A stretch of DNA of 64,000 nucleotides from Candidatus Poribacteria bacterium (GCA_965198235.1 OZ240248.1:896001-960000); one strand, 5' to 3'; positions 1 to 64,000 are shown, numbered from the stretch's first letter. Numbers and translations are program-made. The notes: generated by a model from the letters alone, not told the origin.

Positions 1-2
1 CA

Positions 3-317
3 ATTGATGAGGCGATAGAACTCCATACTGTGGACTTCTATCTGTATCCGCACCCAAGTACGGAAGCGCGCCTAAAATATTTAAAAAAACACAAAAAAGA
101 GTTAGAAGCGAGCGGACAAACGGCTGAATTTGAATGGAAGTATACTGGGACAACACATGTTGATTACAGTCGCAGCGACGGTTACACCATCAAAACAGAG
201 ATTCGTCCTGATGGCAGCAAAACGATATACGATTCGCGTGTAAAAGGCAGTGTGATAGAGGTCCCGCCGCAAACAGAATCTCCCTATACAGATGACGCGA
301 GTGATGAAAAGCCTTGA
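3..317 (+). CDS. hypothetical protein, 3' part (begins before the window)
   Basis: Frame is open from position 3 (IDEAIELHTVDFYLYP...) to the stop at 317; no family recognised. Confidence 0.6.
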   Translation: MDEAIELHTVDFYLYPHPSTEARLKYLKKHKKELEASGQTAEFEWKYTGTTHVDYSRSDGYTIKTEIRPDGSKTIYDSRVKGSVIEVPPQTESPYTDDASDEKP

Positions 318-687
318 TATGACTTTACAAAATTCAGTTGAAATTTTCCCGGCGGAACCCTTATTATTAAGAGAAAAGGAGATACACATCGTAGACAGAA
401 TCACTTTCAATCCCGATCAATACGGTGGACGGCCCTGTATTCGCGGGATGCGGATCCGGGTAACGGATGTCTTGGATCTGCTCGCAAATGGACTCTCTTT
501 TCAAGAGATTCTTGATGAAATGCCGCTTTTAGAACATGAAGATATTGTTGTCTGTCTCCAATTCGCCTCAAAGAAAATAGACCATCCCATAAAAAAGGCG
601 GGCATGGAGCCCGCCTCTACAGTAGTCAAAACATCTTCAGCACCTTACCGATATGCCTTAAATCCAGCCTCTACACGCCGTTTGTGA
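292..687 (+). CDS. DUF433 family protein (putative antitoxin), probably degenerate
   Basis: DRITFNPDQYGGRPCIRGMRIRVTDVLDLLANGLSFQEILDEMPLLEHEDI is a DUF433 signature. SD AAGGAG (376-381) precedes ATC at 388 rather than ATG; the 3' end runs through a REP hairpin. Confidence 0.75.
   Translation: MTRVMKSLDMTLQNSVEIFPAEPLLLREKEIHIVDRITFNPDQYGGRPCIRGMRIRVTDVLDLLANGLSFQEILDEMPLLEHEDIVVCLQFASKKIDHPIKKAGMEPASTVVKTSSAPYRYALNPASTRRL
596..620 (-). repeat. GTAG-type REP-like hairpin
   Basis: Reverse strand reads GTAG-AGGCGGGC-tccat-GCCCGCCT. Confidence 0.7.
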
Positions 688-2636
688 TAAAGATTTAACA
701 CGCTCCCTTCAACGCGTGCAGTCGCCTGTCTGCCATCGCTGAAAGTTACCTGGAATTGTGTATTGGAGTCCTGTGAGATCGCCTCAGTCTTCGGTAACGG
801 AATGTCCTTCTGCTCCGTCCACTCTTGAATCAGTTTCGTGAGGGAGTCAGCGTCACTCGGTGCGGATTTCGCGTCTTTTAACTCAATGCTGAACGCCGGC
901 ACGTTCTTCTTGACGTAGTTAAACCAACGCGCCGTCCGTAGGAACGGCACGAGAGCCTGCAATGCTTCAGCAGTACCAACCCGACTCAATGCCTCCGATG
1001 AGAATCCACGCACATACGCCGACTCGCTCATCAATGCCTCTCGTAACGCAGGTATAGCCTCTGTTGCATCCGGTCCAATACGAGTCAATGCCTGCGCCGC
1101 AAAGAACGCTAAATCCGTGTCTTCACGATCTGTCAGAACTTCTACCAACGCGGGGACCGTCTTCGACACTGGCACTTTAATCATACCCAACGCTGAGGTT
1201 GCATGCCGTCGCACCTCTTCCGATTCATCCCTTAATAACGCAATAAGCCCATCAACTGCCTCCGCCGCGATCGGACCCATCTCGCCCAATGTATACGCCG
1301 CCGAAGCACGCACGTTCTCGCGTTCGTCCTGCAAAGCCGTTATGAGTGCAGGCACAGCCGACGCACCCGTTGCTGCGAGTCCGTGTGCTGCATCACAGAT
1401 ATGGAGAATCGGTTCCATATCAAACGCCTCTTTTTCCGAATCAAGCGCGCCAACGAGGGGTTTAACAGCGGGTTCCCCAATCGCACCGAGTGCATAGATA
1501 GCGTTTCGACGGACCGGTTCATAACTATCTTCAAGGGCATCTACAAGTGCTGAAACAGCCTCTGCACCATCCGTGCGCATAAAACCTAATTCGTTCGCCG
1601 CTTTCATACGCTCGTGCGGATTGTCTTTTTTCAACGCAGCAATCGCTGATGCTACATCCACCGTGGTATCTGGACGGTCAGTTTCATATAGATCGGTCTT
1701 GCCATACATCCAATTCCAGATATACGTCCAGAGGATCTCCGCATCGTAAGGAACGTGATTGACTCCAGGCGGTTGCCATATAGAGGTCTCACTGTTCCAC
1801 GAAGGCGTTGCCGGCTGCTCGGTACGCATAAAGACGAATTTCATACCGTAGCGATTCAGAGGAACATAATTCTGTAGGAACGAATGCACCATATCGAAGT
1901 GCATAATCCACACCGTGCCGAGTTCACCGGACATCGGGACCAGATTACGATTCAGGAAACTCTCAGAAAGTAGTCGCGTCCCGTTTCCACCCTCCGCATG
2001 TATCTCGTGCCGCTGGCGTTCACCATCCAGCATAAATTCTCGGATGTATTGCGTCCCGGGAATGATACAGGTTGGTCCCTGCTCGGCGAGGCAAGGTTGC
2101 GGATAATAGAAAAGAATCGCCCAGCGAGGCGTTCGATGCCGTGGTCGCTTCCCACCGGCGTGTCCATCTTTGTGAAACGGCATCATCAACCGCTCTTCGC
2201 CATCGTCCTTCCCGCTCGGTGTGCTTCCCGAACTTTTAACAGCAAGTTTTGGCTTGCAAGCTGCGCCAAAATTGGGATGGCAATGCCGATGTGGGTGCAT
2301 GACATATCCGTTCCCCAAAATACTGGTGAGCGCACCGCGCACCTCTGGAGATTCCAAGACTACCTGAAGCTCGGGCACTAACGGTAAAATGTTATTGAGC
2401 GGGTTGTGTTGCCTATCACCTCGGAAATCCATCGCTCCAGCAAAGAGTTCATCCGTTTTGTCGTAGATAGTTTCGTGGACGTGCATCGACACGTCAGCGG
2501 TGACGTTGACATACCCATTCACAATAAAATGACGAATCTGTTCATCGTTTAGAAGCTGCTGATTTTTAATTTTTCCTTGCGGTTCGGTCAGCTGGATTTC
2601 GCTTATCAAGAGCCTTCCCGTATATCCGCCCTCCAC
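645..2636 (-). CDS. PhyH-like 2OG-Fe(II) dioxygenase fused to HEAT/PBS-lyase repeats
   Basis: N-terminal 'LLNDEQIRHFIVNGYV', HxD (FHKDG), GPTCIIPGT and distal His (HFDMVH); C-terminal HEAT repeats (VRRNAIYALG, VRASAAYTLG, VRRHATSALG). Start uncertain because it lies in a repeat element. Confidence 0.85.
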   Translation of the reverse strand: MEGGYTGRLLISEIQLTEPQGKIKNQQLLNDEQIRHFIVNGYVNVTADVSMHVHETIYDKTDELFAGAMDFRGDRQHNPLNNILPLVPELQVVLESPEVRGALTSILGNGYVMHPHRHCHPNFGAACKPKLAVKSSGSTPSGKDDGEERLMMPFHKDGHAGGKRPRHRTPRWAILFYYPQPCLAEQGPTCIIPGTQYIREFMLDGERQRHEIHAEGGNGTRLLSESFLNRNLVPMSGELGTVWIMHFDMVHSFLQNYVPLNRYGMKFVFMRTEQPATPSWNSETSIWQPPGVNHVPYDAEILWTYIWNWMYGKTDLYETDRPDTTVDVASAIAALKKDNPHERMKAANELGFMRTDGAEAVSALVDALEDSYEPVRRNAIYALGAIGEPAVKPLVGALDSEKEAFDMEPILHICDAAHGLAATGASAVPALITALQDERENVRASAAYTLGEMGPIAAEAVDGLIALLRDESEEVRRHATSALGMIKVPVSKTVPALVEVLTDREDTDLAFFAAQALTRIGPDATEAIPALREALMSESAYVRGFSSEALSRVGTAEALQALVPFLRTARWFNYVKKNVPAFSIELKDAKSAPSDADSLTKLIQEWTEQKDIPLPKTEAISQDSNTQFQVTFSDGRQATARVEGSVLNLYHKRRVEAGFKAYR

Positions 2637-2652
2637 TTTGTTACGGGCTGCG
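2562..2652 (-). repeat. ~90-nt dispersed element, copy 1 (capped hairpin ... CCGCAAGGAAAAATT)
   Basis: Aligns end to end with 36701-36793 and, more loosely, with 51925-52014. Confidence 0.8.
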
Positions 2653-2766
2653 TATCAAGAACTTGCGCGTAATGAAATTAGGTTTCCTTAAATGGCATAA
2701 TTTTGCTTCGCAGTGAGAATGCTTTACATTTGGAGCGCAGTCAGATGCCCATAAATTAAAAACTTT

Positions 2767-3732
2767 TTAATACCATGCCGCCTTATTGACGACGTTCTGC
2801 AATGGCGCGCCTTCGGCGAACCGACGCGCGTTTTCCAAAAGAATCTCAAACCGCCGTGCCGGAAGGTTCTCCGCATCCTTCACAGCGATGTGTGGCGTTA
2901 TTAACACATTGGGCAGATGCCACAACCGACTTTCAGGAGGCAAAGGCTCAATTTCAAACACATCCAAGCCACATCCTGCAATGCTGCCCTGCTCAAGTGC
3001 CTCAACGAGATCGGCGAGTTTCGTCGTCTTACCGCGTCCGATGTTAATGAAGTAAGCCGTCCGTTTCATCAGGTCGAAGCGGTCTTTGTGCCACATTCCC
3101 TCGGTTTCAGGTGTGTGTGGTGTCGTGGTTATTACAAAATCGGCGAGTGGAAGGAGCGTGTCGAGTTCTGCAGAGTCATGTTTCTCTATAAAAGGCACCT
3201 CATATTCCCACCTCGGATCGACTCCGATCACTCTCATTCCGAATTCGTGGCAGAGTCGCGCGGTTTCATGCCCGATACCACCAACACCGACGATTAACAC
3301 CGTTGCTTGCGCGAGGTCAATGTATCCATTTTTGCGTGCATCTTTATCCCAAACACCTTCATGTTGTGCATCCATATAGTAAGGTAGCCCACGAGAAAGC
3401 GCAAGCACGAACATCATGATATGCTGCGAAATATGGTCGTTGTAAATACCGCGTGGGTTACAGGCAACGACGGGATGCTCGATCAACGCCGGATAATAAT
3501 AGCCCGGGAAGGGACCCGCAGCGGGGTTCTGTAGCCATCGTAGATTTTTCACCAACGGCAGCTGTTCCGGCGACACCCAACCGTAGACAGCATCGGCATC
3601 GGGAAGGTGTTTCTCTACTGCCTCGTCTGTCTCTGGTAAAACGACGGTGTATGTGGGCAATTCGTTTTGGAGGCGTTCAGCCCATTCGCGTAATTCCGCG
3701 TCCTGTGGCGGCATGATTATGAGTTTTGGCAC
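2767..3732 (-). CDS. D-2-hydroxyacid dehydrogenase, NAD-binding
   Basis: GVGGIG Rossmann motif, FINIGRG, LDVFEIEPL, ITPHIA. Confidence 0.92.
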   Translation of the reverse strand: MPKLIIMPPQDAELREWAERLQNELPTYTVVLPETDEAVEKHLPDADAVYGWVSPEQLPLVKNLRWLQNPAAGPFPGYYYPALIEHPVVACNPRGIYNDHISQHIMMFVLALSRGLPYYMDAQHEGVWDKDARKNGYIDLAQATVLIVGVGGIGHETARLCHEFGMRVIGVDPRWEYEVPFIEKHDSAELDTLLPLADFVITTTPHTPETEGMWHKDRFDLMKRTAYFINIGRGKTTKLADLVEALEQGSIAGCGLDVFEIEPLPPESRLWHLPNVLITPHIAVKDAENLPARRFEILLENARRFAEGAPLQNVVNKAAWY

Positions 3733-3821
3733 GGGTTTTGTTCCTCTCTGTAGTTTTTATGTCTAAGATACAACCATTTTAGCACAGTCGCCTCAGAAAA
3801 TCAAGACTTATAAAAAAACGC

Positions 3822-3849
3822 TTGAATGTCTACGAGATTTCAATATAAT
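3822..3849 (+). promoter_or_regulatory. sigma70-like promoter
   Basis: TTGAAT-16nt-TATAAT upstream of the helicase gene. Confidence 0.5.
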
Positions 3850-3902
3850 AGAGGTATTAGTAACTTATAGAAAACTCTAATTTGAAGTGTTGAGAAAACA
3901 TT

Positions 3903-5309
3903 ATGTCCTCGCCACTTAAAATCAACTTTGACAAAGGCACTCTCATCCTACAGAATGTCCCAGAGACACTCCAAACACGATTGCCAGACATCCGATGGGA
4001 TGAACGTACCCTCACCTTCCGCGCACCCGCCTACCGCTACCGGCATATCGTTTCGCAGCTGCGCGCACACGACATCGCGTATCAGGACACAGCGCGGCAG
4101 TTTACAGTCGAATCCTTCACACATCAAAAAACGATGTCACCCTACCCCTACCAGACCGAAGCAATAGACGCCTGGCACGCCAACGGCAAACGCGGCGTAG
4201 TGAGCCTCCCCACGGGTGCTGGTAAAACCTTTATCGCGATCCTGCTCATTGCGGACACGCAGCGTCCCACACTCGTACATGTGCCGACAATCGACTTAAT
4301 GCAGCAATGGTATACTGTGCTGAAAGAACATTTTGGACAAGAGGTAGGACTTTATGGCGGCGGCTATCACGAACTGAAAGATCTCACTGTGACGACGTAT
4401 CAATCCGCCGTTATGCATGCGCCATACTACGGAAATCGGTTCGGCTTCGCCATTTTCGACGAATGCCACCACCTACCGAGTGATCAGTACCAGTATGCGG
4501 CAATCAGCAGCATCGCCCCTTTTCGATTGGGATTGACAGCCACACCCGAACGCGTTGATGGAAAAGAAAACCGACTCTATGAACTCGTCGGTGAACGCTG
4601 TTATGAGGTGAAGGTACAAGAACTTTCTGGAAAAACGCTCTCTGAGTACCGGGTTGTCACCATTGCAGTTGAGATGGAAGATACGGAGCGGGTTCGGTAC
4701 GAAGAAGCCCGCCGCACCTATTTAAACTTCCTCAAACAGGAACGCATTAATATGGGGACACCGCGCGGCTGGCATACTTTCCTCTGGAAAGCCTCTCGAA
4801 CAGACGAAGGACGTGTCGCTTTTAAAGCGTATCTCGCCCAGAAGCAGCTCAGTTTTGCGTCAACTACAAAACAGGAATGGGTATGGAAACTTATTCAGAG
4901 GCACAGCGGCGATCGCATCCTCATCTTTACACAGGATAACGATACAGCGTATCAACTCGGCACGCGTTTTTTCCTGCCGGTGCTAACGCATCAGACGAAA
5001 CTCAAGGAGCGGAATGACTTTTTGAACAAGTTCCGCGACGGCACCTATTCCATCCTCGTTACTTCTAAAGTCCTAAACGAAGGCATAGATGTCCCTGAAG
5101 CGAATGTTGGCATCATCGTCTCTGGAAGTGGGAGCGTCCGGGAACATGTTCAACGATTAGGACGCATCCTCCGCAAGCGGGAAGGCAAACAAGCAGTGCT
5201 TTACGAACTCATCTCCAAACAGACGGGCGAACACTATGTCAATAAGCGGCGCAGACAACACCACGCATATGAAAAAAGTAATAGTACTTCATCGACTTTC
5301 AAATTATAA
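3903..5309 (+). CDS. XPB/Rad25(SSL2)-like SF2 helicase
   Basis: LPTGAGKT, DECH, GLTAT, LNEGIDVP, QRLGRILR; followed by a DUF790 gene. Confidence 0.9.
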   Translation: MSSPLKINFDKGTLILQNVPETLQTRLPDIRWDERTLTFRAPAYRYRHIVSQLRAHDIAYQDTARQFTVESFTHQKTMSPYPYQTEAIDAWHANGKRGVVSLPTGAGKTFIAILLIADTQRPTLVHVPTIDLMQQWYTVLKEHFGQEVGLYGGGYHELKDLTVTTYQSAVMHAPYYGNRFGFAIFDECHHLPSDQYQYAAISSIAPFRLGLTATPERVDGKENRLYELVGERCYEVKVQELSGKTLSEYRVVTIAVEMEDTERVRYEEARRTYLNFLKQERINMGTPRGWHTFLWKASRTDEGRVAFKAYLAQKQLSFASTTKQEWVWKLIQRHSGDRILIFTQDNDTAYQLGTRFFLPVLTHQTKLKERNDFLNKFRDGTYSILVTSKVLNEGIDVPEANVGIIVSGSGSVREHVQRLGRILRKREGKQAVLYELISKQTGEHYVNKRRRQHHAYEKSNSTSSTFKL

Positions 5310-5432
5310 GGGTCTGCTTTGGTTTGTAGTAGGGCAATTCATTGCCCGTTGTTGATCTGTTCTCACTGCGAAGCAGTGCGATAAATCGCACGACTACGAA
5401 CTCACCCTAAAATTCAAAATGGATAGAACAAT
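5282..5432. mobile_element. MITE/REPIN-like element with an inverted REP doublet
   Basis: GTAGTAGGGCAAT-tc-ATTGCCC (5326-5347) and GTGCGAT-aa-ATCGCAC-GACTAC (5376-5397), flanked by imperfect AT-rich inverted repeats. Confidence 0.6.
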
Positions 5433-5466
5433 AGGCACACACCGTATGCCGTAAAATCAGAATACT

Positions 5467-6732
5467 ATGCTCACCAAAGACCTGCTCCAGTATAAAACTA
5501 AGAACGGGCTAATTTCACCACAGTTTGTGAATCCAGCGGATAATCAGTTATTGGCAATTGCCGAGCAATTAATTGCCGTTTTTGAAGAATCACCAGATAA
5601 GCCACGGGCGACGCTCTTAGAGACCAGCAAGCACATTATTGATAGTACACCGGGAGCACCCATCATCAAGCGTGGACTCGAAAAACTCCTGTTAGATCGG
5701 ACAGAGTTCGATACTACCCCCAACGAAGAACTAATCGCATTTCGACAAAAACTCTTCACGGACACGAGTCGCCTGCTTTCACAAGAACAGTTTGAGAATT
5801 ACGCGGATTATGCGCAAGCCGCGTGTGGGCTTGCGGGACAATGTAAAATGTTAGGGACGGTGGAATCGGAACCGCGACCGGAGGTTGCTCCCACAGAAGG
5901 GGAAGACCTGGCTGCCAAACTCTACGCAGATTTGCCGAGTTGTCAACCGGTTTTGGCATTCAAGACGCTTTCTGCTGAACGCTTGCTCCACCGTTATAAC
6001 ACTGCCCAGGTCCAAGGGCTCCTTCTCCATAGCAATAGTCTCACGCTAAAGCTCGCTGACTCCATGACAGCCGAACTCCGTCAACTGTTCAAGTATCTCA
6101 GATTCAACCAACTCCTCTCCACAATTCGGAAAGAAGAAGAACTCTATCAAATTACGGTGGATGGACCCCTCAATCTCTTTTACAAAACAAAACGGTACGG
6201 CATGAACTTGGCGAATTTCTTCGTTGCGGTGCTGCATCAACCCAAATGGGAACTCACTGCGGAGATCCAGTTCCGGAATAAACAGTATTATCGGTTATCT
6301 CTCAATGAATCGTGCGGGATTAAACCGATTGCACAACAGTTTCTCGCCTATATCCCTGAAGACATCCAACTCTTCCAGACAATGCTTCGCAACAAAACCG
6401 ATGACTGGCAGATCCGTCCGGGAAGTCAGTTCACCCCTTTACCGGGGGATCTCTACTGCTTTCCAGACTATCAACTCGTTCACAAAAGCGGTGTAGAAAC
6501 CGGCATTGAGTTATTTCATCCGTGGCATCAAGGACATCTCATCGCACGACTCAACACGCTCGCTGAACAGAAGGACGTGTTCCTTATCCTCGGAGTCTCA
6601 AAGGAGTTGGAAAAACAGCCGCTCATCGCGGAGGCACTCGCGACATCGGCTTATTTCTCACAGTTCGGTTTTATATTCCGAGATGTCCCAACCATACGCA
6701 CCTTGCTCCCAATCCTGAACTCACTTGTGTAG
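5467..6732 (+). CDS. DUF790 family protein (Bax1-like endonuclease)
   Basis: MLTKDLL start, LYADLP, LLHRYNTAQVQGLL, DGPLNLF...YG, CFPDY...GIELFHPW; adjacent to the XPB-like helicase. Confidence 0.85.
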   Translation: MLTKDLLQYKTKNGLISPQFVNPADNQLLAIAEQLIAVFEESPDKPRATLLETSKHIIDSTPGAPIIKRGLEKLLLDRTEFDTTPNEELIAFRQKLFTDTSRLLSQEQFENYADYAQAACGLAGQCKMLGTVESEPRPEVAPTEGEDLAAKLYADLPSCQPVLAFKTLSAERLLHRYNTAQVQGLLLHSNSLTLKLADSMTAELRQLFKYLRFNQLLSTIRKEEELYQITVDGPLNLFYKTKRYGMNLANFFVAVLHQPKWELTAEIQFRNKQYYRLSLNESCGIKPIAQQFLAYIPEDIQLFQTMLRNKTDDWQIRPGSQFTPLPGDLYCFPDYQLVHKSGVETGIELFHPWHQGHLIARLNTLAEQKDVFLILGVSKELEKQPLIAEALATSAYFSQFGFIFRDVPTIRTLLPILNSLV

Positions 6733-6851
6733 CCTAACAAGGCATATTGCCTCAAAAAAAGTGACATTCTATCACTTTTGTGGTATCCTTAACGGCAGAA
6801 ACCCCTAAATCCTTAGCACCCAAAACTCTCCTCAAAAAGAAGAATGCCATT

Positions 6852-8108
6852 ATGAACACCGCAAAATTAAATCCTAACCTAATCGCAGCACCGCAAGAGG
6901 TGGGACTCTCAGCGAAACGGCTTGCATGTATCTCCACTACTTTGCAAAAGTTTATTGACAAAGAGCGACTCGCGGGTGCGGTCACGGTTGTGGCACGGCG
7001 CGGGAAAGTGGCACACTTCGAGGCATCCGGCATGATGGATGTTGAAGCGAATAAGCCGATGCAAAAAGATACTATCTTCCGTATCTATTCAATGACTAAG
7101 CCGATCGCCGCCGCTGCAGTAATGATGCTTTGTGAGGACGGAAAACTGCAGCTGGATGCCCCAGCTTCGGTGTACCTACCCGAATTGGGTGAATTGAAAG
7201 TAGCAGTGGATGCAGATCGAGAATCACTCACGTTGGTTGAAACAGATCGGGACATGACCGTCCGCGACCTGATGCGACACACCGCTGGATTGCCCGGTGC
7301 CGCCCGATACATGGCAGGGCAAACCGCAGTCGACAAATGCTACCGCGAGGCGGGTCTACACTGTCTGCATGAGTGCAATCTACAGGAAATGGTTGAGAAG
7401 CTTGGTAAGATTCCATTGTTGTACCCGCCAGGAACAAAATGGCACTATAGTATCGCTGCAGATGTCTTAGGTAGATTGATTGAAGTGGCTTCCGGTCAGT
7501 CCTTTGGCGGGTTCTTAGTCGAGCATATCTTCCAACCGTTAGGCATGCATGATACCGGTTTTTATGTGCCGGAGGAGAAAATAGACCGCTTCGCGAGTAT
7601 GTACGGTCCAAAACCCGAAGGAGGTCTGCAAACCATTGATGCCCCGGAGGGCGGAACGGGTCATGTATCCAAAACCAGTTTTATACAGAAACCGAAATTC
7701 CTATCTGCCGGTGGTGGTTTGGTCTCTACCGCTGCTGATTTTGCTCGCTTTTGTCTGATGCTCTCAGGCAAAGGTGTACTTGAGGGTAAACGGCTGATGA
7801 AATCGGAATCTGTCGAATTGATGACGCGCAACCATTTACCAGAGCATTTGATACCGCTCGATAAAAAACCGGATGAACGTTATGCCGGACTCGGTTTCGG
7901 ACTTGGTGTCTCGGTTCGTGTCGAACAAACGGACTGGGTACCTGCCTCCCAAGCCGGTGAATATGGCTGGATCGGCGGGGCAAGCACCGAATTTTGGATC
8001 TCACCACGAGATGAATTGGTGGCGATTACCCTCGCACAGCATATCCCTTTTTCCCAACTGAGCGAGAGGGTTAAACCACTCGTCTACGCAGCAATCTCGA
8101 AGGAATAA
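6852..8108 (+). CDS. serine hydrolase, beta-lactamase class C-like family
   Basis: IFRIYSMTK (SxxK), LMRHTAG, WHYS, GGGLVST, YGWIG. Confidence 0.9.
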   Translation: MNTAKLNPNLIAAPQEVGLSAKRLACISTTLQKFIDKERLAGAVTVVARRGKVAHFEASGMMDVEANKPMQKDTIFRIYSMTKPIAAAAVMMLCEDGKLQLDAPASVYLPELGELKVAVDADRESLTLVETDRDMTVRDLMRHTAGLPGAARYMAGQTAVDKCYREAGLHCLHECNLQEMVEKLGKIPLLYPPGTKWHYSIAADVLGRLIEVASGQSFGGFLVEHIFQPLGMHDTGFYVPEEKIDRFASMYGPKPEGGLQTIDAPEGGTGHVSKTSFIQKPKFLSAGGGLVSTAADFARFCLMLSGKGVLEGKRLMKSESVELMTRNHLPEHLIPLDKKPDERYAGLGFGLGVSVRVEQTDWVPASQAGEYGWIGGASTEFWISPRDELVAITLAQHIPFSQLSERVKPLVYAAISKE

Positions 8109-8153
8109 TTTTCGGCTAAAATGAAACGCTTGAAGTGTCCTGGAAACCTCTTT

Positions 8154-8188
8154 AACCGATAACTGAGAACTGATAACCGATAACTACC
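8154..8188. repeat. heptamer tandem repeat (TAAC[C/T]GA-like)
   Basis: taaccga taactga gaactga taaccga taactac. Confidence 0.7.
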
Positions 8189-8191
8189 AAC

Positions 8192-9649
8192 ATGATTATC
8201 AAAAATAACCTTGAACACGTTAGCACCGATCAGATAGTGCTGTTCCCTTTTGACGACTATAGCATTCCGTTTCAACACGGTGTCCGTTTACAACTTGTGC
8301 CTTACAGAGCCGGGGTCGATCGGACCCGAATTGTGGTGTCTCCCGGTCCGCCTGGCGCGCCAGACAGTGCCTGCGTCATCTACTACGGGTCTGTCCATCG
8401 CGTCGGTGATGAACTCTGGATGTGGTATCTTGGACACGGAGACGACAATAGTTGGCACCAAAGGGTGTGTTTCGCAAAAAGTCGTGATGGATACAACTGG
8501 GAGAAACCGGAACTCGGACTGGTAGAACATAACGGTTCCACCCGAAACAATCTCGTCGATATCCAAGGTGGAGAATATCATATTCAGGCGTGTGTAGTGT
8601 ATTATGAGCCAGACGACCCTGATCCGGCGCGTCGGTTCAAAGCCATTATTGAAACGTCCAAATATTCTCCAAAATTCGCAGTCATGTTCAGCGAAGACGG
8701 ACTTCAATGGCACGAAGCTGAACGGCACCCAAATCCACCATCCTGCGAAATGTCCGGTGTTACGAAATTCAACGGATGCTATTACTTGAGCGCGCACGGT
8801 GGCAGTCACATCGGTCCTACACGACAGATGGTGATGTATGCATCCTACGATTTTGAACATTGGATCGAAGCGTCGTGCTTGGGATTCAGGCGGGGTAACA
8901 TCCCACCAAGACCCGTGACATACGGGGCACACCAAGGGGAACAGGTCCATCTTGGTGCGGCATTATGGAATCGCGGGAATGTGATTCTCGGCTTCTATGG
9001 ACAGTGGCACGGACCGGAAAATAATGACCGTCGGCACGTGATGATGGATCTCGGCTTGGTCGTCAGTAACGACGCACTCCATTATCGTGAACCGATTCCG
9101 GATTTTCAGATGGTAGAAGCGGCGGAAGACGACTTTGAACATCTGCCAACACCGATGAATTTCAAACACGCTGCCCTTATGCAGGGGCAAGGCTTTGAGA
9201 ACGTCGGCGATGAGACACTTTTCTGGTATGCCCCCTGGCCAGAGCAGCTGAGTAACGGGGTTCGGATCGCAACGTGGAAACGCGATCGACTCGGCTACTT
9301 CCAAGCAGTGGACATGAGTCGGAAAACAGAACAGCCCCGTCACGTGATTTCGGCACCCATTGACCTTGAAGGACAGCCTGGCACAGTAGCACTGAATGTT
9401 GACGGTTTGTCGGCGTATAGCCACGTTACACTTGACATCTTAGACGAGCGTTTTCAACCAATCGAAGGGTATACCAGAGAAGACTGCCTTCCTCTCACGT
9501 CAGGGTTTCATCAGACAGTGGCGTGGAAAAACGGGGAACGGATTGACAGGAAAGGCGGCGCAATCCGAATCAGGCTTAATTACACCGGAATCCGTCCAGA
9601 AGACCCGAAAGTCTACGCCATTTACGTCGAAAAAATACGGATACCTTGA
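8192..9649 (+). CDS. beta-propeller glycoside-hydrolase-like hypothetical protein
   Basis: Asp-box-like SRDGYNW, SEDGLQW, SYDFEHW; WMWYLG; C-terminal beta-sandwich (IRIRLNY...VYAIY). Confidence 0.65.
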   Translation: MIIKNNLEHVSTDQIVLFPFDDYSIPFQHGVRLQLVPYRAGVDRTRIVVSPGPPGAPDSACVIYYGSVHRVGDELWMWYLGHGDDNSWHQRVCFAKSRDGYNWEKPELGLVEHNGSTRNNLVDIQGGEYHIQACVVYYEPDDPDPARRFKAIIETSKYSPKFAVMFSEDGLQWHEAERHPNPPSCEMSGVTKFNGCYYLSAHGGSHIGPTRQMVMYASYDFEHWIEASCLGFRRGNIPPRPVTYGAHQGEQVHLGAALWNRGNVILGFYGQWHGPENNDRRHVMMDLGLVVSNDALHYREPIPDFQMVEAAEDDFEHLPTPMNFKHAALMQGQGFENVGDETLFWYAPWPEQLSNGVRIATWKRDRLGYFQAVDMSRKTEQPRHVISAPIDLEGQPGTVALNVDGLSAYSHVTLDILDERFQPIEGYTREDCLPLTSGFHQTVAWKNGERIDRKGGAIRIRLNYTGIRPEDPKVYAIYVEKIRIP

Positions 9650-9698
9650 TTCCAATCCTATCTTCTGCTAATATTTAACGGAGAGACGGAGGAAAATT

Positions 9699-10235
9699 AT
9701 GACTTTTCTATATGGACTGAACAAACTACGCCTCGGCAGGTTAATGTTAATCACAGGTTTGATGCTTTGTCTCACCGCATGCGGTCCGAAAGCGATCCCC
9801 TATTCACAAAGCACGGATGCACCTGAACCGAACGATGTTGCCGTCGCTCACTATAATTGGGGTATGGCGTACGCCAACGACGGCAATTTTGGACAAGCCA
9901 TCATGGAACTCACCTTGGCAATCCAGAGTGAACCGGGGTGGGTAATGCCATTTTTCACATTAGGCGTTGTCTATGGAAATCTGGGAGAACTCGACAAAGC
10001 CATTCAAGCGTGGGAGCGCGCCACTCAGTTAGATGTTGACTTCGCAAAAGCACATTACAATCTCGCGGTCGCCTATTCACATAAGGCAGAGAAAGGTCTC
10101 TCAATTGCCGCGTTGCGTGAGGCAATTCGCGTAGACAAGGCGGCACTTTCCGCCGCGAAAACGGAACCCGCATTTGACAACATTCGTAACTCCACAGAAT
10201 TCCAAGAATTAAAGAAAGCTACCGAATCAAATTAG
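9699..10235 (+). CDS. TPR lipoprotein
   Basis: Lipobox LTAC; TPR motifs AHYNWGMAY, FFTLGVVY, AHYNLAVAY. Confidence 0.85.
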   Translation: MTFLYGLNKLRLGRLMLITGLMLCLTACGPKAIPYSQSTDAPEPNDVAVAHYNWGMAYANDGNFGQAIMELTLAIQSEPGWVMPFFTLGVVYGNLGELDKAIQAWERATQLDVDFAKAHYNLAVAYSHKAEKGLSIAALREAIRVDKAALSAAKTEPAFDNIRNSTEFQELKKATESN

Positions 10236-10253
10236 TAAAGCCTCAGCGACAAA

Positions 10254-11210
10254 ATGGCGCGTTACACAACTCTTTCACCCACAGAACTCAACCGCATCGT
10301 CTCACAATATCCGATCGGCACATCACTGAAACTTGAGGAAATCCCTGGTGGATTTGGGAACAGCAACTTTAAACTGACGACCACAGAGGGGGAGTTTCTG
10401 CTCAAAATTTGCGATGAAAAAGATCCAGCAGAACTCAATATGCAAATCGCACTATTGCAACATCTCCACCAGCATGCTTATCCGACGGTATACCCAATTC
10501 CAACGAAAGATCAGAAACCACTGACACACGAGGCATTCGGCAGCGTGATGCTCTATCCCTTCTTGCAAGGGGAACAACCACAATCTTCACCGAATACGCT
10601 GGCACAACTCGGTGAGGCGTTGGCAAAACTGCACTGCATTCCACCAATCGCGGGACTGCCCCGTTTCGCAATGGGGATTTCACAAATGATCCCTTTTTTC
10701 AAGGAGGTCCAAGGCACACAATTCGCCACGCACCCCTTCGTTGAATCGTTGAAATCGCAATTGGAATCAATGGAACTACAACTCAATGCACCACTTCCGA
10801 TGGGGCTTCTGCACGGAGACCTTTTTTTAGATAATACCCTTTTCGATGGTGATCAGATGGTTGCGATCCTCGATTTCGAGGAGGGATGTTATGATACATT
10901 GCTAATCGATGTTGGAATGACGCTTATTGGTTGTTGTTATACACCGCAGCATCGGCTAGATCTTGAGTCTGCGCAGCGATTTTTAGACGCTTACAACGCA
11001 TCGCGTCCTTTGACAGAAAACGAGTGGAAATACTTAGACTGCTTCGTTCACTACGCCGCTCTCTCCATAGCGTTCTGGCGATTCAGGCAATTTAACATCC
11101 GTCGTCCAGACGCACACCGCGCCAACACATATCAGGAAATGATTACCCGTAGCACTCAATTTAAGCGTCATAAGAACGATCTCTTGATCCAAACTCGCTG
11201 TAGAAATTGA
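10254..11210 (+). CDS. thrB: homoserine kinase type II / APH-family phosphotransferase
   Basis: MARYTTLS start, GFGNSNF, LHGDLFLDN, ILDFE. Confidence 0.75.
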   Translation: MARYTTLSPTELNRIVSQYPIGTSLKLEEIPGGFGNSNFKLTTTEGEFLLKICDEKDPAELNMQIALLQHLHQHAYPTVYPIPTKDQKPLTHEAFGSVMLYPFLQGEQPQSSPNTLAQLGEALAKLHCIPPIAGLPRFAMGISQMIPFFKEVQGTQFATHPFVESLKSQLESMELQLNAPLPMGLLHGDLFLDNTLFDGDQMVAILDFEEGCYDTLLIDVGMTLIGCCYTPQHRLDLESAQRFLDAYNASRPLTENEWKYLDCFVHYAALSIAFWRFRQFNIRRPDAHRANTYQEMITRSTQFKRHKNDLLIQTRCRN

Positions 11211-11233
11211 GACAAACGCACAAAAAAAGAAAT

Positions 11234-12967
11234 ATGTCTTTAATACGATTAGAACACGTTACCAAATTGTACGATCCAGACCTGATTCTCGACGATATTT
11301 CGGTCTCAATTGAGCACGGCGACCGACTCGGATTAATTGGCCGTAACGGAACTGGAAAAACAACGTTACTTAAAATTATAAATGGTTTGCTTACCAATTT
11401 TAAAGGGAAAGTAGTATTTGCCAAGGGACTGCGCATCGGATACCTCAGTCAAGAACCGGAACTTGCGCGCGACTGTACCCTAAGGCAGGAGATGCTCAAG
11501 GTTTTTGAAAAACGGCGCGCGCTTGAAGATAAAATGCTCCTACTCGCAGAGGAGATGGAGACAGAAGAGGCACCATACCTCTTAGCAGCGTACGCTCGGA
11601 TTCAAGAACAGCATGAACAACTCGGCGGTTACGATTATGAACACGAGATCAATCGTATTCTCGGCGGTTTAGGTTTCAGCGAACCCGACTTCAATCTCCC
11701 GATTCGTGTTCTGAGCGGCGGACAGAAAAGCCGAGCAACACTCGCGAAACTACTCCTTGAAAAGCCAGACCTACTGCTTTTTGACGAACCGACGAATCAC
11801 CTTGACATCAACGGGATTGAGTGGCTCGAAAACTATCTCAACATCGAATATAACGGCGCAGTCCTCGTTGTCTCTCACGACCGGTACTTCTTAGATAAGG
11901 TCGTCCGAAAGGTTTGGGAACTCGAAGAACATCAGATAAAAATCTATCGAGGAAACTACTCCAAGTACGTTGAAACTAAAAGGGTTGAACAATTAGTCGC
12001 AGAACGAGCATTCAAAAAACAGCAGGCGTTCATTGAACACGAAGAGGACTTTATTCGCCGCAATATTGCGGGGCAACGTACACGAGAGGCACAAGGTAGA
12101 CAGAAAAAACTGGACCGCTTGGAAAAAGCCGAAAAACCGAAACCCGATGCACCCACCTTCAACCTTAGTTTCACGCCTGAAACCCGTGGTGGAAACGACA
12201 TTCTCCGATGCCAAAACATTGGCAAAGCATTCGGCGACAAGGTCGTTTTCACGGATTTGAATTTTGAGGTATACCGTCGCGATGTTATCGGAATTATTGG
12301 GGCGAACGGTACCGGAAAAACGACGTTCTTCCGAATGATTTTAGGCGACGAAGCACCAACCGAGGGCGAAATGTGGGTAGGTCCTACGCTCAAGTTTGGG
12401 TACTATGCACAAGAATTGGAGAAACTCAACCCGGACAACGAAATTATTGACGAAATCTGGGCACTTCAACCAAAGCATACACACGGCGAAATACGTAACT
12501 TCTTGAGTAAGTTTCTATTTTCCGGTGACGATGTGTTCAAAAGGATCGGAAACCTAAGCGGCGGAGAGCAGAGCCGTGTTTTACTCGCGAAGTTGTTATT
12601 AGCGAATGCCAACGTCCTACTCCTTGATGAACCGACGAACCATCTCGACATCCCGGCGCGTGAAGCGTTGGAAGTAGCACTGGCGGAATATCCAGCAACG
12701 CTTTTTATCATTTCTCACGACCGATACTTGCTAAACAACCTCGCAACAAAACTGTTAATTTTTGACGGTAAACCCGGAGGGACTGCGGAACTTTTCAAAG
12801 GCAACTATGCCGAGTATGTGGCACAGCAGCAACAAGCACTTCAAGCAAATCAACCGCGTGAAAGCAACCCAGAAACACAATACATTCAAACTAACTCACC
12901 GAAATCTAAGTCGAAATCAAAGCGAAAGCGAAAAATGAAGGCACAACGTCTCGTCGGTAGCAACTAA
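11234..12967 (+). CDS. ABC-F family ATPase
   Basis: Two ABC cassettes (GRNGTGKT/LSGGQ/DEPTNHLD and GANGTGKT/LSGGE/DEPTNHLD); no transmembrane segments. Confidence 0.92.
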   Translation: MSLIRLEHVTKLYDPDLILDDISVSIEHGDRLGLIGRNGTGKTTLLKIINGLLTNFKGKVVFAKGLRIGYLSQEPELARDCTLRQEMLKVFEKRRALEDKMLLLAEEMETEEAPYLLAAYARIQEQHEQLGGYDYEHEINRILGGLGFSEPDFNLPIRVLSGGQKSRATLAKLLLEKPDLLLFDEPTNHLDINGIEWLENYLNIEYNGAVLVVSHDRYFLDKVVRKVWELEEHQIKIYRGNYSKYVETKRVEQLVAERAFKKQQAFIEHEEDFIRRNIAGQRTREAQGRQKKLDRLEKAEKPKPDAPTFNLSFTPETRGGNDILRCQNIGKAFGDKVVFTDLNFEVYRRDVIGIIGANGTGKTTFFRMILGDEAPTEGEMWVGPTLKFGYYAQELEKLNPDNEIIDEIWALQPKHTHGEIRNFLSKFLFSGDDVFKRIGNLSGGEQSRVLLAKLLLANANVLLLDEPTNHLDIPAREALEVALAEYPATLFIISHDRYLLNNLATKLLIFDGKPGGTAELFKGNYAEYVAQQQQALQANQPRESNPETQYIQTNSPKSKSKSKRKRKMKAQRLVGSN

Positions 12968-13043
12968 AAAACCGCTAATTTTAGCAAAACACCGAGTTTG
13001 GACGAAAAAAATGCTGAAAATTACTATTTTTTTGCGGTTTAAT

Positions 13044-13072
13044 TTGACATCTGGATAAAGTCGGTGTATAAT
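13044..13072 (+). promoter_or_regulatory. consensus sigma70 promoter
   Basis: Perfect TTGACA-17nt-TATAAT upstream of the MarR gene. Confidence 0.75.
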
Positions 13073-13211
13073 TATTATATCGTATACGACGGAAATTGTA
13101 TCCAATATAGGATATATTAACCTTTTATGATTTAACACGGGTTAAAAAACAACGCCCTATACTGCCGACTTTCATTCAACAGTAAGTTTGGCTTGAAAGT
13201 ATCGCCAAAAA

Positions 13212-14078
13212 ATGTCTAAAGACCAGGAATTCCATAACGAAATTGATGTCGTGATGCGTGTAATGCGTCATGCGCAAGCGGCTGTCAAATCCAGGTTTAT
13301 TCAGGAAGTCGTCCCCAATCGTCTGACGATTGTCCAGTTTAACGCGCTTCAACATCTTCATTGGTATGGGCGCGAGGCTGGTATGTCAGTGAGTGAACTC
13401 GGCGAGCACTTGGGTCTCGCCCATAATACAACATCTGCCTTAGTCAGTCGCCTTGAACGGCACAGCTGGGTAGTCCGTCGTAAATGCGATAAGGATCGGA
13501 GACGTGCGCGGATTAAACTCACGCCACAGTCTGAACACCTTTTCCGAGAGCGCGTAAAACACGCGACAAACTTTTGGGAAAGCACTTTTGGGCAGTTATC
13601 CACACAAGAGCAGGAAAACTTGATTGAAAGCCTAAAACGGCTGAAACAGGTGATGGCGAAGCCAGTGTGGCCAAGCTATGCACAGTTACATCCACGTGAC
13701 GCAGACCACCTACAAAAACGGTTTGAAGCGGATCTGGACGAACTTGCACAAGCAAAACTCAAGCTTGTCGGGATGCGATTGATTCTCGCACAAATCGCCG
13801 AAAAGCGCAATGAACATGAACTCGCAGCGTACTTGAATCAAGCTGCTTCTGAGGAGATACGCCATACGGACCAACTGTTGGCAATGCTCGGACATGGTGA
13901 AAATTTCGAGAGACTCCTCTCATCACTCGTCCATGAAGACTCCTTGGTCTATGAGGAATTGTTATCCTTGCTCGAGACTAACCCTCATGCCGAAGAAGAC
14001 GAGGAATTAATCTTCCTACAACAGATGGTTCAAGATAGCCAAAGATATAAACGTTGGTTTCGCAGTGTCCACAAATAA
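13212..14078 (+). CDS. MarR family regulator with C-terminal ferritin-like helical domain
   Basis: LTIVQFNAL...MSVSELGEHLG...DKDRRRARIKLT (MarR winged HTH); C-terminal ASEEIRH (ExxH). Confidence 0.8.
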   Translation: MSKDQEFHNEIDVVMRVMRHAQAAVKSRFIQEVVPNRLTIVQFNALQHLHWYGREAGMSVSELGEHLGLAHNTTSALVSRLERHSWVVRRKCDKDRRRARIKLTPQSEHLFRERVKHATNFWESTFGQLSTQEQENLIESLKRLKQVMAKPVWPSYAQLHPRDADHLQKRFEADLDELAQAKLKLVGMRLILAQIAEKRNEHELAAYLNQAASEEIRHTDQLLAMLGHGENFERLLSSLVHEDSLVYEELLSLLETNPHAEEDEELIFLQQMVQDSQRYKRWFRSVHK

Positions 14079-14100
14079 ACGAATCAGTGACTTCTATTTT

Positions 14101-14192
14101 GTCAATGACCACTCGAGTTTCTGATGGCAGTTTAGCGAGGTTTGTATAGCAAACTTCGCTGAAAGTCAGAAACCACTTTCCCGGTCAATGAC
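14101..14192. repeat. long hairpin flanked by GTCAATGAC direct repeats
   Basis: GTTTCTGA..TTTAGCGAGGTTTG-tatag-CAAACTTCGCTGAA..TCAGAAAC; GTCAATGAC at 14101 and 14184. Confidence 0.65.
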
Positions 14193-14207
14193 GCTTAAGA
14201 GGAGAAC

Positions 14208-14822
14208 ATGCAGTCCCAAAGCCCAGAAAGCCTTCCTCCAGAACGTAACGAGGATATTGAACTAATTGAGCGATTTCAACAAGGCGACACCGCCGCATTT
14301 GATATGCTCTTTACCCGCTACCAAAAACGCACCTACCGTTTGGTGCAACGCTTCGTCCCAAACCCAGAAGATGCATCGGACCTGACACAAGACGCTTTTA
14401 TACGCGCGTATCAAGGATTAGGCGACTTCAAGAGTCAGTGTCAGTTTTACAGTTGGCTTTACCGAATCACGGTGAATCTCTGTATCGATTTCCTACGGAA
14501 AAAAGCGAGATCGGAAGTACTCCTGTACAACTCCGACGAATCCGAGGAACTGCCGATGTCGAATATTCCGGATCCCCGCTCAGAATCACCAGCAAAAGCA
14601 ATCGAAAATAAGGAATTGAGAGCCCATATCCGGAAAGCAGTCCGTCGGCTTCCCCCAAAGCAGCGGCAAATCTTTATTTTACGACACTGGGACGGGCTAT
14701 CGCTTAAAGATATTGCTGCTACCGTTGGACGATCCGATGGAACAGTCAAAGCCCACCTGCTCCACGCGCATCGTAACCTTCGCAAACATCTCCGCCCTTA
14801 CCTACGAGAAACAGATTTTTAA
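14208..14822 (+). CDS. ECF sigma-70 factor
   Basis: DLTQDAFIRAY, FYSWLYRITVNLCID, LPPKQRQIFILR, GTVKAHL; SD GAGGAG. Confidence 0.92.
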   Translation: MQSQSPESLPPERNEDIELIERFQQGDTAAFDMLFTRYQKRTYRLVQRFVPNPEDASDLTQDAFIRAYQGLGDFKSQCQFYSWLYRITVNLCIDFLRKKARSEVLLYNSDESEELPMSNIPDPRSESPAKAIENKELRAHIRKAVRRLPPKQRQIFILRHWDGLSLKDIAATVGRSDGTVKAHLLHAHRNLRKHLRPYLRETDF

Positions 14823-14838
14823 ACTATAAGCACTCGCG

Positions 14839-14948
14839 CATCGTTCCACTACGTTTCACGATGGTTACTGATTTAGTTGAAGCCGCTTCTGTTGCAAAAG
14901 CCCTGTTTGAATACATCGGAAACCACCGCGTAATGAAATGGAGCGGTG
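14839..14948. repeat. divergent pair of GNA-capped hairpins
   Basis: (-) CATCGT-GAAACGTAGTGGA-ACGATG and (+) CACCGC-GTAATGAAATGGA-GCGGTG. Confidence 0.75.
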
Positions 14949-15068
14949 CTCAGGTGTTAATCATTTAAAAATTGTATGCGCGCTGACTCAGGGCGCATAC
15001 TTCCACGATGTAGGTAAGGGATCAAGTCTCGAAACGTCTTACGCGTAGACACCAGTACTCGGTATCCC

Positions 15069-16061
15069 TTACGCGTCTGCTGTCTCATCTGCGAAGAGTG
15101 CCTCAACGAAATCCGCACCCGTGAAATCTCGCAAATCGTCGAGCTTCTCACCAATACCGATAAGTTTGACAGGTGCACCGATTTCCGCATTCACCGCGAT
15201 TACGATACCCCCTTTGGCAGTGCCATCCAGTTTTGTAACTGCTACTCCCGTAATCGGTACTGCATCATTGAAAATCTTTGCCTGCATCAGGGCGTTTTGA
15301 CCAACAGTTCCATCAACGACAAGCAGGACCTCATGGGGTGCACCGGTGTGCGCTCGTCCCATCACACGTCCAATCTTCGACAATTCATCCATCAGTGGTT
15401 TTTTGGTATGCAACCTGCCGGCAGTGTCCACAATGAGTACATCCGCATCGCGATGCTTCGCTGCGTGAATCGCATCGAAGACGACAGAGGCGGGTTCAGC
15501 ATTTTCACCGCCCCGGATGAGTTCGGCTCCAGCACGCTCACACCAAATACTGAGTTGATCCTCCGCTGCCGCGCGGAACGTATCACCCGCGGCAACAAGC
15601 ACGCGGCATCCGTTCGTAGTAAAACGACTTGCAAGTTTGCCGATAGTTGTCGTTTTTCCCGCACCATTCACACCCAACACCAAAATCGTATACGGTTTCT
15701 CATCTTTAATTTGCAACGGCACATCTTCTCCAAGCAAATTCAGAATTTCCGATTTTAGGACGGATGCCAACTCTGAAGAATCGATTAACCCTTCCGACTT
15801 CACCCTTTCTCTAACATTATCCATTAAGGTCAAGGTCGTATCAACTCCTACATCTGACTGGATTAAAATCTCCTCAATCTCTTCCATCAGATCTTCGTCA
15901 ATTCTTCTCCCAACCCGTAGTAGCCCCGACAGCTGAGACAGGAACTGGTCCCGGGTTTTCGTCAAGCCGGACTTGAGCCGATCAAACCAGTTTCCTTGCT
16001 TATCTACAGCCTCGGATTTATCGTGGCTTTTATCATCACCTTTAAACAAATTCCTGAGCAT
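15069..16061 (-). CDS. ftsY: signal recognition particle receptor FtsY
   Basis: GVNGAGKTTT, DTFRAAA, DTAGRL, TKLDGTAKGG. Confidence 0.97.
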   Translation of the reverse strand: MLRNLFKGDDKSHDKSEAVDKQGNWFDRLKSGLTKTRDQFLSQLSGLLRVGRRIDEDLMEEIEEILIQSDVGVDTTLTLMDNVRERVKSEGLIDSSELASVLKSEILNLLGEDVPLQIKDEKPYTILVLGVNGAGKTTTIGKLASRFTTNGCRVLVAAGDTFRAAAEDQLSIWCERAGAELIRGGENAEPASVVFDAIHAAKHRDADVLIVDTAGRLHTKKPLMDELSKIGRVMGRAHTGAPHEVLLVVDGTVGQNALMQAKIFNDAVPITGVAVTKLDGTAKGGIVIAVNAEIGAPVKLIGIGEKLDDLRDFTGADFVEALFADETADA

Positions 16062-16458
16062 TATCTTTCCTTTTTTCTCCTTATATTGTGTCTATAACTT
16101 TCAGCAGAAACCTTGCCCGCTTCTTTCATATAATACAGTAACAACAAGCAAAAAGGCAAACGAAAATTCGCATGGACATCCACAACAATGTAAATAAAAA
16201 ATTTACTGAGACATCGTATCTTTTTAGAGGATAGGTTCCCAAAAAAGAGCACGGTGTTTCAAGGCGTACAAATTTCCTTGAACACTTCGCCATTTTGTTG
16301 TATACTAAATTGTGTCATTAAGATACAAATTTTTTCCATTATATTTCAAACCATTAAAGAGATCTTCTTGGAAAAATTAGATTGAGGAAGAGTGAGGTGG
16401 GAAACTTCACTAGTGAAATACAAAACCCATCTGTTCTTAAAAAAATGAGGTATTCATC

Positions 16459-17025
16459 ATGAAAACGCACACACGAAACCTGCTCGCTGTACTGGCGATA
16501 ACTCTACTTTTCACCGCTTGTGCCAGCGAAAAGCAATTAGAAGAAATCATTCAACAATCCGACGAAGAAGAAACTACAACCGTGGAAGAATCTATCCAAC
16601 CCGTAGAACCGGTAGTAGCACTCCCCGGCTTGCCTGATGATGTTGCAGGCTATACACAATGGCTCAAATTAAACGCAGAACCTATCCCTCCTGCGGGTGG
16701 TGGTGACCCGCACAATGGCACAAAAAACGTCTACGTAAATCAAACGCGCGATACTATCGCACCGAACGGGACACAGCAATTTCCATATCCAAATGGAAGC
16801 ATCGTCGTCAAGGAAGCATCCCGTCCCGGTAAGGATTATGTTGGGCTCATCGCGATTATGCAGAAAAAAGCAGGCACGGACCCCGATCACAACGATTGGA
16901 AGTTCATTGAATACGTTCGAAACGCGCCAGATGCTGAGTTCAGCGTCATAGCACAAGACCATATCTGCTGGGGATGCCATGCCCAAGTCGAAGATATTGA
17001 TTACGTTTTCACGGAACTTGACTAA
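16459..17025 (+). CDS. cytochrome P460 family lipoprotein
   Basis: Lipobox FTAC; YPNGSIVVKE, IAIMQK, DWKF and C-terminal CWGCH. Confidence 0.8.
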   Translation: MKTHTRNLLAVLAITLLFTACASEKQLEEIIQQSDEEETTTVEESIQPVEPVVALPGLPDDVAGYTQWLKLNAEPIPPAGGGDPHNGTKNVYVNQTRDTIAPNGTQQFPYPNGSIVVKEASRPGKDYVGLIAIMQKKAGTDPDHNDWKFIEYVRNAPDAEFSVIAQDHICWGCHAQVEDIDYVFTELD

Positions 17026-17042
17026 AACATAAGGAGAATCTT

Positions 17043-18278
17043 TTGAAGTCATACCACAATGACTGTGTGAGGCACCTCAGTAATAACACCTCATTGCCAA
17101 GACGATTGGATATATCCGGAGGTGTATCATTGCTACTATGGCTCGCGTTTATAGCCAGTGTCTCACTCAGTCTTTCTTTCCCGATCATTGTGGAGGCACG
17201 CCCTGAGTTTGCAACCGAGCTTGGAAAAGAGTGCAGCTTTTGTCATCTTGACCCGGCTGGCGGCGGACCCCGAAATCGGGTCGGCGAGATTTTTGAAGAG
17301 AACTATTTCGAATTTCCCGAAGATTTCGATATGGAAGCCGTGACTGAAGAAGTCAAGAAAGTTGTCAAGCGACTCACAACTTCCCTCGATTTTCAGACCG
17401 CTTTTATCAAAACAACGCATGTCAATGAAGCGGAGAACGCTATCGCTGGATGTAATTCATGCCACTCTTCGATCGACAGATTTCTGCTCATGCAAGCAGA
17501 AGTAACGTTCAACGCGCAAGCCTCTGAACACGTTCGCCTTACCCTTTCCAATAACGTCGGGACAACGATGAATGCATTTGCAACGGTAGATGCTATTCCA
17601 AAACATCTCTATGTCAAAGTCGGACAGTTTCGACTGCCATTCGCTATCAAACAGAAGGACCATAATATCCTTGTTCGAGAAGGGTATGGACTTGGTTCTA
17701 ATAAACGGGATGTCGGCGTTGAAATCGGTGGAAATGCTGGAAAGATTTTCTACAATGCCGCTTTTTTTAATGCCAACAACACCGCAGCGAAAGGTGGACT
17801 CGGGACCCTTGGTGCCCAACTCGGACCGATTCGAGCAGGCGTATCCGCAATACTTGAGAAACCGAGCGAAGACTGGGAACGACTCATCGGGGCATTTTTC
17901 ACTGCCTCCTACGCAGGTGTGAGTATCGAAGGTGAATTCAATTTTGGAAACAGTGGAGAGGTAGCCTCTTTCACACCGGACACCGTTGATTCAAAAGGGT
18001 ACTACGTCGGGGCAAAATATCGTATTCTCCCCCAACTCACCGTTGCGGGTCGATACGGTCTGTTTGACCCAGATCGAATGATTAAGGGAGATGCAAGCCA
18101 ACGGGTCACACTCAGTGCTCAGTACAATTTTATCGAAAACGGGGCAATTTCTCTCTTTTACTGGGCAAACCTTGCCAACGCTGATCACAGCACCGATGAT
18201 ACCATTACAGACAAAGGCACACTACGCCAACTTCAAGGTACAGACCAAATTATTTTGATGTCACGATTCTGGTTCTAA
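17043..18278 (+). CDS. putative outer-membrane beta-barrel with two CxxCH heme motifs
   Basis: Hydrophobic signal region, CSFCH and CNSCH, porin-like VKVGQFRLPF / DVGVEIGG / RYGLFDPD, terminal aromatic RFWF. Confidence 0.7.
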   Translation: MKSYHNDCVRHLSNNTSLPRRLDISGGVSLLLWLAFIASVSLSLSFPIIVEARPEFATELGKECSFCHLDPAGGGPRNRVGEIFEENYFEFPEDFDMEAVTEEVKKVVKRLTTSLDFQTAFIKTTHVNEAENAIAGCNSCHSSIDRFLLMQAEVTFNAQASEHVRLTLSNNVGTTMNAFATVDAIPKHLYVKVGQFRLPFAIKQKDHNILVREGYGLGSNKRDVGVEIGGNAGKIFYNAAFFNANNTAAKGGLGTLGAQLGPIRAGVSAILEKPSEDWERLIGAFFTASYAGVSIEGEFNFGNSGEVASFTPDTVDSKGYYVGAKYRILPQLTVAGRYGLFDPDRMIKGDASQRVTLSAQYNFIENGAISLFYWANLANADHSTDDTITDKGTLRQLQGTDQIILMSRFWF

Positions 18279-18355
18279 AGGCTTCTGCGTTGGCACCAAG
18301 GTGCTCAATTCTATTCAGAACATGTTTTGGCTCAAATACTACAAATGCTTCACGT

Positions 18356-18385
18356 GTAGGGACGGATCTCCATATCCGTCCCTAT
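18356..18385 (+). repeat. GTAG-type REP-like hairpin
   Basis: GTAG-GGACGGAT-ctccat-ATCCGTCC-ctat. Confidence 0.7.
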
Positions 18386-18496
18386 GTGTTTATATTTACA
18401 CATAACGTCACCCAAAGACACCTTTTTTATCTTTTTCGGTGACGATTAAACTTGACTACTACACCTTAAACGTTTAACATAATGACAATAGTCAGT

Positions 18497-18512
18497 TGGC
18501 ATAAAAATTGCT
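18497..18512 (+). promoter_or_regulatory. possible sigma54 (-24/-12) promoter
   Basis: TGGCATAAAAATTGCT with exact GG-N10-GC spacing, ~180 nt upstream of the A2M gene. Confidence 0.45.
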
Positions 18513-18692
18513 TGGAATTTAAGTATCTTTCGCCCTTTACATTCGCTAATTAGATTTTGGTGTAACTTACGAGTTCCCTTAATCCATAAACTGGAAGCCC
18601 ACAAACAATACCCAAAACAAGAGTTGCGACTGGGTGATTGTACCGAACAGGAAACCTATAAGGACAGGATCTTCAGAGCATAGGAGGTACTT

Positions 18693-21600
18693 TTGATGGT
18701 AGTCAAACTCTCCAAAAATTTTTCGGCAAAATCTGGAAGTCGAAATGTGCTCCTAAAAAGCTTAATCGGCGTGATCGGGCTGATGTCCTTACTCCTTGGT
18801 GCCTGTATCCTCTACATCGTACAGAGCGACGTGCGTGCCCGGACACGATACAGTGTCAAGACCTTCACTCCACAAGGAGAGGTGCCACAATGGGTCGACT
18901 TTTCGATTACGTTCTCGGAGGCAATTATTGATAAGTCGCGTGTCGGGACCGAAGTTCCAGCAGAAGCACTTCGGTTTACGCCAGCGGTCCAAGGCACTGC
19001 CCGTTGGATCGCGCGCGATAGAGTCGGTTTCTTTTTAGACGCACCTTTAGCACCCTCCGCACAATATATTGTTCAACTCACACCAGAACTCAACCCATCT
19101 GAGACATTCCTACTAACCGGACAAAAAGAGTTTAAATTTGCTACCGATCCTTTCGCAGTTCAGCAAGCACGCATGGAATTTACCTCTGATGATGCCCGTG
19201 AAGACGCAACAGGTTTCGGCACGATAGCATTCAATTATCCTGTAACCATTGTCGATTTAAAGGCACACCTCTCTATTGAACTGGATGACGAAACAGAAAT
19301 CCCATATCAGATTGAAACCAACACAGCAACAGCGCGGACGGTCCGATTCGAGACAAAACGCATAAAACGCGGCAACGCAGATCAAGAGATAAAGATCAAG
19401 ATTGAAAAAGGGTTCAAATGTACAGGTGGGAAAATTGGTTTAGAAAAAGCAAGTGTTACACCGGTAATACTCCGAGGGAGAGGAACACTTGGTGTAACAT
19501 ACTCTGACGTTTGGGAAAGTGATGGAACTCCCTATATTTCGGTGAGTTTCAGTGCACCGGTACTCAGTGATGTTATTGAACCATACATAGAACTTACACC
19601 AGCAGTAGCATATCAGGTGACATCCGACTATCGAAACGTGCAGATTCACGGCAACTTCAAACGGCGCACTACTTACACACTAAAGATTCGGCGCGGTCTA
19701 ACAGCCCGAAACGATGCCGTCTTAAAACAAGATTACATGACGCGCCTCAAAATTCCGGATATCCGACCCCAACTTCGGTTTCTCGGCGACGGTTTCTTCC
19801 TCGCGAGAAAGGGCCAACTGAACTTAGGTCTCGCAACAATTAACGTGAAACGCGTGAAACTTAATATCGAAAAAGTTTTTGCGAACAATCTTATCTATGT
19901 ATCGAAATTAGAACGATGGAGTCGCCGGAGCAGAAACTTAGGCAAACCTATTCATACAGAAGAACTTGATATCCCGTCCCAATTGAACGAAGAGGTAACA
20001 ACACCTATCTCCTTGGAAGAATATCTCTCAGACGAACATGTCGGTATCTTCAAGGTTGTGGCACGAAACGCACAGAGAGAGTGGGATAGCGCGCATCAAT
20101 GGGTGCTCGTCACAGATTTGGGTATCAGTGCCAAACGCGCAGGAGATAGATTATACGTTTGGGTGAAATCACTCGCTACTGGCTCGCCAGTACCAACAGC
20201 GCGCGTCAAACTTATCAGTGATAATAACCAGACGCTACTCGAAGGGAGAACTAACTGGGCAGGATATGTTGAGTTCACAGATGTTGCGGAGAAGACAGAA
20301 GACTTCACACCGTTTATGATTACCGTCGCGAAACGGGACGATCTCGCTTTCATTCAACTCAACCGGCACGAAATCGCAACAGCAGACTTCAACATCGCTG
20401 GCTCTGCCTACTTGCAAAAAGGTTATGAAGCGTTCCTCTACACAAGCAGAGGTGTCTATCGACCCGGTGAAACTGTCCAACTTGCTGGAATTGTTCGAGG
20501 ACCAAAGCAGGTAACACCACAACCGCTTCCCACGCGGATTGAAGTGCTCTCCCCAAATGGCAGAATCATGCGAGAGTTAAGACTGCAAACAAACAAAAGC
20601 GGTGCCTGCGATGTGCAAATTCCCATTCCTGACTACGCCCTGACTGGTAATTATATTGCTAAGATGCGGATTGCTGACCGGGTCGTTGGAAGAGTCCAAT
20701 TTCAGGTTGAAGAATTTATGCCCGATCGGATAAAAGTCGCTGTAACAGCGGATAAATCCACCTACAAACTTGGAGAGGAACTTGACATTGAAGTGTCCGC
20801 TATTAATCTATTCGGTCCTCCAGCAGTGGGACGCAAGGTGGAAGCTTCCTGCGAATTGGAAGCACTTCCGTTTGTAAAAAAGGACACAGCACCCAGCGCA
20901 AGTGCAACACAATGGGACTCGTTTGTCTTTGGGAATACCCGCTCCAATTTTGAAAAACAAAGAATTGGATTGGGAGAAGCCAAAACTGATGCAGCCGGCA
21001 AAGCTCACTATCAATTCACGATTCCTGAAACCCTGAAAGCACCTTCTCTGCTAAACGGTACTCTGACAGCGACTGTCAGCGAAGCCGGTGGCAGATCCGT
21101 CACCGCTTCTCACCGAATTGTGATCCATCCGTACTCGCATTATGTTGGACTCCGACGAACAACGACAGGGGACGTAAAAATTAATCAACCCCTCCGATTC
21201 GACTATATTGCTGTTAACAATGCAATGGCAGTTGCATCGGGAAGAGACCTAAAACTAAGCCTCCACAAAGTCCACTGGAACACGATACTTCGTCAGAACA
21301 ATGCGGGGCGTTACGAGTACGTCTCCGAACCTCAGACAACGGAAGTGGAAACGGTCACATTAACTTCGGCAGAAATAGCGCAGACGGTGACCTTAACTCC
21401 CTCAGACTATGGTGAATACCGCGTCCGTCTTGAGGACATCGCCTCAACGGCGACTGCAGAACTTGGATTTTATGTCAGCGGATGGGGAAATATCCCAGTT
21501 TCTATGGAACATCCCACTCGACTGGAACTGACGCTTAATAAGCCTGCTTACCGTCCGGGGCAAACAGCAAAACTATATATTAAGGCACCGTTTCCGGGTA

Positions 21601-24353
21601 CACTTCTGCTGACTGTCGAACGGGAAAAGGTGTTGAGTTACCGGACAATGGTGATGAAAAATAATACCACAACTTTATCAATCCCAGTCCGGTACGCCTA
21701 TAGACCGAATGTGTATCTCTCTGCGACGCTGATTCGCGCCATCCCGATGGAAGGAACTGTGACTGATAAGAAGTCGCCTCTCCCTGCGCGCGCGTTTGGG
21801 GTAATTCCATTAAAGATAGATGAAACACGGAGGCGGCTTTCGATAGAAATGTCGCTCAATCAGACAAATGATACCGGGGATATGCAGAAGATTCCACTCG
21901 CCAGTCCCGAAGATAGCGAAGTGACTGTACTACCGAATAGCGAAGTGACTATAGCGTTCCAAGTTCACGGTAGACGTTCTTGGCAAAAATATGATGTCTG
22001 TATCGCAGCTGTTGATGAAGGGATCCTCGCGTTAACCGACTTCAAAACACCCAAGCCACACAACTACTTCTATCGACAGCGCGGGCTTAAGACGCGCTCC
22101 TTTGACCTGTATAGTGGGATCCTACCTGAAATCGCAAATGTCACCGACAATTCAAGTACAGGCGGAGATATGGCCACGACACGGCAGCCGGAACTGCGGA
22201 AGCGATTGAGTACAAGCAGCATCCGGCGAGTAAAGCCGATTTCACTCTGGTCCGGATTCGTGAAAACTGATGGAAACGGTCGCGGCAGTGTTCAATTCAA
22301 GATTCCACAGTTCAACGGGACATTGAGATTGATGGCAGTCGCATTCGCCGGTGGAGACTACGGGGGCACGGAAGCGTATCTGACTGTCCGCGCACCCATT
22401 GTTTTAACGCCGACATTTCCACGATTCCTTGCAGGTGGTGATAAGGTTCGTGTACCGGTCACCCTCTTTAACGACACAGGCACAGAAGGGGAATTTACGG
22501 TCGAATTGCAAGCATCAGGCGACGTGCGACTCCTTTCAGCAAGTGATGTCAATCCGCCCCAAACCTCACCTCAGGAGGATTCGGAGAAACCTTTACAAAC
22601 TTCAGAAACTGAGAACATAGTAGACAAACTCAGTATAGACCAGAGGGTTGACGCAGGTGCAGAAACACAAGTTTTTTTCGATATTCTCGTTCAGGATGCA
22701 ATAGGGGAAGCCAACTTCAATCTTTCTGCGCACGGTAATACACAAACAACACAACTGGAGACAAAAATCCCCCTGCGTTCCGTCGCTCCACCTGTCACGA
22801 AAACAGGACAGGGAGTGGTGCGCATAGGTGAATCTGTTGATTTCATTTTTCCGTCGAATTTAATACCCGATTCGTCAGAGTTTAGTCTCACGTTATCGCC
22901 ATTCCCAAATATCAGGTTTGCGGACAGTCTCCGCTACCTTATACGTTATCCACACGGCTGTCTGGAACAAACAACGAGCAGGGTTTTTCCACTGCTTTAC
23001 TTCAGCGACTTGGCACGAAGCGTCGAACCGATGCTGGCAGCAGAAGATTCAGTGGACTATTACATCACATCGGGCATCACGAAAATCGAAAGTATGTTGA
23101 AGTCAGATGATCGTTTTGCTTATTGGCCCGGCGGCACTTACGTGAACCCATGGAGCAGTATCTATGCGTCTCATTTCCTCGTCGAGGCACGGAAGGCAGG
23201 CTATGAAGTAGCAGACCGGGTTTACGACGCAATGCTGAAAGGTTTAAAAACACAGGCGAAATTCTCACCAAATACGGAAGACGGAAATGAAGCACAAGAG
23301 ATAAGAAAAAAGATTTCATTAGCAACCTATGCCGTCTACGTCTTAGCTGCTGCGGGACACCCCGACCGAGGCACGATGCACTATCTGAAAAACAGAGGCT
23401 TGAGCGGACTCAGCGATTATAGCCATTTTCAACTCGCAGGAGCGTTCGCCCTCAGCGGCGAACTGGAAACTGCTCTATCAATGCTACCGGTATCAGTATC
23501 GCCCAATTTTAATAAGAGTACTGCGCAACGCGAGACAGGTGGAACACTCGATTCCCCTATTCGAGCCCAAGCCATCATGTTAGACGTTCTTGCCGAAGTT
23601 AACGAAAACCATCCGTCAATCCCGATGCTCGTCCAAAATCTAAGTGAGGCAGCGTCTGAGGGGAACCGATGGACAACAACACAAGAAAACGCCTTTGCGT
23701 TTCTGGCACTCGGCAAGATCCTGAAGAAACAGATGGATAGAAACTACACCGGTACCCTGACGCTCAACGATGAACATTTCGCCGACTTCGACGCGACGGA
23801 CACTCGTTACACCGATGAAGCATGGGATGGGACGCGTGTCCAACTCTCTGTCAAAGGTGAAGGAAGTTGCTACTACTATTGGAGCGCGTTTGGCATTCAA
23901 CGCGACTCCTTCATCGAAGAATATGAACGCGAACTACAGGTGCGCAGACGCTATTTTAACAAAGACGGCGAAGAACGTACGGGCAGCTTCGCACACGGGG
24001 AGTTGATTATCGCTGAGGTAACCCTCAAAGCCCTCACCGCCAATCTCGAAAACGTTGTTGTCGTCGATATGTTGCCTACAGGATTCGAGATCGAGAATCC
24101 TAGGTTAGAATCCCGAGCAGGTATTCCATGGTTGAAAGCACAGGATTTCAAACCGGATTATATTGATATTCGCGATGACAGGCTCATCTTCTTCGGCACG
24201 TTCCCACGCCAACGCGAACGTAAATTCTATTACGCGCTACGTGCCGTCACACAGGGTGAATTTACCTTACCTCCTATTGTCGCCGAGGCGATGTACGATA
24301 CAACAAAATCTGCTGTAACGGGTAGCATGCGCATCGCAGTGGTTGCAGAATGA
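18693..24353 (+). CDS. bacterial alpha-2-macroglobulin (YfhM-like)
   Basis: RGVYRPGETV, FQVEEFMP, AAVDEGIL, thioester motif YPHGCLEQ, DMLPTGFEIEN, AEAMY; SD AGGAGG. Confidence 0.95.
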   Translation: MMVVKLSKNFSAKSGSRNVLLKSLIGVIGLMSLLLGACILYIVQSDVRARTRYSVKTFTPQGEVPQWVDFSITFSEAIIDKSRVGTEVPAEALRFTPAVQGTARWIARDRVGFFLDAPLAPSAQYIVQLTPELNPSETFLLTGQKEFKFATDPFAVQQARMEFTSDDAREDATGFGTIAFNYPVTIVDLKAHLSIELDDETEIPYQIETNTATARTVRFETKRIKRGNADQEIKIKIEKGFKCTGGKIGLEKASVTPVILRGRGTLGVTYSDVWESDGTPYISVSFSAPVLSDVIEPYIELTPAVAYQVTSDYRNVQIHGNFKRRTTYTLKIRRGLTARNDAVLKQDYMTRLKIPDIRPQLRFLGDGFFLARKGQLNLGLATINVKRVKLNIEKVFANNLIYVSKLERWSRRSRNLGKPIHTEELDIPSQLNEEVTTPISLEEYLSDEHVGIFKVVARNAQREWDSAHQWVLVTDLGISAKRAGDRLYVWVKSLATGSPVPTARVKLISDNNQTLLEGRTNWAGYVEFTDVAEKTEDFTPFMITVAKRDDLAFIQLNRHEIATADFNIAGSAYLQKGYEAFLYTSRGVYRPGETVQLAGIVRGPKQVTPQPLPTRIEVLSPNGRIMRELRLQTNKSGACDVQIPIPDYALTGNYIAKMRIADRVVGRVQFQVEEFMPDRIKVAVTADKSTYKLGEELDIEVSAINLFGPPAVGRKVEASCELEALPFVKKDTAPSASATQWDSFVFGNTRSNFEKQRIGLGEAKTDAAGKAHYQFTIPETLKAPSLLNGTLTATVSEAGGRSVTASHRIVIHPYSHYVGLRRTTTGDVKINQPLRFDYIAVNNAMAVASGRDLKLSLHKVHWNTILRQNNAGRYEYVSEPQTTEVETVTLTSAEIAQTVTLTPSDYGEYRVRLEDIASTATAELGFYVSGWGNIPVSMEHPTRLELTLNKPAYRPGQTAKLYIKAPFPGTLLLTVEREKVLSYRTMVMKNNTTTLSIPVRYAYRPNVYLSATLIRAIPMEGTVTDKKSPLPARAFGVIPLKIDETRRRLSIEMSLNQTNDTGDMQKIPLASPEDSEVTVLPNSEVTIAFQVHGRRSWQKYDVCIAAVDEGILALTDFKTPKPHNYFYRQRGLKTRSFDLYSGILPEIANVTDNSSTGGDMATTRQPELRKRLSTSSIRRVKPISLWSGFVKTDGNGRGSVQFKIPQFNGTLRLMAVAFAGGDYGGTEAYLTVRAPIVLTPTFPRFLAGGDKVRVPVTLFNDTGTEGEFTVELQASGDVRLLSASDVNPPQTSPQEDSEKPLQTSETENIVDKLSIDQRVDAGAETQVFFDILVQDAIGEANFNLSAHGNTQTTQLETKIPLRSVAPPVTKTGQGVVRIGESVDFIFPSNLIPDSSEFSLTLSPFPNIRFADSLRYLIRYPHGCLEQTTSRVFPLLYFSDLARSVEPMLAAEDSVDYYITSGITKIESMLKSDDRFAYWPGGTYVNPWSSIYASHFLVEARKAGYEVADRVYDAMLKGLKTQAKFSPNTEDGNEAQEIRKKISLATYAVYVLAAAGHPDRGTMHYLKNRGLSGLSDYSHFQLAGAFALSGELETALSMLPVSVSPNFNKSTAQRETGGTLDSPIRAQAIMLDVLAEVNENHPSIPMLVQNLSEAASEGNRWTTTQENAFAFLALGKILKKQMDRNYTGTLTLNDEHFADFDATDTRYTDEAWDGTRVQLSVKGEGSCYYYWSAFGIQRDSFIEEYERELQVRRRYFNKDGEERTGSFAHGELIIAEVTLKALTANLENVVVVDMLPTGFEIENPRLESRAGIPWLKAQDFKPDYIDIRDDRLIFFGTFPRQRERKFYYALRAVTQGEFTLPPIVAEAMYDTTKSAVTGSMRIAVVAE

Positions 24354-27169
24354 TAAAAAAATCAGCAAAATGGCTATCAGCAATCAGTAGGCGTTGTCGA
24401 CGTATAAACGCCTCGCGAGGACACACAGCGTCGTCGATGGAAACTGACTGCCGACTGCTGACCGCCGATTGGTATAAAAAAAAGATATTTTGGCTGCTAC
24501 CTCCCTTGTTGATTGCCACTCTCTTTATGCTCGCAAATTGGTGTTTCCCGCTACCCAAAGCACGTCTCCACCCACCTGTATCTCAGATTGTATTGGACAG
24601 AAACGGCGAGTGGCTTCGAGCATTTTTAGCCGACGATGGCATGTGGCGAATAGCAGTCAGCCATTGGAGAAACGCCCAAGCAAAAATACCATCAGCAGTC
24701 AGTAAAATAGCCGACAACCGAACAATTCTCACTGCGAAGCAAGCCGACAGCTATTCCCCCTTACTACACCAAGCGATACTAACATCAGAAGATAGGTGGT
24801 TTTACTATCACTATGGTATCAACCCTGCGTCGATTGCAACAGCCATCTATGACAATTTGAAAGCGGGTGAAGTTGTGCGCGGTGGTTCAACCATCACCAT
24901 GCAACTCGCTCGACTGATGAAACCCAAAGCACGTAACATTCCGAACAAACTCATCGAGATGTTCCGCGCACTTCAACTTGAACATGCTTATTCCAAATCA
25001 GAGATTTTAACGTTTTATTTCAACATGCTCCCGTATGGCGGGAATATAGTCGGGACAGCAGCAGCCTCACGATTCTACTTCAACAAACCCCAGCATGCGC
25101 TTAGTCTTGGTGAAGCCGCACTTCTCGCTGCCATTCCGAACGCCCCAGAACGTTTGCGACCTGACAGGTTCCCAGAAAACGCGCGAAAGGCACGCGAAAA
25201 AGTCCTGAATCGTCTCCTTGCACGTCGACAAATTTCCGAACAGCAGTGGCAGGAGGCAGTCCAAGAACCGATCCCCCACACACGCTACCCACTTCCATTC
25301 AAAGCACCACATCTCTCACGCATGTTGGTTAAAGAAAACCGATGGCGTGCGAAACAAGACGGCAGGATATACACGACAATAGACGCGAAGGTTCAGGAAA
25401 CTGCAGTACGCATCCTTAACGAATATTTGGTGGAGGCAGAGCGCAAACCAAGCTTGCGCGGGTCTCACAGCACCAGCACAGGTGCAATCATCGTCATGGA
25501 TACCCAAAACCGCCACGTTTTAGCAATGGTAGGTTCTCACAATTTTTTTGACCGGGAGGCATTAGGACAGGTAAATGGGACGCTCGCGCCGCGTTCTCCG
25601 GGTTCTGCCCTCAAATCTTTCGTCTATGCACTGGCGATGGAAGAGGGCTTGACTACACCAGAAACATTGTTATTCGATGTTCCTGTTACCCATGCTGGAT
25701 ATGAGCCGGTGAACTATGATGGGAAATATAACGGTTACGTCACCGCTCGTCAAGCCCTCGCACGTTCTCTTAATGTCCCCGCCGTTAATCTTAACGCGCG
25801 CCTGAAAAACGTCACACTACATGCTTTCCTCAAACAGGCTGGCATCTCTACACTCGCGCCTGCCCAAAAGTACGGACTTTCTATGGTTCTCGGTGGATGT
25901 GAAGTGAATCTGCTTGAATTGACTACACTTTACGCCGGGTTGGCAAATATGGGAGAATTTGGACCTTATCAACTGACGCTCCCAAGAAATAGCCATCAGC
26001 AGTCAGCCATCAGCACAGACTCGCCCACGCCTACTGATACAAAGCTTTTCAAGCGCGTGGGAGAGTCTGAGCAAGAGGGTGTAACTTTACCAGAAAACCG
26101 ATTCGCTGAAGATTTCCGAGAACCGAGAGCCGAGAGCCATTTTTCGCAACGTTTACTCCGAAAAGAGACAAGCTTCATCATAACCGAGATGTTAACAAAC
26201 TCACAACTACCTACCAACACCGTTAAAAATCCAGAAGCCTTTGAAAGAACAATGAACCTACCGAAAATTGCATGGAAGACCGGTACTTCTTATGGGCACC
26301 GGGATGCGTGGTGCATCGGATACTCGCCGACACTAACAATTGGTGTATGGCTCGGCAATTTCGATGGAAAGGGGGCTCCGATGCTGAGCGGTGCAGATGC
26401 AGCATCTCCTATTCTTTTCGCGCTCTTTACTGCCCTGATTGGACAAGACACACATCGCTGGTTTACCAAGCCGGAACAATTGAAAACACGACAAGTATGT
26501 GCCCTTAGTGGCGCACCAGTTTCATCACACTGTCCCGCCCATAAGGACGATGTGTATATCCCGGGTATCTCGTCTGTAGCGGTCTGCACAATTCATAAAC
26601 GCCTCTATGTTGACGAAGCGACAGGGCACAGTCTCTGCTCCCATTGCCGGATTTCTAACTATGGGAATCTGGTCCCTATAGACATTGCACCCCGCTGGGG
26701 TGCTCAAAAGGAATTCCCTCTTGAACCCCGTAGGGGTGATATGTCTGTAGAGGAACAACGACCCAATTCAATAATTAAAAAAGCACAAGTACAAATATTT
26801 GAAGAATGGCCCGCCGATGCGGCGACTTGGTTGGCAGAGAATGGATTTGCCGTGCCGGTACTGCCAGAGCATAATCCTTTGTGCACCGGAACAATTGCGG
26901 GGAACGCTCCGGTTATTTTATCTCCAGCAGAGGACACTATCTATTACATTCGGGAAGGCGTGCCGTTGGAAAACCAAAAGATTCGATTGATCGCCTCGGC
27001 TTCCAGCCGGACACAGGATTTGTTCTGGTTTTTGGATGGTGAGTTAATTTTTCAAGGAAACGCAGGGGAGCAATACTGGCTTACACCCACCAAAGGGAAA
27101 CACGTGTTAACTTGTGTGGATGCGGAGGGCCGCTCAGCAACCCGTCCGCTCTATATTTTAAACTATTAA
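24350..27169 (+). CDS. pbpC: penicillin-binding protein 1C with several in-frame inserts
   Basis: EDRWFYYH, GGSTITMQLAR, SPGSALK (SxxK), SLN, KTGTS, C-terminal WFLDG...GKHVLTCVD; ATGA overlap with the A2M stop. Confidence 0.92.
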   Translation: MIKKSAKWLSAISRRCRRINASRGHTASSMETDCRLLTADWYKKKIFWLLPPLLIATLFMLANWCFPLPKARLHPPVSQIVLDRNGEWLRAFLADDGMWRIAVSHWRNAQAKIPSAVSKIADNRTILTAKQADSYSPLLHQAILTSEDRWFYYHYGINPASIATAIYDNLKAGEVVRGGSTITMQLARLMKPKARNIPNKLIEMFRALQLEHAYSKSEILTFYFNMLPYGGNIVGTAAASRFYFNKPQHALSLGEAALLAAIPNAPERLRPDRFPENARKAREKVLNRLLARRQISEQQWQEAVQEPIPHTRYPLPFKAPHLSRMLVKENRWRAKQDGRIYTTIDAKVQETAVRILNEYLVEAERKPSLRGSHSTSTGAIIVMDTQNRHVLAMVGSHNFFDREALGQVNGTLAPRSPGSALKSFVYALAMEEGLTTPETLLFDVPVTHAGYEPVNYDGKYNGYVTARQALARSLNVPAVNLNARLKNVTLHAFLKQAGISTLAPAQKYGLSMVLGGCEVNLLELTTLYAGLANMGEFGPYQLTLPRNSHQQSAISTDSPTPTDTKLFKRVGESEQEGVTLPENRFAEDFREPRAESHFSQRLLRKETSFIITEMLTNSQLPTNTVKNPEAFERTMNLPKIAWKTGTSYGHRDAWCIGYSPTLTIGVWLGNFDGKGAPMLSGADAASPILFALFTALIGQDTHRWFTKPEQLKTRQVCALSGAPVSSHCPAHKDDVYIPGISSVAVCTIHKRLYVDEATGHSLCSHCRISNYGNLVPIDIAPRWGAQKEFPLEPRRGDMSVEEQRPNSIIKKAQVQIFEEWPADAATWLAENGFAVPVLPEHNPLCTGTIAGNAPVILSPAEDTIYYIREGVPLENQKIRLIASASSRTQDLFWFLDGELIFQGNAGEQYWLTPTKGKHVLTCVDAEGRSATRPLYILNY

Positions 27170-27186
27170 ATCTGGGCACCAATCAT

Positions 27187-27948
27187 TTAAAAACGAGAAT
27201 TGGACTTAAGTTTACCCCACGTCGTTGTCAACTTATCTTCCGCTTGCACTGCGAGGGTTTTTTCCATACTGGCTTTGACATCCTCAGCAGTGAAAGCGAC
27301 ACTCCACATCTTAAATTCGTCAATCATACCGTTGAAGAAGTTGGCGTTGCCCTGACTCGCTGCGATGCACATACCTTGGGTGCCGAAATCCATGCGTGCA
27401 TCCCCACCGGATTCCGTTTCGTTATCAAGCTCCCCGTTAATATACATCCACCCAGTCTTTTTGCTCTGCGTCCCGACGAAGTAATACCACTCCGATTCAA
27501 ATGCCTCATAATTTGTGTGTACCGGTAATTCCACACCTTGCGTCGCAAAGTAGTACCCGAATAACACGCCGCCACGGTTGAATGTAACATGAGGCCGCCC
27601 GCCACCATTTAAACGATAAAGCAGATCAATCCGGGCACCACTATCAATTTTATCGTCCGGTTTGAACCAGAATTCGATCGTCATCTCCTTGGGTTGATCA
27701 ATTTTGAGTGGATCGAAGTTAACACTTCCACCCTTGAAATGGAGTGCTTGACCTGCGACACCCTCTACCCATTTTGCGTTCTTTATATCACCCACAAATC
27801 CATTCGGCGAAACATCTTCCGCCTTGTTACCTTGACCTTTATCAAAAGGTAGATAAATAAGTAAATCTTTTTTTGGATCGACTGCATGAGCGAGTACACA
27901 ACTCATCAAGAACGCTACAACCGCCAAAAGATATGCTAATTTTTTCAT
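27187..27948 (-). CDS. secreted LamG-like protein with KLTTTWGKLK tail
   Basis: Signal peptide MKKLAYLL..AHA; YLPFD, TIEFW, MYING, FNGMIDEFKMW. Confidence 0.85.
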   Translation of the reverse strand: MKKLAYLLAVVAFLMSCVLAHAVDPKKDLLIYLPFDKGQGNKAEDVSPNGFVGDIKNAKWVEGVAGQALHFKGGSVNFDPLKIDQPKEMTIEFWFKPDDKIDSGARIDLLYRLNGGGRPHVTFNRGGVLFGYYFATQGVELPVHTNYEAFESEWYYFVGTQSKKTGWMYINGELDNETESGGDARMDFGTQGMCIAASQGNANFFNGMIDEFKMWSVAFTAEDVKASMEKTLAVQAEDKLTTTWGKLKSNSRF

Positions 27949-28118
27949 CTTTATTTCGTGTGAAAGCACTACATGGATATGCTCATCCGTAGCGACCCCT
28001 TCACGCTTTCCTCCAATTTTTTAATGGTTAACAGTCCTTAGTTAACGGTTTCCAGTTACAAGAGGTTATTGGTTTATCAAACCAACTCTTTAACTGACAA
28101 TCCTGAAAACTATTTAAT

Positions 28119-28967
28119 TTAATATGGGGCTTTCAGTTTTCCCCAAGTCGTTGCTAATTTACCGGCAGATTCAACCGATAAAACTTCTGGCACATAATAG
28201 TTAACGATGAATTCACCCATAATATCGCTCCACGAAACACCTGGATGCGGCACATCACCCACATAGACCTGAACGAAAATGCCGAGTCGACCACCAGTCT
28301 CCTCGTTAAATATCACAGCCGGCTCAACCCGTAAATCGTCATCCTTATTTTCAGCCAGCGCGATCTCTACCTCCCACGGCGATTTCTCATAATCTTCCAC
28401 GTGGAACGGATAAGAGGTGTTATATTTTTTCAGACTCGGTATGAGGTCTTTGCCCTCCTGTGTCGGGGTCATTTCAACTGGATTGGCTTGCCAAGCCCCC
28501 GGACCTCTTCCCTGCCACACGAAAGCTCCTGGAACGTCGATGATATTGGGTAATCCTTCTTGTTTATTCGTTTCCGCGGGTCCTTCCGAGGTATAAAAGG
28601 TGTATTCACCCGTATTGAAAACTGTATTGCCGGCATCAAGAAACTCTTCGAGAATCGAACCATCGGGTTTTGCGTTACCAATCGGATAAATTGTTGAAGG
28701 GGTGATCCCTGTTATAATCAGGGTATTGCCACCACCTTCCGTATGCGCTTTAACCCAATCCGCTAACCCTTTAATGTCTTTCGGTTCAAAAACCTCCAGG
28801 TTTACTCCGCCAAGAATTTTAATTAAGTTATCAATTTCCTGTTGCGCGCCTTTTGGGTCTTCACGCCCCCACGGGTGCGAGTCCGTGTGAAGCGCAAAAT
28901 TGAAATTGGCTTCAACCTGAGTAGCGATTAAAACCGTGAGAAAAAGGATACTCAATATTTTCAACAT
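28119..28967 (-). CDS. secreted hypothetical protein with KLATTWGKLK tail
   Basis: Signal peptide, SD AGGAGGAG, C-terminus LSVESAGKLATTWGKLKAPY. Confidence 0.8.
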   Translation of the reverse strand: MLKILSILFLTVLIATQVEANFNFALHTDSHPWGREDPKGAQQEIDNLIKILGGVNLEVFEPKDIKGLADWVKAHTEGGGNTLIITGITPSTIYPIGNAKPDGSILEEFLDAGNTVFNTGEYTFYTSEGPAETNKQEGLPNIIDVPGAFVWQGRGPGAWQANPVEMTPTQEGKDLIPSLKKYNTSYPFHVEDYEKSPWEVEIALAENKDDDLRVEPAVIFNEETGGRLGIFVQVYVGDVPHPGVSWSDIMGEFIVNYYVPEVLSVESAGKLATTWGKLKAPY

Positions 28968-29030
28968 CTTCTCCTCCTATATGTCGCATTAGAGTGCGAA
29001 AATAGGCGAGCACAGAAACCCGCCTGATGT

Positions 29031-29705
29031 TCACCTACTTTTCAACTCACCCCACATAGTAGCTAATTTGTCAGCAGGTTCCACTGCTGTCGGTGGGATA
29101 CCCTCACCATTAATTTCAACGTATTCATACGCAACGGTTGAATCTCTGCCACCTAAGCCAGGGCGACCCTTATCGTGGGTCTTATCCTGGTTTTCAACCA
29201 TCAGTTTTCCATCAATGAAGGTCCTGAGAGTTTCCCCTTCTGTTTCAAATACTATGGTATATGCATCGCCACCTTTGGTGTCCTTTGAATCGGGACGTTT
29301 CGGGCGCGGACCACCGGTAATCTCAGTTGCAGCACCCCCTTGAAACATGTACAATGAGGTGGTATGCGAGTTATAACTGATTTCCATGAAATAGAAATCC
29401 ACCGCTGGTTCTTGCGTCCGGACAAACAGATGAAAATAGGGTCCAGCAATTTTTCGTGCTTTGACTTCCATTCGGTAATCCGTCCAGTTGTCTTCCCCAA
29501 AGTAGATACCTGAATTCTGCCCACCGGCGACAGTAAGTTCAAGCATACCATCTTTCACCTTTGCGGTTGCCTGGGGTCCCAACTCCCAATCCGCAATCTC
29601 TTTGTCACTATCGAACTCATAACGAATCGCCAGCGCGGTGTGTCCAATTAGCATAAAGCCTAAGCAGATGCACGCGTAAACCCATTGGACGTTCAACTTT
29701 CTCAT
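29031..29705 (-). CDS. secreted DUF1080/concanavalin-like protein with KLATMWGELK tail
   Basis: Signal peptide; WTDYRMEV, FIDGKL, GRPGL; C-terminus AVEPADKLATMWGELKSR. Confidence 0.75.
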   Translation of the reverse strand: MRKLNVQWVYACICLGFMLIGHTALAIRYEFDSDKEIADWELGPQATAKVKDGMLELTVAGGQNSGIYFGEDNWTDYRMEVKARKIAGPYFHLFVRTQEPAVDFYFMEISYNSHTTSLYMFQGGAATEITGGPRPKRPDSKDTKGGDAYTIVFETEGETLRTFIDGKLMVENQDKTHDKGRPGLGGRDSTVAYEYVEINGEGIPPTAVEPADKLATMWGELKSR

Positions 29706-29879
29706 GAGAAGTTCTCCTCAAATTTAAAGCCGGAGCATCAACGCTTCTCTCTTTTGCGTTAAGCAAACGTAGGACGCTCCCGGTCAGCCAAAAGTAGGTA
29801 AGTCGGGTTCTCCAAATCCTAATTATTTTACACGAAAATTTGGAAACTGTCAACTTTAAATCGGCTGAAATTCAGACGC

Positions 29880-30248
29880 TTACCCGCGAATTGCAGCGAG
29901 GGTCAGACAACCCCACCCCACGATAAACGCCAACCCACCGATCGGGGTAATCGCACCGAGCCACCGAATGCCTGTGAGGCTAAGGATATAGAGACTGCCG
30001 GAAAAAATCAGGATACCTGCGAAAAAGCACCATCCCGATGCAGCCGTGAGTTGGTTCTGCCACTGTGATACCGCCCACGCCGCAGCAATCATCCCCAGAC
30101 TGTGATACATCTGATATCGAACTGCTACTTCAAATGTCTCAAGCATCTCCGGTGAGAGTTTTGATCGAAGCGCATGTGCCCCAAACGCTCCAAAAACAAC
30201 ACCCAGTAGACTTAAACCTGAACCGAACGCAAAGAAAAGATTTTGCAT
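29880..30248 (-). CDS. DUF423 family membrane protein
   Basis: GAFGAHAL, YQMYH, IFSGSLY, GAITPIGG. Confidence 0.92.
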   Translation of the reverse strand: MQNLFFAFGSGLSLLGVVFGAFGAHALRSKLSPEMLETFEVAVRYQMYHSLGMIAAAWAVSQWQNQLTAASGWCFFAGILIFSGSLYILSLTGIRWLGAITPIGGLAFIVGWGCLTLAAIRG

Positions 30249-30352
30249 AGATGCCTCCTTTCAGAAACTTATGACCGTGATTAATTATAACTTAAACCAA
30301 GCATATTATGTCAGGCGTTTTTACTCGCGACGGTACTGAGAGAAATATTTTC

Positions 30353-30381
30353 TTGACATTTTTGCCATACTATGCTAAGAT
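30353..30381 (+). promoter_or_regulatory. sigma70-like promoter
   Basis: TTGACA-17nt-TAAGAT with an extended -10 TG. Confidence 0.6.
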
Positions 30382-30447
30382 TTCTTTAAACGGCATAGCT
30401 CGCTCTATTCCATGTGGTTAACAGTAAAAGGAGAAACTTTTGGACGT

Positions 30448-32520
30448 ATGAAACAATACAGGACAGACCAGATCCGAAACATTGCAATTATTGCGCATTC
30501 AGGAGCAGGCAAAACATCACTCATTGAAGCGATGCTTTACAATGGTGGTGCCATTGAGCGAATGGGGGCTGTCGATAGTGGAAATTCTGTAGCTGACTAT
30601 GCCACTGACGAGATTGAACGCAAAACGACCCTCAACTGTTCAGTCTGTATTGCAGAATGGGAAGGACATAAACTAAATCTGATTGATACCCCGGGCGCAG
30701 AAGATTTTCATGGTGACCTCCACAGTGTACTCCGAGTCGTCGACGCTGTTGTCATCGTCGTCGATGCAACAACCGGTGTCGAAGGTGGAACCGAAAAGGT
30801 GTGGGAGATAGCAGACAAATATGAGCTGCCACGCCTCATCTTCATCAATAAGATGGATAAAGAGAACGCCAACTTTGAAAACGCACTCTTAACCGTTGAA
30901 GACACTTTAGAGACTCGGGCGGTCCCTATTCAACTCCCGATCGGTAAAGAGGAACAGTTTGCCGGCATCGTTGATGCCATACAGATGGCGGCTTATCTGC
31001 AACCCGATGGAAGCAAGCGCGCTGCAAAAGCCGAAATACCCGCAGACTTGGAGACACAGGCTGAAGAAACTCGCGAAGCACTTGTCGAAGTCGCTGCAGA
31101 AAGCGACGATGAACTCATTGAGAAGTTTTTTGAAGGTGAGCTATCGGACGAAGAGATTCAGAACGGCTTGCAACTTGGGATTTTCGAGAATCAGTTTACC
31201 CCCGTGCTTTGCGGTGCTGCCTTGAACAATATTGGCGTGCAACAATTGATGGATATGCTGCTGACTGGCTGTCCGTCTCCCGTCAACGCAGGCGCAGTTA
31301 CAGCTGCGGAAAATGAAGAGGATAGCCGCGAACCGTCACCGGATGCCCCGATGTCCGCTGTCGTATTCAAATCGATTGCCGATCCGTTTGCAGGGCAATT
31401 GAGCTTCTTCCGTGTCTACTCTGGCACGTTGCAAGGGGATACTCAGGTCAGCAATGCGACGCAAGGACAAATTGAACGTCTCGGAAAAACGGCGTTCATG
31501 AACGGTAAAGAGGCAATCAACACACCACAGGTAGAAGCAGGAGACATTGGCGCACTCACGAAACTTGCCGCGACTCAGACCGGGGACACGCTCTGCGACA
31601 GAGACGCACCCATTCAACTTCCAGGTGTTGATTTCCCAAGTTCCGTCATCTCCTATGCCATCCGCCCAACGCGCGAAGGCGACGATGAAAAACTGATGAC
31701 ATCACTCACACGGATGTCCGAAGAAGATCCGACGTTTAGAATTGAGCGGAACGACGTTACAAAACAACTCCTCATCTCCGGGCTCGGAGACCTGCATATC
31801 AACATTAATCGGGAACGAATGGCAGATAAATTCGGGGTTGAGACGGAAGTTTCACCGCCAAAAGTTCCGTATCGGGAAACAATTCGTCGGAGAGTCCAGA
31901 GCATCCACGGCAGACACAAACGTCAATCTGGTGGAAGAGGGCAGTTCGGCGATGTCACGATCAATCTCGCTCCCTTACAACGCGGTGAGGGCTTTGAGTT
32001 TATTAACAACATCGTCGGTGGCGCAATTCCGCGCAACTACATCCCGGCTGTCGAAAAAGGCATCCGCGAGAGAATGGACAGAGGCTTACTTGTTGGCTTT
32101 CCAGTCGTCGATATCCAAATTGACCTCTATGATGGCAAGTACCATCCTGTCGATTCTTCGGACATGGCGTTTCAGATCGCTGGTTCTATCGCCTTCGCTG
32201 CAGCCGCCGAACAAGCCAATCCATGTTTGCTTGAACCGGTCATGAGCGTCGCGATCACAGTGCCCGAACAGTTTATGGGAAGCATTATCGGCGACCTGAA
32301 CGGACGGCGTGGACAGGTCATGGGTGTTGAACAAGCAGGGAAAAAGCAGGTTATTCAAGCAAACGTCCCACTTTCGGAGATGCTCCGATACTCCATCGAT
32401 CTCAAGTCGATGACGAGTGCTCGCGGCAACTTCACGATGGAATTCTCGCATTACGAGATCACACCTGACGATGTCGCTCAGAAGGTAATCGCTGAATCAA
32501 AACAAGAAGAGGAAGAGTAG
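30448..32520 (+). CDS. fusA: elongation factor G (EF-G2-like paralog)
   Basis: IRNIAIIAHSGAGKTS, DTPG, NKMD, PKVPYRET, HKRQSGGRGQFG, DSSDMAF, LLEP; the divergent G1 motif and isolation from the str operon suggest a second EF-G copy. Confidence 0.9.
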   Translation: MKQYRTDQIRNIAIIAHSGAGKTSLIEAMLYNGGAIERMGAVDSGNSVADYATDEIERKTTLNCSVCIAEWEGHKLNLIDTPGAEDFHGDLHSVLRVVDAVVIVVDATTGVEGGTEKVWEIADKYELPRLIFINKMDKENANFENALLTVEDTLETRAVPIQLPIGKEEQFAGIVDAIQMAAYLQPDGSKRAAKAEIPADLETQAEETREALVEVAAESDDELIEKFFEGELSDEEIQNGLQLGIFENQFTPVLCGAALNNIGVQQLMDMLLTGCPSPVNAGAVTAAENEEDSREPSPDAPMSAVVFKSIADPFAGQLSFFRVYSGTLQGDTQVSNATQGQIERLGKTAFMNGKEAINTPQVEAGDIGALTKLAATQTGDTLCDRDAPIQLPGVDFPSSVISYAIRPTREGDDEKLMTSLTRMSEEDPTFRIERNDVTKQLLISGLGDLHININRERMADKFGVETEVSPPKVPYRETIRRRVQSIHGRHKRQSGGRGQFGDVTINLAPLQRGEGFEFINNIVGGAIPRNYIPAVEKGIRERMDRGLLVGFPVVDIQIDLYDGKYHPVDSSDMAFQIAGSIAFAAAAEQANPCLLEPVMSVAITVPEQFMGSIIGDLNGRRGQVMGVEQAGKKQVIQANVPLSEMLRYSIDLKSMTSARGNFTMEFSHYEITPDDVAQKVIAESKQEEEE

Positions 32521-32570
32521 CCTATCGGAAAACCCATTCTTAGCGAGGTTTCAGACCTCATATCTTCCAT

Positions 32571-32763
32571 TTATGGTGAATTATACAATTAACTTGACAT
32601 TTTTGAGTTGTAGGAGGGGGGAAATCCGCAGAAACCCCCAAGCAAAAACACTCCGATTCCCGACTCTCAACGTGTATAGTCGCGATTCGGAGATCGCTCC
32701 TACAGAAAATGTGTCAACATATTTTGATAATTCACTATAGTAGGCGCGGTTTGCTACCGCGCC
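32571..32763. mobile_element. composite MITE-like element plus adjacent REP
   Basis: Terminal inverted repeats TATGGTGAATTATACAATTAACTTGACA / TGTCAACATATTTTGATAATTCACTATA, internal GTAGGAG...CTCCTAC, followed by GTAGGCGCGGT-ttgct-ACCGCGCC. Confidence 0.7.
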
Positions 32764-32834
32764 TTCTTCTCTTTTCTTTTTTTGGGCTTTTCCCTGTTTG
32801 TGGGTTATACTACTATTTGATTCTATTTTGAGAG

Positions 32835-33887
32835 GTGTATCATGAGTCAGCAGTTTTTCAATCCATGTATGTAGAAGGACAGATTGAACATATCATGAGC
32901 AGCATCACGAGTCAGCGGCTGCTACGCTTAGCAGTATTATATTTGTGCCCACGGTGCAGTGAATTTCTTGCGGAAGAGTATCTTGCTACGGATCAGTCAA
33001 CAATTCAATTAATCAAGGCTCACCCTGAAATCAAGGCTTGCGCTACAATCCGGCAGCGCGCTACTGCAATCAAGGGCGGTGCTTCAGTTGTGTTTGCTAA
33101 TCAGTTCAATGATTCAACTCAATTTGGTATTAGTGAGGATCTATTGTTTTTAAAGGTGCTTAAAGACAAGTTCGCTGCTATTTGTCCTCGGTGCTTGGAG
33201 CCTTTGTCTGATTCTATTAGTCTATTGGATGATGAATTGAACTCAATAACCTCGTCCATGAGGACACGGAGGTTTTCTCACATGGCGTATAGCGATTGGA
33301 CCTTAGAAACAGTGCAGAAAGCGTTTGACTTAGAAGAAGTTAACGCGCCCGGCATCTTTTCTGACGTAGAACCAGTGGCTCCGAGTGCACATCTTACCAC
33401 AGCACTGGAGCGGAATGTGCCATTAGCCTTTGCTATGGGCACTGAGAAGGCAAAATCAGAACTGATTGTCTCCACAGTTCTGGTTGAGCTCTGGGAGCAC
33501 TTCGACCGCGGTATCAGTTTTTTTTCGGGGATTGACTTTAATGTTGATTCTGAAAGCGGCTTGACCGGTGTTTGTGATTTTTTGGTAAGCCTGTCGCCAG
33601 CCCAATTTCATTTGGAAGCACCAGTCATCATCCTTGTTGAAGCAAAAAGGGATAATTTGACGATCGGGCTCGGACAGTGCGTTGCAGAGATGGTTGCCGC
33701 CCAACGTTTTAATGCCGAAAGGGGGAACGACATCCCTTCCGTCTATGGTGCCACCACGTCAGGCATAGATTGGGTATTTCTTAAGTTGGAGGGAAAGAAA
33801 CTTCAACTTGACATGACAGCCTATCAAATCGCACAGTGTGACAAAATCCTCGGTATTCTCACCAGCATGGCAGCACAAAAGGCGTGA
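32835..33887 (+). CDS. two-part ORF: CxxC-bearing N-terminal region plus PD-(D/E)xK nuclease-like domain (own start at 33282)
   Basis: CPRC twice in the N-terminal part; GGAGG + ATG at 33282 begins MAYSDWTLE...GVCDFL..IILVEAK...GQCVAEMVAAQ..YGATTSG. Confidence 0.7.
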   Translation: MYHESAVFQSMYVEGQIEHIMSSITSQRLLRLAVLYLCPRCSEFLAEEYLATDQSTIQLIKAHPEIKACATIRQRATAIKGGASVVFANQFNDSTQFGISEDLLFLKVLKDKFAAICPRCLEPLSDSISLLDDELNSITSSMRTRRFSHMAYSDWTLETVQKAFDLEEVNAPGIFSDVEPVAPSAHLTTALERNVPLAFAMGTEKAKSELIVSTVLVELWEHFDRGISFFSGIDFNVDSESGLTGVCDFLVSLSPAQFHLEAPVIILVEAKRDNLTIGLGQCVAEMVAAQRFNAERGNDIPSVYGATTSGIDWVFLKLEGKKLQLDMTAYQIAQCDKILGILTSMAAQKA

Positions 33888-33930
33888 AGAGAACAGGCAG
33901 ATGTCGTTATCTGCCCGTTCTCAAAATCCG

Positions 33931-35349
33931 CTAACCATCCAAATGGAAGACCGCCATCTTCAATTCGGTCATCTCTTCTATGGCGTATTTCGGACCCTCT
34001 TTGCCCATACCGCTCTCTTTGACCCCGCCATACGGCATTAGATCCGCACGCCACTGTGTACCCCAGTTCACCATCAGGTTGCCAGATTCGACTTCACGGA
34101 CAAACTTCATTGCCCAATCGACGTTCTGTGTGAAGATCGCGGCACTCAGCCCATAGTTCGTATCGTTAGCGAGTGCTATAGCCTCGTCGATGTCGTTGAC
34201 GCGCGTCACACCGACTGCCGGTCCGAAGACCTCGTCACAGGAGATTTTCATCTCCGGTTTGACGTTGGCAAGGATAGCAGGCGTAACAAATTGATCCTGC
34301 TTATCTCCACCCGTGAGGAGCTCTGCTCCATCCGCGACAGCCTCTTGAATCCATTCGGCAACACGAGTTGCATCCCCTTCTCGAATCATCGGTCCCATCC
34401 GTGTTCCTTCTGCAAGCGGGTTGCCGGTGTTAATTTGAGCGACTTCCGCTTGGAAAGCATCTAAGAAATCACCGTAGATTTTCTCATGGGCGATAACGCG
34501 CTGCGTTGAGATACAGACCTGTCCTGCATTAGAATAACCGGATGCCGTCGCTGCGCGTGCGACCTTTTCGGGATCCGCATCGGGCATGACGATGAGCGGT
34601 GAATTCGAGCCGAGTTCCATTGTGACACGCTTTAACCCTGCGACCTTACAGATATGCTCGCCAACATCACGGCTACCGGTAAAGGTAATTTTTCGGACGC
34701 GACTATCTGCGCAGAGGGTATCACCGATTTCGCCACCGGGTCCTGTCACACACTGAATCGCCTCAGGCGGTGTCCCCGCTTCCAAAAAGAGTTCCACCAG
34801 TTTTAGAGCAGAAAGCGGTGTATCCGTCGCAGGTTTGATGATAATAGCGTTTCCACCGGCGATAGCGGGACCGGCTTTGTGGCAGACAAGGTGCAGTGGG
34901 AAATTGAAGGGGCTAATGCCAGCAACAATACCACACGGCATGCGTACTGTAAAGCCGAGTTTGTCCTTAACACCGGGCGCACCTTCAAGGGGAATCGTCT
35001 CACCGGTCAATCGTTTCGCTTCCTCTCCAGAGAGGGCGATAATTTCGGAAGCGCGCGTCGCTTCGATTGTCGCCTCGGCGAGAATCTTCCCCTCTTCGCG
35101 GGTGATAACCTCGGCGAGTTCGCCTGCCCGTTCTACCATCAAATCCGCAACTTTACGCAGGATCTCGTAGCGTTCATAGCCCGTCATCCCTGCCATAATT
35201 TTTGCACCGCGTTCTGCGGTTTGAATAGCGGTTTCAACGTCGGCTGTATCCCCTCTCGGAACGGTGTCAACAACCGAACCGTCGAAAGGACTCAGTACGT
35301 CAATTTTATCGGATTTATCAATCCATTCTCCGCCTACGTGCATTTGCAT
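33931..35349 (-). CDS. aldehyde dehydrogenase family protein
   Basis: SPFNFPL, FTGS, MELGSNSP, GQVCIS, EVFGP, NYGL, PYGGVKESG. Confidence 0.95.
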   Translation of the reverse strand: MQMHVGGEWIDKSDKIDVLSPFDGSVVDTVPRGDTADVETAIQTAERGAKIMAGMTGYERYEILRKVADLMVERAGELAEVITREEGKILAEATIEATRASEIIALSGEEAKRLTGETIPLEGAPGVKDKLGFTVRMPCGIVAGISPFNFPLHLVCHKAGPAIAGGNAIIIKPATDTPLSALKLVELFLEAGTPPEAIQCVTGPGGEIGDTLCADSRVRKITFTGSRDVGEHICKVAGLKRVTMELGSNSPLIVMPDADPEKVARAATASGYSNAGQVCISTQRVIAHEKIYGDFLDAFQAEVAQINTGNPLAEGTRMGPMIREGDATRVAEWIQEAVADGAELLTGGDKQDQFVTPAILANVKPEMKISCDEVFGPAVGVTRVNDIDEAIALANDTNYGLSAAIFTQNVDWAMKFVREVESGNLMVNWGTQWRADLMPYGGVKESGMGKEGPKYAIEEMTELKMAVFHLDG

Positions 35350-35458
35350 AATGTATTTCTCCCCATTCTCGCTTTTAGGCATACGGTGTGTGGTCAGGCA
35401 CAAGACCTGGGAAACACCCAAGCAAAAACCCCCTACAGCACACGGATGCGCCTGTTAT

Positions 35459-35562
35459 TTATTTTTTCGCTTTCAGCAAAGCTCACGTTGTTGCCAATTT
35501 ACCAGCTGCATCAACAGCGGCATAACCGGCTAACCCATTCTCCGTAACATCGTTGAATTCAT
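35459..35562 (-). pseudogene. remnant of a KLATTW-tail protein
   Basis: Reads NEFNDVTENGLAGYAAVDAAGKLATT*ALLKAKK*, with TGA at the W position; the preceding SD AAGGAG + ATG is in a different frame. Confidence 0.7.
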
Positions 35563-35573
35563 TCTGTTTCTCC

Positions 35574-36578
35574 TTAGACTCGACAATTATCAAGCGCGTC
35601 CTCGTCCAATTCAACCCCTAATCCGGGTTTATCTGGAACAGTTGCGTATCCGTCAACAAGCGGAATCGTTGAAGGTGTAACGAGGTCAAAAGCGCGCAAA
35701 GCATTGAGTGTAATCGCTGGCATGGTTGCATTCGGCATCACTGCGGCAAGATGCATAACATAGCAGGTCGTAATACCGAGCCCGACAATTTGTAGCCAGA
35801 CCGGAAGATGGGCAGCGTCTGAAATAATCGCCTCTCGTTTGGCATTGGCAGCGCGTGAGTCCGGGTAAGCGATAATAAATGAGTCGTTCATATTTGCCCG
35901 TATTGCTTCAATTGGATCCGGGTTACCGAAGTGGATTGTTATCGGTATGTCAGTGTGTCGCTTGATCTCTTGATATCCGGCAATGTCGGCTTGTGGGATC
36001 GGCGTTTCAAATGACTCTATATTATAACCATGGAGCTGACGTGCGACTTCAAGGGTACGTTCTGGGGTTTCAAACGAATCGTTTGCGTCAACGCGGAGTC
36101 GATAATCATCCGGCACAACCCCTGCAATTGCCTCCACCTGCTCAAGCACTTCAAACCATGGGCGGGCTTTGATTTTGTGGAGTCGGTAGCCGAGCGCGTA
36201 AGCGTGTTGTGCTTCTGCCGCCCACTCCTCCGGTGTCATGTCAATCGACCAGTAGCCGAACGACGTTTTGTCGTGAACCTTTTCGCCTAAAAGTTGATGC
36301 ACCGGCACACCAAGTGCTTTCCCTATGATGTCGTAAAAAGCCTGCTGGAGAGGCGTGGGTGCCCAGCCATTCATAAATTCAAACGGATTTCTACTGATGT
36401 AGCGCTGAACGACATCGTCCGCCTGAAACGCGCCATCACCAATCCCAATGAGTCCTACATCGGTGTGCACCTTGTAGACGTAATCAATCTGGTAAAGATT
36501 ACGACGCGTCATGAGTTCATAAATGCCTTCATGATACGGCACTTTCACTTCGATAACGTCAATCTGGGTAATCTTCAT
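35574..36578 (-). CDS. mandelate racemase/muconate lactonizing enzyme family (enolase superfamily)
   Basis: GKALGVPVHQLLG, KIK, RVDAN, FETP, PGLGVELD. Confidence 0.9.
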   Translation of the reverse strand: MKITQIDVIEVKVPYHEGIYELMTRRNLYQIDYVYKVHTDVGLIGIGDGAFQADDVVQRYISRNPFEFMNGWAPTPLQQAFYDIIGKALGVPVHQLLGEKVHDKTSFGYWSIDMTPEEWAAEAQHAYALGYRLHKIKARPWFEVLEQVEAIAGVVPDDYRLRVDANDSFETPERTLEVARQLHGYNIESFETPIPQADIAGYQEIKRHTDIPITIHFGNPDPIEAIRANMNDSFIIAYPDSRAANAKREAIISDAAHLPVWLQIVGLGITTCYVMHLAAVMPNATMPAITLNALRAFDLVTPSTIPLVDGYATVPDKPGLGVELDEDALDNCRV

Positions 36579-36601
36579 ATTTTTACTGATGGCCTCCCGG
36601 G

Positions 36602-36793
36602 CTGCTCTCCACTTCGTTACGAGCAGGTTTCTGATTAAGTCTCAACTATGTTTAGGAATTTTGACATTTCTTTATATCTTAGAAACATTAAACCAAAACC
36701 TTAGCCCGTAAGCGTAGCGGAGGGCGGATATATGGCAGGGTTTTTCAACCTCTCAGCCGCCCTGACCAAACCGCAAGGAAAAATTAGAAAATA
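36602..36793. repeat. GNA-capped hairpin (-) plus ~90-nt element copy 2 (+)
   Basis: (-) CTGCTC-GTAACGAAGTGGA-GAGCAG; (+) GCCC-GTAAGCGTAGCGGA-GGGC...CCGCAAGGAAAAATTAGAAAAT. Confidence 0.8.
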
Positions 36794-36813
36794 AGCACGA
36801 GCGTCATCGTGAA

Positions 36814-37266
36814 TTATTCATCACGGCGGATCCAACTGACGACATCTTCTGCCTCACCTGTACCACCTTCAACACCATCGCTCCCGAAAGAAATGAGATC
36901 GTACCCGTAACGGTCATGGTTACCGGGGCGAACATAGATATATGGATTCCCCCACGGATCTTCCGTGATTGGGATTTGAATATAGGGCTCTACCCAGTTT
37001 ATAGGTCTTGGTGGTGCTTCAGGCATTTCCCAAAGTGCCTTCAATCCCTGTTCAGTCGAAGGATAATCACCGTTATCTTTGGCGTACCTATCAAGAGCGA
37101 TACCAAGCGTTTCAATATCCTCAGCGGCTTGTGCTTGCAAAGCGCGCCCAGCCTGCCCGAGCAACCGAGGTGCCAAAAGGACAGCCGCGATAATTCCGAG
37201 AACGATGACGACAACTAAGATTTGTATTGATGTTAATCCTGCTTGTTTAGAATCGATTGATTTCAC
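36814..37266 (-). CDS. gspG: type II secretion major pseudopilin GspG-like
   Basis: Prepilin-like G|LTSIQILVV, YPSTEQGLKAL, DPWGNPYIY, SFGSDGVEGG; SD GGAGG + GTG at 37266. Confidence 0.85.
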   Translation of the reverse strand: MKSIDSKQAGLTSIQILVVVIVLGIIAAVLLAPRLLGQAGRALQAQAAEDIETLGIALDRYAKDNGDYPSTEQGLKALWEMPEAPPRPINWVEPYIQIPITEDPWGNPYIYVRPGNHDRYGYDLISFGSDGVEGGTGEAEDVVSWIRRDE

Positions 37267-37432
37267 GTATTTTCCTCCGCTCACCTGACATAGCAAAGAT
37301 GAAATAGTTATCAGTGACCAGTAATAAGATGCTCGACGAAGTCAACGGCTTTTATAGCTACTGACGACTGATAACCGCTTTTTAAGTGTATCACATCCCG
37401 CGAATTGTGTCAACTTTTTCAGCAAAATTCTC

Positions 37433-37461
37433 TTGACAGACTTTATCGTGCGCCCTATAAT
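37433..37461 (+). promoter_or_regulatory. consensus sigma70 promoter
   Basis: TTGACA-17nt-TATAAT. Confidence 0.75.
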
Positions 37462-37558
37462 ACCCTATTAGATTTACGTGAGGACCGAATCAAGGCACGG
37501 TTAGAAACACACTCAATAGCGTAAATCCCAAATCTATGAGATAGTGGAGGAACCGGGG

Positions 37559-38767
37559 ATGTCGAAAACGGTTTGTATTGTCGGAACAATGGACACGAAA
37601 GGCTTGGAATTCTCGTTTATCAAAACGCAAATAGAATCAACTGGGGTCTCAACATGTGTTATCAATACGGGTATATTAGGTGAACCGCAATTAACGCCGG
37701 ACGTTTCTGCGGATGAAGTCGCACAAGCGGGAGGCTCATCCCTTCAGGCTTTGAGAGATGAAAGCGACCGAGGTAACAGTGTCGCTGTGATGGCACAAGG
37801 TGCCGCCGCACTCGTTGCTGAAAAACAGGCGACAGGCGAAATTGATGGGATAATTTCACTCGGTGGCTCCGCGGGAACTACCATCGGCACGACGGCGATG
37901 CAGGCAGTCCCAGTGGGCGTTCCGAAAATTATGGTATCAACTTTAGCATCGGGGGACACGAGTCCGTATGTCCAATCCAAAGATATATGTATGATGTACT
38001 CTGTTGTGGATATCGCTGGCATCAACCGGTTGTCACGGCAGATTCTTGCCAACGCCGCTGGGGCAATCGTCGGGATGGTGAATGCGGAAGTACCCGCAGC
38101 GACAGCAGACAAACCTTTAATCGCAGCGACGATGTTCGGTGTGACAACCCCATGTGTCACAAAGGCGCGGGAAATTCTCGAAAACGCTGGCTATGAAGTC
38201 CTTGTCTTTCACGCAACCGGCACCGGTGGGCAAGCGATGGAAGATCTTGTCAAAGGGGGTTTCCTCGCTGGGGTGTTAGACGTGACAACAACTGAGCTTG
38301 CTGACGAATTGGTAGGTGGAGTCCTCAGTGCCGGTCCCGATCGGTTGGAAGCCGCGGGAGAATCTGGACTGCCGCAAGTTGTTGCTCCAGGTGCATTGGA
38401 TATGGTAAATTTCGGTCCCCCTGACACAGTTCCAGAGAATTTCAGCGACCGGTTGTTCTATCAGCACAATCCGACAGTGACATTAATGCGGACAACCGCT
38501 GAAGAAACCGCTGAACTCGGACGCATTATGGCGCGTAAACTCAGCGAAGCGAAGGGACCTACAACGGTCATTATTCCGACCCAAGGTGTATCGGCGATTG
38601 ATAAAACAGGACAACCCTTCGATTCTCCCGAAGCACGCACTGCCTGGATCGAGAATCTGAAGGCGCACATCGGCGGTAATGTCACAGTTATCGAAATGGA
38701 CGCTCACATCAATGACGACGAGTTTGCAACAAAACTCGTAGAAACACTGTTGGAGAGTATACAATAA
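37559..38767 (+). CDS. UPF0261 / Tm-1-like ATP-binding domain protein
   Basis: GTMDTKG, GGSAGT, SVVDIAGIN, TMFGVTTPCV, FHATGTGG, GALDMVNFG, HINDDEFA. Confidence 0.92.
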   Translation: MSKTVCIVGTMDTKGLEFSFIKTQIESTGVSTCVINTGILGEPQLTPDVSADEVAQAGGSSLQALRDESDRGNSVAVMAQGAAALVAEKQATGEIDGIISLGGSAGTTIGTTAMQAVPVGVPKIMVSTLASGDTSPYVQSKDICMMYSVVDIAGINRLSRQILANAAGAIVGMVNAEVPAATADKPLIAATMFGVTTPCVTKAREILENAGYEVLVFHATGTGGQAMEDLVKGGFLAGVLDVTTTELADELVGGVLSAGPDRLEAAGESGLPQVVAPGALDMVNFGPPDTVPENFSDRLFYQHNPTVTLMRTTAEETAELGRIMARKLSEAKGPTTVIIPTQGVSAIDKTGQPFDSPEARTAWIENLKAHIGGNVTVIEMDAHINDDEFATKLVETLLESIQ

Positions 38768-38778
38768 AGAGGAAATAC

Positions 38779-39681
38779 ATGGCGAAAACTTACAGAACAC
38801 TTACCCAAGCAGATATTAACCACTTCATTGAGAAGGGGCACGTTGTCCTGAAAGATTGCTTTCCGCGCGAATTGGCGGAAGAATGGCGAGCATTCGCTTT
38901 TAAACGGCTCGGTTACGCACCGGATGACCCAAGCACTTGGGAGCAACCCCGCGTTCATCTGCCTTCTATGAACAGGATCCTGATTGAGGATGTTGCACCG
39001 AGGGCATGGGATGCTATTTGTGATCTGCTCGGCGGCGAAGACAGGATTATCAATCCTTGGGGCGATGGAAAACCGGGATGGAGTGACGGTTTTATTATTA
39101 ACTTTGCATTAGGCACGGACACGCCATGGCAACCGCCTTCTCCGGAAGTCGGTGGATGGCATAAAGATGGCGATTTCTTCCGTCATTTCTTAGATAGCCC
39201 AGAGCAGGGTTTGCTTACAATCGTCGTCTGGTCGGATATCTATCCAAAAAGCGGCGGGACCTTTGTGGCGTGCGATTCGGTTCAACACGTCGCACAGCAG
39301 TTATATGAACATCCAGAAGGGGTGTTGCCTGGCGGATTTGGTAAACTCATTGACAAATGTGAAGATTTTGTGGAAATCACGGGAAACGCAGGCGATGTCG
39401 TGCTGCTGCACCCATTTATTTTGCATGCCGCTTCACAGAACCCATCGGGACGCGCTCGTTTCATCACGAATCCGCCAGTTTCTCTCAAGGAACCGATGAA
39501 TTTCAATCGTGAAAACCCAGACGATTTCTCACCGGTGGAGTTGGGGGTGCTGCACGGATTCGGGAAAACCCAATTGGACTTCCAACCGACGGCAGAGCGA
39601 GAACGTTTAGTTCCAGAACGCGTCAAGCGTCAGCAGAAGATGCTTGAGGAACAGAAAAAACGACTCGAGATGGGAGAATAG
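38779..39681 (+). CDS. phytanoyl-CoA dioxygenase (PhyH) family protein
   Basis: FIEKGHVVL, WHKDG, GGT, GDVVLLHPFILH. Confidence 0.88.
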   Translation: MAKTYRTLTQADINHFIEKGHVVLKDCFPRELAEEWRAFAFKRLGYAPDDPSTWEQPRVHLPSMNRILIEDVAPRAWDAICDLLGGEDRIINPWGDGKPGWSDGFIINFALGTDTPWQPPSPEVGGWHKDGDFFRHFLDSPEQGLLTIVVWSDIYPKSGGTFVACDSVQHVAQQLYEHPEGVLPGGFGKLIDKCEDFVEITGNAGDVVLLHPFILHAASQNPSGRARFITNPPVSLKEPMNFNRENPDDFSPVELGVLHGFGKTQLDFQPTAERERLVPERVKRQQKMLEEQKKRLEMGE

Positions 39682-39682
39682 A

Positions 39683-39821
39683 GCGAGGTTGGAACCTCGT
39701 CCGAAACTAAATCGGTGCGGTTGGATGAAGATTAAAAATAAATGAGGTAATTGACGTGCTATTTATAGCACGTTCGGAAATTAACCGATTAAATTCTCAA
39801 ACTTCATGAAACCGCACCTAC
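39683..39821. mobile_element. REP hairpin plus a second REP interrupted by a nested ~83-bp palindromic element
   Basis: GGTGCGGTT[..ATGAAG...ACGTGCTA-ttta-TAGCACGT...CTTCAT..]AACCGCACCTAC; intact REP form at 50710-50734. Confidence 0.7.
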
Positions 39822-39841
39822 CGAGTTGGACGTGATGACAC

Positions 39842-41050
39842 TTACTCAAACTGATGCCGGCTCTGATAGCACGCCTTCCCTTTACCTCGAATTACATCCG
39901 CTTGCTGCCACGTATCAACAGCACCGCAAATAGCATCACGCTCACCAAGTCGTTGTTTTAGTTCAGATTTCGTGAACCATTCACAACCGTCATTGGCGAG
40001 TGCATCGATGTCTAAGTTTTCATCGGAAAAGCCGTAGACACGACAGATACCATCCTCCTCCTCAACATCCTCAATATAGGACATCCAAGAGACCTCTAAA
40101 CCGAGTTGTGCTTGGGTAAGCTCTTGCAGTGAACCGATCCGCGCGCCGACATCCCAACCGACGAGCTTTTCCTCTTCCCAACCTTCGCCTCCCGGCAATC
40201 CCCAATATTCCGTTTCGGCATCGCGGTGGAGCAAGTATTTCGATTCCTGACTTGATGAATCCTCAATAAGCAGACGCGTCGTTGTAATCGGCCTGTCAAA
40301 ACAGACTGGAATGAGACGCTTCCCATTGTCGCTCAATGCGTCCAATGCGGCGGGATTGTAAGGATAATATCCCGCAGCGGGGGGCGCGTCTACCGCACAA
40401 TACTTATTGAAAATCCCGCAGCGGTCTTCAGTTGCGGTGCCGGCGGGTGCTTCGTGCCAGACATGCTCGTTGACAACCAGCAAGTCCCCTGCTTTGACTT
40501 CTGGATCAATGAAAGGGGGCAACTGCTCGCGATCAGGGCAGGTGAGGTCTAAGATGTGTGCGTCCGGATCGATGACCTGCGTCAACTTATGTGATTTCGG
40601 CGACACGAGGAAGGGACCGTATGACGTATCGAAATCGGTCAGCGGGATGATGGCGAATACCCAGTTCATTGATGAACCGACAGGTCGCCAGCGTTTATAG
40701 TCACAATGTGCCCCGCCACCCTTATCGCCGGGTGTCCGCAAATACGCAACATAGGCAGTGAGATGCGCCGGTTGACCGAGGGCAGATTCCACGGCACCGA
40801 TAACCGTTGGATGTTCGGCAATCGCTGTGAGTCCGGGATCAGCAAGACGGTTGCCACTCACCGTATATTTCGATGGCTCAGGATATTTAAGCGTCGATGG
40901 ATAGGCACCGCGTTTTACCTGTTCTTGGACGACGCGCCGAAGTTCATCCGCCTCCTTCGCGGATAAAACGTTGCGCACAATAAGATAGCCGTCCTCATGG
41001 TAGTCAGCGATCTGCCGCTCGCTGAGCGTCGGGGTTATTGTCCTGCTCAT
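39842..41050 (-). CDS. PhyH family dioxygenase with Nudix-like C-terminal domain
   Basis: YHEDGYLIV, AHCD (HxD), GDLLVVNEHVWH; C-terminal YLLHR...WGLPGG. Confidence 0.8.
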   Translation of the reverse strand: MSRTITPTLSERQIADYHEDGYLIVRNVLSAKEADELRRVVQEQVKRGAYPSTLKYPEPSKYTVSGNRLADPGLTAIAEHPTVIGAVESALGQPAHLTAYVAYLRTPGDKGGGAHCDYKRWRPVGSSMNWVFAIIPLTDFDTSYGPFLVSPKSHKLTQVIDPDAHILDLTCPDREQLPPFIDPEVKAGDLLVVNEHVWHEAPAGTATEDRCGIFNKYCAVDAPPAAGYYPYNPAALDALSDNGKRLIPVCFDRPITTTRLLIEDSSSQESKYLLHRDAETEYWGLPGGEGWEEEKLVGWDVGARIGSLQELTQAQLGLEVSWMSYIEDVEEEDGICRVYGFSDENLDIDALANDGCEWFTKSELKQRLGERDAICGAVDTWQQADVIRGKGKACYQSRHQFE

Positions 41051-41155
41051 AATACAACCTCCTTTACTTTTTACAGTAAGTTTTAAATCGCAAACTATTC
41101 CACTTTAGAATAGCAAGTTTTGGCTTGCAAGCTGCGCCACTTCTTATAGCAAGTT

Positions 41156-41707
41156 TTAAATCGCAAACTCCTCCAAAAGGGGATGCTCCAAAACGGATGC
41201 GACTTCCGTCCAAGCTTCTTTGCTATTCTCATGTGAAAGGTCTGGTATGAAGCCAAAGTCAAGATAAACTTTGATTGCTGCCATACGCCCGGTTGACGTA
41301 CCGAGAAAACAACGTTCGTGGGATTGTTTCAGACGCTCCATTGCTACAGTCATCATCGGTTTGGAAAGCCCGCGTCCTTGGTAGTCGGGATGAATCACTA
41401 CCCAGTGGATCTGTCCCCACACTTCTCCATCTATATTTTGCCACCACGCCGTAATTGTGCCGATTTCCTCGCCTGTGTCCGTCGTTAGGTAAAAACTTCT
41501 ATCCTCCATCACTGAGAGATGGCGTTTAAACTCGCGATCAAAAAGTCCGTCGTCAATGTCAGCGTACGGCTCCCCTGCTTTCAGAATCCGCGTCCAGATA
41601 TGCCCTTCATTCCGACGATAATTCCGGATTGCGAATCCTTCTGGAATCGGGAATTGTGGGATATTTTCCATGTTCTCACGAATCATTCTGACACTATAAT
41701 TTTTCAT
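41156..41707 (-). CDS. GNAT family N-acetyltransferase
   Basis: VIHPDYQGRGLSK and AAIKVYLDFGF. Confidence 0.9.
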   Translation of the reverse strand: MKNYSVRMIRENMENIPQFPIPEGFAIRNYRRNEGHIWTRILKAGEPYADIDDGLFDREFKRHLSVMEDRSFYLTTDTGEEIGTITAWWQNIDGEVWGQIHWVVIHPDYQGRGLSKPMMTVAMERLKQSHERCFLGTSTGRMAAIKVYLDFGFIPDLSHENSKEAWTEVASVLEHPLLEEFAI

Positions 41708-41842
41708 ATTCGGTGTGCGAGTGCGGAAGATAAGTTCTGAAAGACTGTTTCATTGCGCATAATATAGCATACGCCGTAGAAAAACAGCAATGATAAAATG
41801 TAATTGCTTTTCTGGCAGGTCGTGTGATATTATCTATCTATC

Positions 41843-42397
41843 ATGGAAAAAACATCTGCCTCCATTCCAATTTACACCATAGGCTACGGAAGCCGTTCCA
41901 TTGAGGAATTCATCAAAGTGCTACACCGGCATGAGATCGCTTACCTCATCGATGTCCGCTCCGCTCCCTACTCACGCTATAAGCCGGAATTCTCCAAAGC
42001 ACTACTCGCGAATGAACTCGAACAGCACAGCATCCGCTACGTGTTCATGGGAGACACGCTCGGTGGTAGGCCCGATGATGAAACGTGTTACGTCAACGGG
42101 AAACTTGATTACGAAAAGGTCAAGGAGAGGGAATACTACCAACGCGGTATTGAACGCCTGCATACTGCCTTCTCGCAACAACAATCTGTTGTTTTAATGT
42201 GTAGCGAGGGAAAGCCAGAGGAGTGTCACCGATGCAAACTCATCGGCGCAACCCTCACAACGCAGGACATACCGATCATTCATATCGACGAAAATGAAGA
42301 GCAAGTGACACAGGATAAAGTCGTTGAACGTCTGACAGGCGGGCAATTGTCGATGTTTGGCGAAGAGACGTTTCATTCTCGGAAAAAATATACTTAA
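41843..42397 (+). CDS. DUF488 family protein
   Basis: IYTIGY, LIDVRSAPYSR, LGGRP, MCSEGKPEECHR; C-terminal QLSMF. Confidence 0.9.
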   Translation: MEKTSASIPIYTIGYGSRSIEEFIKVLHRHEIAYLIDVRSAPYSRYKPEFSKALLANELEQHSIRYVFMGDTLGGRPDDETCYVNGKLDYEKVKEREYYQRGIERLHTAFSQQQSVVLMCSEGKPEECHRCKLIGATLTTQDIPIIHIDENEEQVTQDKVVERLTGGQLSMFGEETFHSRKKYT

Positions 42398-42408
42398 TCC
42401 TACCCACT

Positions 42409-42897
42409 ATGAAAATCAAAATTGTCACCATCGGCGTATACGGCTTTGACGAATCCAGTTTTTTTGACGCACTATGCAAAGCAGAGGTCGATACGTTCTG
42501 CGATATTCGTAGTCGGCGCGGCCTCCGTGGCGCAACTTACGCATTTGCCAACAGTGTACGATTGCAAACACGTCTTGCTGAACTCGACATCCGATATATT
42601 TACCGAAAAGACCTCGGTCCAACAAAAACCGTCCGAGACAAACAGGCAGCGGCAGATAAAGCAAGCAAAACTGCTAAGCGCAAACGCACCGCATTAGGAG
42701 AAGCTTTTATTCATGCCTATCACACCGAATGCCTCGTCGAGTTTGAACCCCAAAGCCTATTAGACGAACTGGAACCGGATACCAAAGTTGTTGCCCTCTT
42801 TTGTGTAGAAACAGCACCGGAGGCATGTCACCGCTCACTGGTAGCAGATAAATTAGCGAAAACTTTCAATCTGGAGGTCGAAGATATCTTACCGTGA
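42409..42897 (+). CDS. DUF488 family protein (divergent second copy)
   Basis: IVTIGVYG, CDIR, LGPT, FCVETAPEACHRSLVA. Confidence 0.88.
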   Translation: MKIKIVTIGVYGFDESSFFDALCKAEVDTFCDIRSRRGLRGATYAFANSVRLQTRLAELDIRYIYRKDLGPTKTVRDKQAAADKASKTAKRKRTALGEAFIHAYHTECLVEFEPQSLLDELEPDTKVVALFCVETAPEACHRSLVADKLAKTFNLEVEDILP

Positions 42898-45671
42898 GAG
42901 TACTCATTGTTGCAAAAACCCGAATGGGCAGCGGCGCGTGTATCGGCGCGATTACAGAAAAAGGAGAAAGTGTTCGGCTCATTCCGTTCAATGCTGATCC
43001 ACATGACGGCGCGAATCGAGAATATGAGGTCGGTGATATTTGGGAGATTACTGGTGAGCCTGAAACTTCGTTGATTCCACCGCATAACGAAAACTTTGTC
43101 GTCCATAAAAAATCGCGCCTTCGCGCCACGAAAAACATGAAAGATTTGGTGAGTGCTATTGAACTCTTGATGCCGCCAAAAACTGGGCATCCACGAGTAC
43201 TCTACGAAGGTCTATTGAAAACCACGGGCAGTGGTTCACTCTACGTCCCTACAGAAGGCGATGTACCACCCTACAGTACGACATTTTGGCGAACAGATCA
43301 GCCACTTACCCGCGACACAGAGGCGAAGCGGATACGGTACCGCTATCCTAAAGAAAATGAGGGATGCACGCTCACGTTCGTTGGTTTTCAAGAACCGCTT
43401 GAGACGATTCCCGCCGGTACACTTCTGCGCGTGTCGTTGGCACATCGGTGGCGCCCCAAGGATCAGCCCGATGCTGAGGAACGGCATTACGTCCAGATTT
43501 CCGGATGGTTTCTTGAAGATGTGCAATCAGATGAACCGGCACTCGCGGGTCAAGCAGAACTGCTTCCGCCCTCAACGCTAACACAAATCCCTTTGGACAT
43601 CCTCAAAAACGTTTTCGGACATGAGCAGTTTCGACTATTTCAAAAGGACATCATCGGCCACGTCCTCAAAAGACAGGACGCTCTGATTGTTCTACCAACG
43701 GGGGGTGGAAAGTCGCTTTGTTACCAATTGCCCGCGCTCATCTTTGACGGCGTGACCGTCGTTGTTTCCCCTCTAATTTCGCTCATGCAGGACCAGGTGA
43801 TGCAGATGCAAAATCGAGGTATCCGTGCCGCTTTTCTCAACCATACCGTCAGAGATGTAGAATACGTCGCCACGATGCAAAAGGTCAGACAGAATGAAAT
43901 CAAGTTGCTTTATCTGGCTCCTGAAACGCTCGTGCGTCCTGAAATACTCGTCATGCTTGATGAAGCAAATGTCGCTTGTCTTGCAATTGATGAAGCACAC
44001 TGCATCTCGGAGTGGGGTCACGATTTTCGTCCGGAATATCGACAACTGGTTTCTATTCGCGAGCGATTCCAAAACGCTGTTTGCGTCGCTCTAACAGCCA
44101 CTGCTACGCCACGGGTTCAAAATGATATAAAAAAATCACTCAAGTTTGGTAACGAAAATCAGTTCATTGGTAGCTTTGACAGAGAGAACCTCTTCATCGC
44201 CGTTGAGCCAAAAGTCGAATTATTTGAGCAGACATTCGCATTTCTGAATACGCACCGTGAGGAGTCCGGCATTATCTATTGTCAGACGAAGAAACAGGTT
44301 GAATCCCTATGCCGTAATTTAACTGCTCGGAGAATTTCAGCACTCCCTTATCACGCAGATTTGGATAGCGAAACCCGAAAACAGAATCAGGACCGTTTCA
44401 TCAAGGGTGATATCCGGGTGATAGTCGCCACAATCGCCTTTGGTATGGGAATCGATAAGACGGATGTGCGTTTTGTTCTACATGCAGGCTTGCCAAAAGA
44501 GCCTGAATCCTATTATCAGGAGATCGGTCGTAGTGGACGCGATGGTCTTCCAGCAGACTGCCTCTTGCTGTTCAGTTACGGAGATGTGGACACTTCAAAC
44601 CATTTCATTGAACAAGGTGCGCCATCCGAAAGACAAGGACGGCAGGAACGATTAAATACACTTATCTCATGGGCAACCTCACTGGCGTGCCGCCGGAAAG
44701 AGCTGTTAGCCTATTTTGGGGAGCAATACGAAAATGAAAATTGTGGGATGTGTGACAACTGCCGCAATTCAGAAAGAGAACGGATAGACTTGACGACACC
44801 GGCACAAAAATTTCTCTCCTGTGTTGTCCGGACAAAGGAAATGTTCGGGGAAGCGTACATCATTGACGTATTACGGGAGTCAAAACGGAAAAAGATTCTG
44901 GAGAACGGACACGACAAACTTTCCACTTATGGTATCGGCATGGAATACAGCAAGACACAGTGGCGATATTTGTCCCATCAATTCCTCCAACACCAACTGC
45001 TTGAGCGAGATGCCCGGCACGGTAGTCTTCGTGTAACAGAAAAGGGGTGGGGTGTGATCAACAGAGGCGATCAGTTTTGCGGATTACCGGTGGACTCGGT
45101 AGACCGCGCCACATCCGAAGTGTCACCTGAATACGCTCTTGAACTCTTTGAATTACTTCGGGCTGAACGAGACAGAATTGCTGAAGCGGAGGGTGTACTG
45201 CCTTATGAGGTTTTCCACGATAAAGCACTGCAAGCGATGGCGACCTATTTTCCGACATCCGAGGAATCGTTTAGACTGACATCTGGCGTAGGACCTATGC
45301 GATCTGAAAAGTACATCAATATTTTTTTGCCAATTATCCGTGAATACTTCAAGAAGCATGGAATAGGTTCAGCAAAAAGCGCGACCGAAGGAGCGAACAC
45401 TCATGAACCGGTATCTGAAGAGCCAAATGAATATGCTCCGGAACTCTTTGAGCGACTTCGAGACAAGCGCAAAACAATTGCCGATGAGGAAGGAGTCCCG
45501 ACGTTTTTTGTCTTTACCGATAAAACGTTGCGAGAGATAGCAATCCATTTTCCGAAAACCGAAGAAGAATTTCTACAGATTCACGGCATTGGCCCCGCGA
45601 AAATGGATAAATACGCCGATATCTTTTTGCCGATTATCCGTGATTATTGCAAAGAACACGGTATTAGTTGA
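42894..45671 (+). CDS. recQ: RecQ helicase with N-terminal dual-OB-like domain and two HRDC domains
   Basis: LPTGGGKS, DEAHC, ATIAFGMGID, YYQEIGRSGRDG, Zn-binding CRR..CGMCDNC, RQC and 2 HRDC; extra ~210-aa N-terminus starting MRVLIVAKTRMGSGACIG. Confidence 0.9.
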   Translation: MRVLIVAKTRMGSGACIGAITEKGESVRLIPFNADPHDGANREYEVGDIWEITGEPETSLIPPHNENFVVHKKSRLRATKNMKDLVSAIELLMPPKTGHPRVLYEGLLKTTGSGSLYVPTEGDVPPYSTTFWRTDQPLTRDTEAKRIRYRYPKENEGCTLTFVGFQEPLETIPAGTLLRVSLAHRWRPKDQPDAEERHYVQISGWFLEDVQSDEPALAGQAELLPPSTLTQIPLDILKNVFGHEQFRLFQKDIIGHVLKRQDALIVLPTGGGKSLCYQLPALIFDGVTVVVSPLISLMQDQVMQMQNRGIRAAFLNHTVRDVEYVATMQKVRQNEIKLLYLAPETLVRPEILVMLDEANVACLAIDEAHCISEWGHDFRPEYRQLVSIRERFQNAVCVALTATATPRVQNDIKKSLKFGNENQFIGSFDRENLFIAVEPKVELFEQTFAFLNTHREESGIIYCQTKKQVESLCRNLTARRISALPYHADLDSETRKQNQDRFIKGDIRVIVATIAFGMGIDKTDVRFVLHAGLPKEPESYYQEIGRSGRDGLPADCLLLFSYGDVDTSNHFIEQGAPSERQGRQERLNTLISWATSLACRRKELLAYFGEQYENENCGMCDNCRNSERERIDLTTPAQKFLSCVVRTKEMFGEAYIIDVLRESKRKKILENGHDKLSTYGIGMEYSKTQWRYLSHQFLQHQLLERDARHGSLRVTEKGWGVINRGDQFCGLPVDSVDRATSEVSPEYALELFELLRAERDRIAEAEGVLPYEVFHDKALQAMATYFPTSEESFRLTSGVGPMRSEKYINIFLPIIREYFKKHGIGSAKSATEGANTHEPVSEEPNEYAPELFERLRDKRKTIADEEGVPTFFVFTDKTLREIAIHFPKTEEEFLQIHGIGPAKMDKYADIFLPIIRDYCKEHGIS

Positions 45672-45684
45672 AAACTTTCTTTTA

Positions 45685-47319
45685 CTACATCCGAGAAGTC
45701 TTTGGAACTCCTGAAGGCAGTTCTTGCATCACAGGAATGATGTAACTCCGAACCGTCAAACCGTCTATAGTTTCCGTTTCTACCCGTGGTTCTGGATTCT
45801 GTCGATGATCAAAGACAATGTAGTATCCCTCTATTATTCCCTCAGAGCTGAGATATGCTGCGAGCTGCTTTTTACCTGCCTGATAGCGACTGTCGCCTCT
45901 CCAAATTTTCGTTTCTACGATATATTTTTGCTGGTTATGGACGATAATGATGTCCATCCTGCCGCGGCCAGTTTGCACCTCAATGTGCATAACGGCACCG
46001 ATGAGTTTAACAAACTGGTCGAGATAGGCGAGAAGGAGGTGTCTGCCTACAGACTCCTGTGGCGTATCTGGCACTTGCAGAATTCTAAATCCTGCGCGGG
46101 CAATGAAATCTCGAAAGTTGTTAAGTAACAACTCCATATCAATGCGTCCAGTCAGCGTAATATAATTGAGAAAGTCTTCACTACTCCCGCTGGGAAGGTA
46201 CTCATGCTCCAGTCCATTGACTATCGGTTTAAAGGTTCTCATGATACGGTAAAGATAAATCGGGTTGAGAATTTCACACATACCGTCAGAGGCTTTTTTG
46301 ATTACACCATACATAGCAAGTTCACTGATAATGTCATCGTCCATATTGAAGTCTACGCCTTCATCTCGCGCCATAATCCGCATCAGCACACTTTCAAAGC
46401 GAGGATTTCTGCGGACATTAGTTGTTAGGTGCTCAATGTTGGTGTTCCGTTCGTGTAGCATCTGTGAGTGTGCTTTTGAAAAGTGCGCCATGGTAATCGG
46501 CTCGGTTTTCGGAATGTCCAATTCCTCGGTAAGAATCTGCGCGAATCGGTTGACAAGGACGGGTTGCCCGGCAGTCTGCTTATGGATAGATACTGTAACT
46601 TCTGGGACAAAGACTTGTCCAACTTCGTCCGTATATTGCTCTAACAGTTCCTGTACCTGTTCAAGGGTAAAGTTGGGTAGATGAAATTCATCTTGGATAT
46701 TGAAGGGCGAAATTGAGCGATCATAGTTGAGTTGCGCAATACTCTTAACCCCGATGATACCGACGCTGTGAGGACATCGAGGTTTACCGGAAATATAGAT
46801 GTGACGGAGCGTATGAAGAAAATCGCTCAGGGCAGCCTGCGGGATGCCATCAAATTCGTCAATGATTAAGACGAATTTCTGGGGCGTTAGCAAACGCGCG
46901 AAGTGTCTAAAAAACCTTCTCATTGCGTGAGGGTCCGTTAGTTTTGTGTCCTCCAAAAATTGGACTAAAACCTCAGACGGTGTACCGCCGCGTCTCCGGA
47001 ACAAGTTCTCAATTTCTTCGCAAATATCTTGGTAAAGGTTGGCATAAAAATCAGGAACAGCAGTGTTCTTATACACATCAAAATTCAGTGGAATCGGGAA
47101 ATAGGCTGCCGATGAAGCGGCTGCTGCATGGTCAAAATCTGCGACGAGCACGTCCAGGGCGCGTCGAAAGAAGGTAGTTTTGCCCGTTTGGCGCGGCGCG
47201 AAGATAACAACATAGCGTCCCTCTTCAACGCGTCTGATGAAATCAGCGATCTCCTCGGTCCGCGAAACAACGTAGTGTTCTTGAGGATTGACGGGACCTT
47301 GCGTTCCAAACCGTCTCAT
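45685..47319 (-). CDS. AAA-like ATPase with C-terminal PD-(D/E)xK nuclease-like domain
   Basis: APRQTGKTT, IIDEFD, SPFNI, TAGQP; GRMDIII...IVETK...QLAAYL. Confidence 0.85.
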   Translation of the reverse strand: MRRFGTQGPVNPQEHYVVSRTEEIADFIRRVEEGRYVVIFAPRQTGKTTFFRRALDVLVADFDHAAAASSAAYFPIPLNFDVYKNTAVPDFYANLYQDICEEIENLFRRRGGTPSEVLVQFLEDTKLTDPHAMRRFFRHFARLLTPQKFVLIIDEFDGIPQAALSDFLHTLRHIYISGKPRCPHSVGIIGVKSIAQLNYDRSISPFNIQDEFHLPNFTLEQVQELLEQYTDEVGQVFVPEVTVSIHKQTAGQPVLVNRFAQILTEELDIPKTEPITMAHFSKAHSQMLHERNTNIEHLTTNVRRNPRFESVLMRIMARDEGVDFNMDDDIISELAMYGVIKKASDGMCEILNPIYLYRIMRTFKPIVNGLEHEYLPSGSSEDFLNYITLTGRIDMELLLNNFRDFIARAGFRILQVPDTPQESVGRHLLLAYLDQFVKLIGAVMHIEVQTGRGRMDIIIVHNQQKYIVETKIWRGDSRYQAGKKQLAAYLSSEGIIEGYYIVFDHRQNPEPRVETETIDGLTVRSYIIPVMQELPSGVPKTSRM

Positions 47320-47446
47320 TTTCCGTTCCCTTCTGCCAAATGTTTCAATGGGATATTGTATTACATCCGGTTGATGAAATCAACAGTGAATTCAGTTTTA
47401 TAGGCGTACTCAGTTTCCAGTATGTCGATTCAGTAACCGCAATTCG

Positions 47447-48367
47447 TTACATATCAGTAATTTTTCCCAAAATGTAGGAAATAATACCCGGGACCGACTC
47501 CCGATCCAGCCACTCAATCCGTGTATCTTTGCGGAACCAGGTCAACTGTCGCTTGGCGAACCGACGGGTGTTTTGTTTCAGTTGCGAGATCGCTTCTATA
47601 TACGTGCAGTCCCCGTCCAAATACGCTATCAACTCCCGATAGCCGAAACTTTGGAGCGCGACTGTCCCACGCGCATAGCCCGCCGCTAATAGCGATTTGA
47701 CTTCTGCTATCAACCCGTTCGCAAGCATCACGTCTACACGCTGTTCGATACCACGGTAAAGTAGCGCACGCGGCATCGTGAGTCCGAAGGCGATGAACGG
47801 ATATCGCTGTTTTTCCGGATGCCACTGCTGTTGGAACTCGGACATGGGGGTGCCTGTTAATTCATAGACTTCTAAAGCACGGATGACGCGGACGATATTG
47901 TTGGGGTGGATCCGGTCGGCAGATCCTGGATCGCAGGTTTGGAGTCGCTTGTGGAGCGCACTAACACCGAACTGTGTCGCTTCCTCTTCAAGTCGCTTTC
48001 GGAGCGACGGATCCGCTCCCGGTCCCTCAAATAAGCCATCGACAACCGCTCGAAAGTAGAGGCCCGCACCGCCAACAAGCAACACCCGCTTACCCCTGTT
48101 TTGGATGTCGGCAATCGCTATGTCGGCGAGAGATTGATAGTCGGCAACGGAGAAAGGTTGAGAAATGTCCACGCAGTCTATGAGGTGATGCCGTGCCGCT
48201 TGCTGTTCTTCAGGGGTGGGTTTGGCGGTGCCGATGTCCATCTGTCGATAGATTTGTCGAGAATCGACGGAGACGATTTCGGCATTGAGGCGTTGGGCAA
48301 GTTGAATCGCTATCTCTGTTTTACCGACCGCTGTGGGACCGAGGAGGCAGAGGAGTTTTGATTTCAT
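47447..48367 (-). CDS. miaA: tRNA dimethylallyltransferase
   Basis: GPTAVGKT, DSRQIY, DIGTAKP, FAKRQLTWFR. Confidence 0.97.
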   Translation of the reverse strand: MKSKLLCLLGPTAVGKTEIAIQLAQRLNAEIVSVDSRQIYRQMDIGTAKPTPEEQQAARHHLIDCVDISQPFSVADYQSLADIAIADIQNRGKRVLLVGGAGLYFRAVVDGLFEGPGADPSLRKRLEEEATQFGVSALHKRLQTCDPGSADRIHPNNIVRVIRALEVYELTGTPMSEFQQQWHPEKQRYPFIAFGLTMPRALLYRGIEQRVDVMLANGLIAEVKSLLAAGYARGTVALQSFGYRELIAYLDGDCTYIEAISQLKQNTRRFAKRQLTWFRKDTRIEWLDRESVPGIISYILGKITDM

Positions 48368-48375
48368 TTTGGGTT

Positions 48376-49500
48376 TTACGAGGGAAGATCGGGATTACAA
48401 ATCCCTCCCACAGTGGTATCACGAGCGTCCACAATCCAACCGCCGCCGAGGACGTATTCCCCATCGTAAAAGACAGTGGCTTGTCCGGGTGTAATGGCAC
48501 GGCGTGGTTCGTCAAACTTCACGACTGCTTCTGTGTCGCTGATAGGCGTGATTGTCGCGGGACCGCCATCGTCACGGGATCGGATTTTGACGTGCGCACG
48601 GATCGGCTCCGTCAACTTCTCAATGGCAATGAGGTTGATGCGTTCAACGTGCATCGTACCCTCTAAGAGCGCATCGGATTCGCCAACGACGACGGTATTC
48701 TCGGATGCGTTGAGCTCGGTCACATAGAGGGGTTTCCCGACTGCGATACCTAAGCCGCGCCGTTGCCCAACGGTATAAAACGGCACACCCTCATGCTTAC
48801 CGAGGACATTGCCTTCTTCGTCAATAATATCGCCACCCTGAATCTTCTCAGGAACCCTGTCCTGGAGGAAGCGTCTATAGTTGGTGTCGGCAACGAAGCA
48901 GAGTTCTTGGCTCTCAATTTTTTCAGCGGTTCGCAACTGATATTTTCGGGCGAGGTCCCGGACCTCGGCTTTCGTGTATTCACCAAGGGGCATCATCGCA
49001 CACCGTAATTGTTCCTGTGTGAGCGCGGCGAGGAAATAGGACTGGTCTTTGCTGACATCACGTGCTTTGCGTAAGAGATACCGTCCTGTCTCTGGGTGCT
49101 GTTCAATGCGGGCATAGTGCCCCGTGGCGATGGCATCGCACTCCAATGTTTTGGCGAGGTCGAGGAGCCTCCCAAATTTCAGTTCCCGGTTACATACCAT
49201 ACAGGGACTGGGGGTTCTGCCGACGAGGTATTCCTCCACGAAATAGTCGATAATCTGTTCGCGGAAAGCGTCCTCGTAATTCACGCCGTAGAAAGGGATG
49301 CCGAGTTGCGTGGCAACACGGCGTGCATCCTCAATGCCTTCAAGCGAACAGCAGTTGGGACGCTCCGGTTCCACCTCGATGGTATCGGGCGCGCCGAGGC
49401 GCATTGTGATACCGGTAACATCATAGCCTGCGTCCACCATCATGGCAGCAGTGACGGAACTGTCTACGCCTCCGCTCATTGCGACGAGAATCTTTTCCAT
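48376..49500 (-). CDS. mnmA: tRNA 2-thiouridylase
   Basis: AMSGGVDS, TPSPCMVCN, ATGHYA, KDQSYFL, ESQELCF, TPGQ. Confidence 0.97.
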   Translation of the reverse strand: MEKILVAMSGGVDSSVTAAMMVDAGYDVTGITMRLGAPDTIEVEPERPNCCSLEGIEDARRVATQLGIPFYGVNYEDAFREQIIDYFVEEYLVGRTPSPCMVCNRELKFGRLLDLAKTLECDAIATGHYARIEQHPETGRYLLRKARDVSKDQSYFLAALTQEQLRCAMMPLGEYTKAEVRDLARKYQLRTAEKIESQELCFVADTNYRRFLQDRVPEKIQGGDIIDEEGNVLGKHEGVPFYTVGQRRGLGIAVGKPLYVTELNASENTVVVGESDALLEGTMHVERINLIAIEKLTEPIRAHVKIRSRDDGGPATITPISDTEAVVKFDEPRRAITPGQATVFYDGEYVLGGGWIVDARDTTVGGICNPDLPS

Positions 49501-49634
49501 GGGACTACCCAGTTAGGTTAGAAGTTTGGTGTAAAATACAGCACGCTTAAGCCAACGGTATATCTATCAATTCTACTATAATTATACCACATAATAGCGG
49601 ATTTGTCAGGAAAAATTCTGGGACTATGGGGTAT

Positions 49635-49803
49635 CTATGGTAGATTTTAGAATTAATTGGACATTAGCATTGGCGAGGTGTTTTTGATAGGGGTGTTTTT
49701 GCTTGGGGTTTTTGATAGGGTGTTTCTGCGGATTTCTGTGGATTTCTGCGTATTTCCTCAAGGAAACCTCGCCTACCAATTCTAAGGAAAATCTCGCCAG
49801 CGG
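49635..49803. repeat. MITE-end plus REP whose loop is expanded by short tandem repeats
   Basis: TATGGTAGATTTTAGAATTAATTGGACATT...TGGCGAGGT (GTGTTTTTG-like)x3 (TTTCTG[C/T]G)x3 AACCTCGCCTAC; unexpanded relative at 62296-62358. Confidence 0.7.
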
Positions 49804-49812
49804 CTGGCTTGA

Positions 49813-50631
49813 TTAATCAGGTACGGCAAAGCGGTTAGGGGAGAGGAAGAGACGGGTCGCTTTTAGGAACCGGATTCCTTCATAGGCATCTCGTTTATGG
49901 AGGAGTTGGGCGTTATCGTAAATTAGCATGTCTCCCATGCGCCATTTGTGCTGATAGATGTGTTCAGGACGAAATTGATACGAAAGCAACTCGTCTTTAA
50001 GTGCTTTGCCTTCTACGGCTCCCAGTCCTTCAAAGCCGTGGGCACCGGGACTGACGTAGAGGGTTTTGACACCGGTCCCAGGATTTGTGAGGACAACAGG
50101 ATGTGTGACTTCGATATCCGGAACACCATGTTTCTTTCCCGGACTGTACAGCACCTTCATGTTATTAACACGGTCCTTGAGTGCAGGCGGCAGGGATTCG
50201 TACCCCATCCGAGTGCTACTGAAACTCGTACTCCCACCCGATTCCGGGGAAATCACGCAGAAAAGTGTAGACAGAGTAGCTGGATTTTGTCGATATGCTT
50301 GATCGGAATGCCACCCGCCATCCGTATTGTCAACAAAATTTCCTCTGATGAGTGTTCCGTCGAGACTATTGATATTGGCAAGGTAGATGACGGATTTGAA
50401 ACCCGGACTGTGGTTGTCTTTAGCAGCAGGAGGCTCTTCAACAGGTCCGAGTGCCTTACTGAGTCGATAGATGTCATCGTCGTGAAGGGATTGTCGGCGA
50501 AAGAGAAGGAGTGCGTGCTTTTGGACAGTCGATAAGACGGCTTCTGCCATATCTTCATCAATCTGCGTTAGGTCTACATTTAGGACTTCAGCACCGAAGT
50601 TTTCTGATAAGGGTCTGGTTTGAAAGTCCAT
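49813..50631 (-). CDS. TauD/TfdA family dioxygenase
   Basis: FGAEV, WHSD (HxD), GGSTSF, HPVV, WRMGDMLIYDN, LHKR. Confidence 0.92.
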   Translation of the reverse strand: MDFQTRPLSENFGAEVLNVDLTQIDEDMAEAVLSTVQKHALLLFRRQSLHDDDIYRLSKALGPVEEPPAAKDNHSPGFKSVIYLANINSLDGTLIRGNFVDNTDGGWHSDQAYRQNPATLSTLFCVISPESGGSTSFSSTRMGYESLPPALKDRVNNMKVLYSPGKKHGVPDIEVTHPVVLTNPGTGVKTLYVSPGAHGFEGLGAVEGKALKDELLSYQFRPEHIYQHKWRMGDMLIYDNAQLLHKRDAYEGIRFLKATRLFLSPNRFAVPD

Positions 50632-50662
50632 CTACGTTTATATGTTTTCAGGTTGGACGATA

Positions 50663-50734
50663 GTTGGGTTTCACTTCGTTCAACCCAACCTACGATTTAC
50701 TGGGGAACCGGTGCGGTTAGGAAACCGCACCTAC
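50663..50734 (-). repeat. two tandem GTAG-REP hairpins
   Basis: (-) GTAG-GTTGGGTT-GAACGAAGTGA-AACCCAAC and GTAG-GTGCGGTT-tcct-AACCGCAC. Confidence 0.8.
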
Positions 50735-50757
50735 TTCGATTAGGACGGGATAAAGAA

Positions 50758-51924
50758 TCAGCCGATCTGCCAATCCTCTTTTCCGGCGTAGTGATCATCG
50801 TACACATCTTCATCAAGTCCCAGCCCAAGCCCGGGGGTATTCGGTACGGTGAACGTTCCACCGGTGAAGGCGTAGCCAGAGGTATCAATTACATCGCTCG
50901 TGAGAGTTGCGACTTCGCCGTAGAGGAAATGGGGAATCGTTTTGCCGAATTGAAGACTGAGGTAGAAGCCGAGCAGAGAACCCCAGTTATGGGGGGCACA
51001 TCGAACACCGTGTGCGGAAGCCATATCCGCGAGTCGTCGCCAGCCAGTAACGCCGAGTCCCTTCATATCGTGCTGGATGACATCAATAACACCCGCCTCA
51101 AAGAAGGGATCGTAGAATTCAAGTGGGTCGCGCGTTCGAGTCTCACCATCGGCAATGAAGGTTTCCAATCCCTTTTCTTGGATGAAGGCTTTGAGATTGC
51201 GGTACAATTCAACCTCTTCCTCAAACATCTCCTCTATCCAAAAGACATCACAGTTGCTCGTCTCATTCAAGAAGGTAATGACTTCATCGTAAGTGTAGGC
51301 GTTGTTTGCATCGACGAGAATATTGAAACCTTCGCCTGCGGTGCTACGGGCAAGTTGGACAAGCTCTATGTCCCGTTGCAGTCCCGCTCTGCGTTCCATG
51401 AGATGATTACCGCGCCCGATTTTCATTTTGCATGCGGTAAATCCGTTGGCGAGACTGCTTTTGACATCATTCTCGATTCGTTTAAGCCCTTCGGCTCTTG
51501 TCTCATACAGGAGATCGTTGAAATAGATGGTGCTGTCGTAAGCGGGCAATTCGTTTGAAAAAACATCGTCACCGATGAGTTGATAAGCTGGCTTCCCGAG
51601 GATTTTGCCGATTGTGTCCCAGAGGGCGTTTTCAAGCCCACGAAATTCCTCAACAACCCCGTCTTCAGGGTTTAAGAGGTCAAACGGGTTTTGGTTGAGC
51701 ACACCTTCTGCATTTTCAGCGGTTGTTGTTCCCCAACTGCCAGCCCCCCAACCAAGTGTACCATCGTTGGTATGGATGCGGATAATACGTTCGTTCCATT
51801 TCCCGTTCGGATCAGGCTGGTTAATCTCCGTTGCACCGGAGTTACAACCAATGGCAGGCTGATCTACTTCGACCGTAACCTGCTCAACTTTGGTAATTTT
51901 GATACCCGTTGGATAATTTCGCAT
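50758..51924 (-). CDS. mandelate racemase/enolase superfamily enzyme
   Basis: ALWDTIGK, KMKIG, VDANN, WIEE, ADGE, PHNW, PGLGL. Confidence 0.9.
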   Translation of the reverse strand: MRNYPTGIKITKVEQVTVEVDQPAIGCNSGATEINQPDPNGKWNERIIRIHTNDGTLGWGAGSWGTTTAENAEGVLNQNPFDLLNPEDGVVEEFRGLENALWDTIGKILGKPAYQLIGDDVFSNELPAYDSTIYFNDLLYETRAEGLKRIENDVKSSLANGFTACKMKIGRGNHLMERRAGLQRDIELVQLARSTAGEGFNILVDANNAYTYDEVITFLNETSNCDVFWIEEMFEEEVELYRNLKAFIQEKGLETFIADGETRTRDPLEFYDPFFEAGVIDVIQHDMKGLGVTGWRRLADMASAHGVRCAPHNWGSLLGFYLSLQFGKTIPHFLYGEVATLTSDVIDTSGYAFTGGTFTVPNTPGLGLGLDEDVYDDHYAGKEDWQIG

Positions 51925-52014
51925 ATTTCTAATTTTCCTTGCGGATGAGGCAAATGGGTTGGAGACTTTGAAGTGCCTTTCTTAGAACCGCTTTCCATTA
52001 CGTTCCAAGCTGCG
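51925..52014 (-). repeat. ~90-nt element copy 3, directly abutting the ATG
   Basis: (-) GCTT-GGAACGTAATGGA-AAGC ... CCGCAAGGAAAATTAGAAAT-ATG. Confidence 0.7.
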
Positions 52015-52153
52015 CTTTGGTTTTCAATATTCCGACCCCGGCGCAGCAAAGCCTGAGCATCTCATCTGCTTATTTGCCAAGGGTGTCCGACAAGGAACGC
52101 ACACATTCATCATAAGTTTGGGGAACCGGAGCATCACCAATCTTTTCGTCTAT

Positions 52154-53344
52154 CTACTCAAGTGCAAGGAGCAGTTCATTGAGTGCGTCTTTCACCATAT
52201 CGTTGGTTTCGGTCTCCCTGAAGTAAACGTCAAGCTTATGGGGCAGATTATCGTACTGGTCAGCCTCCTGAATCTGCTTTACCAAAGCAGGTTTCTTAAG
52301 AAGTTGAACGATACGGAGCCTGTCTTCATGATCAACGACTTCAGGATTGGCCAACAAGACGATTAAACGTCCGGCTAATCCATCCGCGAGTCCGTTTTCG
52401 GCGTAATGGTTCAAAGTATCGATAGCGACTTGCTTCGTGTTGAGACTTGAACCGTTTGTGAGGATTGCGACGAGACCGTCAACAGCACCTGCGTCAGGGT
52501 ATTTTTCAAGTGCTTTAGCAATGTCCATACGCACGGCGTCATCGGAATCGCCAAGTGCCTCAATCAGCTTAGTTGTGGGGTGCTCTTTAAGGAACATCAT
52601 AGACTTTGCGGCGGCGCGTCGGACAACCGCGTTACCATCGGTCAAACCCTCAACGATTTTTGCTTCGGAGCCTTCGTTGCCGAGCATATAGAGTGCGGTA
52701 TTAACCTCCATCTTCAACCCTGCATCGGTGGTTGCATTTTGGAGTGCTTCTAACCCCCCGGCGGCGGATGTGTCCCCTATATCCCCTACAATACGGACCA
52801 ACTGAATCTTCACAGCAGGTGGTGTGTTACTATCGCCAGCAGCCTTCAGGATATCGTTAATAGCTGGACTGCCGATTTCCTGCAAAATTTGAACGAAGTC
52901 GCCGTGGACATTGCGATACCGGTTTTTAACGAGGTCCTCCAAAACGAAAGGCACGGCTGATGCACCTTTATCAACGAGGACCTGCATAGCATCCTTCTGT
53001 ACCCGATGGCGTTCTCCGAGGATCTGTAGGATTTTTTTCATCTCATATTCGCCCAATTCACCCACACGTCGGTCACGCTCGCCTTGGTATCTGGCTTCTA
53101 CATTATGTGTTCTTGCCGCGCCCGTTGAAATAGCGTTGCTATAAGCAAGAATCAGGAGTGCACGAGGTTCAACCTTATGATTTTCTTCGCGCTCAGCATT
53201 CTCAAGATGTTGGACTGCCTCCAGTGAGAGCCCGGCGTTTAACAACTTACTCCTGCCCACTTCAAGTTGAGTGATGACCTGTTCCTGCCGGCAGCCGAAA
53301 CTCACGACTCCTATAAGTAATAATATCAACAAAACTTTTTTCAT
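52154..53344 (-). CDS. HEAT-repeat lipoprotein
   Basis: MKKVLLILL..FGC lipobox; HEAT repeats VRRAAAK, VRMDIAKAL. Confidence 0.8.
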   Translation of the reverse strand: MKKVLLILLLIGVVSFGCRQEQVITQLEVGRSKLLNAGLSLEAVQHLENAEREENHKVEPRALLILAYSNAISTGAARTHNVEARYQGERDRRVGELGEYEMKKILQILGERHRVQKDAMQVLVDKGASAVPFVLEDLVKNRYRNVHGDFVQILQEIGSPAINDILKAAGDSNTPPAVKIQLVRIVGDIGDTSAAGGLEALQNATTDAGLKMEVNTALYMLGNEGSEAKIVEGLTDGNAVVRRAAAKSMMFLKEHPTTKLIEALGDSDDAVRMDIAKALEKYPDAGAVDGLVAILTNGSSLNTKQVAIDTLNHYAENGLADGLAGRLIVLLANPEVVDHEDRLRIVQLLKKPALVKQIQEADQYDNLPHKLDVYFRETETNDMVKDALNELLLALE

Positions 53345-53782
53345 GTTCCGTTTACCTTTTCCTCCTAGAATCTCGATTAGACTCACCCGTCCGTGTCGCA
53401 TGTACTTTTCATGAAGATAATGCGTACTGTTTGATAGCACGCAACTTGCAAGAAAATAAACCGCGAGTCGATCTAATACTTCTCGGTATAGCTTGGCAGG
53501 ATAAAACCACAGGTTCTGCATATCGCGACGTATTTGACCCGTGCCAAACAGGGACTACAGATTTGGGCAAGTACTGATGTAAAGAGTATTCTAAAATAAA
53601 TACATTTTTATGTCAACAATTTAAGTGCAGGCGGCAAAGTAACCCTGTTTCCCTTCAAAACCGCGTTAATCCTTTTGTAGGAGCCAGCATTTCCTAATCG
53701 CCAAATTACGATTTCTCTGATAAAACGCGTAGAAAACTAAACGCCGCTTTGCGGAAAAACAGATAAGAAGCGAATTGTAGGA

Positions 53783-54979
53783 CTACTGAAGTGCATCAAG
53801 GAGTTGTTTAAGCGACGTTTTGACGAGTTCGCTCTGTTCCTTTTCCCTGTGATATTCATAGAGCTTGAACTCAAGATTGTCGTACAATTCCGTCACCTGA
53901 ATCTGCTTCAGAAACGGCTCTCTCTTCAGAAGTTGAACAAGACGGAGCCGATTATCTGCGTCGCTAACGGTTCCGCCAATGAGCAGCATCGTAATGCGCT
54001 TTGCCAAGCCTCTCGCAAGTTTATTTTCTCCATAAACGTCGAGGGTATCAATCGCTGCCTGCTTGGGATATTTGCTCAATTCACCGGTAAGAATATTTAC
54101 GAATTCATCGACAGCGTCAGCATCCCGATGCACTGCGAGTGCTTCCACAAGCGATGCGACGACTTCAGAGTCGATATCTTTTAACCCGGCAATGAGTGTT
54201 TTCGGTGAGACATCGCTGATATTTGCCATGGCTTTTGCGGCGGCGCGTCGGACAGCAACATCACTATGACTTAAGCCGGCGATGATGTCCTTTTTATATA
54301 ATTCCTCACCGAGCTGATAGAGTGTCGTGTTAATTTCCATCGCCAAACCAGGTTCACTCGTTCCACTTTGAAGCGTTTTTAACGCATCTACGGCTTTCGC
54401 GTCGCCGATCCCAGCAAGGACCTGAACGAGTTTAACCTTGACAGCAGGTGGTGTCGTTTCATCAGTAAGTTTTGCTAAAACCAAATCAAGACCATCAGGA
54501 CCTATCTGAATCAGCGTTTCCGTAAAATTTGTATGAAGTGACGGATATCTTCCTTTAATAAGGCTATCGAGAATTATCACCGATGCTTCAGGTCCCTTGT
54601 CTACAAGTGCCCGTAAGCCATCTTTCTGTACCCGCGACGGTCTGCTGAGAATTTGTAGGATTTGCTTTATCTCAGCCTCGGTGAGTTCTTGTATCCGCTG
54701 TTCTCGTTGGTTTTTGAACTTGGCTTCAACGCCGTGGCTACTCGCACTGCCAGTGGAAAGCCCGTGAGCGTAAGCCATAAGGAGTAGCGCGCGAGGCTCC
54801 AGTTTATTAACTTCTTCCTGCTCTGCTTTTTCGAGGTGCTCAACGGCTTCCAAGGCGTTACCGCTATCAATCAATTTACTTCTGCCTACGGATAGGTTGC
54901 TCGGACCTTTCTGCTTTGTCTCACAACCGACACCCGCAAGCAGTAGGACAACCAGTGGAATGATTACAACCCTTTTCAT
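53783..54979 (-). CDS. HEAT-repeat lipoprotein (paralog of the adjacent gene)
   Basis: MKRVVII..VGC lipobox; shares GRSKL, LEAVxHLE, EPRALL, RVQKD, VRRAAAK with 52154-53344. Confidence 0.82.
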   Translation of the reverse strand: MKRVVIIPLVVLLLAGVGCETKQKGPSNLSVGRSKLIDSGNALEAVEHLEKAEQEEVNKLEPRALLLMAYAHGLSTGSASSHGVEAKFKNQREQRIQELTEAEIKQILQILSRPSRVQKDGLRALVDKGPEASVIILDSLIKGRYPSLHTNFTETLIQIGPDGLDLVLAKLTDETTPPAVKVKLVQVLAGIGDAKAVDALKTLQSGTSEPGLAMEINTTLYQLGEELYKKDIIAGLSHSDVAVRRAAAKAMANISDVSPKTLIAGLKDIDSEVVASLVEALAVHRDADAVDEFVNILTGELSKYPKQAAIDTLDVYGENKLARGLAKRITMLLIGGTVSDADNRLRLVQLLKREPFLKQIQVTELYDNLEFKLYEYHREKEQSELVKTSLKQLLDALQ

Positions 54980-55120
54980 TATCTTCCCTTTTCCTCCTGA
55001 GAATCGTTCTTTTCAGAATGAGTGTCTAATGTAACGTGCGCTACGGCACGTTGCGACCCTTAAAATATCTCCACTACAACAATACCACAGAATTTAAAAA
55101 AAGTCAAGTGCATATATGAT

Positions 55121-55255
55121 TGTCGGTTGCCAGGTGTCAGTTGTCAGCGGTCAGTTGTCTGAATCAGGATTCAAGGATTTGCAGGATTAGAGATGGTCAG
55201 CAGTCAGTTCCCATCAACGGTCAGAAAGCATCGTGAGCACAACTCGCTCCTACAG
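55121..55255. repeat. cluster of heptamer (GTCAG-core) and AGGATT tandem repeats with a REP end
   Basis: tgtcagt tgtcagc ggtcagt; aggatt x3; ggtcagcagtcag; ctcctacag. Confidence 0.6.
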
Positions 55256-55312
55256 CGAAGAAATCTTGAGCAGGAAATCCGTACTATAGGAAAACTGAAT
55301 CCCCCTAATGAC

Positions 55313-55341
55313 TTGACATAGGCACAGGCTTTGATTATACT
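55313..55341 (+). promoter_or_regulatory. sigma70-like promoter
   Basis: TTGACA-17nt-TATACT. Confidence 0.65.
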
Positions 55342-55429
55342 TAAACGACTAAATCCGCTGAGGACAGTGTGTTACAAACGAAGAACAGTGAAGATTAAGC
55401 CGCACGCGCCTATAGAAAAGGAATCTCTT

Positions 55430-58147
55430 ATGAAAATTTCTGGCTTCTTTTACGCCTATTTCATACCTCCGTTTCATCAACGAAAAATAGACTCTCAGGA
55501 AACTGATACCACACCACTATGGAGTCTACTCAGTGTGTTGCTAATAATGTGCGTTGTGTTGCTGCAGGAACCGGTACACGCACAACTGATGTCCCCTGAA
55601 GAGGTGCTCGGATTCCAGGTCGGTTCTGACTATCAGGTGGCAGGATGGCAGACAGTTTCTGATTACATGCGACATGTGGCAGCGAATTCAGATCGGGTGC
55701 TGTTGGAAGAACTTGGAAAAACGACAGAGGATAACGATTTTCTGATGCTGTTGATTTCTGCGCCAGAGAACTTAGAGAATTTGGCGCACTCTCAGCAGAT
55801 TCAAAGGCGACTCGCGATGCCCAGTATACCTACAAAAGAAAACAATGCGTCAGAATTGGACGCGCTTGCCGAAGAAGGTAAATCAGTAGTGCTGATTAAT
55901 TGCAACCTGCATTCCACAGAGATCGCCTCTTCACAGATGTCGATGGAGCTTGTGCATCAATTCGCAACCACTGAGATACCACAAATCAAAGAGATTCTTG
56001 AGAATGTGATAATTCTGCTCATCCCCTCGGCGAATCCGGACGGTTTGAACATCGTGGTGGACTGGTATAATCGCACTGTCGGCACCCCTTATGAAGGGTC
56101 GGAAATCCCGTGGTTGTATCATAAATATACCGGGCACGATAACAATCGCGATTGGTTTATGCTGACACAGATAGAGACGCGGTTGCTGACGCAGGTGCTT
56201 TATGAGGAGTGGTTTCCTGAAGTTGTTTATGATGTGCATGAGATGAGTTACCGCGGACCTCGGTTTGTAATTCCGCCATACTTTGAACCGGTCAATCCGA
56301 ATATCCCACCGCTACTACAGCGAACGCTCTCGCTCATTGGTGCGCAACTCGCCTTCGATTTGACGAGTGAAGGGTTTACAGGGGTGCTTTCGAGTGCTGT
56401 TTACGACACATGGTGGCACGGCGGATTTCGAACAGTACCGTATCGCCACAATATGGTCGGTATTTTGACAGAAGCGGCACGTGTGGAGATAGCAACGCCA
56501 ATTTTCCAACCGCATCATACTTTGAAAGGCTATCGACGCGGGCTCGATAAATATACACTCCGCACAAACTTTCCTGAACCGTGGCCCGGAGGGTGGTGGC
56601 GACTGCGAGATATCGTAGAATATGAGAAGGCAGCGGCACTCTCAATTCTCTCCTTCGTCGCGGAGCATCGGGTAACACTGAAGACAAACTTTTACAAGAT
56701 GGGACTCAATGCTATAGCAAAAGGGAAGGATGAACCGCCACGCGCCTTCCTGATTCCAACACAACAACGCGACATCCACACAACACTCAAGATGTTGGAC
56801 ATTTTGCGACGCGGCGGGGTGAAGATTCATCAAGCGAACACGCCGTTTATCGCTGATGGCGTAGAATATCCCACTGAAACCTACGTTGTTTCGATGTCCC
56901 AACCCTTTCGGGCACATGCGAAGGATCTGCTTGAAGTGCAACGCTATCCGGAACGTCGCCCCTCACCGGAATCACCGCCCGAACGTCCTTACGATATAGC
57001 AGGCTGGACACTGCCCTTACAGATGGGGGTGAGAACAATCACAGTCGTGCATCCTTTTGAGGCGGATTTAACGAAACTTCCTGCACTATCCGAAGTAGAA
57101 GGTACGCTAACGGGTGCCTCTGAACCGATCAACTACCTATTTGAGAATCGAACGAACATCGAAGCGATTGCTCTCAATCGTCTGTTCAAAGCAAGCCTTG
57201 CAGATGACAGTCCGAAATACACGCTCTACGCGGCACAACGGGACATAGAACTCGGTGGTAAAACGTTCCCACCTGGGACTATCTTGATTAGAACGGCAGC
57301 ACCGCCACTACAAGAGATCGAGGAGATGCGAGCACTCGCGTCGGAATTCGGTATCCACATCCACGCCGATGCATCTATCGACGAAGAAACGGTCAGTCGA
57401 AAATTCTCAAGAGTGAACGCGCCGCGCCTCGGTCTGTATAAACCGTGGACAGCAAATATGGATGAAGGCTGGACGCGCTGGGTTTTGGATACGCACGAGT
57501 TCGATTATAGCAACCTCACGAATGCGGAAATGCGCGCGGGGGATTTGGCGGCACGCTACGATGCAATAATTTTGCCGGATCTGGGTGCCTCTGGCATTCT
57601 TAACGGGCATTCAACAGGGAAACTGCCACCAGAGTATGTCGGTGGGATCGGCACAGAAGGGTTGGCGAATTTACGAGCGTTTGTGGAGGACGGCGGTACG
57701 CTTATCTGCTTGAATCGCGCGTCAGAACTCCCTTTGAAATACTTCGGGCTTGGTGAAAAAGGCATTGTCAATGTGGTTGAGAAAGAAAATCAAGCAAAAG
57801 AAGACGAGTTTTTCTGCCCCGGTTCATTACTACGGGTTGGGATAGATACGAAGCACCCCATAGGACATGGACTGGATAGAGAGATGGCAATCTTTTTTAA
57901 ATCGGGTCCTGTTTTTGAAGCCGGGCGCGGTGGCGCGAAAGTCGTGGCGACCTATCCTGAATTTAATCCGTTGATGAGCGGTTGGCTCGAAGGAGAGAAA
58001 CGGATTCGTCAGAAGGCAGCACTTTTGGAAGCCATCTTGGGCGACGGGAGAGTCATTCTTTTCGGTTTCAAACCGCAACACCGCGGGCAATCTTATGGGA
58101 CCTTTAAGCTGCTTTTCAATGCGGTTTTTTACAGCGCACAAAACTGA
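55430..58147 (+). CDS. M14 zinc carboxypeptidase with C-terminal GATase-like domain
   Basis: HSTE (HxxE), NPDG, DNNRD, DVHE; C-terminal MDEGWTRW, LRAFVEDGG, FKPQHRGQ. Confidence 0.9.
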   Translation: MKISGFFYAYFIPPFHQRKIDSQETDTTPLWSLLSVLLIMCVVLLQEPVHAQLMSPEEVLGFQVGSDYQVAGWQTVSDYMRHVAANSDRVLLEELGKTTEDNDFLMLLISAPENLENLAHSQQIQRRLAMPSIPTKENNASELDALAEEGKSVVLINCNLHSTEIASSQMSMELVHQFATTEIPQIKEILENVIILLIPSANPDGLNIVVDWYNRTVGTPYEGSEIPWLYHKYTGHDNNRDWFMLTQIETRLLTQVLYEEWFPEVVYDVHEMSYRGPRFVIPPYFEPVNPNIPPLLQRTLSLIGAQLAFDLTSEGFTGVLSSAVYDTWWHGGFRTVPYRHNMVGILTEAARVEIATPIFQPHHTLKGYRRGLDKYTLRTNFPEPWPGGWWRLRDIVEYEKAAALSILSFVAEHRVTLKTNFYKMGLNAIAKGKDEPPRAFLIPTQQRDIHTTLKMLDILRRGGVKIHQANTPFIADGVEYPTETYVVSMSQPFRAHAKDLLEVQRYPERRPSPESPPERPYDIAGWTLPLQMGVRTITVVHPFEADLTKLPALSEVEGTLTGASEPINYLFENRTNIEAIALNRLFKASLADDSPKYTLYAAQRDIELGGKTFPPGTILIRTAAPPLQEIEEMRALASEFGIHIHADASIDEETVSRKFSRVNAPRLGLYKPWTANMDEGWTRWVLDTHEFDYSNLTNAEMRAGDLAARYDAIILPDLGASGILNGHSTGKLPPEYVGGIGTEGLANLRAFVEDGGTLICLNRASELPLKYFGLGEKGIVNVVEKENQAKEDEFFCPGSLLRVGIDTKHPIGHGLDREMAIFFKSGPVFEAGRGGAKVVATYPEFNPLMSGWLEGEKRIRQKAALLEAILGDGRVILFGFKPQHRGQSYGTFKLLFNAVFYSAQN

Positions 58148-58161
58148 AAGGTAGGTATCCT

Positions 58162-60234
58162 ATGTTCACGACGACGGACAAGACCCTCGTAAGCTGGTTC
58201 TGCTTTGATGAGGAAGCCCCAAAGCACTGCAGCGTGATTACCGTGCAGGCGGCTGACAAGTATGACGCACTTGCTTTTGGGCAGGATGCTCGAGGTAAGT
58301 GGTCCACCGCCAGCGATGATAACACTCGCACGCAAAGCACCGAACAACTCGCGCAAAATCCAGCACAGGAAATTGTCTCCGGACAGTTCATGATGATGGC
58401 CGCCGTTTACAAGGACAACTCGGTCACCATCTACCGCGATGGGGAAGTGTACGCCAGCTATACCATCGAAAAGCCGTTTGATTTTCTGAACAGCCCCTAT
58501 CTACAACTGGTAATTGGCTCGGTCAATCTCAATCCTAACTACGCCATATCATTTAAGGGAAAAGTCAAGGATGTCCGGATTTATGCACAGGCTTTGACGC
58601 AAGAGCAGATTAAGGATCTGAGACCGAACGCGCCTTCGGCAATTCAACCGTTCAGCTGGTATGATTTCTCGAAAAATGATTGGTGGACAGATCATGCTGG
58701 AAAATTCCCCGAGATTAAAAACTATGCCGCGACAAAACTGAATGAAGAAGACAGGTATATTGTTTTCGATCGAGATGATAGACACATATTTACCTTGGAC
58801 AACGAAGCTGTCCGTATCGCTCGTGATTTTCGTCAACGGCTGATGCATGACCCGAGTCGGCCGACATATCACTTGGTTAATTCCGAAGGTGATAACGAAA
58901 GGAACTATTCGACCGATCCGAATTTCATGATCTACTGGAAAGGTCAGTATCATTTCGGTTATATGTGCAAAGGCGACGAGTACGCTTTTGGGCACTTCAC
59001 GAGTACCGACCTTGTTCACTGGCGGCGGCGCGGGGATTGTGCCTTGGGCAGCGGCGGTTGTGGTACAGGCGGTACGATTATCACCAAAGACGGCAAGAAA
59101 GTTATCTTTGTCGGCATATTTGGCGGTCGTCCGACCTATGTCGAAGCTTCGGATGAGCATCTGGAGGACTGGTCTAAACCGATTGAAATTGAGGTGCCTC
59201 AAGAGGCACGGGATGCCGATTATTGGGTATTCTGGGACCCGACGGCTTGGGTTGAAGGAGATTACTACTACATATTTTCCGGCGATCACGCTATGGAGGA
59301 TACCCGACCGGGGTTGGGTGCTTGGTATAAAAGGACAACACTTATGCGCTCCAAAGACTTTGAGAAGTGGGAATTTCTCGGTGAATTTATGACGAAAGAA
59401 TTGCCGGGACTTGAGCATCACGATCATTCCTGCACTGACTTCTTCAAACTCGGCAACAAGCACATGATGCTACTTATCAGCCATAGCTGGGGGGCGCGGT
59501 ATTATCTGGGTGAATGGAAGGATAATAAGTTCACACCTGAGTTTCATACCAAGATGAGTTGGAGCAACAATTATCGCGGAATACCTATCTATTGGGCACC
59601 CAAAACCCTCCTCACACCAGACGGACGCAGAGTCGTCATTACCAATATACAGGTTAACCTTGGCAACACTTTATGGAGCTGCGTATTCTCATTGCCCTGG
59701 GAATTGAGTCTGCCTGAGGATGGGATTGTGCGCATTAAACCGGTTCGTGAGCTTGAGCGTCTACGCTACAACGAAACGGTTGAGAACAACATTGCGGTCA
59801 AAGACAGCGAGGACTATAGGCTGAAGGAAATCTCAGGCGATACGGTTGAATTGAATGTCACAATCAAGCCTACCGAAGTGAGGGACTATGGCGTAAAAGT
59901 GTTCTGTGACAAAGACAACCAGAATGGGATGGAGATCTTCTACTCAGCCGACAAGAAGACGATTTCGGTAGGTGATGGCAAAGAAGCGACAGAACCATAT
60001 CGTGGATCCCAACCTTATGGCGTTGCGCCGTTCGAGTTGAAAGCGGGAGAGGATTTGAATTTGCGGATATTCCTCGACAGACCGATCGTGGAAGTCTTCA
60101 TCAATGAACGTCAGGCAGTCGCCCAGAGTCAACTGCATAAGCCGGAAGATGTTGGAATATGCCTTTACAGCAGAGGCGGGGACATCAAGGCAGACGTAAC
60201 GGGTTGGAAGATGGCGGGGGCCAACCAATGGTGA
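58162..60234 (+). CDS. GH32-like glycoside hydrolase with N-terminal LamG-like domain
   Basis: RPTYHL, TDPN, STDLVHW, WDP, SCTDFF, YWAPKT, SLPWEL, LRIFLDRPIVEVFIN. Confidence 0.82.
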   Translation: MFTTTDKTLVSWFCFDEEAPKHCSVITVQAADKYDALAFGQDARGKWSTASDDNTRTQSTEQLAQNPAQEIVSGQFMMMAAVYKDNSVTIYRDGEVYASYTIEKPFDFLNSPYLQLVIGSVNLNPNYAISFKGKVKDVRIYAQALTQEQIKDLRPNAPSAIQPFSWYDFSKNDWWTDHAGKFPEIKNYAATKLNEEDRYIVFDRDDRHIFTLDNEAVRIARDFRQRLMHDPSRPTYHLVNSEGDNERNYSTDPNFMIYWKGQYHFGYMCKGDEYAFGHFTSTDLVHWRRRGDCALGSGGCGTGGTIITKDGKKVIFVGIFGGRPTYVEASDEHLEDWSKPIEIEVPQEARDADYWVFWDPTAWVEGDYYYIFSGDHAMEDTRPGLGAWYKRTTLMRSKDFEKWEFLGEFMTKELPGLEHHDHSCTDFFKLGNKHMMLLISHSWGARYYLGEWKDNKFTPEFHTKMSWSNNYRGIPIYWAPKTLLTPDGRRVVITNIQVNLGNTLWSCVFSLPWELSLPEDGIVRIKPVRELERLRYNETVENNIAVKDSEDYRLKEISGDTVELNVTIKPTEVRDYGVKVFCDKDNQNGMEIFYSADKKTISVGDGKEATEPYRGSQPYGVAPFELKAGEDLNLRIFLDRPIVEVFINERQAVAQSQLHKPEDVGICLYSRGGDIKADVTGWKMAGANQW

Positions 60235-60497
60235 AAGAGATGCCGGTTACCCACCGGACTTAACTGAGGGTAGCATATCGGTGTGCTGGCGTTATTTCTT
60301 CGGCACATTCATATCTACAGAGGGGCGTACAATTTTTTCGGGATACGCCAGAATCTTCAAGATGTTCGTTGATAGTGTAGACGCTACCTTAAATCCGCGA
60401 AAACTGACTATTGAAAGGATTGCAGAGTAATCCGTGATGTTTTAAATTTTTGCTCGCTCCCTGCCTGTACGAACCTCGTGTTATAGAGGTTAAAAAG

Positions 60498-60696
60498 TTG
60501 AAAGTAACGTTTTGAAGAAAACGTTAAGTACACGGCTGAAATTGAACTTCACGAAACCGACCTTTTGTCCGACTCACTCAAAGATACTGACGACGAAACA
60601 CTCCTCACAGAACTCGCACGCCGCGGATACGACCTCTCCAGACTCCGCGATGAGGAGACAACCGCCTTGCTTTCAAATTCCCCAGAAAGAATCTGA
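60498..60696 (+). pseudogene. small frameshifted hypothetical gene
   Basis: SD GAGGT + TTG AAA GTA ACG TTTT GAA; removing one T gives MKVTFEENVKYTAEIELHETD...LLTELARRGYDLSRLRDEE. Confidence 0.5.
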
Positions 60697-60764
60697 GGAA
60701 ATGAGTTCGGTAAAAGTCATTCAACCCAACCCACGTAAAAAATGAAGGAGAAGTTGTTATATTA

Positions 60765-62176
60765 ATGACATTGATTCAGAAAGAGATGATGCATCACATT
60801 CTCAGCGTCCGGTTTGTCGCACTCCTGCTAATGTGTGTTTTGCTCATCCCACTCACCTTTTCTATCAGTTATCGCAAGTATAGTCAGAGCTTAACAGATT
60901 ATCAAGAATCGGTGAATCGCTCACGATCAGAAACAAAGGAAAATCCTCCGAATGCACAGAACCCAAACATAGAAGTTTCCAAACTTTTTCTCAAACCCAC
61001 GCCTCTGAGCGTCTTCGCAAACGGTTTAGAGGAAGTGCTGCCTACCCATCTTGGAATGACGCGTAATGGCGGCCGGGTTCAACAGCACTTGCTCAAGCGC
61101 CTCTCGCGCATGTATTAGGAAATCTGGATTTCCTGTTTATTGTGGGGACCGTTTTCAGTCTACTCGCACTTCTGTTCACATTTGATGCTGTTGCTGGAGA
61201 GAGAGAAGCAGGCACCCTTCGGATAAACTTGTCAAACCCCGTTCCTCGAGATGTGTTTTTGTGGAGCAAACTGATCGGTGGATACGTTGTGTTCGTTATT
61301 CCGTTTTTAGTGTCTTTCCTCTTGGGGTTACTCCTGATCGTCTGGCAAGGGTTTCCACTCGGTGAGCTCAAGATCGCTATGCCAGTGTTCGGTCTGACGC
61401 TTGTCTCGCTACTTTATATTGCGGTGTTTTTTGCGATAGGTGTGGTCATTTCAACGTATTTCGACAACTCCAAGACCGCGCTGATTGTCGCTTTTACATT
61501 TTGGGTGTTTGCGGTGCTGATCGCGCCACGAGGGGCGTTTATCGTCGCAAAACTCGTCTCACCCACGCGAACGCAGCAGGCTGTTTATATGGAAAAAACA
61601 GCAATTCGCAATAACCTGGCGAAAGAGAAACAGGGGAAGTTGAATAAAAAAATGTTTGAAGCTCTGGGGTCGAGTTTTGCGGCAACACCAGAGGTGAAAA
61701 AGAAATTGGACAACATTAGGAAACCGATTAACGAGGAATATCGACTCAAATTCCAGAATCACGCAAACAAGATTGACAAGGAATACCAACGCGAAAAGGA
61801 TCGCCAAGAGCACATTGGAGAAATGCTCTCTCGGCTCGTGCCAACGTCCTCTCTAAGCTATGCTGCGATAAACTTAACGCAAACGGGTAGGTTAAAAAGG
61901 GACCGCTACTTTCAAACGGGTGAGAGATACTACAAGCAACTTGATGATTCATATTTCAGGGAAATTTCAGACGACGCGATGGCACAGGTCCAAGACATAT
62001 TGGATCGACAGAGAAATCCTTCTGAATCAGAAGAAATCCCACCGCCCCCAACCCTGACAGAACCTGATTTATTGGAAACGATGCGTCGCTCGGCAGTAGA
62101 TGTGCTCTTACTCGGTTTTTTTGCTTTAGCGTTTACGGCGGTGGCGTTCCTGAAGTTCTCCCGTTCTGATATTTGA
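60765..62176 (+). pseudogene. ABC-2 type permease, frameshifted near 61070
   Basis: 5' ORF TLIQKEMMHHILSVRF..; 3' frame LGNLDFLFIVGTVFSLLALLFTFDAVAGEREAGTLR...KFSRSDI; together they form one permease. Confidence 0.8.
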
Positions 62177-62295
62177 CCCACCCCGCCGTGTACAACCATA
62201 TTAGAACGCCTCCACTGTCAACCCCGCGATGATGTCGTTCTCCGCGTCGCGAGGTTACTGGAAGATTTCGGATAGTGCCCGATGAAAAGACATTT

Positions 62296-62358
62296 TATAG
62301 TAAAATCCACAATTACTTGGACATTGGCAGTAGGCGAGGTTACAAACCTCGCCAGCGG
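62296..62358 (+). repeat. MITE-end plus GTAG-REP
   Basis: TATAGTAAAATCCACAATTACTTGGACATTGGCA-GTAGGCGAGGTT-acaa-ACCTCGCCAGCGG. Confidence 0.75.
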
Positions 62359-62620
62359 TGGTGATGGATTCGTTCACTGAACAACTGTCTACATATTTTC
62401 GGGCTTTACTATAAACATAGGTAAGGATACCCTTTAAAATTAAAGACACCGTTTTGCAGCGAATGGGTGCATAAACACCAATGTGTCTTCAGATCGGTAT
62501 AACTCGCATACCCACAGAAAGTAAGTGCCAAAAAAATCAGAAAGTATTCGTAGTAAGACATAAGCGACTTTCAGTTTTAAAGTTTATCTTCTGAACCTCC
62601 AGCCGAATAAAAACTGCTCG

Positions 62621-63520
62621 TCATGGCTTAGTGCTCAATGCGAATGTATCGACGAAGGGCGCAGCACGTTGGCTTTGGAATTCCTTCGTCTCAAAGTCAA
62701 CAACCTTAAGTCCAACTTTTTCGTAGAGTGCTAAGACTTCGTCAGGAGAATCAAAATCGTAGAGGTGCATCAACAACGGCAGCTGCACCGGTAGTGCTGT
62801 TATTGCATACCCGCCCGGTTTTAGCGTGCGCATTGCTTCCGACAAACCAGTTTCTGGATCTGGGATATGCTCAAGCACCTCAACAGCGATAACCACATCG
62901 AAGGTATCGTCAGGATACGGTAGGGTGCGCACATCTCCGATTGACAATTCACTCCTGTCAATTACCTCTTTTTTCCTTAAGAGCCTCTGAGCATGCTGAA
63001 GGCAGTGCTGGCTAATGTCAACACCGGCAGCTTGCCACGAGGAATCCTGTTGTAGAATGAACGCCGTCAACACCCCAGGCCCGAAGCCGAGATCACAAAA
63101 GCGAGATTGCTCTTTGAAACAATCCAAATGCCTACCGATGAACGCTTTCCGTTCCAAAGCAGGTGGAAAAGAGATATAATTCAGGTGTTCACTGATTGGA
63201 TAGTATTTCGTTTCGTAGAGTTTCGTTTTTACTGCCTCGAAATCCCTATCTGCTGTGAGTTGAGTAGGAATCTCAAGCGCGAAAAGTTGTTCAACAGTTA
63301 TTTCCCCACAGTAGAGGATGTCACTAACAAGTTCTTCAGTGTGTGCCCAACTCGTTTCCGGTTGTTGAATCAGGGTTTCTGTCTGCTCCAAAATGGAGGA
63401 CAACAGATACTGGATCGTCTGATTAAAACGGACGCGATGGTATTCCGCGGCGTGTGGATATGCGTCTGTGTGTGTTTGAAGTCGCACCTCAAACGCGGTT
63501 TCAAATTCATCGTAATGCAT
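62621..63520 (-). CDS. class I SAM-dependent methyltransferase
   Basis: DLGFGPG, GVDIS, GDVRTLPYPDDTFD, EVLEHI, LKPGG. Confidence 0.9.
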   Translation of the reverse strand: MHYDEFETAFEVRLQTHTDAYPHAAEYHRVRFNQTIQYLLSSILEQTETLIQQPETSWAHTEELVSDILYCGEITVEQLFALEIPTQLTADRDFEAVKTKLYETKYYPISEHLNYISFPPALERKAFIGRHLDCFKEQSRFCDLGFGPGVLTAFILQQDSSWQAAGVDISQHCLQHAQRLLRKKEVIDRSELSIGDVRTLPYPDDTFDVVIAVEVLEHIPDPETGLSEAMRTLKPGGYAITALPVQLPLLMHLYDFDSPDEVLALYEKVGLKVVDFETKEFQSQRAAPFVDTFALSTKP

Positions 63521-63625
63521 TCATCAGTTACCTTTTTCGTATCAGAATTGTTCTTTCAATTACTTGAAGCGGATTGAAAGCATTTTTACGACAGCTGATT
63601 AGCATGAGAAAGAAAAATGCTTTCT

Positions 63626-64000
63626 CTATGGATCGTCCTCCTTTTTTACTGCCGCCCATATTGTGGTGAGCAGCTGAGGTTGTGGTGAAACCGGCAACGC
63701 ATACACTGGGTCGAACCAATCTCCCCCAGTATTCCATGAAATATGCGTCAATTGCGTCCGAACGCCGCTGTTTAGATTAAGTTTGAAGATTTGGAAATCT
63801 CCATTGATTTCCTGTGTGTAAAGAACTTTTTCCCCATGCGGAGATAGCGCAGGATACTGTGCATAGGGGCCTGCTTCATCTATAAGTTGTTTGAGACCGG
63901 AGCCGTCTCGATTGACGATGTAGATCGTCTGTTTATCCTTCCATGCGTTTTGCAGATCCCTCTCCAAGATGGGGGGTATCAGATGCTTGTTCCCAGTAAA
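63626..64000 (-). CDS. TolB/PD40-like beta-propeller protein, 3' part (start beyond the window)
   Basis: IYIVNRDGSGLKQL, PALSPHG, QLTH; tail LPVSPQPQLLTTIWAAVKK. Confidence 0.8.
   Translation of the reverse strand, partial: FTGNKHLIPPILERDLQNAWKDKQTIYIVNRDGSGLKQLIDEAGPYAQYPALSPHGEKVLYTQEINGDFQIFKLNLNSGVRTQLTHISWNTGGDWFDPVYALPVSPQPQLLTTIWAAVKKEDDP

What the first reader, a model, noticed from the sequence alone, without database searches (positions are those of the whole stretch)
2628..52010. Hairpin family with covarying stems and a conserved GNA-triloop cap
Seen: GCCC-GTAACAAAGTGGA-GGGC (2628 -), CATCGT-GAAACGTAGTGGA-ACGATG (14839 -), CACCGC-GTAATGAAATGGA-GCGGTG (14924 +), CTGCTC-GTAACGAAGTGGA-GAGCAG (36602 -), GCCC-GTAAGCGTAGCGGA-GGGC (36704 +), GCTT-GGAACGTAATGGA-AAGC (51990 -), plus a variant at 50663. 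Stems differ but stay paired. The cap is GNA + 2-bp stem + mostly GNA triloop + GGA, and its mini-stem also covaries (AC/GT, AT/AT, GC/GC). Two loci are divergent pairs. Known: GNA triloops and sheared G.A pairs give very stable ssDNA hairpins, and HUH enzymes such as RAYT/TnpA recognise hairpins. Inference: a structure-selected recognition motif for an enzyme encoded outside this window.
Basis: partly seen in the sequence, partly recalled or inferred. Interest (0 to 1): 0.78.

Follow-up and report, generated by a model that had tools for sequence, protein, structure and literature searches.

The report
Poribacterial gene-start repeat with capped hairpin
The hairpins are real and structure-selected, but each is the front end of a larger repeated cassette, apparently confined to the sponge-symbiont phylum Poribacteria, that sits directly against gene start codons and has replaced the ordinary ribosome-binding site of many unrelated genes.

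Summary
They exceed chance. Covariation holds in larger alignments: 56 copies chosen without regard to stems and 79 unique copies (0 of 500 shuffles reach the observed score).

The hairpin (P1) is not a free-standing motif. It is the 5' module of a composite intergenic element with two forms:
- **Class A**, about 93 nt: P1, a variable middle, then ACCGAA-CCGCAAGG-AAAATTAAAAA-ATG.
- **Class B**, about 60 nt: P1 with a 6-bp stem, then YCCAGGAG..AAATTAAAAA-ATG.

A genome scan with the class A 3' motif returned 122 loci, 112 of them titled Poribacteria.

The element is co-oriented with genes and abuts start codons at a fixed distance. It precedes unrelated housekeeping genes, including cistrons inside a nuo operon. 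It also occurs as tandem arrays, divergent pairs and gene-less orphans. At orthologous sites it is present in one species and absent in another, and the empty alleles carry an ordinary Shine-Dalgarno sequence.

Best reading: P1 acts in the transcript of an insertion-polymorphic gene-start (5'UTR/RBS) cassette. I found no support for the HUH/RAYT idea, but it is not excluded. No Rfam match or paper was found.

The parts
2562..2654 (-). Class A element W1. P1 hairpin at 2628-2648, middle segment, CCGCAAGG at 2575-2582, A-rich tail. It lies 5' of the HEAT-repeat gene 645-2636(-).
   Evidence: (R1 41.1 bits, E 9.7e-9). No ATG follows at the usual position, and the ORF is open through the element.
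14815..14875 (-). Class B element W2. TAAATCAGTAAC, then P1 at 14839-14863 (6-bp stem), then CGCGAGTG..TTTAAAAAT. It is an orphan pointing into the 3' end of the ECF sigma gene (14208-14822 +).
   Evidence: (30.8 bits, E 6.4e-6).
14912..14972 (+). Class B element W3. TACATCGGAAAC, then P1 at 14924-14948, then CTCAGGTG..TTTAAAAAT. It is an orphan pointing at the terminator and 3' end of ftsY (15069-16061 -). It forms a divergent pair with W2. The arms are about 70% identical by my hand count from the sequences, and the two stem differences are compensated within each arm.
   Evidence: (36.5 bits, E 1.8e-7).
36579..36638 (-). Class B element W4. TTAATCAGAAAC, then P1 at 36602-36626, then CCCGGGAGGCCATCAGTAAAAAT. 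It directly abuts the ATG (36578) of an enolase-superfamily (MR_MLE) gene that is followed by an aldehyde dehydrogenase gene.
   Evidence: (38.5 bits, E 5.1e-8).
36699..36791 (+). Class A element W5. P1 at 36704-36725 (14-nt cap variant), CCGCAAGG at 36771-36778. It is an orphan that runs into the terminator hairpin (36796-36811) and 3' end of the T2SS pseudopilin gene (36814-37296 -). It is the divergent partner of W4.
   Evidence: (23.7 bits, E 5.8e-4, not in the model's training set).
51925..52016 (-). Class A element W6. P1 at 51990-52010, CCGCAAGG at 51937-51944. It abuts the ATG (51924) of a second MR_MLE gene that is followed by a TauD dioxygenase gene.
   Evidence: (35.5 bits, E 3.4e-7).
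50632..50689 (-). Probable diverged relative W7. An 8-bp hairpin at 50663-50689 with the cap GAACGAAGTGAA, 31 nt 5' of the TauD ATG (50631), between two co-directional genes.
   Evidence: (z -2.04). Model R1 did not find it at E<=10, so membership is unproven.

Best explanation
The hairpin (P1) is the 5' stem-loop of a modular intergenic repeat specific to Poribacteria. I describe this repeat as a 'gene-start cassette'.

**Shown**
- The cassette runs from about 8 nt 5' of P1 to an A-rich tail that usually touches a start codon.
- It has a long form and a short form that share P1 and the terminal AAATTAAAAA.
- It is co-oriented with the neighbouring genes.
- It precedes functionally unrelated genes, including cistrons inside operons.
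- It is present or absent at orthologous sites. Where it is present, the ordinary Shine-Dalgarno spacer of the 'empty' ortholog has been displaced or overwritten.

**Inferred**
- The cassette is transcribed with the downstream gene, as a 5'UTR or as an intercistronic segment.
- Its 3' module (AAGGA plus an unstructured A/U-rich tract) supplies translation initiation.
- P1 works in the RNA as a stable hairpin with a sequence-specific cap. The cap reads as stem, then G.A / N.G / A.G non-canonical pairs, then a 2-bp mini-stem, then a GNA triloop.
- P1 either protects the 5' or processed end of the message or is the docking site of a dedicated RNA-binding factor.
- New copies arise by an unknown insertion or recombination process, which also leaves tandem arrays, back-to-back pairs and gene-less orphans such as three of the six window copies.
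For: **Composite nature**
- Of the 91 canonical hairpins found in 1.49 Mb, 58 are followed within 110 nt by CCGCAAGGAA. Of the other 33, 31 have a variant of that module or the class B tail and two are spurious.

**Phylum restriction, as far as scanned**
- 112 of 122 loci are titled Poribacteria. Three 'uncultured bacterium' loci also carry the element. The other 7 look like chance matches.

**Link to gene starts**
- Of 175 3' modules, 120 are followed by an ORF of >=80 aa that starts 12-45 nt from the C of CCGCAAGG.
- The start is at 20 nt in 72 of the 120, at 19 nt in 16 and at 21 nt in 6. It is ATG in 107 of 120.

**Orientation in co-directional spacers**
- P1 is sense in 49 and antisense in 8. 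The 3' module is sense in 97 and antisense in 14.

**Generic cargo**
- The 96 downstream proteins include tRNA synthetases, purine enzymes, GatB, RuvA, ABC permeases and ECF sigma factors.
- They also include nuoD, nuoJ, nuoL and nuoM within a single locus.

**SD reading**
- The 688 genes without the element use GGAG peaking 7 nt and AAGG peaking 9 nt before ATG, with AAGG ranging over 7-12 nt.
- The element's AAGG sits 12 nt before ATG in 58 of 91. That is the far edge of the natural range, which would explain why the tail must touch the ATG.
- No general TANNNT peak is seen 6-7 nt upstream of starts.

**Replacement of native ribosome-binding sites**
- L059 (empty) has TGA-18 nt-GAGGAG-7 nt-ATG. 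L039 (filled) has about 190 nt ending in the cassette at the same ATG.
- L003 against L030 shows an insertion between the native SD and the ATG.
- L010, L068 and L020 show three states at one site.

**Structure selection**
- Cap positions are invariant while stems change by compensation.
- 28 distinct stem/N/mini-stem combinations occur among the 79 copies.
- An alternative P1 of the same length turns two of the cap's opposed positions into Watson-Crick pairs (G.A to G-C, U.G to C-G). It is found in 24 of 148 copies. This is my position-by-position reading.
- The sense strand folds better than the antisense strand in 79 of 79 copies.
Against: **No expression data.** No transcript or 5'-end data were available, so transcription of P1 together with the gene is inferred from orientation only.

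**No promoter in the repeat.** The repeat unit carries no conserved promoter 5' of P1. Only 21 of 72 upstream regions resemble one another, and that is because of neighbouring copies.

**A promoter-like hexamer.**
- The 6 nt after CCGCAAGG are AAAATT, AAAAAT, TAAAAT, TATAAT or TAAATT. The second base (A) and sixth base (T) are conserved in all five common variants.
- This hexamer lies 6 nt before the ATG. That is the geometry of a -10 box driving a leaderless mRNA.

**Weak SD positions.**
- The class B GGAG lies 14-15 nt before the ATG, outside the natural SD range.
- The class A AAGG is only at the edge of that range.

**P1 is dispensable for the 3' module.** 47 of 148 pattern-anchored copies have no recognisable intact P1. 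By eye, roughly 15 of these are degenerate and about 30 lack it altogether.

**Orphans.** 55 of 175 modules abut no ORF.

**G.U pairs are almost absent.** There are 2 among the 224 cells of the four varying P1 pairs in A1, and 3 among 395 inner cells in A2. This is unusual for an RNA helix.

**The cap matches stable ssDNA motifs.** C-GNA-G triloops and sheared G.A pairs are known stable ssDNA motifs. I recall this and did not test it.

**The extended leaders do not fold unusually well.** z-scores for the three class A leaders (W1, W5, W6) were -0.5 to +0.75, and no conserved second helix was found.
Confidence: 0.45

Rival explanations
1. **DNA-level mobility signal.** P1 is a single-strand DNA hairpin recognised by an HUH (RAYT or IS200/IS605-like) or other transposition or recombination enzyme encoded elsewhere. 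The cassette is a non-autonomous mobile element. Its expression signals are cargo that lets insertions next to genes survive.
For: - Insertion polymorphism at orthologous sites.
- Tandem arrays.
- Orphans: 55 of 175 modules.
- Subfamilies of P1 and of the middle segment.
- Different P1 variants at orthologous genes, for example L003 against L030 and L041, L080 and L006.
- A 216-nt back-to-back pair in L073 with 20-nt perfect terminal inverted repeats, absent from L043.
- G.U pairs are almost absent.
- The cap is a textbook stable ssDNA motif (GNA triloop, sheared G.A). This is recalled, not tested.
- AG precedes the stem in 63 of 79 copies and GTAG in 23 of 79.
Against: - No HUH-like ORF was found by a recalled-motif screen of 1.54 Mb. 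This is a weak test.
- No transposase appears among the 46 window ORFs.
- Only 4 A/A pairs with inverted termini occur among about 180 modules.
- No consistent target-site duplication or target tetranucleotide is seen at the junctions I read.
- There is only one P1 per unit, not a hairpin at each end as in IS200/IS605 elements.
- Compensation is within each hairpin, not between the arms of a pair.
- The fixed register to start codons and the 86-87% sense orientation need an expression-linked explanation as well.
Confidence: 0.15
2. **Punctuation cassette.** The 3' module is a -10-only promoter placed so that transcription starts at the A of the ATG, giving a leaderless mRNA. P1 belongs to the upstream transcript as a terminator or 3'-end stabiliser, or acts as an insulator.
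For: - The hexamer after CCGCAAGG follows -10 logic: the second base (A) and sixth base (T) are conserved in the common variants. TATAAT occurs 14 times, TAAAAT 16 and TAAATT 12 among 182 modules.
- The ATG lies 6 nt after the hexamer in 72 of 120, 5 nt in 16 and 7 nt in 6.
- The start codon is ATG in 107 of 120.
- The class B tails read TAAATT-AAAAA-ATG.
- A subset of copies has P1 followed by GGGGTTTTTGC, which looks like an intrinsic terminator.
- 54 of 66 intergenic P1 have a same-strand gene upstream.
Against: - There is no -35-like element at 16-18 bp, and class A and class B share nothing there (my reading).
- The sigma-70 scan flags none of the modules.
- Genes without the element show clear SD use and no TANNNT peak, so leaderless starts are not a habit of this phylum.
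- Window copy W4, which is gene-associated, does not fit the geometry: ATCAGT lies at -12..-7.
- Canonical P1 has no U-tract. It lies a median of roughly 115 nt from the upstream stop codon, far for a terminator.
- In pairs between convergent genes, P1 is antisense to both genes.
- Four cassettes sit inside one nuo operon, where termination would be costly.
Confidence: 0.15
3. The hairpins are chance palindromes or ordinary terminators with no common origin.
For: - Stems are short (4-6 bp).
- Nearest-neighbour energies are modest: mean -5.7 kcal/mol with RNA parameters and -2.5 with DNA parameters.
Against: - Enrichment over shuffles.
- Bimodal stem lengths.
- Covariation with 0 of 500 shuffles reaching the observed score.
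- Seven invariant cap positions in 79 copies from about 30 or more assemblies.
- A constant downstream module.
Confidence: 0.01

Closest known systems
REP / REPIN elements mobilised by RAYT (HUH Y1) transposases
   Same: - Short extragenic palindromes in high copy.
- They sometimes occur as inverted doublets separated by a spacer. REPINs are defined that way in the abstract of PMC3337134 (search listing).
- Structure matters.
- A purine-rich tetranucleotide sits at the foot of the stem. GTAG precedes P1 in 23 of 79 copies.
   Different: - P1 is only one module of a 60-105 nt directional element that ends at a start codon.
- Stems vary with within-hairpin compensation instead of being near-identical copies.
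- Doublets are a minority and point outwards.
- Orientation follows the genes.
- No RAYT was found in the sample (weak test).
Correia repeat-enclosed elements (CREE) of Neisseria and other expression-active MITEs
   Same: - Small non-autonomous repeats next to genes that alter the expression of the neighbouring gene.
- The abstract of PMC2649163 (search listing) says a CREE can generate a promoter at either or both ends, bind IHF, and bind RNase III.
- Here the termini carry -10-like hexamers, including TATAAT.
- One complete back-to-back copy has 20-nt inverted termini and is absent from the ortholog.
   Different: - Most copies here are single and directional, without terminal inverted repeats.
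- The end abuts the ATG at a fixed distance and carries an SD-like AAGGA.
- No TA-type target duplication was seen.
- It belongs to a different phylum and has no sequence similarity to anything in Rfam, the phage set or the plasmid set.
Transcribed mosaic intergenic repeats (BIME, ERIC, and pneumococcal BOX / RUP / SPRITE)
   Same: - Modular: interchangeable P1 variants, middle segments and an optional 23-nt insert.
- Located in transcribed intergenic space, including inside operons.
- Hairpin-forming.
- PMC3049150 and PMC2229807 were seen in the search listing only. The module lore is recalled.
   Different: None of those families, as far as I recall, supplies the ribosome-binding region itself or is fused to start codons in most copies.
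5' stem-loop / STAB-SD type mRNA stabilisers, and CsrA-type GGA leaders
   Same: - A hairpin upstream of an SD-like element placed too far from the start to act as a normal SD (class B GGAG at 14-15 nt).
- The class A consensus carries four GGA motifs: in the P1 cap, after P1, in ACGGA and in the AAGGA.
- The comparison itself is recalled knowledge.
   Different: - Those are single-gene leaders, not a dispersed repeat.
- No partner protein was tested here.
- The alternative P1 variant lacks the GGA.

Membership tests
REP/REPIN (RAYT-dependent) | Short imperfect palindrome, extragenic, in many copies | tested here: met
   P1 is 21-25 nt. 91 canonical copies were found in 1.49 Mb, and 66 of the 72 placed relative to ORFs are intergenic.
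REP/REPIN (RAYT-dependent) | Conserved GT[AG]G at the 5' foot of the hairpin (feature recalled from memory) | tested here: inconclusive
   GTAG in 23 of 79 and xxAG in 63 of 79.
REP/REPIN (RAYT-dependent) | Two near-identical REPs in inverted orientation forming the mobile unit (abstract of PMC3337134, search listing) | tested here: not met
   - Most copies are single. An inverted partner lies within 130 nt upstream of about 7 of 89 P1.
- Only 4 A/A pairs were found.
- The window pair's arms are about 70% identical (my hand count), with compensation inside each arm.
REP/REPIN (RAYT-dependent) | Cognate single-copy RAYT gene flanked by the repeats | not testable with these tools
   Only the window and about 1.5 Mb of flanks are held. 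The recalled-motif screen found 0 candidates, and no such Pfam family occurs among the 46 window ORFs.
IS200/IS605-type PATE | Subterminal hairpins at both ends, no inverted termini, insertion 3' of a fixed tetra- or pentanucleotide (recalled) | tested here: not met
   There is one P1 per unit. The 3' end has only a CC-GCAA-GG mini-hairpin. The left junctions read share no common target.
MITE (DDE-type) | Terminal inverted repeats plus target-site duplication | tested here: inconclusive
   - The L073 pair is 216 nt with 20-nt perfect inverted termini and is absent from L043.
- Pairs are rare, however, and no clear duplication was seen. A possible AATAAT repeat occurs at the L030 junction.
Any Rfam family | Match at the gathering score | tested here: not met
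   - 0 matches in the window and in 7 loci totalling 140 kb.
- In E-value mode around two elements, only chance-level hits with E >= 1.6.
Intrinsic terminator | GC-rich hairpin followed by a U-tract | tested here: not met
   - Canonical P1 is followed by CGGATATACGG.
- The terminator scan flags none of the window P1.
- Only a subset in other genomes has P1 plus GGGGTTTTTGC.
Leaderless-mRNA promoter | TANNNT-like -10 box 6-7 nt upstream of an ATG that is the transcription start | tested here: inconclusive
   The sequence geometry is met in class A. However, no -35 is present, the phylum's other genes are SD-led, W4 does not fit, and there are no 5'-end data.
Shine-Dalgarno-led translation initiation region | Anti-SD-complementary core at a functional distance from the start codon | tested here: inconclusive
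   AAGG lies 12 nt before ATG in 58 of 91, inside but at the edge of the natural range of 7-12 nt. The class B GGAG lies at 14-15 nt, outside that range.

The most novel reading that the evidence does not exclude
A self-propagating 'gene-start' cassette has overwritten the native ribosome-binding sites of perhaps a few hundred genes per genome across a whole bacterial phylum. This would place them under one shared RNA leader. The capped P1 hairpin, together with the repeated GGA motifs, would be the docking site of a dedicated global RNA-binding regulator. The gene-less orphans and tandem arrays would then be transcribed as decoys that titrate that factor. In short, it would be a post-transcriptional regulon built by transposition. 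The copy number per genome is an extrapolation and from the window density.
Probability: 0.12. Interest if true: 0.85.

Novelty: new variant of a known kind. Interest (0 to 1): 0.62.

Why it matters
**If the reading holds.** Poribacteria, which are uncultured sponge symbionts, would carry a dispersed repeat that does more than sit between genes. It would provide the translation-start region, and possibly a promoter, for housekeeping genes and for cistrons inside operons. It would also have displaced ordinary Shine-Dalgarno spacers. That would be a clear natural case of mobile or recombining DNA rewiring gene starts on a genome-wide scale.

**What it offers for experiments.**
- A compact, testable RNA or ssDNA motif with an unusual non-canonical cap.
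- A 25-nt 'portable' initiation module, ACCGAACCGCAAGGAAAATTAAAAA-ATG, that could be assayed in a laboratory host.

**Practical use now.** The element is a handy marker for Poribacteria contigs: 112 of 122 loci matching an 18-19-nt pattern were titled Poribacteria. It should also be masked or modelled when start codons are called in these genomes.

**Status in the literature.** I found no Rfam family. The four full-text searches pairing 'Poribacteria' with hairpin/repeat/intergenic, RNA motif, repetitive elements or untranslated region returned no paper describing it.

Tried and rejected
- **Known RNA families.** Rfam found nothing at the gathering score in the window or in 7 loci, and only chance-level hits in E-value mode. 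No tRNA or tmRNA is present.
- **Riboswitch or regulon for the two MR_MLE-dioxygenase operons.** Dropped once 96 downstream genes proved functionally unrelated. PhyH occurs in 9 of 96 and AP_endonuc_2 in 7 of 96, and both families are common in this phylum anyway.
- **A second conserved helix in the class A middle segment, or pairing that would mask the start region.** RNAalifold predicts only P1 and the 2-bp CC-GCAA-GG. The correlated subfamily differences I saw by eye (ATACGG with ACCGAA, TTTAAGAAAGG with GTTTCT or GTTTAA) give at most 3-5 bp, and I did not count them as structure. The class A leader folds are no better than shuffles.
- **ECF-type or sigma-54-type promoter, K-turn, sarcin-ricin or UAA/GAN reading of the cap.** I checked these by eye against consensus sequences recalled from memory. 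None fits. These were not formal tests.
- **Sigma-70 promoter and terminator scans around the window copies.** No promoter was predicted on the relevant strand upstream of P1 or at the 3' modules. The scan did find the terminator of the pseudopilin gene at 36796-36811.
- **A-versus-T variant after CCGCAAGG as a test of SD against -10.**
  - Overall, A abuts an ORF in 87 of 132 and T in 14 of 48.
  - Among copies not selected by my scan pattern it is 9 of 22 against 14 of 48, so the difference is mostly ascertainment.
- **T-variant modules as promoters of known small RNAs.** No Rfam gene lies downstream of them.
- **Conserved promoter 5' of P1.** There is only a weak TTAA/A-rich signal. Upstream regions resemble one another only where another copy sits there.
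- **HUH transposase screen.** A pattern recalled from memory gave 0 hits in 1.54 Mb. This is a weak test.
- **Phage and plasmid collections.** No match to a class A element.
- **G.U against A.C asymmetry as an RNA-versus-DNA test.** There were too few non-Watson-Crick cells to say anything.
- **Not checked.**

Full report
**1. The observation**

Reading the window at the stated places shows all six hairpins on the stated strands, plus the variant at 50663. Their caps fit G-N-A-A-Y-(GNA)-R-T-G-G-A.

In the window, G-N-A-A + 6-7 nt + GGA closed by at least 4 pairs occurs 8 times. These are the six hairpins plus two overlapping matches at 29217. Fifty dinucleotide-preserving shuffles gave 1.82 +/- 1.49, maximum 6. 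Single-sequence folding recovers the outer stem in five of the seven regions and the mini-stem in four of them (W1, W4, W2, W7). W5 and W6 fold differently in the minimum-energy structure.

- The mini-stem of the 51990 copy has a C.A mismatch.
- The 36704 copy has a 14-nt cap.

**2. Context in the window**

The window has 48% G+C. It encodes ECF sigma factors of the PF07638 type, HEAT-repeat proteins, a T2SS pseudopilin, 3-keto-disaccharide hydrolase-like proteins and similar.

Relative to genes:
- 2628(-), 36602(-) and 51990(-) lie 5' of genes on the same strand. These genes are a HEAT-repeat protein and two enolase-superfamily genes, each followed by an oxidoreductase or dioxygenase.
- 50663(-) lies between two co-directional genes.
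- 14839(-) and 14924(+) lie back to back between the convergent ECF sigma and ftsY genes.
- 36704(+) points at the 3' end of the pseudopilin gene.

Three copies (2628, 36704, 51990) are followed about 50 nt later by CCGCAAGGAAAA(A)TTARAAA. This gives 3 matches against 0.48 expected. The other three have 6-bp stems, are preceded by T(A/T)(A/C)ATC(A/G)G(A/T)AAC, and are followed by about 24 nt ending in AAAAAT. I call these class A and class B.

**3. Relatives**

- 112 loci are titled Poribacteria.
- Three 'uncultured bacterium' loci (L009, L094, L116) carry the same element.
- Seven loci from unrelated taxa show no element and are in line with chance.

So the window is Poribacteria-like, and the motif is a hallmark of that phylum as far as this scan can tell.

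There were 148 unique copies anchored on the pattern in the Poribacteria loci. Their P1 types were:

| P1 type | Copies |
|---|---|
| Canonical cap | 64 |
| Same-length alternative hairpin GCCTGCAACAACGGCGCAGGC | 24 |
| AGCCCAAACAACGTGCCGGGCT | 10 |
| Long insert | 3 |
| None of these | 47 |

By eye, roughly 15 of the 47 have a degenerate P1 and about 30 have only the last 25 nt or so, from ACCGAA onward.

A position-by-position comparison of the canonical and alternative hairpins shows that two of the cap's opposed positions become Watson-Crick pairs (G.A to G-C, U.G to C-G). I read that as evidence that these cap positions face each other.

**4. Anatomy**

The class A consensus from 56 aligned copies is:

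(A-rich)NNAG-[GCYY-GNAAY-GNA-RTGGA-RRGC]-CGGATATACGG-variable-CAAAYCCACCTGACCGAA-CCGCAAGG-AAAATTAAAAA-ATG

Class B, seen in 12 or more copies, is:

TTAACCRAAAAC-[CTGCNC-cap-GNGCAG]-YCCAGGAG-N(3-6)-TAAATTAAAAA-ATG

Both classes share P1 and the terminal AAATTAAAAA.

In 1.49 Mb there are 91 canonical hairpins with at least 4 closing pairs. Of these, 58 are followed by CCGCAAGGAA within 110 nt. Of the remaining 33, 31 have a variant of that module or the class B tail, and two are spurious coding or overlap matches.

The repeat unit begins about 8 nt 5' of P1. Upstream regions carry only a weak TTAA/A-rich signal. They resemble one another in 21 of 72 cases, and only because another copy, tandem or inverted, lies there.

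Some copies carry a 23-nt insert straight after P1 (GGGGTTTTTGCTTGGGTGTTTCTTCAG). It turns P1 into a terminator-like hairpin with a T-run. The same short repeat occurs on its own in the window.

**5. Structure selection**

RNAalifold on the 56 class A copies, which were chosen without any stem criterion, predicts only P1 and a 2-bp CC-GCAA-GG.
- The P1 stem pairs are CG:UA = 45:11, 39:13 and 32:23.
- The varying mini-stem pair is 32:23.
- At most 3 of 56 are broken per pair, and only 2 G.U cells occur among the four varying pairs.

On 79 unique canonical copies (alignment A2) the named structure gave the following:
- Covariation score 0.572, against 0.256 +/- 0.014 in shuffles. None of 500 shuffles reached it.
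- 128 cells changed on both sides, against 40.7 expected.
- At most 0.213 when partners are slid by 1-3 columns.

That set was selected for paired stems, so only the pair-type mix counts as evidence, not the percent paired.

Without the stem filter the loop motif has 161 unique matches. Their stem lengths are bimodal: 36 with 0 bp, 15 with 1, 4 with 2, 21 with 3, 69 with 4, 1 with 5 and 15 with 6. About 45 chance matches are expected from the information content of the motif. That figure is my arithmetic.

Further points:
- Seven cap positions are invariant in the 79 copies.
- The triloop is GAA in 49, GTA in 24 and GGA in 2.
- Stem type, the N base and the mini-stem type combine in 28 ways. 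The compensation therefore does not come from a few amplified master copies alone.
- The sense strand folds better than its complement in 79 of 79 copies under both RNA and DNA parameters.
- A covariance model from A2 finds exactly the six window copies (E <= 6e-4). The next hit is at E 0.21 (16332-16350, an AT-rich look-alike), and the 50663 variant is not recovered.

**6. Relation to genes**

Of 175 3' modules, 120 are followed by an ORF of at least 80 aa that starts 12-45 nt after the first C of CCGCAAGG.
- The start is at 20 nt in 72, at 19 nt in 16, at 21 nt in 6, and at 18 or 22 nt in 3 each.
- The start codon is ATG in 107, TTG in 9 and GTG in 4.
- 55 modules have no such ORF.

In spacers between co-directional genes:

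| Module | Sense | Antisense |
|---|---|---|
| Canonical P1 | 49 | 8 |
| Alternative P1 | 16 | 5 |
| 3' module | 97 | 14 |

The 96 different downstream proteins scanned with Pfam are unrelated to one another. They include amino-acid kinase, LeuRS, HisRS, GatB, RuvA, PurH, PurL and PurQ-type enzymes, carbamoyl-phosphate synthase, ABC transporter parts, ECF sigma factors, sulfatases and 9 PhyH. They also include nuoD, nuoJ, nuoL and nuoM in one locus, L037. This rules out a pathway-specific riboswitch or regulon and shows that the element sits inside operons.

**7. Insertion polymorphism**

All-against-all BLAST of the loci found syntenic pairs from different assemblies. In 45 aligned spacers at least one partner carries a module, and many are filled in one and short in the other. 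The junctions I read were:
- **L059 against L039.** L059 has stop-18 nt-ATG with GAGGAG 7 nt before the ATG. L039 has about 190 nt ending in a class A element at the same ATG.
- **L003 against L030.** L003 has GGAG-AATA-ATG. L030 keeps that native SD but has about 200 nt (one truncated and one full element) inserted between it and the ATG.
- **L020 against L010.** The difference is one class A unit with sharp ends.
- **L010, L068 and L020.** One site shows three states: empty, a 20-nt solo module, and a full element.
- **L043 against L073.** L073 carries a 216-nt back-to-back pair with 20-nt perfect inverted termini.

Orthologous genes also carry different P1 types and middle segments. Examples are L003 against L030, and L041, L080 and L006. 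The element is therefore gained, lost and exchanged, and where it is present it takes the place of the ordinary ribosome-binding spacer.

Tandem arrays occur in L015, L031, L099, L118, L070 and L077. Only 4 class A/class A inverted pairs were found. Class A/class B or B/B pairs such as the two in the window recur in L032, L041, L057 and L070.

**8. What the 3' module is**

There are two readings.

*(a) Ribosome-binding region.*
- The 688 candidate starts without the element show a normal SD profile. GGAG peaks 7 nt, AGGA 8 nt and AAGG 9 nt before ATG, and AAGG is still frequent at 12 nt but rare at 13. There is no TANNNT peak.
- The element's AAGG sits 12 nt before ATG in 58 of 91 and 11 nt in 12.
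- That is the far edge of the functional range. It would explain why the tail has to touch the ATG.

*(b) A -10 box for a leaderless mRNA.*
- The hexamer after CCGCAAGG is AAAATT (88), AAAAAT (25), TAAAAT (16), TATAAT (14) or TAAATT (12). The second base (A) and sixth base (T) are conserved in all of these.
- It lies 6 nt before the ATG in most copies.
- The class B GGAG is too far away (14-15 nt) to be an ordinary SD.

Against (b):
- No -35 element is present, and the two classes share nothing in that region.
- The phylum is SD-led.
- The gene-linked window copy W4 does not fit the geometry.
- Cassettes occur inside a nuo operon.

I favour (a), but (b) is a live rival. The two are not mutually exclusive.

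**9. What P1 does**

Shown: it is a strand-specific, structure-selected hairpin with a sequence-constrained cap. It always lies upstream of, and co-oriented with, a gene-start module.

Inferred as most likely: it acts in the RNA, either as a protective or processing-defining stem-loop at or near the 5' end of the message (or of the downstream cistron), or as the docking site for a factor.

The alternative is that it is needed in single-stranded DNA for copying the element. That fits the insertion polymorphism, the near absence of G.U pairs and the cap's resemblance to stable ssDNA motifs (recalled). I could not find any partner enzyme. The recalled HUH motif gave 0 hits in 1.54 Mb, and no transposase occurs among the window's 46 ORFs. 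The architecture also differs from REP/REPIN and IS200-type elements (see the membership table).

**10. Comparison and novelty**

The nearest known kinds are transcribed interspersed repeats and expression-active MITEs:
- **Correia elements.** Their abstract says they can create promoters at their ends and bind RNase III (PMC2649163, search listing).
- **REP/REPIN.** PMC3337134 and PMC3116915, abstracts in the search listing.
- **BOX/RUP and MITEs in general.** PMC3049150, PMC2229807 and PMC10969869, listing only.

The differences here are:
- a directional unit fused to start codons;
- replacement of native SD spacers;
- a non-canonical capped hairpin with invariant cap positions;
- restriction to one candidate phylum.

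Rfam has no matching family. No similar DNA exists in the phage or plasmid sets. Four full-text searches pairing Poribacteria with hairpin/repeat/intergenic, 'RNA motif', 'repetitive elements' or 'untranslated region' returned nothing relevant. Subscription journals and supplements were not searched.

I rate it a new variant of a known kind.

**11. Limits**

- There are no expression data.
Class B and hairpin-only copies were therefore sampled only in flanks.
- ORF starts were called mechanically.
- Density estimates (68 unselected 3' modules in about 1.3-1.4 Mb; 7 copies in this 64-kb window) extrapolate to a few hundred copies per genome, but that figure is not a count.

Noticed in passing
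window 24675-24686(-), 32637-32648(-), 35417-35428(-), 49681-49720(+); also fused after P1 in L003, L014, L028, L035, L121 and others: A second short repeat, GGGG-TTTTTGCTTGGG-(T/G)GTTTCT, with a variant TTTTTGATAGGG. It occurs alone in either orientation, in a tandem trio flanked by an inverted repeat (49660-49790), and as a 23-nt insert that gives P1 a terminator-like T-run.
   Followed up: partly
window 2556-2582(-) and gene 645-2636(-); L097; L010 around 10019: The gene behind element W1 has no ATG, GTG or TTG at the usual position (AAAAAT-CAG-CAG...). Its frame stays open back through the whole element. The ortholog-like locus L097 shows the same. In L010 the position of the ortholog's GTG start holds ACG. 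Possible explanations are non-canonical starts, decayed starts or assembly errors.
   Followed up: partly
L037 4633-13718: Four class A elements sit between cistrons of one NADH dehydrogenase (nuo) operon, before nuoD, nuoJ, nuoL and nuoM. One of them is a tandem pair.
   Followed up: partly
window 41055-41175 and 2221-2268: Direct repeats of 31-48 nt (TACAGTAAGTTTTAAATCGCAAAC... and AATAGCAAGTTTTGGCTTGCAAGCTGCGCCA) lie upstream of the GNAT gene. One copy lies inside the HEAT-repeat gene region and is 97% identical to a copy at 41109.
   Followed up: no
window 35574-36578 with 33931-35421, and 50758-51924 with 49813-50631: Two paralogous enolase-superfamily (MR_MLE) genes are each preceded by a cassette and followed by an oxidative enzyme (aldehyde dehydrogenase; TauD dioxygenase). 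PhyH dioxygenases make up 9 of the 96 genes behind cassettes in other genomes.
   Followed up: partly
window 16332-16350(-): An AT-rich look-alike of P1 (TTT-GAAATATAATGGA-AAA) lies in the divergent spacer between ftsY and a cytochrome P460 gene. Model R1 gives E 0.21, so it is probably not a member.
   Followed up: yes
window 36796-36811 and 14977-15003: Hairpins that look like terminators of the pseudopilin gene and of ftsY lie directly after the tails of the orphan elements W5 and W3. If those orphans are transcribed, they would give short RNAs of roughly 85-130 nt.
   Followed up: no
all loci: Poribacteria gene order is strongly co-directional. Of 716 spacers of at least 40 nt, 550 lie between same-strand genes, 90 are divergent and 76 are convergent.
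   Followed up: no
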